Source: the human T2T-CHM13v2.0 reference genome, Homo sapiens. Taken from it: a stretch of 64,000 nucleotides of DNA. The notes below the pieces were generated by a model. That model was not told where the DNA came from. It saw only the letters and a list, made by a program, of their open reading frames with translations, and ran no database searches. Below, piece by piece: positions 1 through 64,000 of this stretch (positions are counted from its first letter, which is position 1; each line of letters begins with the position of its first letter). Location of the stretch: assembly GCA_009914755.4 (NCBI GenBank), contig CP068257.2, positions 8,800,001-8,864,000 of the forward strand, read 5' to 3'. The position numbers were made by a program, and so were the translations under genes.

Positions 1-743
1 CAGAAGCTTTCTGAGAAACTTTTTTTGTGATGTGTGCACTCATCTCACAGAGTTGAACCATTCTTTTGATTGAGCAGTTTGGTAACAATCTTTTTGTAAA
101 ATCTGCAAAAGGATATTTCTGAGCACTTTGAAGCCTATGGTGAAAAAGGAAATATCTTCACATAAAAACTAGAAAGAAGGTTTCTGAGAAACTGCTTTGT
201 GATGTGTGAATTCATCTCACAGAGTTAAACCTTTCTATTGATAGAGCATATTGGAAACAGTCTTTTTGTAGAATCTGCAAAGGGATATTTGTGAATGCTT
301 TGAGGCCTGTGGTGAAAAATTAATATCTTCACTTGGGACAGAAGCTTTCTGAGACACTTCTGTGTGATGTGTGCACTCATCTCACACTGTTGAAACATTC
401 TTTTGATTGAGCAGTCTGGAAACAGTCTTTTTGTAGGATCAGCAAAGGAATATTTGTGAGCACTTTGAGGCCTATGGGGAAAAAGGAAATAACTTCACAT
501 AAAAACTAGACAGAAGGTTTCTGAGAAACTGCTTTGTAATGTGTGCATTCATCTCACAGAGGTAAAGGTTTCTTTTCATTGAGCAGATGGGAAACTCCTT
601 GTAGAGTCTGCAAAGGGATATTTGTGAGTGCTTTGAGGCCTATGGTGAAAAAGGAAATATTTTCATATAAAATGTAGACAGAAGCTTTCTGAGAGATTTA
701 TTTGTGATGTGTGCATTCATCTCATAGAGTTGAACCATTCTTC
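1..743 (+). repeat. Alpha-satellite monomers (~171 bp), consensus orientation. Family X: ...CAGTCTTTTTGTAGAATCTGCAAAGGGATATTTGTGAGC...TGGTGAAAAAGGAAATATCTTCAC.
   Basis: Matches the canonical alpha-satellite monomer (CATTCTGAGAAACTTCTTTGTGATGTGTGCATTCATCTCACAGAGTTGAACC...). The ~171-bp period is visible by eye. Confidence 0.96.
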
Positions 744-1914
744 TTTTTTTTTTTGGAGCTCTGGGTTTATTTATTTATTTATTTACTTTTATTATTATTA
801 TAATTTAAGTTTTAGGGTACATATGTACAATGTGCAGGTTTGTTACATAGGTATACATATGTCATGTTTGTGTGCTGCACCCATGAACTCATCATTTAGC
901 ATTAGGTATATCTCCTAATGCTATCCCTCCCCCTCCCCCCACCCGAATACAGTCCCTGATGTGTGGTGTGTGGTGTTTTGCTTCCTGTGTCCATGTGTTC
1001 TCATTGATCAATTCCCAACTATGAGTGAGAACATGTGGTGTTTGATTTTTTGTCCTTCCAATAGTTCACTGAGAATGATGGTTTCCAGCTTCATCCATGT
1101 CCCTACAAAGGACATGAACTCATTATTTTTATGGCTGCATAGTATTCCATGGTGTATATGTGCCACATTTTCTTCATACAGTCTATCGTTGTTGGACATT
1201 TAGGTCAGTTCCAAGTCTTTGCTGTTGTGAATAGTGCTGCTATAAACATACGTGTGCATGTGTCTTTAAAGCAGCATGATTTATAATCCTTTGGGTATAT
1301 ACCCAGTAATGGGATGGCTGGGTCAAGTGATATTTCTAGTTCTAGATCCCTGAGGAATCACCACACTGACGTCCACAATTGTTGAACTAGTTTACAGTCC
1401 CACCAACAGTGCAAAATGTTCCTATTTCTCACATCCTCTCCAGCACCTGTTGTTTCCTAACTTTTTAATTATCACCATACTAACTGGTGTGAGATGATAT
1501 CTCATTGTGGTTTTGGTTTGCATTTCTCTGATAGCCAATGATGATGAGCATTTTTTCATTTGTTCATTAGCTGCATAAATGTCTTCTTTTGATAAGTGTT
1601 TGTTCATATCCTTCAACAACTTTTTGATGGGGTTGTTTGACTTTTTTCCTGTAAATTTGTCTGAGTTCATTGTAGATTCTGGATATTAACCCTTTGTCAG
1701 ATGAGTAGGTTGCAAAAACTTTCTCCCATTCTGTAGGATGCCTGTTCACTCTGATGGTGGTTTCTTTTGCTGTGCAGAAGCTCCTTAGTTTAATTAGATC
1801 CCATTTGTCAATTGTGGCTTTGTTGCCATTGCTTTAGGTGTTTTAGACATGAAGTCCTTGCCCATGCCTATGTCCTGAATGGTATTGCCTAGGTTTTCTT
1901 CTAGGGATTTTATG
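744..1914 (-). mobile_element. LINE-1 3' fragment (~1.17 kb, 5'-truncated, older L1PA/L1PB-like). It carries the end of ORF2 and the 3'UTR. The tail is (TAAA)n plus a short unique stretch plus poly(A), seen as poly(T) at 744-756.
   Basis: The minus-strand ORFs at 1422-1670 and 1567-1749 translate to the ORF2 C-terminus ([21 protein letters not shown]...[25 protein letters not shown]). The 3'UTR reverse complement (TTTAAGTTTTAGGGTACAT..TGTGCAGGTT...CATTAGGTATATCTCCTAATGC) is present. The element is flanked by alpha monomers, with a probable short TSD around CATTCTT. Confidence 0.9.
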
Positions 1915-4900
1915 TGAAGCATTCTTTTGATTAATCAGTTTGGATACTCTGTTCTTGTAGAATATGCAAGGAGATATTTGTGAGCGCTTTGAGGCCTTTG
2001 GTGAAAAAGGAAATACCTTCACATAATAAATAGACAGAAGTTCTCTGAGAAACCTCCTTGTCATGTGTGCATTCATCTCACAGAGTTGAAACAGTCTTTT
2101 TGCTGAGCTGTTTGAAAACTGTCTATTTGTAGATTCTGCAAAGGGATATTTATGAGCGCTTTGAGGCCTATGGTGAGAAAGGAAATATCTTCACATAAAA
2201 ACTAGACAGAAGATTTCTGAGAAACCTCTTTGTGATGTGTGCATTTATCTCACAGAGTTGAACCATTCTTTTGATTGAGCAGTTTGTAAACAGACTTTTT
2301 GTAGAATCCGCAAAGGGATATTTGTCAGCTCTATGAGGCCTATGGTGAAAAATGAAATATCTTCAATAAAAACTATAAAGAATTTTTCTGAGAAGCTGTT
2401 CTGTAAGATGTGCACTCATCTCAGAGAGATAAAAGTTTCTATTCTTTGATGAGCCTGGAAACTCTGTTCTTATAAAATCTGCAAAGGGATATTTGTGAGT
2501 GGCTTTAGGCCTACGGTGAAAAAGGAAATATCTTCACATAAAAACTAGACAGAAGACTTCAGAGAAACTTCTTTGTGATGTGTGCATTCATCTCACAGAG
2601 TTGAACCATTCTTTTGATTGAGAAGTTTGGAAACAGTCTTTTCAGAGAATCTGCAAAGGGATATTTTGAGTGCTTTGATAGGTATGGTGAAAAGGGAAAT
2701 ACCTTCAAATAAAAAGAGGACAGAAGCTTTCTGAGAAACTTCTTTGTGATGTGTGCATTCATCTCAAAGAGTTGAAACTTCCTTTTGATTAAGCAGTTTG
2801 GAAAGAGTCCTTTTCTAGAATCTGCAGAGGGATATTTGTGAGCCCTTTATGGCCTAAGGTGAAATAGGAAATATCTTCACATAAAAACTAGACAGAAGCA
2901 TTCTGAGAAACTTCTTTGTGAAGTGTGCTTTCCTATCACAGAGTTATACCTCTCTTTTGATTGAGGAGTTTGGAAACAGTCTTTTTGTAGAATATGCAAA
3001 TGGATATTTGGAGCACTTTGGGGCCTATGGTGAAAAAGGAAATATCTTCACATAAAAACTAGACAGAAACATTCTGAGAAACTTCTTTGCGATGTTTGCA
3101 TTCATATCACAGAGTTGAACCTTTCTTCTGATTGAGGAGTTTCAAAAGAGTCCTTTTGTAGAATCTGCAAAGGGATATTTGTGAGCCCATTGAGGCCTAT
3201 GGTGAATTAGGAAATAGCTTCACATAAAAACTAGTCAGAAGTTTTCTGAGAAACTTCTTTGTGATGTGTACTTTCATCTCACAGAGTTGAACCTTTCTTT
3301 TGATTGAGCAGTTTGGAAACACACTTTTTGTAGAATCTGCAAATGGATATTTAGAGCACTTTGAGGACTATGGTGAAAAAGGAAGTATCTTCACATAAAA
3401 ACTAGAAAGCAACATTCTATGAAACTTCTTTGTGATGCGTGCTTTCATCTCACAGAGTTGAACCTTTCTATTCATTGAGCAGTTTGGAAACCATCTTTTT
3501 GTAGAATCTGCAAATGGATATTTGGAGAGTTTTGAGGCCTTGGTGAGAATGGAAATATCTTCACATAAAAACTAGATAGAAGCATTCTGAGAAACTTCTT
3601 GGTGACGTGTGCATTCATCACACAGTGTTGAACCTTTCTTTTGATTGAGCACTTTGGAAACAGTCTTTTTGTAGTATCTGTAGAGGGATATTTGCGAGCG
3701 GTTTGAGGCCTATGGTGAAAAAGGAAATATCTTCACATAAAAACTAGAGAGAAGCTTTCTGAGAAACTTCTTTGTGATGTGTGAATTCATCTCACAGTGT
3801 TGAACCCTTCTTTGGATTGAGCAGTTTGGAAACAATCCTTTTGTAGAATCTGCAAAGGTATATTTCTGAGCCCATTGAGGCCTATGGTGAAATATGAAAT
3901 ATCTTCCCATAAAAACTAGACAGAAAGTTTCTAAGAAACTTCTTTGTGATGTGTGCTTCCATCTCACAGAGTTGAACCTTTCTTTTGATTGGGAAGTTTG
4001 GAAACAGTCTTTTTGTAGAATCTGCAAATGGATGTTTGGAGCACTTTGAGGCCTATGGTAAAAAAGGAAATATCACATAAATATTAGAAGGAAGCATTCT
4101 GAGAAACTTCTTTGTGATGTTTGCATCCATCTCACACAGTTGAACATTTGTTTGATTGAAGATTTGGACACAGTCTTTTTGTAAAATCTACAAAGGGATA
4201 ATTGTGAACCCTTTGAGACCTATGGTGAAGTAGGAAATATCTTCATATAAAAACTACACAGAAACATTCTGAGAAACTTTTTTTGTGATGGGTGCATTCA
4301 TCTCACAGAGTTGAAGCTTTCTTTTGCTAGAGCAGTTTGGAAACAGTCTTATTGTAGAATCCCCAAAGGGATATTTCTGAGCCCATTGAGGCCTTTGGTG
4401 ATATAGGAAATACCTTCACATGAAAGCTAGACAGAAGATTTCTGAGAAACTTCTTTTCAATGAGTGCTTTCATCTCAAAGAGTTGAGCATTTCTTTTGAC
4501 TGAGGAGTTTGGAAACACTCTTTTTGCAGAATCTGCAAATGGATAATTGGAGTGTTTTGAGGCCTATGGTGAAAAAGGAAATATCTTCACATAACAACTA
4601 AACAGAAGTTTTCTGAGAAACTACTTTGTTACGCATGCATTCATCTCACAGAGTTGAAACTTTCTTTTGATTGAGCCGTTTGTAAACAGTCTTTTTGTAT
4701 AATCTGCAAATGGATATTTAGAGCGCTTTGAGGCCTATAGTGAAAAAGGAAATATCTTCACAAAAAAAGTAGAAAGAAACACTCTGAGAAACTTCTTGGT
4801 GATATGTGCTTTCATCTCACAGAGTCGAACCTTTCTTTTCATTGAGCAGTTTGGAAACAGACTTTTTATAGAATCTGGAAATGCATATTTGGAGCGCTTT

Positions 4901-7900
4901 GAGGCCTATGGTGAAAAAGGAAATATCTTCAGATAAACACTAAACAGAAGATTTCTGAGAAACTTCTTTGTGATGCGTGCATTCATATCACAGAGCTGAA
5001 ACTTTCTTTTGATTTAGCAGTTTGTAAACAGTCTTTTGGTAAAATCTGCAAATGGATACTTTGAGTGCTTTGAGGCCTATGGTGAAAAAGGAAATATCTT
5101 CACAAAAAAACTAGAAAGATACATTCTGAGAAATTTCTTTGTGATGTGTGCTTTCAACTCACAGAGTTGAAACTTTCTTTTCACTGAGCAATTTGGAAAC
5201 AGTCTTTTTGTGGAATCTGCAAAAAATATTTTTAAGCCCTTTAAGGCCCATGGTGAAACAGAAAATATCCTCACAAAAAAACTAGACAGAAGCTTTCTGA
5301 GAAACTTCTTTGTGATGTGTGCTTTCAACTCACGGAGTTATACCTTTCTTTTGATTGAGCAGTTTGGAAACAGTCTTTTTGTGGAATCAGCAAATGGATG
5401 TTGGAGTGCTTTGAGGCCTATGGTGAAAAAGGAAATACCTTCACATAAAAAATAGATGGAAGCATTGTGAGAAACATCTCTGTGATGTGTGCATTCATCT
5501 CATAGAGTTGAACCTTTCTTTGATTGAGCAGCTTGGAAACAGTCTTTTTGTGGAATCAGCAAATGGATGTTTGGAGTGCTTTGAAGCCCATGGTGAAAAA
5601 GGAAATACCTTCACATAAAAAATAGACAGAAGCATTGTGAGAAACATCTCTGCAGTGTGTGCATTCATCTCATAGTGTTGAACCTTTGTTTGATTAAGCA
5701 GCTTGGAAACAGTCCTTTTGTAGACTCTGCAAAGGGATATTTCTGAGCCCATTGAAGCCTAGGGTGGAAAAGAAATGTCTTCACATAAAAACTAGACAGA
5801 AGCATTCTGATAAACTTTTTTGTGATGTGTCCATTCATCTTACAGAGTTAAAACTTTCTTTGGATTGAGCAGTTTGGAAACAGTCTTTTTGTGGAATCTG
5901 CAAAAAATATTTTTGAGCCCTATATGACTGAAGGTGAAATAGGAAATATCTTCACAAAAAAACTAGACAGAAGCATTCTGAGAAACTTCTTTGTGACGTG
6001 TGCTTCCGTGTCACAGAGTTGAACCTTCCTTTTGATTGAGCAGTTTGGAAACACTCTTTTTGTAGAATCTGCAAATGGGTATTTGGAGTGCTTTGAGGCC
6101 TATGGTCAAAAAAGAAATACCTTCACATAAAAACTAGACAGATGCATTCTGTGAAACTTCTTTGTGATGTGTGCATTCATCTCACAGAGTTGAATCTTTC
6201 TTTGGATTCAGCAGTTTTCTAAACAGTCCTTTTGTAGAATCTGCAAAGGGATATTTCTGAGCCCATTGAAGGCTATGGTGAAAAAGGAAATATCTTCAAA
6301 TAAAAACAAAACAGAAGCTTTCTGAGAAGCTTCCTGTGATGTGTGCATTCATCTCATAGAGTTTAATCTTTCTTTTGATTGAGCAGTTTAGAAACAGTCT
6401 TTTTGTAAAATGAGCAAAAGGATATTTCTGAGCCATTTGAGGCCGATGGTGAAAAAGAAATATCTTCACATCAAAACTAGACAGAAGCATTCTGAGAAAC
6501 TTGTTTCTGATGTGTGCATTCATCTCACAGGGTTGAACCTTTCTTTTTTTTGAGCAGTTTGGAGTCTTTTTTTTTTTGAATATGCAAATGGATATTTGTG
6601 AGCGCTTTACAGCCTATGGTGAAATAGGAAATATCTTCACATAAAAATAAGACAGAATCTTTCTGAGAAAATGCTTTGAGATGTGTGCTTTCATCTCACA
6701 GAGATGAACTTTTCTTTTGATCAAGCAGCTTGGAAACATTCTTTTTGTAGAATCCGCAAATGGATATTTGCAGCACTTTTAGGCCTATGGTGAAAAAGGA
6801 AATATCTTCACAAAAAAGCTAAAAAGAAGCTTTCTGAGAAACTTCTTTGTGATGTGTGGATTTATATCACAGAGCTGATCCTTTCTTTTGATTGAGCAGA
6901 TTGGAAACCATCTTTTTGTACAACCTGCAACGGGATATTTCTGAGCCGTTTGATGCCTATGGGGAAAAAGAATTATCTTCACATGAAAACTAGACAGAAT
7001 CATTCTGAGAAATTTCCTTGTGATGTGTGCCTTCATGTCGCAGAGTTGAACCTTTCTTTTCTTGGAGCAGTTTGGAAACAGTCTTTTTGTAGTATCTGCA
7101 GAGGGATATTTGTGAACAGTTAAAGGCCTATGGTGAAAAATAAAATATCTTCACATAAAAACTATACAGAAGCATTCCGAGAAACTTAGTTTTTTTGTGT
7201 GCATTCATCTGACAGAGATGAATCTTTCTTTTCTTTGAGCAGTCTATAAACAGTCTTTTTATACAATGTGCAAAGGGATATTTCTGAGCGGTTTGAGGCC
7301 TATGGTGAAAAAGTAATATCTTCACATAAAAACTAGACAGAAGCATTCTGAGAAACTTCTATTTTATGTGTGCATTCACCTCACAGAGTTGAAACTTTCT
7401 TTTCATTGAGCAGTTTGGAAAGAGTCTTTTTGTAGAATTTTCAAAGGGATATTTGTGATTCCTTTGAGGCCTGTGGTGAAATAGGAAATATCCTCAAATA
7501 AAAAGACAGAAGCTTTCCAAGAAACTTCTTTTTGATGTGTGCTTTCATCTCACAGAGTTGAGCCTTTCTTTTGATTGAGAAGTTTGGAAACAGTCTTTTT
7601 GTGGAATCTGCAAATGGATGTTTGGAGTGCTTTGAGGCCTATGGTGAAAAAGTAAATATCTTCACATAAAAACTAGATGGAAGCATTCTGAGAAACTTCT
7701 TTGTGATGTGTGCATTCATCTCATGTTGTTGAGCCTATCTTTTGATATAGCAGATTGGAAACAGTACTTTTGTTGTATCTGCAGAGGGATATTTGTGAGC
7801 AGTTTGAGGCCTATGGTGAAAAAGTAAATACCTTCACATAAAAACTAGACAGAAGCATTCTGGGAAACTTCTCTGTGATGTGCGCATTCAACTCACAGAG

Positions 7901-10900
7901 GTGAACCTTTCTTTAGATTGAGAAGCTTGGAAACAGTCCTTTTTTAGAATCTGCAAAGGGATATTTCTGAGCCCATTGAGGCCAAGGGTGAAAAAGAAAT
8001 ATCTTCACATAAAAACTGGACAGATGCATTCTGATAAACTTCTTTGTGATGTGTCCATTCATCTCACAGATTTGAACCTTTCTTTGGATTGAGCAGTTTG
8101 GAAAAAGTCTTTTTGTAGTATTTGCAAAAAATATTTGTGAGCCCTTTATGGCCTATGGTGAAAAAGGAAATATCTTCACATAAAAACTACACAGAAGCTT
8201 TCTGAGAAACTACTTTGTGATGTGTGCTTTCATCTCACAGAGATGAACCTATCTTTTGAAAGAGCAGTTTGGAAACACTCTTTTTGTAGAGGCTGTAAAT
8301 GGGCATTTGGAAAATTTTGAGGCCTATGGTGAAAAAGGAAATATCCTCAAATGAAAACCAGACAGAAGCATTCTGAGAAACTTCTTTGTGATGTGTGTAT
8401 TCATCTCACAGAGATGAACATTTCTTTGGATGCAGCAGTTTGGAAACAGTCTTTTTGTAGTATCTGCAGAGGAATATTCATGAGCAGTTTAAGGCCTATG
8501 GTTAAAAAGAATATATCTTCACATAAAAAGCTGACAGATCCATTGTGAGAAACTTGTTTATGATGTGTGCATTCATCTCACAGGGTTGAAACTTTCTTTA
8601 GATTGAGCAGTTTAATAAACAGGCCTTTCATAGAATCTGCAAAGGGATATTTCTGAGCCCATTGAGGCCTATGGTGAAAAAGGAAATATCTTCACATGAA
8701 AGCAAAACAGAAGCTTTCTGAGAAACTTCTTTGTGATATGTGCATGCATCTCACAGTGTTGAACTTTTCTTTTGATAGAGCAGTTTGGAAACAGTCTTTT
8801 TGTACAATCTGCAAAGGGATATTTCTGAGCCATTTGAGGCCTATTGTGATAGAGAAATATCTTCACATAAAACCTATACAAAAGCATTCTGAGAAACTTC
8901 TTTGTAATGTGTGCATTCATCACACAGAGTTGAACTTCTCTTTTGATTGAGCAGTTTGGAAGCAGTCTTTTTGTAGAATATGCAAAAGGATATTTGTGAG
9001 CCCTTTCAGGCCTATGGTGAAATAAGGAATATCTTCACAAAGAAAACTAAACAGAAGATTTCTGAGAAACTTCTTTGTGATGTGTGCTTTCATCTCACAA
9101 AGTTGAACTTTTCTTTTGATTGAGAAGTTTGGAAACAGTCTTTTTGTAGAATCTGAAGATGGATATTTGCAGCATTTTAGGCCTATAGTGAACAGGAAAT
9201 ATCTTCACATAAAAACTAGACAGAAGCATTCTGAGAAACTTCTTTGTGATGTCTGCATTCACATCACAGAGCTGAAACTTTCCTTGGATTGAGAAGTTTG
9301 GAAAGAGTACTTTTGTAGAATCTGTAAAGGGATATTTCTGAGCCAATTGGGGCCTATGGTGAAATAGGAAATGTCTTTACATAAAAACAAGGCAGAAGCT
9401 TTCTGAAAAACTACTTCATGCTGTGTGCATTCACCTCACAGAGTTGAACCTCTCTTTTGATTGAGCAGTTTGGAAACACTCTTTTTGTAGAACTTGCAAA
9501 TGGATATTTGGAGTGCTTTGAGGCCTATGGTGTAAAAGGAAATATCTGCATATAAAAACTAGACAGAAACTTTCTGAGAAACTTCTTTGTGATGCATGCT
9601 TTCATCTCACAGATTTGGACCTTGCTTTTCATTGAGCAATTTGGCAACAATTCATTTTGTAGAATCTGCAAAGGGATATTTGTGACTGGTTTGAGGCCTA
9701 TGGTGAAAAAGTAAATATCTTCACCTAAAACCCAGATAGAAGCATTTTCAGAAAACTCTTGGGATGTTTGCATTCATCTCACTGAGTTGAACCTTTCTGT
9801 TTATTGAGCAGTGTGGAAGCATACTTTTTGTGCAATCTGCAAAGGAATATTTGTTTACGGTTTGAGACCTATGGTGAAAAAGTAATATCTTCACATAAAA
9901 AGTTGACAGAAGCATTCTGAGAAACTAATTTTTTATGTGTGCATTGATCTCAAAGAGTTGAACCTTTCTTTTGATGAAGCAGTTTGGAAACAGTTTTTTG
10001 AAGAATCTGAAAAGGGATATTTGTGATCCCTTTGAGGCCTAAGGTGAAATAGGGAATATCTTCGCATAAAAACTAGACAGAAACTTTCTGAGAAACTTCT
10101 TTGTGATGTGGGCTTTCATCTCACAGATTTGAAACTTCATTTTGATTGAGCAGTTTGGAAAGACTCTTTTTGTAGTATCTGCAGAGGGCTATTAGTGAGC
10201 AGACTGAGGCCTATAGTGAAAAAGGAAATGGCTTCTCAAAAAAACTAGACAGAAGCATTCTGAGAGACTTCTTTGTAATGTGCGCATTCATCTTATAGAG
10301 TTAAACCATTCTTTTGATTGAGCTTTTTGGAAACACTCTTTTTGTGGCATCTGTAAGGGTAAACTTCTGAGCCCATTGAGACCTATTTTGAAATATGAAA
10401 TATCTTCAAATAAAAACTAGATAGAAAGTTTCTAAGAAACTCCTTTGTGATGTGTGCTTTCATCTCACAGAGTTAAAACTTTATTTTGATTCAGCAGTTT
10501 GGAAACACTTTTTTTATAGAATCTGCAAGTGGATATTTGGAGCTCTTTGAGGCCCATGGTGAAAAAGGAAATATCTTCACATATAAACTAAACAGAAGTT
10601 TTCTGAGAAACTTCTTTGTGATGTGTGCATTTATCTCACAGAGCTGTACTGTTCTTTTGATTGAGCAATTTGGAAACAGTTTTTTTGTAAAATCTGCAAA
10701 TGGATATTTGGAGCGCTTTGAGGTGTATGGTGAAAAATGAAACTTCTTCACATAAAACTAGACAAAAGCATTCTGAGAAACTTATTTGTGATGTGTGCTT
10801 TCGTCACACAAAGTTTAACCTTTCTTTTCATTGAGCAGTTTGCAAACAGTCTTTTTGTAGAATCTGCAAAGGGATATTTGTTAGTGGTTTGAGGCCTATG

Positions 10901-13900
10901 GAAAAAGGAAATACCTTCACATAAAAACCAGAGAGAAGCTTTTTGAGAAACCTCTTTGTGATATTTGCATTCATCACACTGAGTCAAATCTTCCTTTTCT
11001 TTGAGCAGTTTGGAAACAGTTTTTTGTACAATCTGTAAAGGGATATTTCTGAGCAGTTTTAGGCCTATGGTGAAAAAGAAATATCTTCACATAAAAATTA
11101 GACAGAAGCATTCTGGGAAACTTCTTTGTGATATACGCATCCAACCCACAGAGTTGAACCTTTCATTTCATTGAGTAGTTCAGAAACAGACGTTTCATAG
11201 AATCTGCAAAGGGATATTTCTGAGCCCTTTGAGGCCTATGGTGAAATAGGAAATATCTTCACATAAAAACTAGACAGAAGCTTTCTGAGAAACTTCTTTG
11301 TGATGCGTGCTTTCATCTCACAGGGTTGAACTTTTTTTTTATTCAGCAGTTTGGAAACAGTCCTTTTGTAGAATCTGCAAAGGGATACTTCTGAGCCCTT
11401 TGAGTACTATAGTGAAATAGGAAATATCTTCACATAATAACTAGACAGAAGCATTCTGAGAAACTTCTTTGTGATGTATGCTTTCATTTCACAGAGTTGA
11501 ACCTTTCCTTTGATTGAGCAGTTTGGAAACACTCTTTTTGTAGAATCTGTAAACAGATATTTGGAGTGCTTTGAGGCATAAGGTGAAAAAGGAAGTATCT
11601 GCACATAAAAACTAGACAGAAACTTTCTGAGAAACTTCTTTGTGATGCGTGCTTTCATCTCACAGATTTGAACCTTTCTTTCATTGAACAGTTTGTGAAC
11701 AAGTCATTTTGTAGAATCTGCAAAGGTATATTTGTGAGCGGTTTGAGGCCTATGGTGAAAAACTAAATATCTTCACATAAAAACCAGACAGAAACTTTTT
11801 GAGATATCTTTGTGATATTTGCATTCATCTCAAAGAGTTGAACCTCTCTCTTCATTGAGGAGTTTGGAGACATTCTTTTTGTGCAATCTGCAAAGGAATA
11901 TTTCTGAGTGGTTTGAGGCCTATGGTGAAAAAGAAATAACTTCACATAAAAACTTGACAGAAGCATTCTGAGAAACTTCTTTTTTATCTGTGCATTCACC
12001 TCACAGAGTTGAACCTTTCTTTTCATTGAGCAGTTTGGAAGCAGTCTTTTTGTAGAATCTGCAAAGGGATATTTGTGATCCCCTTGAGTTCTATGGTGAA
12101 ATAGGAAATATATTCACATAAATACTAGACAGAAGCTTTCTGAGAAACTTCTTTGTGATGTGTGCTTTCATCCTACAGAGTTGAACCTTTCTTTTGGTTG
12201 ATAACTTTGGAAACAGTATTTTTGAAGAATCTACAAACGGATATTTGGAGAGATTTGAGGCCTACACTTAAAAAGGAAATATATGCATATAAAAACAAGA
12301 CAGAAGCATTTTGAGAAACTTCTTTGTGATGTGCACTTTCATTTCACAGAGTTGAATCTTTCTTTTGAATGAGCAGCTTGGAAACAGTCTTTTTGTACAA
12401 TCTGCAAAGGTATATTTCTGAGCCATTTGAGGCTTATGGTGAAAACGAAATATCTGCACATAAAAACTTGACAGAAGCATTCTGAGAAACTTCTTTGTGA
12501 TATGTCCATTCATGTCACAGAGTTGAACCTTTCTTTTGATTGAGCAGTTTGGAAGCAGTCCTTTTGTAGAATCTGCAAGGGATACTTGTGAGCCCTTTAT
12601 GGCCTGTGGTGAAATATGAAATATCTTCACATAAAAACTAGACAGAAGATTTCTGAGAAAATTCTTTCTGATGTGTGCTTTCATCTCACAGTGTTGAACC
12701 TTTCTTTTGATTGAGCAGTTTGGAAAGTCTGTTTGTCGAATCTGCAAATGGATATTTGGAACTATTTGAGGCCCATGGTGAAAAAGAAAGTATCTTCACA
12801 TAAAAACTAGACAGAAGATTTCTGAGAAACTTCTTTGTGTTGTGTAAATTCATGTCACAGAATTCAACCTTTCTTTCGATTGAGCAGTTTGGAAACAGTA
12901 TTTTGTAGAAGCTGCAAAGGGAAATTTCTTAGCCGTTTGAGTCCTATAGTGAAAAAGAAATATCTTCACATAAAAACTAGACAGAAGCTTTCTAAGAAAC
13001 TTCTTTGTGATGTGTCCATTCATCTCACAGAGTTAAACCTTTCTTTTGATTGAGGAGTTTGGAAAATGTCTTTTCTTAGAATCTACAAAGGGATATTTGT
13101 GAGCCCTTTATGGCCTATGTTGAAATATGAAATATCTTCACATAAAAACTAGACAGAAGCTTTCTGAGAAACTCCTCTGTGTTGTGCACGTTTGTATCAC
13201 AGAGTTGAACCTTTCATTTGATTGAGCAGTTTGGAAACAGTCTTTTTGTAGAATCTGCAAATGTATATTTGGAGTGTTTTAAGGCCTATAGTGAAAAAGG
13301 AAATATCTTCACATAAAAACTACACAGTAGCTTTTTGAGAAAACTCTTTGTGACATTTCCATTCATATCTAAGAGTTGACCATTTCTTTTCAGTGAGCAG
13401 TTTGGAAACAGTTTTTTTGTAGAAACTGCAAGGGGATATTTCTGAGCAGTTTGAGGCCAATGGTGAAAAATAAATATCTTCACATGAAAACTAGACAAAA
13501 GCATTTTCAGAAACTTCTTTGTGATGTGTGCATTCATCTCACAGAGTTGAACGTTTCTTTTGATTGAGCAATTTGTAGAAAGTCTCTTGGTAGTATAAGT
13601 GGAGTTATATTTGTGAGCGGTTTAAGGCCTATGGTGCAAAAGGAAATACCTTCACATAAAAAGTAGACAGAAGCTTTCTGAGAAACTTCTTTGTGATGTG
13701 TGCTTTCGTCTCACAGAGTTGATCCTTTCTTTTGATTCACCAGTTTGGAAACATTCTTTTTTGTAGAATCTGCAAATGGATATTTGGAGTGATTTGAGGC
13801 CTATGGTGAAAAAGGAAATATCTTCACATAAAAACTAGACAGAAGAATTCTGAGAAACTTCTTTGTGATGAGTCCATTCATCTCACAGAGTTGAAACATT

Positions 13901-16900
13901 CTTTGATGGACCAGTTTGGAAACAGTCTTTTTATAGTATCTGCAGAGGGATATTTTTGAGCGGTTTAAAGACTATGGTGAAAAAGGAAATATCTTCACAT
14001 AATAACTAGACAGAAGCATTCTGAGAAACTTCTTTGTGATGTGTGCATTCATCTTACAATGTTGAACGTTTCTTTTGATTGAGCAGTTTGGAAACAGAAC
14101 TTTTGTAGAATCTGCAAAGGGATATTTGTGAGCCCATTGATTCCTATGGTGAAATAGAAATTATCTTGAAATAAAAACTAGGCAGAAGATTTCTGAGAAA
14201 CTTCTTTGTGATGTGTGCTTTCATCTCACAGAGTTGAAAATGTCTTTTGATTGAGCAGTTTGGAAACAGTCTTTTTGTATAATCTGCAAATGGATATTTG
14301 GAGCACTTTGTGGCCTAAGGTGAAAATGGAAATATCTTCACATAAAAACTAGATAGAAGAATTCTGAGAAACTTCTTTGTGATGTGTGCATTCATCTCAG
14401 AGAGGTGAACTTTTCTTTTGATGGAGCAGTTTGGAAACAGTATTTTTTTAGTATCTGCAGAAGGATATTTGTGAGCAGTTTAAGGCCTATGGTGAAAAAG
14501 GAAATATCTTCACATAAAAACTAGACAGAAGCTTTCTGAGAAACTTCTTTCTGATGTGTGTATTCATCTCACAGTGTTGAAACTTTATTTTGTTTGAGAA
14601 GTTTAGAAACAGTCTTTTTCTGCAATCTGCAAAGGTATATTTCTGAGCCATTTGAGGTCTATGGTGAAAAAGAAATAACTTCACATTTAAACTAGACAGA
14701 AGAATTCTGAGGAACTTCTTTGTGATGTCTCCATTCATTTGACAGAGTTGAATGTTTCTTTTAATTCAGAAGTTCAGCAACCATATTTTTGTAGAATCTG
14801 CAAAGATATATTTGTGAGACATTTGAAGCCTATAGTGAAATAGTAAATATCTTCACATAAAAACTAGACAAAAGAATTCTGAGAAACTTCATTCTAATGT
14901 GTGCATTCACCTCACAGAATTTAACCTTTCTTTTGATTGAGCAGTATGGAAATGGTCCTCTTTTAGAATCTGCAAAGGGATATTTCTTAGCCCTTTTAGG
15001 CCTATGGTGAAACTGGAAATATCTTCACATGAAAACCAGACTGAAGCTTTCTGAGAAACTTCTATGAGATGTGTGCTTTCATCTCACAGAGTTAAACCTT
15101 TCTTTTGATTCAGCAGTTTGGAAACACTCTTTTTGTGAACTCTGTAAATGGATATTAAGGGTGCTTTGAGGCCATTGGTGACAAAGGAAATATCTTCACA
15201 TAAAAACCAAACAGAAGTTTTCTGAGAAACTACTCTTTTATGTGTCCATTAATCTAACAGAGTTGAAACTTTCTTTTTATTGAGCAGTTTGGATACGGTC
15301 TTTTTGTAGAATCTGCAAAAAATATTTGTGAGCCCTTTATTGCCTATGGTGAAGTAGGAATTTTCTTCACATATAAACTAGACAGAAGCATTCTGAGAAA
15401 CTTCTTTGTGATGTGTGCATTAATCTCACAGAGTTGAAACTTTCTTTGGATTGAGCAGTTTGGAAACAGGCTTTTTGTAGAATCTGCAAAGGGATATTTC
15501 TGAGTCCATTGAGTACTATGGTGAAATGTGAAATATCTTCACATAAAAACTAGACAGAAGCTTTCTAAGAAACTTGTTTGTGATGTGTGCTTTCATCTCA
15601 CAGAATTGAAACTTTCTTTTGATTGAGGAGTATGGAAACACTCTTTTTCTAGAATCTGCAAATGGATATTTGGAACACTTTGACGTCCATTGTGAAAAAC
15701 AAAATATCTTCACATAAAAACTAAACAGAAGCTTTCTGAGAAACTTCCTTGTGATGTGTGCATTCATCTCACAGAGTTGAACCTTTCTTTTGATTGAGCA
15801 GGTTGGAAAGAGGCTTATTGTACAATCTGCAAAGGGATAATTCTGATCCGTTTGAGGCCTATGGTGAAAGAGAAATATCTTCACATAAAAACTAGACAGA
15901 GTCAGTCCGAGAAATTTCTTTGTGATGTGTCCATTCATCTCACAGAGTTGAAACTTTCTTTTGATTAAACAGTTTGGAAACTGTCTTTTTGTAGAACCTT
16001 CAAAGGGATATTTGTGAGCCCTTTATGGCGTCAGGTGAAATAGGAAATATCTTCACATACAAACTAGAGAGAAGCTATCTGAGTAACTTTTTTGTGATGT
16101 GTGCTTTCATCTCAGAGAGCTAAAAATTTGTTTTGATTGATCAGTTGGGAAACAGTCTTTTTGTAGAATCTGCAAACGGATATTTGGATTGCTTTGAGGC
16201 CTATGTTGAGAAAGGAAATATCTTCACATAAAAACAAGACAGAAGATTTCTGAGAAACTTCTTGTTATGTGTGCACTCATCTCACATGTTTGAACCTTTC
16301 TTTTGATTGAGCAGTTTGGAAACAGTATTTTTGTACAATCTACAAAGGGATATTTCTGAACGGTTTGATGCCTATGGTGAAAAAGAAATATCTTCACATA
16401 AAAACTAGACCGAAGCATTATGAGAAAGTAATTTATTATGTGTGCATTCATCTCACAGAGCTGAACCTTTCTTTTCATGGAGCAGTTCGAAAATTGTGTT
16501 TTTGTAGAGTCTGCAAAGGGATATTTGTGAGACCTTTGAGGCCTATGGTGATATAGGAAATATCTTCACAAAAAAAGTAGACAGAAGCATTATGAGAAAC
16601 TTCTCTGTGATGTGTGCTTTCTTCTCACAGAGTTGAATCTTTCTTTTAATTGAACAGTTTGGAAACTCTTTTTTTGTAGATTCTGCAAAAGGATATTTGG
16701 AGCACTTTGAGGCCTATGGTGAAAAAGGAAATATCTTCACTTAAAAACTAAACAGAAGCTTTCTGAAAAACTTCTTTGTGATGTGCATATTCATGTCACA
16801 GTGTTGAACCCTTGTTTTCATTGAGCAGTTTGAAAACCATCTTTTTGTACAATCTGCAAAGGGATATTTCTGAGCACTTTGAGGCCTAAGGTGAAAAACA

Positions 16901-16990
16901 AATATCTTAACATAAAAAGTAGACAGAGGCATTCTGAGAAACTTCTTTATCATGTATGCATTCTTCTCCCGGAGTTAAACCATTCTTTTC
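1915..16990 (+). repeat. Alpha-satellite, about 88 monomers, consensus orientation. Family X, with alternating AAAGGGATATTTCTGAGCCCATTGAGG and AAATGGATATTTGGAGCGCTTTGAGG monomer types.
   Basis: Continuous 171-bp periodicity. Divergent A-type monomers with no CENP-B box. Confidence 0.95.
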
Positions 16991-17477
16991 TTTTTTTACT
17001 ATTATTATACTTTAAGTTTAGGGTACAAGTACACAATGTGCAGGTTACTTACAAATGAATACATGTGCCATGCTGGTGCGCTGCACCCACTAACTCGTCA
17101 TCTAACATTAGGTGTATCTCCCAATGTTATCCCTCCTCCCTCCCCTCACCCCACAACAGTCCCCAGAGTGTGATGTTCCCCTTCCTGTGTCCTTGTGTTT
17201 TCATTGTTAAATTCCCACCTATGAGTGAGAACATGTGGTGTTTGGTTTTCTGTCCTTGTGATAGTTTACTGAGAATGATGATTTCCAATGTCATCCATGT
17301 CCCCACAAAGGACATGAACTCATCATTTTTTATGGCTGCATTGTATTCCATGGTGTATATGTGCCACATTTTCTTAATCCAGTCTATCATTGTTGGACAT
17401 TGGGTTGCTTCCAAGTCTTTGCTATTGTGAATAGTGCCACAATAAAAATACGTGTGCATGTGTCTTTATAGCAGCAT
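16991..17477 (-). mobile_element. LINE-1 3' end (3'UTR plus last ORF2 codons, ~0.49 kb), with a short poly(T) at 16986-16997 on the left.
   Basis: Contains the reverse complement of the L1 3'UTR and ORF2 C-terminus (minus-strand ORF 17127-17459: ...[38 protein letters not shown]). Colinearity with L1 ends abruptly at GCAGCAT (17471-17477). Confidence 0.9.
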
Positions 17478-20594
<3,117 letters not shown>

Positions 20595-23500
20595 GTTCAA
20601 TGGGAAGAAACTACTTGTGTGTGATGAATGCACACGTCACAAAGGAGTTAGTCAGAAAACTTCTTTCTACTTTTAATGTGAAGATATTTCCTTTTTCACC
20701 ATATGCCTCAATGTGTTCCCAGGTATCCCTTTGCAGATTCTACAAAAAGACTGTTTCTAAACTGCTCAATAAACAGAATGGTTCAACCCTGTGAGACGAA
20801 TGTGCACATCACAAAGAAGTTTCTCAGAAAACTTCCTTCCCGTTTTTATGTGAAGAGATTTCCTTTTTGAATATAGGCCTCAAAGCACTCCCAAATATAC
20901 CTCTGCAGAATCTACAAAAAGACTGTTTCCAAAGTGCTCAATCAAAAGAATGTTTCAACTCTGTTAGATGAATGCACACATCAGAAAGTAGTTTCTCAGC
21001 AAGCTTCTCACTAGTTTTTAGGTGAAGATAGTTCCTTTTTCAACGTGGTTCTCAAAGCACTCAAAAATATCCCTTTGCAGACTCTAGAATAACAGAGTTT
21101 ATTAACTGCTCAATGAAAAGAAAGATTTACCTCTGTGAGATGAATACACATATCTTAAAGCAGCTTCTCAGAATGCTTCTTTCTAGTTTTTATGTGAAGA
21201 TATTTCCTTTTTCACCATAGGCCTCAACACACACCTAAATATCCCTCTGCAGATTGTACAAAAAGACTTTCCAAACTGCTCAATCAAAACAAATGTTAAA
21301 CTCTATGAGATAAATGCACACATCACAAAAAGTTTCTCAGAAAACTTTTGTCTAGTTTTTATGTGATGATATTTCCTTATTCACCATAGGCCTGAAAGCG
21401 CTACAAATATCCTTCTGCAGATTCTACAAAAAGACTGTTTGCAAACTGCTCAATCCAAAAAATGATTCAACTCTGTGAGATGAATGCACACATCACAAAG
21501 AAGTTTCTCAGAAACATTCTTTATGGTTTTTCTGTGAAGGTATTTCCTTTTTCACCATAGGCCTCAAAGCCCTCACAAATATCCCTTTGCAGATTCTACA
21601 AAAAGACTGTTTCCAAACCGCTCAATAAAAAGAATTATTGAACACTGTGAGATGAATGCACACAGATCAAAGAGGTTTCTCAGAGTCCTTCAGTCTGGTT
21701 TTTATGTGAATATATTTCCTTTTACAACATAGGCCTCAAAGCGCTCCAAATGTCCATTTGCAGACTCTACAAAAAGACTGTTTCCAAACGGCTCAATCAA
21801 AACAAAGTTTCAACTCTGTGTGATTAATGCACACATCATGAAGAAGTTTCTCAGAATGCTTCTGTCTAGTTTTTATGTGAAGATACTTGCTTTTTCACCA
21901 TAGGCCTCAAAGTGCTCACAAATATCCCTTTAGAGATTCTACAAAAATACTTTTTCCAAATTGCTCAATCAAAAGAAAGGTTCAATCCTGTGAGATGTAT
22001 GCACACCACAAAGAGGTTTCTCAGAAAGCTTCTCTCTAGTTTTTACATGAAGATATTTCCTTTTTCACCATAGGCCTCCAAGTGTTCACAAATATCCCTT
22101 TGCAGATTCTACAAAAAGACTCTTTACACATTACTCAATCAAAAGAATGTTTCATCTCTGTGAGGTGAATGCTCACATCACCAGGATGTTTCTCAGAAAG
22201 CTTCTGTGTAGTTTTTATGTGAAGATATTTCCTTTTTCACCATACGCCTCAAAGGGCTCACAAATATCCCTTTGCAGTTTTTAGAAGAAAAGAGTTTCCA
22301 ATCTTCTCAATGAAAAGAAAGAGACACATCTTGGAGATGAATGCACATATCACAAAGCAGTTTCTGAGAAACATTCTGTCTAGTTTTTATGTGAAGGTAT
22401 CTCCTTTTTCACCACAGGATGCAAAGCACTCAAAATTGTTGCTTTGCAGATTCTACAAAAAGTTTGTTTCCACAGTGCTCATCAAAAGAAAGGTTCACCT
22501 CTGTGAGATGAATGCACGTGTCAAAAAGAAGTTTCTCAGAAAGCTTCTATTAAGTTTTCATGTGAATGTTTCCTTTTTCACCATGAGCCTCAAAGTGCTC
22601 ACAAATATCCAGTTGAGGAATATTTACAAAGACTATTTCCAAACCGCTCAACCAAAAGAAAGGTTGAACTGTGTGAGATGAATGCACACATCACAAAGGA
22701 GTTTCTCAGAAACCTTCTTTATAGTTTTTCTGTGAAGATATTTCCTTTTTCATCATAGGCCTCAAAGCCCTCACAAATATCTCTTTGCAGATTCTACAAA
22801 AACACTGTTTCCAAACCACTCAATAAAAATAATTATTGAACTTTTTGAGATGAATGCACACATCTCAAAGAAGTTTCTCAGAAACCTTCAGTCTGGTTTT
22901 TATGTGAATATATTTCCTTTTTCACCATAAGCCTCAAAATGCTCCAAATATCCATTTGCAGGTTCTACAAAAAGACTGTTTCCAAACGGCTCAATGAAAA
23001 GAAAGTTTCAACTTTGTTAGATGAATGCATACATCACTGAGAAGTTTCGCAGGAGAATTCTGTCTAATTTTTATATGAAGACATTTCCTTTTTCACCACA
23101 GGCCTCCATCTGCTCACAAATATCTCTTAGCAGATTCTACAAGAACAGAATTTCCAGACTGATCAAAGAAAACAAACGTTTTTCTCTGTGAGATGAATGC
23201 ACACATCACAAAACTGTTTCTCAGAACCTTCTTTATACTTCTTATGTGATGATATTTCTTTTTTCTCCCTAGGACTCAAAGAGCTCAAAAATATCCCTTT
23301 GCAGATTCTACAAAAATATTGTTTCCAAACTGCACAATCAAAAAAATAGTTCAACTCCATGAGATGAATGCATACGTCACAAAGAAGTTTCTCAGAAACC
23401 TTCTTTATAGTTTTTATATGAAGATATTTCCTTTTTCACCATAGGCCTCAAAGTGCTCAGCAATATCCCTTTGCAGATTCTGCAAAAAGACTGCTTCCCA

Positions 23501-26500
23501 CCTGCTGAATCAAAAAAATGTTTAAACTCTGTGAGATGGATGCACACTTTACAACGAGGTTTCTCAGAAATCTTCTGTCCATTTTTTATGTGAAGATATT
23601 TCCTTTTTCACCATAGCACTCAAAGTCCTGACAAATATTCCTTGCAGATTCTACAAAAAGACTGTTTCCAGACTGCTCAATCAAAAGAATGGTTCAACTC
23701 TGTGAGATGATTGCACACATCACAAAGAAGCCACTAAGAAAGCTTCTGTCTAGTTTTTAAGTGAAGATATTTCCTGTTTCACCATAGGCCTCAAAGCACT
23801 CACAAATATCCCTTTGCAGATTCTACAAGAACAGAGATTCCAGACTGATCAGAGAAAATAAACGTTTACTTCTGTGAGATCAGTGCACACATGACAAAGC
23901 TGTTGCTAAGAACCCTTCTTTATACATTTTATATGAATATATTTCCTTTTTCACCATTGGCCTCAAAGCGCTCATAAATATCCCTTTGCAGATTCCACAA
24001 ACAGACGGTTTCCATACTGCTCAATCAAAAGTAAGTTTCATCTTTGTGAGATGAATGCCCACATCACAAAGAGGTTTCTCAGAAAGCCTCTCACTAATTT
24101 TTATGTGAAGATATTTCCTTTTTCACCATAGGCCTCAAAGCGCTCACAAATATCCCTTTGCAGACTCTACGAGAACAGTTGCCAGACTGACCAGAGAAAA
24201 GAAACATTTACCTCTGTGAGACGAGTGCATACATCACAAAGCTGTTTCTGAGAAACCATGTTTATACTTTTTATGTGAATATATTTCCTTTTTCACCATA
24301 GGTCTTAAAGCACTCATAAATATCCCTTTGCAGATTTTACAAAAAGACTGTTTCCAAACTGTTCAATCAAAAGAATGGTTGAACTCTATGAGATGAATGC
24401 AAACATCACAAAGAAGTTTCTCACAAAGCTGTTTAGTTTTTATGTGAAGATATCTCCTATTTCATCTTAGGTCTCATAGCTCTCAAAAATATGCCTTTAT
24501 GGATTCTACAAAAATACTGTATCCAAATTGCTCAATCCAAAGAGAGGTTCAAATCTGTGACATGAATGCACACATCACAAGGAGGTTTCTCAGAAAGCTT
24601 CTCTCTAGTTTTCCTGTGAAAATATTTCCTTTTCCACCATAGGCTTCAAAGCATCACAAATATCCCTTTGCAGATTCTACCTACCAAAGTACTGTTTACA
24701 AACTGCTCAATCAAAAGAATGTTTCAACTCTGTGAGATGAATTCTCGCATCTCCAAGATGTTTCACAGAAAGCTTCTGTCTAGTTTTTACGTGAAGATAA
24801 TTCCTTTTTCACCATAAACCTCAAAGCGCTGACAAATATCCTTTTGCAGATTTTACAAGAACAGAATTTCCAATCTGCTCAATGAAGGGAAATAGTTACC
24901 TCTGTGGGATGAAAGCACACATCACAAAGCAGTTTCTCAGAAATATTCTGTCTAGTATTTATGTAAAGATAATTCCTTTTTCAACACAGGACACAAAGCG
25001 CTAACTAATAACACTTTGGAAATTCTACAAAATACTGTCTCCAAACTGCTCATCAAAAGAAAGTTTCATCTCTATGCAATGAATGTATATATCAAAAAGA
25101 TGTTTCTCAGAAATCTTCTATCTTGTTTTTATGTGAGTGTGTTTCCTTTTTCACCATGGGCCTCAAAGTGCTCAAAAATATCCCTTTGCAGATCCTAAAA
25201 AAAGACTGTTTCCAAACTGCTGAATGAAAGGAATGGTTCAACTCTGTGAGATGAATGCACACATTACAAAGAAGTTTCTCACAAACCTTCTTTATAGTTT
25301 TTATGTGAAGATATTTCTTTTTAACCATAGACCTCAAAGCACTCACAAATATACCTTTGCAGATTCTACAAAAAGACGGTTTCCCAACTGCTCAATCAAA
25401 AGAATTGTTGAACTCTGTGAGATGAATGCATACATCACAAAGCAGTTTGTCAGAATTCTTTAGTCTAGTTTTTATGTGAAGATATTTTCTCTTTCACCAT
25501 AGGCCTCAAAGTGCTCAGAAATATCCCTTTACAGATTCCACAAAAAGACGTTTCCAAACTGCTCAATCAAAAGAAAGTTTCAATTCTGTGAGATGAATGC
25601 ACACATCACCAAGAAGTTTCTCAGGATGCTTCTGCCTAGTTTTTATGTGAAGACAATTCCTTTTTCACCATAGGGCTCTATGAACTCAAAAATATCCCTT
25701 AGCAGATTCTAAAACAACAGAGTTTGCCATATTATCAAAGAAAAGAATCGTTTAACTCTGTGAGATGAAAGCAGACATCACAAAACAGTTTCTCAGAAAA
25801 CTTCTTTATAGTTTTCTATGAAGATACTTCTTTTTCTGCATAGGCCTCAAAGTGCTCACAAATATCCGTTTGCAGATTCTGCAAAAATACTGTTTCCAAA
25901 CTGCTGAAGCAAAAGAGAGGTTCAAATCTGTGAGATGAATGCACATATCACAAAGAGGTATCTCAGAATCTTTCCTTATACTTTGTATGTGAAGATATTT
26001 CCTTTGTCAACATAAGCCTCAAAGTGATCAAAAATACTCCTTTTCAGATTGTACAAGAACAGAGTTTCCAGACTGATCAGAGAAAAGAAATGCTTACCTC
26101 TGCGAGATGAGTGCACACATCACAAGGCTGTTTTTAGGAAACCTGCTTCACAGTTCTTATGTGAAGGTATGTTTTTTCCACCATAGGCCTCACAGCGTTC
26201 CAAATATCCACTAGCAGATTTTACAAAAAGAGTGTTTCAAAACTGCTCAATCAAAGGAAAGGTTGAACTCTGTGAGATGAATGCAAACATCACAAAGGAG
26301 TTTCTCAGAATGCTTCTGTCTAATTTTTATGTTAAGGTATTTCCCTTTCCACCATAGGCATCAAAGCGCTCCAAATATCCACATGCAGATACGACAAAAA
26401 GACTGTTTCCAAACTGCTCAATCAAAAGTGTGGTTCAACTCTCTGAGATGAATACACACATAACTAAGAAGTTTCTCAGAATGCTTCTGTCTAGTTTTCA

Positions 26501-26689
26501 TATGAAGATATTTCCTTTTCCAACATAGGCCTCAAATCGCCCCAAATATCCACTTGTAGATTCTACAAAAAGAATATTTCAAAACTGGTCTATCAAAAGA
26601 AAATTTGAACTCGGTGAGATGAACACACACATCACAAAGAAGTTTCTCAGAATGCTTCTGTCTAGTTTTCCTTTTTTTTGAAGAGATTT
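20595..26689 (-). repeat. Alpha-satellite in reverse-complement orientation. It is family X up to ~26150, then family Y (CCACTTGCAGATTCTACAAAAAGAGTGTTTCAAAACTGCTC...).
   Basis: Monomers read as the reverse complement of the consensus (…GTGAGATGAATGCACACATCACAAAGAAGTTTCTCAGAA…). The strand switches at ~20590-20632. Confidence 0.94.
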
Positions 26690-30892
<4,203 letters not shown>

Positions 30893-30920
<28 letters not shown>

Positions 30921-32287
30921 ACCTTAAGTTTTAGGGTACATGTGCACAATGTGCAGGTTAGTTACATATGTATACATGTGCCATGCTGGTGTGCTGCACC
31001 CATAAACTCGTCATTTAGCATGATATATGTCTCCTAAAGCTATCTCTACCCCCTCCCCCCACCTCACAACAGTTCCTAGAGTGTGATGTTCCCCTTCCTG
31101 TGTCCATGTGTTCTCATTGTTCAATTCCCACCTAAGAGTGAGAATATACAGTGTTTGGTTTTTTGTTCTTCTGATAGTTTACTGAGAATGATGATTTCCA
31201 ATTTCATCCATGTCACTACAAAGGACATGAACTCATCATTTTTTATGGCTGCTTATTATTCCATGGTGTATATGTGCCGCATTTTCTTAATCCAGTCTAT
31301 TATTTTTGGACATTTGAGTTGGTTCCAAGTCTTTGCTATTGTGAATAGTGCCACAATAAACATACGTGTGCATGTGTCTTTATAGCAGCATGATTTATAG
31401 TCCTTTCGGTATATACCCAGTAATGGGATGGCTGGATCAAATGGTATTTGTAGTTTTAGATCCCTGAGGAATTGCCACACTGACTTCCACAATGGTTGAA
31501 CTAGTTTACAGTCCCACCAGCATTGTAAATGTGTTCCTGTTTCTCCACATGCTCTCCAGCACCTGTTGTTTCCTGACTTTTTAATGATTGCCATTCTAAC
31601 TGGTGTGAGATGGTATCGCATTGCAGTTTTGATTTGCATTTCTCTGATGGCCAGTGATGGTGAGCATTTTTTCATGTGTTTTTTGGCTGCATAAATGTCT
31701 TCTTTTGAGAAGTGTCTGTTCATGTCCTTCGCCCACTTTTTGATGGGGTTGTTTGTTTTTTTCCTGTAAATTTGTTTGAGTTTATTGTAGATTCTGGATA
31801 TTAGCCCTCTGTCAGATGAGTAGGTTGTGAAAATTTTCTCCCATTTTGTAGGCTGCCTGTTCACCCTGAAGGTAGTTTCTTTTGCTGTGCAGAAGCTCTG
31901 GTTTAATTAGATCCCATATGTCAATTTTGGCTTGTGTTTCCTTTGCTTTTGGTGTTTTAGACATGAAGTCTTTCCTATGATTATGTCCTGAATGGTAAAG
32001 CCTAGGTTTTCCTCCAGGGTTTTCATGGTTTGAGGTCTAACGTTTAAGTCTTTAATCTGTCTTGAATTAATTTTTGTATAAGCTGTAAGAAAGGGATCCA
32101 ATTTCAGCTTTCTACATGTGTCTAACCATTTTTCCCAGTACCATTTATTAAATAGGAAATCCTGTCCCCATTGCTTGTTTTTCTCAGGTTTGTAGAAGAT
32201 CAGATAGTTGTAGACACGTGGCATTATTTCTGAGGGCTCTGTTCTGTTCCATTGACTATATCTCTGTTTTGGTAGCAGTACCATGCT
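30893..32287 (-). mobile_element. LINE-1 3' fragment (~1.39 kb, 5'-truncated, L1PA-like) with a (TAA)n-type tail (ATTATT... at 30893-30920). It is flanked by a ~14-16 bp target-site duplication.
   Basis: Minus-strand ORFs 31256-31864 (202 aa) and 31907-32284 (125 aa) match the ORF2 C-terminus. Left flank is ...ATGCTTCTGTGGTTTTTAT and right flank is ATGCTTCTGTATAGTTTTTAT..., giving a TSD of about TCTGTG(TA)GTTTTTAT. Confidence 0.92.
31256..32284 (-). pseudogene. L1 ORF2 C-terminal remnant with one frameshift.
   Basis: Matches [113 protein letters not shown]. Confidence 0.85.
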
Positions 32288-35200
32288 TCTGTATAGTTTT
32301 TATGTGAAGTTAATACCTTTTCCAACTTAGGCTGAGAACAGCTCCAAATATCCACTTGCAGATGCTACAAAGAGAGAGTTTCAAAACTGCTCTATCAAAA
32401 TATAGGTTCAACTCTGTAAGTTGAATGCACACATCACAAAGAAGTTTCTCAGAATGCTTCTCTGTAGTTTTTATGTGAAGATATTTCCTTTACAACAATA
32501 GGCCTAAAAGTGCTCCAAATATCCACTTGCAGATTCTACAAAAAGAGTGTTTCCAAACTGCTCAATCAAAAGAGAGGTTGAACTCTGTGAGATGAATGCA
32601 CACATCACTAAGAAGTTTCTCAGAATGCTTCTGTGTAGTTTTTCTGTGAAGATATTCCTTTTTCCACCATAGACTTCAAAGGGCTCCAAATATCCACTTG
32701 GAGATTCTACAAAAAGAGAGTTTCAAAACTGCTCTATCAAAAGATAGTTTCAACTCTGTGAGTTGAATGCACACATCACAAAGTAGATTCTCAGAATGCT
32801 TCTGGGTAGTTTTTATGTGAAGATATTTCCTTTTCCACGATACGCCTCAAAGTGCTCCAAATATCCACTTGCAGATTCTACAAGAAGAGTGTTTCCAAAC
32901 TGGTCAATGCAAAGAAAGGTTCAAGTCTGTGACAGGAATGCACACATCACAAAGAAGTTTCTCAGAATGCTTCTGTGTAGTTTTTCTGTGAAGATATTCC
33001 TTTTTCCACCATAGGCTTCAAAGGGCTCCAAATATCCACTTGGAGATTCTACAAAAAGAGAGTTTCAAAACTGCTCTATCAAAAGATAGTTTCAACTCTG
33101 TGAGTTGAATGCACACATCACAAAGTAGATTCTCAGAATGCTTCTGGGTAGTTTTTATGTGAAGATATTTCCTTTTCCACGATACGCCTCAAAGTGCTCC
33201 AAATATCCACTTGCAGATTCTACAAGAAGAGTGTTTCCAAACTGGTCAATGCAAAGAAAGGTTCAAGTATGTGACAGGAATGCACACATCACAAAGAAGT
33301 TTCTTAGAATGTTTCTGTGTAGTTTTTATGTGAAGATATTTCCTTTTCAACAATAAGCCTAAAAGCGCTCCAAATATCCACGTGCAGATTCTGCAAAGAG
33401 TGTTTCCAAACTGCTCAATCAAAAGAGAGGTTGAACTCTGTGAGATAAATGTAAACATCACTAAAAAGTTTCTCAGAATGCTTCTGTGTAATTTTTCTGT
33501 GTAGATATTCCTTTTTCCACCATAGGTTTCAAAGGACTCCAAATATCCACTTGCAGATTCTAGAAAAAGAGAATTTCAAAGCTGCTCTCTCAAAAGGTAG
33601 GTTCAACTATGTGATTTAAATGCACACATCACAAAGTAGATTCTCAGAATGCTTCTGGGTAGTTTTTATGTGAAGATATTTCATTTTCCACCATACGCCT
33701 CAAAGCGCTCCAAATATCCACTTGCAGATTCTGCAAAAAGAGTGTTTCCAAACTGTTCAATCAAAAGAAGGGTTCAACTCTGAGATAAATGCACAGATCA
33801 CAAAGAATTTTCTGAGAGTGCTTCTGTGTAGATTTTATGTGAAGATATTTCCTTTCCACAATAGACCACAAAGCGCTCCAAATATGCACTTACATTTAAT
33901 ACAAAAAGACTGTTTCAAAACAGCTCAATCAAAAGAAAGGTTCAACTCCGTGAGATGAATGCACACATCACAAAGAAGGTTCTCGGAATAATTCTGTGTA
34001 GTTTTTATGGAAAGATATTTCCTTTTCCACCATCGGCCACAAAGGGCTCAAATTTCCACTTGTAGAGTCTACAAAAAGAGAGTTTCAAAACTGCTCATTC
34101 AAAAGATAGGTTCAACTCTGTGAGTTGAATGAACACAACACAAAGAAGTTTTTCAGAATTCTTCTGTGTGGTTTTTATGTGATCATATTTCCTTTTCCAA
34201 GATAGGCATAAAATCTCTCCAAATATCCCCTTGCAATTTCTACAAAAAGAGTGCTTCCATACTGCTCAACCAAAAGACAGGTTCAACTATGTGAGATGAA
34301 TGCACACATGAAAAGGAAGTTTCTCAGAATGATACTGTGTAGTTTTTATGTTAAGATATTTCCTCTTGCAACATAGGCCACAAAGGGCTCCAAATATCCG
34401 CTTGCATATACTAGAAAAAGAGTTTTTACAAACTGCTCAATAAAAAGAAAGCTTCATATCTGTGAGATGAATGCACACATCACAAAGAAGTTTCTCAGAA
34501 TGCTTCTGTGTAGTTTTTATGTGAAGATATTTCCTTTCCATGCAGGCCCAAAGTGCTCCAAATATCCATTGGAAGATTCTACAAAAAGTGTTTCAAAACT
34601 GCTCAATCAAAATAAATGTTCAACTCTGTGAGATAAAAGCAAGCATCACAAAGAAGTTTCTAAGAATGCTTCTGTGTAGTTTTTATGTGAAGATATTTCC
34701 TTTTCCATCATAGGCCTCAAAGTGCTGCAAATATCCACTTGCCGATTCTACAAAAAGAGTGTTTCCAAACTACTCAATCAAAAGAAAAGTTCAACTCTGT
34801 GAGATGAATGCACACATTGCAAAGGTGGTTCCCAGAATGCTTCTGAGTAGTTTTTCTTGGAAGATATTTCGTTTTCCACCATAGGCCACAAAGGGTTCCA
34901 AACATCCACTTGTACATTCTACAAAAAGAGAGTTTAAAATCTGATCTATCAAAAGATAAGTTCAACTCTGTGAGTTGAATGCACACATCACAAAGAAGTT
35001 TCTCAGAATGCTTCTTTGTAGTTTTTATGTGAAGATATTTCCTTTTCCACATAGGCCTCAAAGAGCTCCAAATACACAGTTGTAGATCCTATGGAAGGAT
35101 TGTTTCAAAACTGCAGAATCAAAAGAAAGGTTCAACTCTGTGAGATGAATGCACACGTTAGAAAGAAGTTTCTCAGAATGATTCTGTGTAGTTTTTATGT

Positions 35201-38200
35201 GAAGATATTTCCTTTTCCACAATAGGCCTCAAAGCACTCCAAATATCCACTTGCAGTTTCTACAAAATTGTGTTTCCAAACTGCTCAATCAGAGAAAGGT
35301 TCAACTCTGTGAGATGAATGAACATATCACAAAGAAGTTTCTCAGAATGCTTCTGTTTAGTTTTTATTGGAAGATATTTCCTTTTCCACCATAGGAGGCA
35401 AAGGGCTGCAAATATCCACTTGCAGATTCTACAAATATAGAGTTTCAAAACTGCTCTATTAAAAGATAAGGTCAACTCTGTGAGTTGAATGCACACATCA
35501 AAAAGTACTTTCTCAGAATGCTTCTGTGTAGTTTTTATGTGAACATATTTCCTTTTCCACCAAAGTCCTCAAAGGGCTCAAAATACTCACTTGCAGATTC
35601 TACAAATAGAGAGTTTTGAAACTGCTCAATCAAAATATAGGTTCAACTCTGTGAGTTGAATGCACACATCACAAAGTTGTCTCTCAGAAGGCTTCTGTGT
35701 AGTTTTTATGTGAAGATATTTCGTTTTCCGCAATAGGCCTGAAAGCACTCCAAATATCCACTTGCAGATTCCACAAAAAGTGTGTTTCCAAAGTGCTCAA
35801 TCAAAAGAACGGTTCAACTCTGTGAGATGAAACCACACATCGCAAAGAAGTTTCTCCGAGTGTTTCTGTGTAGTTTCTATGGGAAAATATTTCCTTTTCT
35901 GCCATCTGCCTCAAAGGGCCCCAAATATCCACTGGCAAATTCTACAAAAAGAGTGTTTTGAAACTGCTAAATCAAAGGAACGGTTCAACTCCGTGAGATG
36001 AATGCACACATCACAAAGAAGTCTCTCAGAATGCTTCTGTGTAGTTTTTATATGTAGATATTTACTTTTTCACAATAGGCCTCAAAGCGCTCCAAATATG
36101 CACTTGCAGATTTTACAAAAAGAGTTTTTAAACACTGCTTAATCAAAAGAAAGCTTCAACTCTGTGAGATGAATGCACACATCACAAAGAAGTTTCTCAG
36201 AATGTTTCTTTCTAGTTTTTATTGGAAGATATTTCCTTTTCCAACATAGGCCACAAAGGGCTTCAAATATCCAGTTGCAGATTCTACAAAAAGAGAGTTT
36301 GCAAACTGCTGAATCAAAACAAAAGTTCAACTCTGTGCAATGAATGCACTCATCACAAAGAAGTTTCTGAGAATGCTTCTGTGTAGTTTTTATGTGAAGA
36401 TATTTCCTTTTCCACAATAGGTGTCAGAGCACTCCAATTATGCACTTGCAGATTCTACAAAAAAAGTGTTTCAAAACTGTCCCATCAAATTGAAGGTTCA
36501 ACTCTGTGAGACGAATGTACACATCACAAAGTAGTTTCTCAGAATGCTTCTGTGTAGCTTTTATGTGAAGATATTTCCTTTTCCACCATAGGCTGCAAAG
36601 GGCTCCACATATCCACTTGCAGATTCTACAAGAAGAGGGTTTTAAAACTGGTCTATCAAAAGATAGGTTCAACTCCGTGAGTAGCATGCAAACATCACAA
36701 ATAAGTTTCTCAGAATGCTTCTGTGTAGTTTTTATGTGGAGATATTTCCTTATCCACAATAGGCTGCAACGGGCTCCAAATATCCACTTGCAGATTCTAC
36801 AAAAGGAGTGTTTCCAAACTGCTCAATCAAAATTAAGTTTCAACTCTGTGAGATGAAAGCACACATCACAAATAAGTTTCTCAAAATGCTTCTGTGTAAT
36901 TTCTTTGGGAAGATGTTTCCTTTTCCACCATCTGCCACAAAGGGTTCCAAATATCCAATTGCAGATTCTAAAAAACGGGAGCTTCAAAACAGTTCTATAG
37001 AAACATAGGTTGAACTCAGTGTGTTGAATACGCACTTCACAAAGAAGTTTCTCTGAATGCTTCTGTGTAGTTTCTATGTAAAGATATTTCCTTTGCCACC
37101 ATAGGCCTCAAAGCACTCCAAATATCCACTTGCAGATTCTAAAAAGAAAGTGTTTCGAAACTGCTCAATCAAAAGAAAGGTTCAACTCTGTGAGATAAAT
37201 CCGCACATCACAAAGAATTTTCTCAGAATGCTTCTGTGTAGTTTTTATGTGAAGATATTTCCTTTTCCACCATAGATCACAAAGCACTCAAAATATCCAC
37301 TTGCAGATTCTACAAAAATGGTGTTTCCAAACCGCTCAATGAAAAGAAAGGTTCAACTCTGTGAGATGAAAGCACACATCACAAAAAAGTTTCTGAAAAT
37401 GCTTCTGTGTAGTTTTTATGTGAAGATATTTCCTTTTCCACAATAGGTCTCAAATAGCTTCCAATATCCACTTGCAGATCCTATAAAAAGAGGGTTTCAA
37501 AACTGCTCAATCAAAAGAAAGGTTCAACTCTGTGAGCTGAATGCAGACATCACAAAGAAGTTTCTCCGAATGCTTCTGTGTAGTATTTAGGTGAAGATAT
37601 TTCCTTTTCCACCATAGGCCTCAAACAGCTCAAAATATCCACTTGACGACAGTATAAAAAGATTGTTTCCAAACTGTTCAATCAAAAGAGAGTTTCACCT
37701 CTGTGAGATGAATGCACATATCACAAAGAAGTTTCTCAGGATGATTCTGTGTAGTTTTTATGTGAAGATATTTCCTATTCCACCCATAGGCCTCAAAGTG
37801 CTCCAAATATCCACTTGCAGATTCTACAAATAGAGTGTTTCCAAACTGCTCCATCAGAAGAAAGGTTTAACTCTGTGAGATGAATGCGCACATCACAGAG
37901 ATATTTCTCAGAATGCTTCTGTGTAGTTGTTATATGAATATATGTCCTTTTCCTACACAGACCTCAAATCTCTCCAAATATCTACTTGCAGATCCTACAA
38001 AAAGAGTGTTTCCAAACTGCTTAATCAAAAAAAATGTTCAAATCTGTCAGATGAATGCACACATCATAAGGAAGTTTCTCAGATTGCTTCTGTGTCGTTT
38101 TCATGTGAAGATATTTCCTTTTCCAACAAAGGCTTCAAAGGGCTTCCAATATCCACTTGCAGATTCTACAAAAACAATGTTTGCAAACTGCTCAATTAAA

Positions 38201-40329
38201 AGAAATTTTGAACTCTGTGGCATGAATGCGCACATCACAAAGAAGTTTCTCAGAATGCTTCTGTGTAGTTTTTATGTGAAGATATTTCCTTTCCCAGCAT
38301 AGGCCTCAAAGCGCTCCAAATATCCACTTGCAGATTCTTCCAAAAGATTGTTTCCATACTGCTCAATCAAAGAAAGATTCAACTATGTGAGAGGAATGCA
38401 TACATCACAAAGAAGTTTCTCAGAATGCTTCCGTGTAGTTTCCCTTTCCAAAATAGGGTGGAAAGGTTTACAAATATCCACTTGCAGATTGTACAAAAAG
38501 AGAGATTCAAAACTACTCAATCAAAAGATAGGTTCAACTCTGTGAGATGAATGCACACATCACAAAGAAGTTTCTGAGAATGCTTCTGTGTAGTTTTTAT
38601 GTGAAGATATTCTTTTTCCAAAATAGGCCACAAATCGCTCCAAATATCCACTTGCAGATTGCACAAAAAGAGTGTTCCCAAACTGCTCAATCAAAAGAAA
38701 TGTTCAACTGTGAGTTGAATGCACACATCATAAAGAAGTTTCTGAGAATGCTTCTATCTGGATTTTCTGTGAAGATATTTAATTTTCCACCATAGACCTC
38801 AAAGCTGTCCAAATGTCCACTTGCAGATTGTACAAAAAGAGTGTTTCAAAACTGCTCTATCAAAAGAAAGGTTCAACTCTGTGAGTTGAATGCACACATC
38901 ACAAAGAAGTTTCTCAGAATGCTTCTGTGTACCTTTTATGTGAAGATATTTACTTTTCTACAATAGTCCTCAAAGCGTTCCAAATATCCACTTGCAGATT
39001 CTACAAAAAGAGTGCTTCCAAACTGCTCAATCAAACGAAATGGTTCAACTCTGTGAGTTGAATGCACTCATCACAAAGAAGTTTCTCAGAATACCTCTGT
39101 GTAATTTTTATGTGAAGATATTTACTTTTCCACAGTAGGCCTCAAAGCACTCCAAATATCCAATTTCAGATTCTACAAAAAGAATGTTTCCAAGCTGCAT
39201 GATCAAAAGAGAGGTTCAGCACTGTGAGATGAATGCACCCATCACAAAGGAGTTGCTGAGAATGCTTCTGTGTAGTTTTTATATGAAAATATTTCCTTTT
39301 AAAAATAGGCTGGAAAGGGCTCCCAATATCCACTTGCAGATTCTACAAAAAGAGACATGGAAAACTGCACAATTGAAAAATAGGTTCAACTCTGTGAGTG
39401 GAATGCAAACATCACAGAGAAGTTCCTCAGAATTCTTCGGTGTAGTTTTTATGTGAAGATATTTCCTTTTCCACCATAGGCCTCAAAGCGCTCTTATATC
39501 CCCTGGCAGATTCAACAAAAAGAGTGTTTCAAAACCGTTCTATCAAAAGATAGGTTCAACTCTGAGTTGAAAGCACACATTCACAATGAAGTTTCTCAGA
39601 ATGCTTCTGTGTAGTTTTTATGTGAAGATTTTTCCTTTTCCACCATAGGCCCCAAATCACTCCAAATATCCACTTGCAGATTCTACAAAAAGAGAGTTTC
39701 AAAATTGCTCTATAAAAAGATTGGTTCAGCCTGGAGAGGTGAAGGCACACATCACAAAGAAGTTTCTCAGAATGCTTCTGTGTATTTTTTATGGGAAGAT
39801 ATATCCTTTTCCACAATAGGCCTCAAAGCGCTCCAAATATCCACTTGCAGATTCTACAAAAAGAGTGTTTTAAAACTGCTCAATCAAAAGAAAGGTTCAA
39901 CTCTGTGAGACGAATGCAAACAAAACAAAGAATTTTCTGAGAATGCTTCTGTGTAGTTATGTGAATATATTTCCTTTTCCACAGTAGGCCTCTAAGCATT
40001 CCATATATCCACTTGCAGATTCTACAGAAACAGTGTTTCAAAACTGCTCAATCAAATGAAAGATTCAACTCTGTGAGATGAATGCACACATAACAAAGAA
40101 GTTGTTCAGAATTCTTCTGTGTAGTTTTTATGGGAAGACATTTCCCTTACCACCATCAGACATAAAGGGCTCCAAATAACCACTTGCAGATTGTAGAAAA
40201 AGAGAGTTTCAAAACTGCTCTCAAAAGATAGGTTCAAAATTTTGAGTTGAATGCGCACATCACAGAGCAGTTTCTCAGAATGCTTCTGTGTAGTTTTTAT
40301 GTGAAGATATTTCCTTTTCCACCATAGGC
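32288..40329 (-). repeat. Alpha-satellite, reverse-complement orientation, family Y. It includes a >99% identical 342-bp (two-monomer) tandem duplication at ~32611-33294.
   Basis: 171-bp monomers. ORFs 32796-33014 and 33138-33356 are identical and offset by exactly 342 bp. Confidence 0.94.
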
Positions 40330-43300
40330 ACCATTGGAGCGCTTTGCGGCCAGTGGTAGAAAAACAAATATCTTCATATAAAATCTAGGCAGAAACAATC
40401 TGGGAAACTTCTTTGTGATGTGTGCTTTCATCTCACAGAGTTAAACCTTTGTTTTGATTGAGCAGTTTTGAAACTCTCTTTTCATCTCACAGAGTTAAAC
40501 CTTTCTTTTGATTGAGCAGTTCTGAAACTCCCTTTTTGTAGAATCTGCCAGTGGACATTTGGAGTGCTTTGAGATCTATGTTGGAAAAGGAAATATCTTT
40601 ACATAAAAACTAGACAGAAGAATTCTGAGAGACTTCTTTGTGATGTGTGCATTCATCTCACACAGTTTAACATTTCTTTTGATTGAGCAGTTTGGAAATA
40701 CTCTTTTTGTAGAATCTGCAAGTGGACATTTGGAGCGCTTTGTGGCCTATGGTAGAAAAGGAAATATCTTCACATAAAATCTAGACAGAAGCAATCTGAG
40801 AAACTTCTTTGTGACGTGTGCATTCTTCTCACAGAGTTAAACCTTTTTTTTTGATTGAGGAGTTTTGAAACTCTTTTTTTGTAGAATCTGCAAATGGATA
40901 TTTGGAGCGCTTTGAGGCCTATGGTGGAAAAGGGAATGTCTTCACATAAAAACTGGACTGAAGAATTGTGAGAAACTTCGTCGTGATGGGTGGGTTCATG
41001 TCATGGAGTTGAACCTTTTTTTTTTTTTTGATTGAGCAGTTTGGAAACACTCTTTTTATAGAATCTGCAAGTGGAAATTTGGAGCGCTTTGGGGCCTGTG
41101 GTAGTAAAGGAAATATTTTCACATAATATGTAGACAGAAGCAATCAAAGAAGCTTCTTTGTGATGTGTGCATTCATCTCACAGAGTTAAACCTTTATTTT
41201 GAGAGAGCAGTTTTGAAACTCTCTTTTCGTAGTATCTGTAAGTGGACATTTGGAGTGCTTTGAGGCCTATGGTGGAAAAGGTAATATCTTCACATATAAA
41301 CTAGACAGAAGAATTCTGAGATACTTCTTTGTGATATGTACGTTCATCTCACAGAGTTGAGCCTTTCTTTTGATTGAGCAGTTTGTAAACACTCTTTTTG
41401 TAGAATCTGCAATAGACATTTGGAGTGCTTTGCGGCCTATGGTAGAAAAGGAAATATCTCCACCAAAAATCAAGACGGAAGCAATCCGAGAGACTTCTTT
41501 GTGATGTGTGCATTCATCTCACAGATTTAAACCTTTCTTTTGTTTGAGCAGTTTGGAAAGTCTCTTTCTGTAGAATCTGCAAGTGGAGACTAGGAGGGCT
41601 TTGAGGCCTATGGTGGAAAAGGAAATATCTTCATATAAAAACTAGACAGAAGAATTCTGAGAAACTTGTCTGTAATGTGTGCATTCATCTCACAGAGCTG
41701 AACTTTTCTTTGGATTGAGCAGTTTGGAAACACTCTTTTTTTAAAATCTGCAAGTGGACATTTGGAGCGCTTTGCGGCCTAAGGTACAACAGGAAATAAC
41801 TTCACATAATATCTAGAGAGAAGCAATCTGAGAAGCTTCTTTGTGATGTGTGCATTCATCTCACAGAGTTAAAACTTTGTTTTGATAGAGCAGTTTTGAA
41901 ACTCTTTTTGTAGAATTTGCTAGTGGACGTTTGGAGCGCATTGAGGCCTATGGTGGAAAAGGTAATATCTTCACATATAAAGTAGACAGAGGAATTCTGA
42001 GAATCTTCTTTGTGATGTGTGCGTTCGTCTCAAAGAGTTGAAACTTTCTTTTGTTTGAGCACTTTGGAAAGACTCTTTGTAGAATCTGCAAGTGGAAATT
42101 TGGAGCGATTTGTGGCAAATGGTAGAAAAGGAAATATCTTCATATAAAATCTAGGCAGAAGCAATCTGGGAAACTTCTTTGTGATGTGTGCTTTCATCTC
42201 ACAGAGATAAACCTTTGTTTTGATTGAGCAGTTTTTAAACTCTCTTTTCGTAGCTTCTGCAAGTGGATATTTGGAGCGCTTTGGGGCCTATGGTGGAAAA
42301 GGAAATATCTTAAAATAAAAACTAGACAGAAGAATTCTGAGAAACTTCTCTGTGATGTGTGCGTTCATCTCATGGAGTTGAAACTTTCTTTTGATAGAGA
42401 AGTTTGAAAACACACTTTTCGTAGAATCTGCTAGTGGACATTTGGAGCGCTTTGTGGCCTAAGATAGAAAAGTAAATATCTTCACATAAAATCAAGACAG
42501 CAGCAATCTAAGAAGCTTCTTTGTGATGTGTGCATTCATATCACCGAGTTAACCCTTTCTTTTGATTGAGCAGTTTTTAAACTCTCTTTTTGTAAAATCT
42601 GCAAGTGGAAGTTTGGAGCTCATTGAGGTCTATGGTGGAAAAGGAAATATCTTCACATAAAAACTAGACAGAAGAATTCTGAGAAACTTCTTTGTGATGT
42701 GTGCATTCATCTCACAGAGTTGAAACTTTCTTTTGATTGAGCAGTTTGGAAACACTCCTTTTTAAGAATCTGCCAGTGGACATTTCGAGCGGTTTGCGGG
42801 CCACTGTAGAAAAGGAAATATCTTCACATAAAATCTAGACAGAAGCAATCTGAGAAACTTCTTTGTGATGTGTGCATTCATCTCACAGAGTTAAACCTTT
42901 CTTTTGGTTGAGGAGTTTTGAAAATCTCTTTTTGCAGAATCTGCAAGTGTATATTTGGAGTGCTTTGAGGCCTATGGTGAAAAGGAAATACCTTCACATA
43001 AAAACTGGACTGAAGAATTGTGAGAAACTTCCTGGTGATGAGTGGGTTCATCTCATAGAGTTGAACCTTTTTTCTGATTGAGCAGTTTGGAAACACTCTT
43101 TTTGTAGAATCTGAAAGTGGACATTTGTAGCTCTTAGCGGCCTATGGTAGAAAACGAACTGCCTTCACATAAAATCTAGACAGAAGCAATCTGATAAACT
43201 TCTTTGTCATGTATGCATTCATCTCACAGAGTTAAACCTTTCTTTCGATTGAGGGTTTTTGAAACTCTCTTTTTGTAGAATCTTCAAGTGGATATTTGGA

Positions 43301-44198
43301 GCGCTTTGAGGCCTCTAGTGGAAAAGGTAATATCTTCACATAAAAACTGGACTGAAGAGTTGTGAGAAATTTCGTGGTGATGGGTGGGTTCATCTCATGG
43401 AGTTGAACCTTTTTTCTGATTGAGCAGTTTGGAAACACTCTTTTTGTAGAATCTGCAAGTGGACATTTCTCACGCTTTGCAGCCTATGGAAGAAAACTTA
43501 ATACCTTCACATAAAATCTAGACAGAAGCAATCTGAGAAACTTCTTTGTATTCTGTACATTCACCTCACAGTGTTAAACCATTCTTTTGATTGAGCAGTT
43601 TTGAAAGTATCTTTTGTAGAAACTGCAAGTGGACATTTGGAGTGCTTGGTGGCCTATGGTGGAAACGATAATATCTTCACATAAGAACTAGACAGGAGAA
43701 TGATGAGAAACTACTTTGTGAGGTGTGCGTTCATCTCACAGAGTTGAAACTTTCTTTTGATTGAGCAGTTTGGAACCACTCTTTTTGTCAAATCTGCAAG
43801 TGGACATTTGGAGCACTTAGCGGCCAATGGAAGAAAAGGCAATATCGTCACATAAAATCTAGACAGAAGCAATCTGAGAAACTTCTTTGTGATGTGTGCA
43901 TTCATCTCACAGAGTTAAACCTTTGTTTTGGTTGAGCAGTTTTGAAACTGTCTTTTAGTAGAATCTCCAAGTGGACATTTGGAGGGCTTTGAGGCCTACG
44001 GTGGAAAAGTAGATATCTTCACATAAAAAAATAGAGAGAAGAATTATGAGAAACTTCTTTGTGACGTTTGCGTTCATCTCACAGAGTTGAACCTTTCTTT
44101 TGATTGAGGAGTTCGGAAACACTCTTTTTGTAGAATCTGCAGGTGGACATTTTGAATACTTTGTGGCCTATGGTAGAAATGGAAATATCTTCATATCA
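40330..44198 (+). repeat. Alpha-satellite, consensus orientation, dimeric family Z. Monomers alternate between ...TGGTAGAAAAGGAAATATCTTCACATAAAATCTAGACAGAAGCAATCTGAGAAAC and ...TGGTGGAAAAGGAAATATCTTCACATAAAAACTAGACAGAAGAATTCTGAGAAAC.
   Basis: The strand switch at 40329/40330 is locally palindromic. Two monomer types alternate throughout. Confidence 0.93.
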
Positions 44199-47100
44199 CA
44201 AAGAGAGTGTTTCAAAACTGCTCAATCAAAAGAAAGGTTCAACTCTGTGTGATGAATGCACTCATCACAAAGAAGTTTCTCTGAATGCTTCTGTGTAGTA
44301 TTAATTTGAAGATGTTTCCGTTTCCACCATAGGGCACAAAGGGATCCAAATGTCCACTTCCACATTCTACAAAAACAGAGATTCTAAACAGCTCAATCAA
44401 AAGATAGGCTCAAATCTGTGAGTTGAATGCACACATCACAAAGAAGTTTCTCAGAATGCTTCTGTGTAGTTTTTATGTGAGGAAATTTGCTTTTCCACGG
44501 TAGGCTTCAAAGCACTCCAAATATCCAATTGCAGATTCTACAAAAACAGTGTTTCCAAAGTGCTCAATAAAGGAAAGGATCAATTCTGTGAAATGAATGA
44601 ACACATCACAAAGAAGTTTCTCAGAATGCTTCTGTGTATTTTTTGTTTGAAGATATTTCCTTTTCCACCTTAGGCCACAAAGGGCTCCAAATATCCACTT
44701 GCAGATTCTTCAAAAAGAGAGATTCAAAACTGCTCAATCAAAAGATAGGTTCAACTCTGTGAGTTGAATGCACACATCACAAAGAAGTTTCTCAGAATGC
44801 TTCTGTGTAGTATTTACGTGAAGATATTTCTTTTTCACAGTAGTACTCAAAATGTTCCAAATATCCACTTGCAGATTCTATAAAAAGAGTGCTTCAAAAC
44901 TGCTCAATCATAAGATACGTTCAACCCTGTGAGATGAATGCACACATCACAGAGAAGTTTCACAGAATGCTTCTGTGTAGTTTTTATTTGAAGATATTTC
45001 CTTTTCCACCATAGGCCGCAAAGTGCTCCAAATATCCACTTGCAGATTCTACAAAAAGAGAGGTTCAAAGGTGCTCAATCAAAAGATCGGTTCAACTTTT
45101 TGAATTGACTGCAAACATCACAAAGAAGTTTCTCAGAATGCGTCTGTGTAGTTTTTATGTGAAGATATTTCTTTTTCCACAATAGGCCACAAAGCTCTCC
45201 AAATATCAATATGTAGATTCTCCAAAAAGAGAGATTCCAAACTGCTCAATCAAAAGATAGCTTCAACTCTGTGATTTGAATGCACACCTCATGAAGAAGT
45301 TTCTCAGAATGCCTCTGTGTAGTCTTTATGTGAAGATATATGCTTTTCCACAGTACCCCTCAAAGCGCTCCAAATATCCATTTGCAGATTCTGCAAAAAG
45401 AGAGATTTGAAAGTGCTCAGTTCAAAGATAGGTGCAACTCTGTGAGTTGAATGCACAGATAACAACGACATTTCCCAGAATGCTTCTGTGTAGTTTTTAT
45501 GTGAAGATATTTCCTTTTCCAAAAGAGTCCTCAAAGCTCTCCAAATATCCACTTCCAGATTCTACAAAAAGATTTTTTCAAAACTACTCAATCAAAAGAA
45601 ATTGTCAACACTGTGTGATGAATGCACTCAACACAAAGAAGTTTCCCAGAATGCTTCTGTATAGTTTTTATTTGAAGATATTTCCTTTTCTACCATATGG
45701 CACAAAGGACTCCAAATATCCAGTTGCAGATTCTACAAAAAGAGAGATTCAAAACTGCTGAATCCAAAGATAGTTTCAACTGTGTGAGTTGAATGCACAC
45801 ATAACAAAGGAGTTTCTCAGAATGCTTCTGTGTAGTTTTTAGGTGAAGATATTTGATTTTTCACAGTACGCCTCAGAGAGCTCCAAATATCCACTTGCAG
45901 ATTCTGAAAAAAGAGAGATTCAAAACTGTTCAATCAAAAGATAGGTAAAACTCTGTGAGTTGATTGCACACATCACCAGGAAGTTTCTCTGAATAGTTCT
46001 GTGTAGTTTTTATGTGAAGATATTTTCTTTTCCAAAATATACCTCAAAGCCCTCCAAATATCCACTTCCAAATTCTACCAAAAGAGTGTTTCAAAACTTC
46101 TCAATCAATAGAAAGTTCAACTCTCTGTGATGAATACACTCATCACAAAGAAGTTTCTCTGCATGCTTCTGAGTAGTTTTATTTGAAGATATTTCCTTTT
46201 CCTCCATAAGGCACTAAGGGCTCCAAATATCCACGTGCAGATTCTAACAAAAGATAAATTCAAAACTGCTCAATCAAAATATAGGTTCAACTCTGTGAGT
46301 TGAATGCACATATCACAAAGAAGTTTCTCAGAATGCTTCTGTGTAGTTTTTATTTTGAGATATTTCCTTTTCCACAATAGACCTCAAATCTCTCCAAACA
46401 TCCACTTGCAGATTCTGCAAAAAGAGAGATTCAAGACTGCTCAATGAAAAGATAACCTCGACTCTGTCATTTGAATGCACACCTCACATAGTAGTTTCTC
46501 AGAATTCTTCTGTGTAGTTTTTATGTGAAGATATTTGCTTTTCCAAAGTAGGCCTCAAAGGGCTCAAAATCTCCCCTTGCAGATTCTGCAAAAAGAGAGA
46601 TTCCAAACTGCTCAATCAAAAGATAGGTTCACCTCTGTGTGACGAATGCACTCATCACAAAGAAGTTTCCCAGAATGCTTCTGTGTAGTTTTTATGTGAA
46701 GATATATCCTTTTCCACCCTAGGGCACATAGGGCTCCGGATATCCACTTGCAGATTCTACCAAAAGGGAGATTCAAAACTGCTGAGTCAAAAGATAGGTT
46801 CAATTCTGTGAGTTGAATGCACACATAACAAAGAAGTTTCGCAGAATGCTTCTGTGTAGTATTTATGTGAAGATATTTCCTTTTGCACAATAAGACTCAA
46901 ATCTCTCCTAATATCCACTTGCAGGTTCTACAAAAAGAGTGTTTCCAAACTGCTCAATCAAAAGAAAGCTTAAACTCTGTGAGATGAATGCACACATCAC
47001 AAAGAAGTTTCTCAGAATGCTTCTGTGTAGTTTTTATATGAAGATAATTGCTTTTCCTCAGTAGGCATCAAAGCACTCAAAACATCCAATTGCAGATTCT

Positions 47101-50100
47101 ACAAAAACAGTTTCAAAACTGCTCAATCAACAGAAGGGATCAACTCTGTGAGATGAGTGCACACATCATGAAGAAGTTTCTCATATTTCCTTTTCCACAA
47201 TAGGCCTCAAAGCACTCCAAATATCCACTTGCAGATTCTACAAAGAAGTGTTTCAAAACTTCTCAATCATAAGATAGGTTCAACCCTGTGAGATGAATGC
47301 ACACATCACAAAAAGTTTCTCAGAATGCTTCTGTGTAGTTTTTACGTGAAGACATTTCCTTTTCCATAATTGACCTGAAATCGCTCCAAATATCCTCTTG
47401 CAGATCCTACAAAAAGAGTGTTTCAAAACTGCTCAATCAAAAGAAAGGTTCAACTCTGTGAGGTGAATGCACACATCACAAAGAAGTTTTTCAGAATGCT
47501 TCTGTATAGTTTTTAGGTGGAAATATCTGCTTTTCCACAGTAGGCCTCAAAGGGCTCTATGTGTCCACTTGCAAATTAAACAAAAAGAGTTTTTCAAAAC
47601 TGCTCAATCATAATATAGGTTCAACCATGTGAGATGAATGCACACATGACAAAGAAGTTCCTCAAAATGCTTTTCTGTAGTTTTCATTTGAAGATATTTC
47701 CTTTTCCACCATAGGCCAGAAAGGGCTCCAAATATCCACTTGCAGATTCTACAAAAAGAGAGATTCAAAACTGCTCAATCAAAATATAGGTTCAACTCTG
47801 TGAGTTGAATGCACACATCACAAAGAAGCTTCTCAGAATGCTTCTGTGTAGTTTTTATTTGAAGATATTTCCTTTTCCACAATAGGCCTCAAATCGCTTC
47901 AAATATCCAATTGCAGATTGTACAAAAAGAGTGTTTCGAAACTACTAAATCAAAAGAAAGTTTCAACTCTATGAGATGAATGCACACATAGCAAATAAGT
48001 CTCTCAGAATGCTTCTGTGCAGTTTTCATGTGAAGATATTTGCTTTTCCACAGTAGGCCTCCAAGCGCTCCAAATATCCACTTGCAGATTCTACAAAAAG
48101 AAAGATTCAAAACTGCTCAATCAAAAGATCGGTTCAACTCTGTGAGTTGAATGCACACATCACAAAGAAGTTTCTCAGAATGCTTCTGTGTATTTTTTAT
48201 GTGAAGATATTTCCTTTTCCACAATAGGCCTCAAAGCTCTCCAAAGGTCCACTTGCAGATTCTGCAAAAAAAGAGATTCAAAACTGCTCAATCAAAGTAT
48301 AGGTTTGACTGTGTGAGTTGAATGCACACCTCAGAAAGAAGTTTCTCAGAATGCATCTGCATAGTTTTTATTTGAAGATATGTGCTTTTGCATTGTAGGC
48401 CTCAAAGCGCTACAGATATCCACTTTCAGATCTGCAAAACGAGAGATTCAAAACTGCTGAATCAAAAGAAACGTTCAACTGTTTCTGATGAATGCACTCA
48501 TCACAAAGAAGTTTCTTTGAATGCTTCTGTGTAGTTTTTATTTGAAGATATTTTCTTTTCAATCATAGGGCAAAAAGGGCTACAAGTATCCACTTGCGGA
48601 TTATTCAAAAAAAGAGATTGAAAACTGCTCAGTCATAAGATAGGTTCAATCCTGTGTGATGAATGCACACATCACAAAGAAGTTTTTCAGAATGCTTCTG
48701 TGTAGTTTTTAGGTGAAGATACTTCCTTTTCCACAATAGGCCTGAAATCGCTCCAAATATCCACTTGTAGATTCTACAAAAAGTGTGTTTCAAAACTGCT
48801 CAATCAAAAGAAAGGTTCAACTCTGTGAGTTGAATGCACACATCACAGAGAGGTTTCTCAGAATGCTTCTGTGAAGTTTTTATATGAAGATATTTGATTT
48901 TCCACAGTTGGCCTCACAGTGCTCCAAATATCCACTTTTAGTTTCTGCAAAATGAGAGATTCAAAACTGCTCAATAAAAAGAAACGTTCAACTCTGTGTG
49001 ATGAATGCACTCATCACAAACAAGTTTCTCTGAATGCTTCTGTGTTGTTTGTATTTGAAGATATTTCCTTTTCCACCATAGGGCGCAAATGGCTCCAAAT
49101 ATCCACTTGCAGATTCTACAGAAAGAGAGATTCAAAACTGCTCAATGAAAAGATAAGTTCAACTCTGTGAGTTGTATGCACATATCACAAAGAAGTTTCT
49201 CAGAATGCTTCTGTGTAGTTTTTATGTGAAGACATTTTCTTTTCCACCATAGGCCACAAAGGGCTCCAATTATCCACTTACAAAAAGAGTGTTTCAAAAC
49301 TGCTCAATCAAAAGAAAGGTTCAACTCTGTGAGATGAATGCACACATTACAAACAAGTTTCTCAGAATGCTACTGTGTAGTTTTATATGAATATATTTGC
49401 TTTTCCATGGTAGGCCTCAAAGCGCTCCAAATATTCATTTTCAGATTCTACAAAAAGAGTGTTTCAAAACTGCTCAATCATAAGATAGGTTTAACCCTGT
49501 GTGATGAATGCACATATCACAAAGATGTTTCTCAGAATGCTTCTGTGTAGTTTTTATGTGGAGATATTTCCTTATCCACAATAGGCTGCAACGGGCTCCA
49601 AATATCCACTTGCAGATTCTACAAAAGCAGAGATTCAAAACTGCTCAATCAAAAGATAGGTTCCAATCTGTGAGTTAAATGCACACATCACTAAGAAGTT
49701 TCCCAGAATGCTTCTGTGTATTTTTTATTGGAAGATATATCCTTTTCCACAACAGGCTTCAAACTCTCCAAATATCCACTTGCAGATTCTGCAAAAAGAC
49801 TGTTTCAAAACTGCTCAATAAAAAGAAATGTTCAACTATGTGTGATCAACGCACTCATCACAAATTACTTTCTCTGAGTGCTTCTGTGTAGTTTTTATTT
49901 GAAGATATTTCCTTTTTCACCACAGGGGGCAAAGGGCTCCAAATATCCACTTGCAGATTCTATAAAAAGAGAGATTCAAAACTGCTCAATAGAAAGATAG
50001 GTTCAACTCTGTGAGTTGAATGTACACATCACAAAGAAGTTTCTCAGAATGCTTTTGTGTAGTTTTTATGTGAAGATATTTCCTATACCACAATAGGCCT

Positions 50101-53081
50101 CAAATCGCTCCAAATATTCACTTGCTGATTCTACAAAAAGAATGTTTCAAAACTGCTCAATCAAAAGAAAGGTTCACCCTTGTGAGATGAAGGCACACAT
50201 CACAAAGAAGTTTCTCAGAATGCTTCTGTGTATTTTTTATGGGAAGATATTTCCTTTCCCAAACTAGGCCTCAAATAGCTCCAAATATCCACGTGCAGAT
50301 TCTACAAAAAGAGTGTTTCAAAACTGCTCTATCAAAAGAAAGGTTCAACTCTGTGAGATGAATGCAAACAAAACAAAGAAGTTTCTGAGAATTCTTCTGT
50401 GTAGTTATATGAAGATATATCCTTTTCCACAATAGGCCTCAAAGCATTCCACATATCCACTTACAGATTCTACAAAAAGAGTGTTTCAAACTGCTCAATC
50501 CAATGAAAGGTTCAACTCTGTGAGATAAATGCACACATAACAAAGAAATTTCTCAGAATTCTTCTGTGTAGTTTCTATGGGAAGATATTACCCTTACCAC
50601 CATCGGCCACAAAGAGCTCCAAATAACCACTTGCAGCTTGTACAAAAAGAGAGTTTCAAAACTGCTCCCAAGAGATAGGTTCAAATCTGCGAGTTGAATG
50701 CACACATCACAGAGAAGTTTCTCAGAATGCTTCTGTGTAGTTTTTATTTGAAGATATTTCCTTTTCCACCATAGGCTGCAAAGGGCTCCAGATATCCACT
50801 TTCAGATTCTACAAAAGGAGAGTCTTAAAACTGCCCTATCAAAAGAGTGGTAAAACTCTATGAGATGAAGGCACACATTACAAAGAAGTTTCTCAGAATG
50901 CTTCTGTGTAGTTTTTATGTAAAGATTTTTCCTTTTCCACTATAGGCCTCAAAACATTCCAAATATCCACTTGCAGATTCTACAAAAAGTGTGTTTCAAA
51001 ACTGCTCTATCAAAAGAAAGTTTCAACTCTGTGAGATGAATGCACACATCAGAAAGAATTTTCTCAGAATGCTTCTGTCTAGTTTTTATGTAAAGATATT
51101 TCCTTTTCCACCATAGGCCTGAAAGGGCTCCAAATATCCACTTGCAGATTCTACAAAAAGAGAGTTTAAAAACTGCTCTATCAAATGAAGGGTTCAGCTC
51201 TGTGAGATGAATGCACACATCACAAAATAGTTTCTCAGAATGCTTCTGTGTAGTTTTTATGGGAAGATATTTCCTTTTCCACCTTTGGCCACAAAGGTCT
51301 CCAAATAAACACTTGCAGATTCAACAAAAAGAGTGTTTCAAAACCTCTCTATCAAAAGATAGATTCAACTCAGTGAGTTGAAGGCACACATTCACAATGA
51401 AGTTTCTCAGAATGCTTCTGTGTAGGTTTTATGTGATGATTTTTCCTTTTCCACCATAGGCCCCAAATCACTTCAAATATCCACTTGCAGATTCTACAAA
51501 AAGAGAGTTTCGAAACTGCTCTATAAAAATATTGGTTCAGCCTGTTGAGATGAAGGCACACATCACAAAGAAGTTTCTCAGAATGCTTCTGTATGCTTTT
51601 TATGTGAAGACGTTTCCTTTCCCTCCATAGGTCTCAAAGCCCTCCAAATATCTAATTGCAGATTCTACAAAAAGAATGTTTCCAAACTGCTGTATCAAAA
51701 TAAAGACTCAAGTCTGTGAGATGAATGCACACATCAAAAAGAAGTTTCTCAGAATGCTTCTGTGTAGTTTTTATGTGAAGACATTTACTTTTCCACAATA
51801 GGCCTCAAACGGCTCCAAATATCCCCTTGTAGATTATACAAAGAGAGTGGTTCCAAACTGCTGATTCAATGGAAACGTTCAACTCTGCGACATGAATGCA
51901 CACATCCCAAAGAAGTTTCTGAGAATGCTTCTGTGCAGATTTTATGTGAAGGTATTTCATTTTCCAGAACAGGGCTCAAAGTGCTACAAATATCCACTTG
52001 CAGATTCTACAAAAAGAGTGTTTCAAAACTACTCAATCAAAGTAAGTTTCAACTCTGTGAGATGAATGCACACATCACAAAGAAGTTTGTCAAAATGCTT
52101 CGACCTAGTTTTTATGTGAAGATATTTCCTTTTCCACCTTAGGCCTGCACAATGAAAAGTGCACAATGAAAAGTAAGTTTCAACTCTGTGAGATGAAAGC
52201 ACACATCACGAAAAAGTTTGTCAGAATGCTTCTGTCTACTTTTTGTTTGAAGATATTTCCTTTTCCACCTTAGGCCTAAAAGTGCTCCAAATGTCCACTT
52301 GCAGATTCTACAAAAAGAGAGTTTCAAAGCTGCTCAATGAAAAGAAAGTTTCTACTCTCTGAGATGAATGCACACATCACAAAAAAGTTTGTCAGAATGC
52401 ATCTGTCTAGTTTTTATGTAAAGATACTTCCTTTTCCACCACAGCCCCCAAAGCGCTCCAAATATCCACTTGCAGATTCTACAGAAAGAGTGTTTGAAAA
52501 CTGATCAATGAAAAGTAAGGTTCAACTCTGTACGATGAATGCACACATCACAAAGAAGTTTGTCAGAATGCTTTGGTCTAGTTTTTATATGAAGATATTT
52601 CCTTTTCCACCATAGGCCTCAAAGTGTGAAAAATGTCCATTCCAGATTCTACAGAAAGAGTGTTTCCAATCTGTTCAATGAAATGGAGGGTTCAACTCTG
52701 TGAGATGAATGCACACATCAAAAAGAAGTTTGTCAGAATGCTTCTGTCCCATTATTACATGAAAATATTTCGTTGTCCACCATAGGCCTCAAAGCGCTCC
52801 AAATGTCAACTTGCAGATTCTACAAAAAGCGTGTTTCAAAGCTGCTCAATCAAAAGGAAGTTTTAACTCTGTGAGATGATTGCACATGTCACAAAGAAGT
52901 TTGTCAGAACGCTTCTGTTTAGTTTTTATGTGAAGATATTTCCTTTTCCACCATAGTCCTCAAAGCGCTCCAAATGTCCACTTGTAGATTCTACAAAAAG
53001 AGTGTTTTAAAACTGCTCCATGAAAAGAAATGTTCAACACAGTAAGATGGAGGCATATATCGCAAAGAAGTTTGTCAGAAT
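44199..53081 (-). repeat. Alpha-satellite, reverse-complement orientation, family Y. The last ~1 kb (52020-53081) carries the CTGACAAAC variant, called Y' here.
   Basis: Strand switches at ~44197-44200 and ~53080-53083. Monomers read ...GAATGCACACATCACAAAGAAGTTTCTCAGAATGCTTCTGTGTAG... Confidence 0.94.
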
Positions 53082-56000
53082 GTTTTGAAACACCGTTTTT
53101 GTAGAATCTGCAAGTGGATATTTGGAGCACTATGAGGCCTATCGCGGAAAAGGAAATGTCTTCACATGAAAACTAGACAGAAGCATTCTGACAAACTTCT
53201 TTGTGATGTGTGCATTCATCTCACAGTGCTGAAACTTGCTTTCAATTGAGCAGTTTTGAAACACTCTTTTTGAAGTATCTGCAAGTGGACATTTGGAGCG
53301 CTTTGAGGCCCATAGTGGGAAAGGAAATATCTTCACATAAAAACCAGACAGATGCATTCTGACAATTTTCTTTGTGATATGTGCATTGATCTCACAGAGT
53401 TGAATCTTACTTTTCATTGAGCAGTTTTGAACCACTCTTTTTGTAGAATCTGCAATTGGATATTTAGAGCACTTTGAGGCCTATGATGGAAAAGGAAATA
53501 TCTTCACATAAAAACGAGACAGAAGCATTCTGACAAACTTCTTTTGATATGTGCATTCATCTCACAGAGATGAAACTTTCTTTTGATTGAGCAGCTTTTA
53601 AACATTCTTTTTGTAGAATCTGCAAGTGGACAATTTGAGCGCTTTGAGGCCTATGGTGGAAATGGAAATATCTTCATATAAAAACTAGACATAAGCATTC
53701 AGAAAAAGTTTTCTGTGATGTGTGCATTCACCTCAAAGTGCTGAACCTTACTTTCAATGGAGCAGCTTTGAAACACTCTTTTTGTAGAATTTGCAAGTGG
53801 ACATTGGAGAGCTTTGAGGCCTATGGGTGGACAAAGAAATATCTTCATATAATAACTAGACGGAAGCATTATGAGAAACTTCTTTGTGATGTGTGCATTC
53901 ATCTCACACAGAGTTGAACCTTTCTTTGGAATGAGCAGCTTTGAAACACTCTTTTTGTAGAATCTGCAAGTGGACATGTGGAGCACTTTGAGGCCCATTG
54001 TGGAAAAGGAAATATCTTCATATAAAACTAGACAGAAGCTTTCTGACAAACTTCTTTGTGATGTGTGCATTCAGCTCACAAAGTTGAACATTTCTTTTCA
54101 TTGAACAGCTTTGAAACATTCTTTTTGTTGAATCTGCAAGTGGACATTTGGAGCGATTTGTAGCCTATTGTGGAAAAGGACATATCATCAAATAAAAACT
54201 AGACATACACATTCTGACAAACTTCTTTGTGATGTGTGCATTCATCTCACAGAGTTGAATCTTTCTTTTCATTGAACAGCTTTGAAACACTCTTTTTGTA
54301 GAATCTGCAAGTGGACATTTGCTGCGCTTTGGGGCCAAAGTTGGAAAAGGAAGTATCTTCACTTAAAAACTAGACAGAAGCCTTCTGACAAACTTCTTTG
54401 TGATGTGGGCATTCACCTCACAGATTTGAACCTTGCTTTTCATTGAGCAGCTTTGAAACACTCTTTTTGTAGAATCTGCAAATGGACATTTGGAGCGATT
54501 TGCGGCCAGTGCTGGAAAGCGAAATATTTTCACAAAAAACCTGACAGAAGCATTGACAAACTTCTTTGTTATGTGTGCATTCATCTCACAGGGTTGAACT
54601 TTTCTTTTGATTGAGCAGCTTTGAAACACTCTTTTTGTAGAATCTGTAAGTGGACATTCGGTGCGCTTTGAGGTCTATGGTTGAAAAAGAAACATCTTCA
54701 CATAAAAACTAGACAGCAGCATTCTGACAAAAAACATTGTGATGTGTGCATTCATCTCACAGAGTAGAAACTTACTTTCATTGAGCAGTTTTTAAACACT
54801 CTTTTTCTAGAATCTGCAAGTGGACTTTTGGAGCCCTTTGAGGCCTATATTGGAAAAGAAAATATCTTCACATAAACACTAGACAGAAGCATTCTGACAA
54901 ACTACTTTGTGATGTGTGCATTCATCTAACACAGTTGAACTTTCTTCTGACCGAGCAGCTTTGAAACACTCTTTTTGTAGAATCTGCAAGTGGACATTTT
55001 GAGCGCTGGAGTCCAATCGTGGAAAAGGAAATATCGTCATATAAAAAGTAGACAGAATCATTCTGACAATCTTCTGTGTGAAGTCTGCATTCATCTCACA
55101 GAATAGAACCTTTCTTTTGATTGAGCAGCTTTGAAACACTCTTTATGTACAATCTGTAAGTGGACATTTGGAGCTCTTTGAGGCCTATGATGGAAAAGGA
55201 AATATCTTCACATAAAAACTAGGCAGACGTATTCTGACCAACATCTTTGTGATATGTGCATTCTTCTCACAGAGTTGAACCTTACTTTTGATTGAGCAGT
55301 TTTGACACACTCTTTTAGTAGAATCTGCAAGTGGATATTTTGAGTGCTTTGAGAGCCAATGGTGGAAAAGGAAACATCTTCACATAAAACCTACACAGAA
55401 ACATTCTGACAAAGTACTTTGTGATGTGTGCATTCATCTCACAAAGTTAAACATTTCTTTTGATTGAGCAGCTTTGAAACACTCTTTTTGTAGAATCTGC
55501 AAGGGGACATTTGGAGCGCTTTGAAGCCAATGTTGTAAAAGAAAATATCTACACATAAAAGCTAGACAGAAGCTTTCTGAAAAACTTCTTTTTGATGTGT
55601 GCATTCATCTCACAGAGTTGAACCTCTCTTTTGATTGAGGAGCTTTGAAACACTCTTTTTGTACAATCTGCAAGGACCATTTGGAGCACTTTGACGGCTA
55701 TGGTGGAAAAGGACTATCTTCACTTAAAAACTAGACAGAAGCATTATGACAAACTTCTTTTTGATACGTGCATTCATATCACAGAGTTGAACTTTCTTTT
55801 AATTGAGCAGTTTTCAAACACTCCTTGTGTAGAATCTGCAAGTGGACATTTGGAGCCCTTTGGGGCCTATGGTGGAAAAGGAAATATTTTCACATAAAAA
55901 CTAGACAGAGGCATTCTAATAAACTTCTTTTTGATGTGTGCATTCATATCACAGAGTTGAACATTACTTTTGATTGAGCAGTTTGGAAAATTTCTTTTTG

Positions 56001-59000
56001 TAGAATCTGCAAGTGGACATTTGGAGCACTTTGAGCCCTATGATAGAAAAGGAAATATGTTCACATAACTAGACAGAAGCATTCTGACAACCTTCTTTGT
56101 GATGTGTGCATTCATCTAACAGAGATGAACCTTACTTTTCATTGAGAAGTTTTGAGACACACTTTTTGTAAAATCTGCAAGTGGACATTGGGAGCATTTT
56201 GCGACCAATGGTGGAAAAGGAAAATCTTCACATAAAAACTAGACAGAAGCATTCTGTTAAACTTCTTTGTGATGTGTGCATTCGCCTCCCAGAGTGGAAC
56301 CTTACTTTTCACTGAGCAGTTTTCGAACACTCTTTTTGTGGAATCTGCATACGGATATTTAGTGCTCTTTGAGGCCTATGATGAAAAAGGAAATATCTTC
56401 ACATAAAAACCGGACAGAAGCATTCTGACACACTTCTTGGTGATGGGTGCATTCAGCTCACAGGGTTGAACCTTTCTTTTGATTGAGCAGCTTTGAAACA
56501 CTTTTTTTTTTTTTAGAATCGGCAAGTGGATATTTGGAGCGGTTTGAGGCCTATGGTGGAAAAGGAAATATCTTCACATAAAAACTGGACAGAAGCATTC
56601 TCACAAACTGCTTTGTGATGTGTGCATTCATCTCACAAAGTTGAAACTTTCTTTTGATTGAGCAGCTTTGAAACACTCTTTGTAGAGTCTGCAAGTGGAC
56701 ATTTGGAGCACTTTGAGGCCTACAGTGGAAAAGGAAATACCTTCACATAAAAATTAGACAGAAGGATTCTGAGAAACTTCTTTGTGATGTGTGCATTCAT
56801 CTCACAGAGTTGAACCTTACTTTTCATTGAGCAGTTTTGAAACACTCTTTTTGTAGAATCTGCAAGTGGACATTTGGAGAACTTTGAGGCCTGTGGTGTA
56901 AAAGGAAATATCTTCACATAAAAACTAGACAGAAGCATTCTGACAAACGTCTTTGTGATGTGTGCTTTCATCTCACAGAGTTGAACATTTCTTTTGATTT
57001 AGCAGCTTTGAAACACTCTTTTTGTAGAATCTGCTGTTGGACATTTGCGGCACTTCAAGCCAATGGTAGAAAAGGAAATACCTTCACATAGAAAGTAGAT
57101 AGAGCCAGTCTTACAAACTTCTTTGTGATGTGTGCATTCATCTCACAGTATTGAACCTTTCTTTTGATTGAGCAGCTTTGAAACCCTCTTTTTGCAGAAT
57201 CTGCAAGTGGACATTTGGAGCGCCTTGTGGACTATTGTAGAATAAGGAATATCTTCACATAAAAACTAGACAGGAGCATTCTGACAAACTTCTTAGTGAT
57301 ATGTGCATTCATCTTGCATCATTGAACCTCCCCTTTGATGGAGTAGTTCTGAAACTGTCTTTTTGTAGAATCTGCATGTGGAGATTTTGAGAGCTTTTAG
57401 GCCTATGTTGCAAAAGGAAATATCTTCATATAGAAACTAGACAGAAGCATTCTGACAACCTTCTTTCTGACATGTGCATTCATCTCACAGAGTTGAACTT
57501 TCCTTTTTATGGACCAGTTTTGAAATACTCTTTTTGTAGAATGTGTAAGTGGACATTTAGAGCATCTCGAGGCCTATGGTGGAAAATGAAATATCTTCAC
57601 ATAAAACTAGACAGAAGAATTCTGAGTGAGAAACTTCTTTGTGATGTGTGCGTTCATCTCACAGAGTTGAACCTTTCTTTTGATTGAGCAGTTTGCAAAC
57701 ACAATTTTTGTAGATTCTGCAAGTGGACATTTGGAGTGCTTTGCGGCCTATGGTAGAAAAGGAAATATCCTCACATAAAACCTAGACAGAAGCAATGTGA
57801 GAAACTTCTTTTTGATTTGTGCATTCATCTCACAGAGTTAAACATTTCTTTTGATTGAGCAGTTTTGAAACACTCCTTTTGTGGAATCTGCAAGTGGACA
57901 TTTGGAGGGCTTTGAGGCCTATGGTAGAAAAGGAAATATCTTCACATAAAATCTAGACAGAAGCAATCTGAGAAACATCTTTGTGATGTATGCATTCATC
58001 TCACAGAGTTAAACCCTTCTTTGTTTGAGCAGTTTTGAAAATCTTTTTTTATAGAATCTGCAAGAGGACATTTTGAGGGCTTTGAGGCCTTTGGTGAAAA
58101 AGGAAATATCTTCACATAAAACTAGACAGAAGAATTCTGAGAAACTTCTTTGTGATGTGTGCATTCATCTCACAGAGTTGAACCTTTCTTTTGATTGAGC
58201 AGTTTGGAAACACAATTTTTATAGATTCTGCAAGTGGACATTTGGAGCACTTTGCGGCCTATGGTAGAAAAGGAAATATCTTCACATAAAACCTAAACAG
58301 AAGCAATGTGAGAAACTTCTTTGTGATGTGTGTATTCATCTCACAGAGGTAACCCTTTCTTTCAATAGAGCAGTTTAGAAATGCTCTTTTTGTAGGATCT
58401 GCAAGTGGACATTTGGAGCGCATTTAGTCCTGTGGTGGAAAAGAAAATATCTTCACATAAGTACTAGACAGAAGAATTCTGAGAAACTTATTTGTGATGT
58501 GTGCATTCATCTCACAGAGCTGAACCTTTCTTTTGATTGAGCAGTTTGGAAACACTCTTTTTGTGGAATCTGCAAGTGGTCATTTGGAGCGCTTTGCGGC
58601 CTAAGATAGAAAAGCAATAACTTCACATAAAATCTAGACAGAAGCAATCTGAGAAACTTCTTTGTGATGTGTCCATTCATACCACAGAGTTAAAACTTTC
58701 TTTTGATTGAGGAGTTTTGAAACTCCCTTTTTGTAGAATCTGCTCATGGACACTTGGAGGGCTTTGAGGCCTATTGTGGAAAAGGAAATATCTTCACATA
58801 AAAACTAGACAGAAGAATTCTGAGAAACTTCTTTTTGATATGTACGTTCTTCTCACAGAGTTGAATCTTTCTTTTGATTGAGCAGTTTTGAAACTCTCTT
58901 TTTGTAGAATCTGCAAGTGGACATTTGGAGCGCTTTGAGGCCTATGGTGGAAAAGGAAATATCTTCACGTAAAAACTAGATAGAAGCATTCTGAGAAACT

Positions 59001-60989
59001 GCTTTGTGATGCGTGCATTCATCTCCCAGAGTTGAACGTTTCTTTTGATGGACCAGTTTTGAAATACTCTTTTTGTATAATCTGCAAGTGGACATTTCGA
59101 GCGCTTTGTCTCCTATTGTGAAAAAGGAAATATCTTCACTTAAAATCTAGACAGAAGCAATCTGAGAAACTTCTTTTTGATGTGTGCGTTCATCTCACAG
59201 AGTTAAAACTTTCTTTTGATTGAACAGTTTTGAAAATCTCTTTTTGTAGTATCTGTAAGTGGACATTTGGAGTGCTTTGAGGCCAATGGTAGAAAAGGAA
59301 ATCACTTCACATAAAAACTAGACAGAAGAATTCTGAGAAACTTATTTGTGATGTGTCCATTCATCTCACAGAGTTGAACCTTTCTTTTGTTTGAGCAGTA
59401 TGGAAACACCCTTTTGGTAGAATCTGCAGGTTGACATTTGACGTCCTTTGAGGCCTTGGTTGAAAAGGAAATATCCTCACATAAAATCCAGACAGAAGCA
59501 ATCTGGGAACCTTCTTTGTGATGTGTGCATTCATCTCCCAGAGTTAAACCTTTCTTCTGATTGAGCAGTTTTGAAACTGTCTTTTTGTAGAATCTTCAAG
59601 TGAACATTTGGAGTGCATTTAGTCCTGTGGTGGAAAAGAAAATATCTTCACATAAAAACTAGACAGAAGAATTCTGGGAAACTTCTTTTATAAGCGTGCA
59701 TTCATCTCACAGAGTTGAAGCTTTCTTTTGATTGAGCAGTTTGGAAACACTCTTTTTGTAGTATCTGCAAGTGGACATTTGGAGTGCTTTGCGGCCTGCG
59801 ATAGAAAAGGAAATATCTTCACATAAAATCTGGAGAGAAGCAATCTGAAAAACTTCTTTGTGATGTGTGCCTTCATCTCAAAGAATTAAACCTTTCTTTT
59901 GATTGAGTAGTTTTGAAACACACTTTTTGTGGAGTCTGCTAATGGACATTTGGAAGGCTTTGAGGCCTATGGTGGAAAAGGAAATATCTTCACATAAAAA
60001 GTAGACAGAAGAATTCTGAGAAACTTCTTTGTTACATGTGCGTTCATTTCACAGAGTTGTACCTTTCTTTTGATTGAGCAGTTTGGAAACACTCTATTTG
60101 TAGAATCTGCAAGTGGACATTTGGAGCGCTTTATGGTAGAAAAGGTAATATCTTTACATAAAATCTAGACAAAAGCAAACTGAGAAACTACTTTCTGATG
60201 TGTGCATTCATCTCACAGTGTTAAACCTTTCTTTTGATTGAGGAGTTTTGTAGCTCTCTTTTTGTAGAATCTGCAAGTGGACATTTGGAGAGCTTTGGGG
60301 CCTATCGTGGAGAAGAAAATATCTTCACATAAAAACTAGACAGAAGAATTTTGAGAACCTTCTTTGTGATGCGTGGGTTCATCTCACAGAGGTCTATGGT
60401 AGAAAAGGAAATATCTTCACTTAAAATCTAGACAGAAGCAATTGGAGAAACTTCTTTGTGATGCGTGCATTCATCTCACAGAGTTAAACCTTTCTTTTAA
60501 TTGAGCAGTTTTTAAACTCTCTTTTTGTAGAATGTGCAAGTGGACATTTGAGGCGCTTTGTGGCCTATGGTAGAAAAGAAAATATCTTCACATATCTAGA
60601 CAGAAGCAATCTGAGAAACTTCTTTGTAATCTGTGCATTCTTCTCACAGAGTTAAGCCTTTCTTTTGATTGAGGAGTTTTGTAACTCTCTTTTTGTAGAA
60701 TGTGCAAGTGGACATTTGTGCCACTTTGAGGCCTATGGTGGAAAAGGAAATATCTCCACATAAAAACTAGACAGAAGAATTCTGAGAAACTTCTATCCAA
60801 TGTGTGCATTCATCTCACAGAGTTGAACATTTCTTTTGATAGAGCAGTTTTGAAACACTCTTTTTGTAGAATCTGCAAGTGGATATTTGGAGCCCTCTGA
60901 GTCCTATTGTGGAAAAGGAAATATCTTCACATAAAAACTAGAGAGAAGCATTCTTAGAAACTACTTTGTGATGTGTCCATTCATCTCAT

Positions 60990-61855
60990 GGAGTTGAAAC
61001 TTTCTTTTGATTAAGCAGTTTGGTAACAGTATTTTTGTAGCATCTGCAAAGGTATAATTGTGATTCCTTTATGGCCTATGGTTAAATAGGAAATATCTTC
61101 ACATAAAAACTAAACAGTAGCTTTCTGAGAAACTTCTCTGTGGTGTGTGATTTCATCTCACAGAGTTGAACAATTCCTTCAATTGAGAAGGTTGGAAATA
61201 GTCTTTTTGTACAACCTGCAAATGGATATTTGCTGCTCTTTGAGGCCAATGGTGAAAAAGGAAATATCTTCACATAAAAATTAGACGGAAGCATTCTGAA
61301 AAACTTCTTTGTGACGTTTGCATTCATCTCACACAGTTGAACATTTCTTTGATCGGAGATTTGGAAACAGTCTTTTTGTAAACTCTACAAAGGGATAATT
61401 GTGAACCCTTTTAGGCCTATGGTGAAGTAGGAAATATCTTCATATAAAAACTACACAGAAACATTCTGAGAAAGTTTTTTGTGATGGGTGCATTCATCTC
61501 ACAGAGTTGAAGCTTTCTTTTGCTAGAGCAGTTTGGAAACAGTCCTTTGTAGAATCCCCAAAGGGATAATTCTGAGCCTATTGAGGCCTTTGGTGATGTA
61601 GGAAATATCTTCACATAAAAGCTAGACAGAAGCTTTCTGAGAAACTTCTTTTAAATGAGTGCTTTCATCTCAAAGAGTTGAGCATTTCTTTTGACTGAGA
61701 AGTTTGGAAACACACTCTTTTCAGAATCTGCAAATGGATAATTGGAGCACATTGAGGCCTATAGTGAAAAAGCAAATATCTTCACATAAAAACTAAACAG
61801 AAGCTTTCTGAGAAACTACTTTGTAATGCGTGCATTCATCTTACAGAGTTTAACC
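60990..61855 (+). repeat. Five family-X monomers embedded in the family-Z array. They are a diverged copy (~93-95% by eye) of window 3810-4680.
   Basis: Shared diagnostic variants: GATTGAAGATTTGGACACAG / GATCGGAGATTTGGAAACAG, CAAAGGGATAATTGTGAACCC, GTGAAGTAGGAAATATCTTCATATAAAAACTACACAGAAACATTCTGAGAAA and CTCAAAGAGTTGAGCATTTCTTTTGACTGAG. The minus-strand ORF 61417-61614 shares the peptide PKAS.GSE.SLWGFY with ORF 4327-4518. Confidence 0.8.
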
Positions 61856-62784
61856 TTTCTTTTGATTGAGCAGTTTTGAAACTCTCTTTTTGTGGAATCT
61901 GCAAGTGGACACTTGGAGTGCTTTGACTTCTATGGTGGAAAGGGAAATATCTTCACATAAAAACGAGAGAGAAGCATTCTGAGAAACTTCTTTTTGATGT
62001 GTGCATTCAGCTCACAGAGTTATATCTTTCTTTTGGTTGAACAGTTTTGAAACTCTGTTTTTGTAGAGTCTGCAGGTGGACATTTTGAGCGTTTTGAGGT
62101 CTATGTTGGAAAAGGAAATATCTTCACATAAAAACTAGACAGAAGCACTCTGAGAAACTTCTTTGTGATGTGTGCATTCATCTCACAGAGTTGAACCTCA
62201 CTTTTGATTGAGCAGTTTGGAAACACTCTTTTTCTTGAATCTGCAAGTGGACATTTGGCACGCATTGTGAACAATGGCAGAAATGGAAATATCTTCACTT
62301 AAAATCTAGACAGAAGCAATCAGAGAAACTTCTTTGTGATGTGTGCATTCATCTCACAGAGTTAAAAGTTTCTTTTGATTAAGCAGTTTTGAAACTGCCT
62401 TTTTGTAGAATCTGCAAGTGGATATTTGGAGCGCTTTGAGGTCTGTGTTGGAAAAGGAAATATCTTCACGTAAAAACTAGACACAAGCATTCTCAGAAAC
62501 TTTTCTGTGACGTGTGCATTAAACTCACAGAGTTCAACATTTCTTTTGATAGAGCAGTTTTGAAACACTCAATTTGAAGAATCTGCAAGTGGACATTTTG
62601 AGCGCTTTGAGGCCTATGGTGAAAAAGGAAATATCTTCACATAAAAATTAGACAGAAGCATTCTCAGAAACTTCTTTGTGATATTTGCATTCAACTCACA
62701 GAGTTGAACATTCCCTTACATAGAGAAGTTTTGAAACAGTCTTTTTGTAGAATCTGCAAATGTATATGTGGAGCTCTTTGAGGC

Positions 62785-62801
62785 CTTCGGTGGAAACGGG
62801 A
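62785..62801 (+). promoter_or_regulatory. CENP-B-box-like motif CTTCGGTGGAAACGGGA. It is the only one in the window.
   Basis: Fits the minimal CENP-B box NTTCGNNNNANNCGGGN at the expected monomer phase, replacing the A-type TGGTGAAAAAGG segment. Functionality is not testable from sequence. Confidence 0.55.
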
Positions 62802-64000
62802 AATTCTTCACATAAGAGCAAGACAAGCACTCTCAGAAACTTTTTTGTGATGTGGTACATTCAACTCACAGAGTTGAACCTTCCTTTTAATAGAGCAGTT
62901 TTGAAACACTCTATTTGTGGAATCTGCAAGTGAACAATTGGAGCACTTTGAGGCCTGTGGTGGAAAAGGAAATATCTTCACATTAAAACTAGACAGAAGC
63001 ATTCTCAGAAACTTCTTTGTGATGTGTGCATTCAATTCAGAGAGTTAAACCAACCTTTTGATAGAGCAGTTTTGAAACACTGCTTTTGTAGAATCTGCAA
63101 CTGGATATATGGAGCCCTTTGAGGCCTATGGTAGAAAAGGAAATGTCTTCATATAAAAACTAGACAGAAGCATTCTCAGAAATTTCTTTGTGATGTGGCA
63201 TTCAAGTCACAGAGTTGGACCATCCTCTTCATAGAGCAGTTTTGAAACAGTCTTTTTGTAGAATCTGCAAGTGGATATTTGGAGCGTTTGGAGGCCTATG
63301 GTGGAAAAGGAAATATCTTCACATAAAGAGTAGAAAGAAGCATTCTCAGAAACTCCTTTGCTATGTGTCCATTAAACTCAGAGTGCTGAACCTTCCTTTT
63401 GATAGAGCAGTTTTGAAACACTCTTTTTGTAGAATCTGCAAGTGGACATTTGGAGCGCTTTGAGGTATATGGTAGAAAAGGAAATATCTTCATATAAAAA
63501 CTAGACAGAAGCATTCTCAGAAACTAATTTATGATGTGTGCATTCAACTCAGACGGTTGAAACATTCTTTTGATAGAGCAGTTTTGAAAAGCTCTTTTTG
63601 TAGACTCTGCAAGTGGATAGTTGGAGTGCTTTGAGGCCTAAGCTGGAAACGGGAATATCTTCACATAAAAACTAGACAGAAGCATACTTAGAAACTTCTT
63701 TGTGATGTTTGCATTCAACTCAGAGAGTTGAACTTTCCTTTTGATGGAACAGTTTTGAAATACTCTTTTTGTAGAATCTGCAATTGGATATTTGGAGCGA
63801 TTTGAGTCCTATGGTAGAAAACGAAATATCTTCATATAAAAACTAGACACAGGTATTCTCAGAAACTGCATTGTGATGTTTGAATACAACTCACAGAGTT
63901 GAAAATTTCTTTTGATAGAGCAGTTTTGAAACACACTTTTTGTAGAATCTGCAAGTGGATATGTGGAGCTCTTTCAGGCCTATGGTAGAAGGGGAATACC

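What the first reader, a model, noticed from the sequence alone, without database searches (positions are those of the whole stretch)
735..32290. L1 insertions reuse two fixed monomer-phase target sites in alpha-satellite
The poly(A) ends of L1#1 (…GAACCATTCTTC|T13) and L1#2 (…AAACCATTCTTTTC|T7) both lie at the CCATTCTTTT/GATTGAGCAG phase of a plus-oriented monomer, 16 kb apart. The poly(A) ends of L1#3 (…CTAGTTTTCC|T8) and L1#4 (…GTTTTTAT|(TAT)n) both lie at the TAGTTTTT/ATGTGAAG phase of reverse-oriented monomers, 4 kb apart. That phase is the reverse complement of CACATAAAAACTA. Both sites present a T-run followed by A or G on the priming strand, which is the L1 endonuclease preference (TTTT/A). 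I infer that the satellite offers two EN hot-spots per 171 bp, visible here as recurrent independent hits.
Basis: partly seen in the sequence, partly recalled or inferred. Interest (0 to 1): 0.6.

Follow-up and report, generated by a model that had tools for sequence, protein, structure and literature searches.

The report
L1 insertions at alpha-satellite T-runs
Four old L1 retrotransposon fragments sit in a diverged alpha-satellite array with their poly(A) ends at the few T-runs of the 171-bp repeat, which is what the known cutting preference of the L1 endonuclease predicts and was reported for human alphoid DNA in 1997, so the finding is real in part but ordinary.

Summary
All four are on the minus strand.

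- **L1#1 and L1#2:** their poly(A) ends lie at the same monomer phase, CTTTT/GA. They are independent events: the L1s differ by 14% and the flanks are only background-similar.
- **L1#4:** it lies at TAGTTTTT/AT with a 17-19-bp target-site duplication.
- **L1#3:** the junction is ambiguous. It may instead be an expanded T-run inside the monomer, which would put the junction at a third T-run, CCTTTT/CC.
- **Missing duplications:** L1#2 and L1#3 have no target-site duplication. L1#2 is also 5'-inverted.

The clustering is far from uniform (p about 6e-4, or 0.045 counting only the three secure junctions). It is not more than L1 endonuclease specificity predicts. Of the 1025 TTTT/purine sites in the array, 77% fall at four phases, and random draws from those sites land on two or fewer phases 18% of the time.

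"Two hot-spots per monomer" is therefore not shown. Site-specific L1 insertion in alphoid DNA was published in 1997. Verdict: partly confirmed observation, sound but known mechanism, low interest.

The parts
731..743 (+). L1#1 left copy of the target-site duplication (TGAACCATTCTTC), monomer phase 126-139
   Evidence: It matches the right copy at 11 of 12 positions and shares the minority A at column 132.
744..754 (-). L1#1 terminal poly(A), seen as T11 on the + strand
755..766 (-). 12-nt non-L1, non-alpha spacer GGAGCTCTGGGT between the terminal T-run and the (TTTA)n tail. Inferred to be a short 3' transduction ending 11 nt after the last AATAAA of the tail.
   Evidence: The spacer is unique in the window and does not resemble alpha (p = 0.49).
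767..1914 (-). L1#1 body: (TAAA)n tail, 3' UTR and the C-terminal part of ORF2. 5'-truncated, and the oldest of the four.
   Evidence: It has 39 private substitutions in about 470 nt, against 15-19 in the other three.
1915..1928 (+). L1#1 right copy of the target-site duplication (TGAAGCATTCTTTT)
16990..16997 (-). L1#2 poly(A) end: C then T7, directly after CCATTCTTTT (monomer phase 139)
16998..17478 (-). L1#2 segment B: the last 480 nt or so of L1, antisense
17479..18556 (+). L1#2 segment C: inverted (sense) ORF2 piece, about aa 276-634. It joins alpha at monomer phase about 85-89 through TGA(c/g)AAAC microhomology. The structure looks like twin priming but about 1.8 kb of L1 is missing between B and C.
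26672..26679 (.). It is either that or an expanded T-run inside the alpha monomer.
26680..26697 (.). GAAGAGATTTTAGC+TTTT. Either alpha satellite phase about 60 to 44 (which puts the junction at CCTTTT/CC) or a 14-nt 3' transduction.
26698..28876 (-). L1#3 body: (TAAA)n tail, 3' UTR and ORF2 from aa 625. The right flank restarts at monomer phase 34-36, so there is no duplication and 8-30 bp of target is lost.
30880..30896 (+). L1#4 left copy of the target-site duplication (GCTTCTGTGGTTTTTAT). It ends in the TAGTTTTT/AT site.
30895..32287 (-). L1#4: (ATT)n expanded 3' end, 3' UTR and ORF2 C-terminal part. 5'-truncated, with ATGCT microhomology to alpha at the 5' junction.
32285..32303 (+). L1#4 right copy of the target-site duplication (GCTTCTGTATAGTTTTTAT)

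Best explanation
Four independent, ancient L1 insertions entered a diverged monomeric alpha-satellite array by endonuclease-dependent target-primed reverse transcription.

The L1 endonuclease nicks after a run of T's, preferably before a purine. The freed T-run anneals to the L1 poly(A) tail and primes cDNA synthesis. A 171-bp repeat presents the same three to five T-runs in every copy. Independent insertions therefore pile up on the same few phases.

In this window:
- CTTTT/GA was used twice.
- TAGTTTTT/AT was used once or twice.
- CCTTTT/CC was possibly used once.

Nothing beyond the ordinary degenerate specificity of L1 endonuclease is needed. Resolution at the 5' end varied: two events made 14-19-bp duplications, one lost a little target, and one is 5'-inverted with a flank from another monomer.

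**Shown:** L1 identity, junction phases, independence of the events, and the distribution of T-run sites.
**Inferred:** the nicking and priming steps, from established L1 biology.
For: - **L1 identity:** ORF2p hits.
- **Only four interruptions in 64 kb**.
- **Junction phases and duplications**.
- **Independence:** L1#1 and segment B of L1#2 differ by 14%, with 39 and 19 private changes. L1#3 and L1#4 differ by 8.6%. The tails differ. The left flanks of L1#1 and L1#2 are 82.6% identical, against a background median of 81-82%. No alpha segment of 400 bp or more is 88% or more identical to another.
- **Site supply:** 77% of the 1025 TTTT/purine sites in the alpha part fall at four phases.
- **Expected pattern:** under equal use of those sites the observed pattern is expected, P = 0.18 to 0.67 depending on the statistic.
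- **An unrelated locus:** another alpha/L1 junction from metagenome contigs (L001, L003, L004) also ends at phase 64...CTGTCTAGT followed by the A/T-rich tail.
- **Literature:** L1 hallmarks and the 5'-TTTTT/AA consensus, PMC7026601. Prior report for alphoid DNA, Laurent et al. 1997 (title only). The same phenomenon in a plant satellite, PMC8091179.
Against: - Two of the four events (L1#2, L1#3) lack a target-site duplication, so endonuclease dependence is inferred for them from the T-run junction alone.
- The twice-used site has G, not A, after the nick.
- If the second reading of L1#3 is right, one site has C after the nick, which is a poor endonuclease site.
- The abundant CTTTTT/GT site (236 copies) was not hit. 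With n = 4 this is uninformative, but it is not evidence for equal use either.
Confidence: 0.85

Rival explanations
1. There is real extra selectivity. Only some of the monomer's T-runs are accessible or preferred, for example through DNA shape at T-to-purine steps, phased nucleosomes, or proteins bound to alpha satellite. Alpha satellite would then have fewer true hot-spots than its sequence predicts.
For: - No insertion lies at the abundant CTTTTT/GT site (236 copies).
- CTTTT/GA was hit twice.
- The TAGTTTTT/A site was hit in L1#4, possibly in L1#3, and in the unrelated L001 locus.
- Both monomers hit at column 139 carry the rare AACCATTCTT variant, found in 9 of about 346 monomers.
Against: - There are four or five events. 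The pattern has P = 0.18 or higher under equal use of all TTTT/purine sites.
- The external locus was found with a pattern that could only detect minus-strand sites, so it says nothing about plus-strand sites.
- The CCATTC variant lies 8 nt from the nick. It is locally common around L1#1, in every second monomer of 1-2700, which gives a joint p of about 0.02-0.03 before multiple testing.
Confidence: 0.1
2. The shared phases come from duplication. One insertion, with its flanks, was copied within the array by unequal exchange or segmental duplication, so the hits are not independent.
For: - Satellite arrays evolve by duplication.
- Both junctions at column 139 show a C just before the T-run, and both have CCATTC in the flank.
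Against: - L1#1 and segment B of L1#2 are 14% diverged. B is no closer to L1#1 than to L1#3 or L1#4.
- Tails, lengths and internal structure differ.
- The flanks are only background-similar, at 82.6%.
- There are no alpha duplications at 88% identity or more in the window.
- L1#4 has its own target-site duplication.
Confidence: 0.02
3. Pure coincidence under phase-independent insertion.
For: The sample is small.
Against: - Under a uniform null, the 2+2 pattern has p about 6e-4. With only the three secure junctions, p is about 0.045.
- All the junctions are at T-runs, which is the known endonuclease preference.
Confidence: 0.03

Closest known systems
Site-specific retrotransposition of L1 within human alphoid satellite (Laurent, Puechberty, Prades, Gimenez, Roizes, Genomics 1997;46:127)
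   Same: The same claim on the same substrate: L1 elements in alpha satellite insert at particular sites of the monomer.
   Different: I could confirm only the title and reference, because the paper is not in the library. Which phases they reported could not be compared with the ones here.
General L1 endonuclease target preference (5'-TTTT/AA and variants) and target-primed reverse transcription
   Same: T-run junctions, poly(A) ends, 14-19-bp duplications, 5' truncation, 5' inversion and short 3' transductions are all standard L1 hallmarks (PMC7026601).
   Different: Nothing differs in kind. The sites here are variants (TTTT/G, TTTTT/AT, possibly TTTT/C) rather than the exact consensus.
L1-CS LINEs in the Cuscuta europaea satellite CUS-TR24 (PMC8091179)
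   Same: LINE insertions mapped onto a satellite monomer show two preferred adjacent sites that resemble the L1 cleavage motif. The 5' and 3' ends are offset by the 13-16-bp duplication.
   Different: That work is in a plant, with a different LINE lineage and hundreds of insertions, so the preference is statistically established there. Here n = 4.
Recurrent L1-endonuclease-dependent insertion hot-spots in unique DNA (NF1 gene, Wimmer et al. 2011, PLoS Genet, listed in the references seen)
   Same: Independent insertions reuse the very same nucleotide positions because of endonuclease preference.
   Different: Those are de novo disease insertions in a gene. Here the events are ancient and fixed, and lie in a tandem repeat.
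Truly site-specific non-LTR elements (R1/R2 in rDNA, TRAS/SART in telomeric repeats); from general knowledge
   Same: Retrotransposons that occupy one fixed position of a tandem repeat unit.
   Different: Those elements have endonucleases with long, specific recognition sequences. L1 does not, and its apparent site specificity here comes from the repeat offering few T-runs.

Membership tests
LINE-1 (L1) retrotransposon insertion | Sequence homology to L1 ORF2 and the 3' UTR | tested here: met
   ORF2p structures are hit at E = 1e-194 (segment C, aa 298-634) and 1e-130 (L1#3, aa 625-846). The four 3' ends align with each other.
LINE-1 (L1) retrotransposon insertion | 3' poly(A) or A-rich tail at the junction | tested here: met
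   T11, T7, (TTTA)n with or without T8, and T5+(ATT)n at the left ends on the + strand.
LINE-1 (L1) retrotransposon insertion | 5' truncation or 5' inversion | tested here: met
   All four are truncated, at 1.2, 0.5+1.1, 2.2 and 1.4 kb. L1#2 carries an inverted ORF2 segment.
Endonuclease-dependent target-primed reverse transcription | Target-site duplication of about 7-20 bp | tested here: inconclusive
   Met for L1#1 (14 bp) and L1#4 (17-19 bp). Not met for L1#2: the candidate 51 nt matches at only 43 of 51 and the right copy equals the consensus. Not met for L1#3, where 8-30 bp of target is missing.
Endonuclease-dependent target-primed reverse transcription | Nick site resembling 5'-TTTT/AA | tested here: met
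   CTTTT/GA twice and GTTTTT/AT once. L1#3 is either GTTTTT/AT or CCTTTT/CC.
Alpha satellite (monomeric, non-higher-order-repeat layer) | Tandem monomers of about 171 bp, with no long near-identical multimers | tested here: met
   Period 171-172 with 70-85% matches. 346 HMM hits. No segment pairs of 400 bp or more at 88% identity or more.
Site-specific non-LTR retrotransposon (R2 or TRAS type) | A single fixed target position set by a sequence-specific endonuclease | tested here: not met
   At least two and probably three different phases, on both monomer strands, are used by four L1s. L1 is a dispersed element.
Twin-priming 5' inversion (for L1#2) | Inverted 5' segment that abuts the 3' segment in L1 coordinates, give or take a small deletion or duplication | tested here: not met
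   Segment B covers the last 480 nt or so and segment C covers ORF2 aa 276-634, so about 1.8 kb of L1 is missing between them. The orientation fits, and so does the 7-of-8 microhomology at the junction of C with alpha. It behaves like twin priming with a large internal deletion, but it is not the canonical product.

The most novel reading that the evidence does not exclude
Among the three to five T-runs that each alpha-satellite monomer offers, L1 may use some far more than their sequence predicts. For example, CTTTT/GA and TAGTTTTT/AT might be used but not the equally common CTTTTT/GT. That would reflect DNA shape or phased chromatin on the satellite. L1 and Alu junction phases could then serve as a fossil footprint of nucleosome or protein positioning on pericentromeric alpha satellite in the germline.
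Probability: 0.1. Interest if true: 0.4.

Novelty: already known. Interest (0 to 1): 0.12.

Why it matters
It matters little as it stands. It is a textbook consequence of L1 endonuclease specificity acting on a tandem repeat, and it was already described for alphoid DNA.

A complete-genome catalogue could still be useful. Compared with an endonuclease model, it could show whether chromatin on alpha satellite biases where L1 can nick. It would also sharpen the use of L1 insertions as age markers for pericentromeric satellite layers.

Tried and rejected
1. **One L1 split by an inversion.** I tested whether segment C of L1#2 (ending at ORF2 aa 634) and L1#3 (starting at aa 625) were one L1 split by an inversion of 18557-28876.
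   - The coordinates abut, with a 34-nt overlap.
   - Per-monomer typing puts L1#2 inside type-1 alpha on both sides and L1#3 inside type-2 alpha on both sides. The type switch is at about 26050.
   - The present order is therefore the simpler one. The inversion would also leave the orientation flip at about 20600 unexplained.
   - Rejected. The coincidence stays unexplained.
2. **A 51-55-nt target-site duplication for L1#2.** Rejected. The two copies match at only 43 of 51. The right copy equals the consensus, and the left copy ranks 300th of 337 monomers in similarity to it.
3. **L1#1's T-run and 12-mer as altered alpha.** Rejected. The 12-mer does not resemble alpha (p = 0.49), and a 14-bp duplication fixes the junction at the T-run.
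4. **Settling the L1#3 junction.**
   - For the intra-monomer reading: the alignment and the monomer variants without L1.
   - For the tail reading: the weak shuffle test (p = 0.07), the T12 in the second copy of the locus, and the analogy with L1#1.
   - Left open.
5. **An outside survey of alpha/L1 junctions.**
   - A pattern of alpha anchor, TTTT and L1 3' end found 4 contigs in the metagenome collection. They represent two loci.
   - It found nothing in the genome collection or the viral collection.
   - That is too few for any test.
6. **Reading Laurent et al. 1997.** The paper is not held. Papers that cite it give no details.
Full report
**What the window is.**
Tandem Repeats Finder reports 171-172-bp arrays over nearly the whole 64 kb, with 70-85% matches between copies and weak 340-343-bp dimer periodicity. 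I built a monomer HMM from the window; it finds 346 monomers. Only four gaps exceed 20 nt: 744-1914, 16990-18556, about 26690-28873 and 30896-32282. No two alpha stretches of 400 bp or more are 88% or more identical. This is therefore an old, diverged, monomeric layer of alpha satellite, not a higher-order-repeat array.

Monomer orientation flips four times, near 20600, 40329, 44196 and 53085. The monomer type changes at about 26050 without a flip.

**What interrupts it.**
The four interruptions are LINE-1 fragments. The plus-strand piece 17479-18556 translates to ORF2p residues about 276-634, and the aligned stretch 298-634 has E = 1e-194 against human ORF2p structures. The reverse complement of 26690-28876 starts at residue 625 (E = 1e-130). 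The 3' parts of all four align with one another down to the 3' UTR and tail. All four 3' ends are antisense on the + strand, so each poly(A) tail appears as a T-rich run at the left end.

**Junction by junction.**
- **L1#1.** The left flank ends ...GAGTTGAACCATTCTTC (731-743, monomer columns 126-139). Next comes a unique 12-mer, GGAGCTCTGGGT, then (TTTA)n and the L1 3' end. The right flank restarts at column 126 with TGAAGCATTCTTTT (1915-1928). That is a 14-bp target-site duplication and fixes the nick at CTTTT/GA.
- **L1#1, the 12-mer.** It does not resemble alpha (p = 0.49). It lies 11 nt after the last AATAAA of the (TAAA)n tail. I read it as a short 3' transduction; this is inference.
- **L1#2, the 3' end.** The left flank ends ...AAACCATTCTTTT at column 139, followed by C, T7 and the L1 3' end.
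- **L1#2, composite structure.** The element is composite: 480 nt of antisense 3' end (B, 16998-17478), then 1078 nt of sense ORF2 (C). C joins alpha at column 85-89 through TGA(c/g)AAAC microhomology. The 51 nt that could be a long duplication match at only 43 of 51. The right copy is pure consensus and the left copy carries eight private changes. So there is no duplication, and the right flank belongs to another monomer.
- **L1#2, twin priming.** The arrangement resembles twin priming, but about 1.8 kb of L1 is missing between B and C.
- **L1#4.** The left flank ends GCTTCTGTGGTTTTT(AT) at column 62-64 of a reverse monomer. An (ATT)n-expanded L1 3' end follows. The right flank restarts at column 82 (GCTTCTGTATAGTTTTTAT), with ATGCT microhomology to L1.
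- **L1#3.** This is the weak point. The + strand reads ...CTGTCTAGTTTTCC T8 GAAGAGATTTTAGC TTTT ATTT(n)... followed by the L1 3' end.
  - *Reading B.* The alpha monomer continues through the T8. GAAGAGATTT then corresponds to GAAGATATTT and AGCTTTT to CCTTTT, so the junction is at 26697/26698 on CCTTTT/CC, column 44.
  - *For B.* nhmmer and local alignment both extend alpha to column 44-50. Monomers without L1 show TAGTTTTCCTGTGAA (24606) and TAC-T9-GTGAAG (29683).
  - *For A.* The in-register match is only p = 0.07 against shuffles. TTTTT/A is the canonical nick, whereas TTTT/C is poor. A T-run this long is rare in these monomers. A 96.6% identical second copy of this locus, in a metagenome contig (L002), has an uninterrupted T12.
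  - *Verdict.* I cannot decide between the two readings. Under either, the right flank restarts at column 34-36, so 8-30 bp of target is missing and there is no duplication. Both flanks are type-2 alpha.

**Independence.**
- In the 470 nt shared by all four, L1#1 differs from each of the others by 14%. B, L1#3 and L1#4 differ from one another by 8.6-10.5%.
- Private substitutions number 39, 19, 15 and 18. The informative splits do not group L1#1 with B more than with the others.
- The 684-nt left flanks of L1#1 and L1#2 are 82.6% identical, equal to the background median of 81-82%.
- Tails, lengths and structures differ.

The four poly(A) junctions are therefore four separate insertion events, and L1#1 is clearly the oldest.

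**Is the clustering more than chance?**
Against a uniform model (171 columns, two strands, tolerance of 2 nt either way), a 2+2 pattern has p about 6e-4. One shared pair among the three secure junctions has p about 0.045. Insertion is therefore not phase-blind.

The right null model, however, is the known L1 endonuclease preference. I mapped every TTTT/purine site in the alpha part of the window to its monomer column and strand. There are 1025 such sites:

| Phase | Sequence context | Sites |
|---|---|---|
| Minus strand, after column 64 | GTTTTT/AT | 251 |
| Plus strand, after column 167 | CTTTTT/GT | 236 |
| Plus strand, after column 139 | CTTTT/GA | 202 |
| Plus strand, after column 153 | GTTTT/GA, largely type-2/3 monomers | 97 |

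A TTTT/C site at columns 43-44 of the minus strand is also frequent. Drawing four sites at random from the TTTT/purine set gives two or fewer phases 18% of the time. Some shared phase appears 67% of the time, or 43% with three draws. It does not show that only two of the sites are hot.

**Mechanism.**
- Shown: L1 identity, T-run junctions, duplications of canonical size at two elements, independence of the events, and the supply of sites.
- Inferred from established L1 biology (hallmarks summarised in PMC7026601): ORF2p endonuclease nicks after the T-run. The T-run pairs with the poly(A) tail and primes reverse transcription. Second-strand cleavage 14-19 bp away gives the duplication. Aberrant resolution gives the small deletion at L1#3 and the inverted, internally deleted L1#2. 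Because the repeat offers the same few T-runs every 171 bp, independent events coincide in phase.

**Outside evidence.**
- A junction pattern (alpha anchor, TTTT, L1 3' end) found four metagenome contigs, presumably primate contamination.
- One of them is the second copy of the L1#3 locus.
- The other three are a single different locus. There the alpha flank ends at column 64 (...CTGTCTAGT) and runs straight into an A/T-rich L1 tail. This is one more independent use of the TAGTTTTT/A site. The pattern could only see minus-strand sites, though.
- The plus-strand pattern found nothing in the genome or viral collections. No meaningful survey was possible.

**What is already known.**
[quoted passage not shown] The text is not available to me, so I cannot compare phases.
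- The same behaviour has been documented quantitatively for LINEs in a plant satellite. There, two preferred sites per monomer resemble the L1 cleavage motif (PMC8091179).
- Reuse of exact positions by independent L1-driven insertions is also known in unique DNA (the NF1 hot-spots reference, seen).

**Verdict.**
The mechanistic reading is sound but standard. The specific inference of two hot-spots per monomer is not supported by four events. Novelty: already known. Interest: low.

Noticed in passing
window 18520-18556 and 28840-28876: The inverted ORF2 segment of L1#2 ends at ORF2p residue 634. L1#3 begins at residue 625, so the two unrelated-looking fragments abut in L1 coordinates with a 34-nt overlap that contains 5 differences. 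An inversion joining them would be less parsimonious given the monomer types on each side. The coincidence is unexplained.
   Followed up: partly
window ~20590-20618, 40329-40337, 44196-44198, 53082-53085: There are four switches of alpha-monomer orientation, with breakpoints at unrelated monomer columns: + about 72 to - 121, - 33 to + 21, + 63 to - 169, and - 77 to + 149. None has an L1 or other insertion at the junction. These look like ancient inversions inside the satellite.
   Followed up: partly
window ~26050: The alpha-satellite monomer type changes here, from CAAAGGGATATTTGTGAGC... to CAAGTGGATATTTG.GAGC..., with no change of orientation. The change lies 3.7 monomers upstream of L1#3.
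   Followed up: partly
window 755-766 and 26680-26693: L1#1, and possibly L1#3, carry a 12-14-nt non-L1 spacer between a (TAAA)n tail and a terminal poly(A). In each case the spacer ends 11-15 nt after the last AATAAA of the tail. This looks like very short 3' transduction driven by poly(A) signals created within the tail itself.
   Followed up: partly
window 733 and 16978: Both monomers hit at the CTTTT/GA site carry the rare variant AACCATTCTT, found in 9 of about 346 monomers, instead of AACCTTTCTT. Around L1#1 the variant recurs in every second monomer, so the joint probability is only about 0.02-0.03. It is probably chance.
   Followed up: partly
L002:1-1632 (metagenome contig OONO01002207.1): This contig is a 96.6% identical copy of window 25286-26922, including the L1#3 junction. 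It has T12 where the window has TTTTCC+T8. It is either a paralogous copy or the orthologue from another primate that contaminated a metagenome assembly.
   Followed up: partly
L001:6029-6837, L003, L004:1561-2323 (JGI metagenome contigs): These contigs hold another alpha-satellite/L1 junction at the same TAGTTTTT/A phase, from an unrelated locus. That L1 is also 5'-inverted: L004 1672-2084 is antisense and 2062-2323 is sense. L001 also holds a second L1 (540-1422) whose poly(A) end lies in non-satellite DNA at the edge of the array.
   Followed up: partly
window 40426-40536, 52039-52277, 60302-60483: These are short local duplications or deletions of partial monomers, with periods of 54, 131 and 92 nt, that break the 171-bp register.
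   Followed up: no
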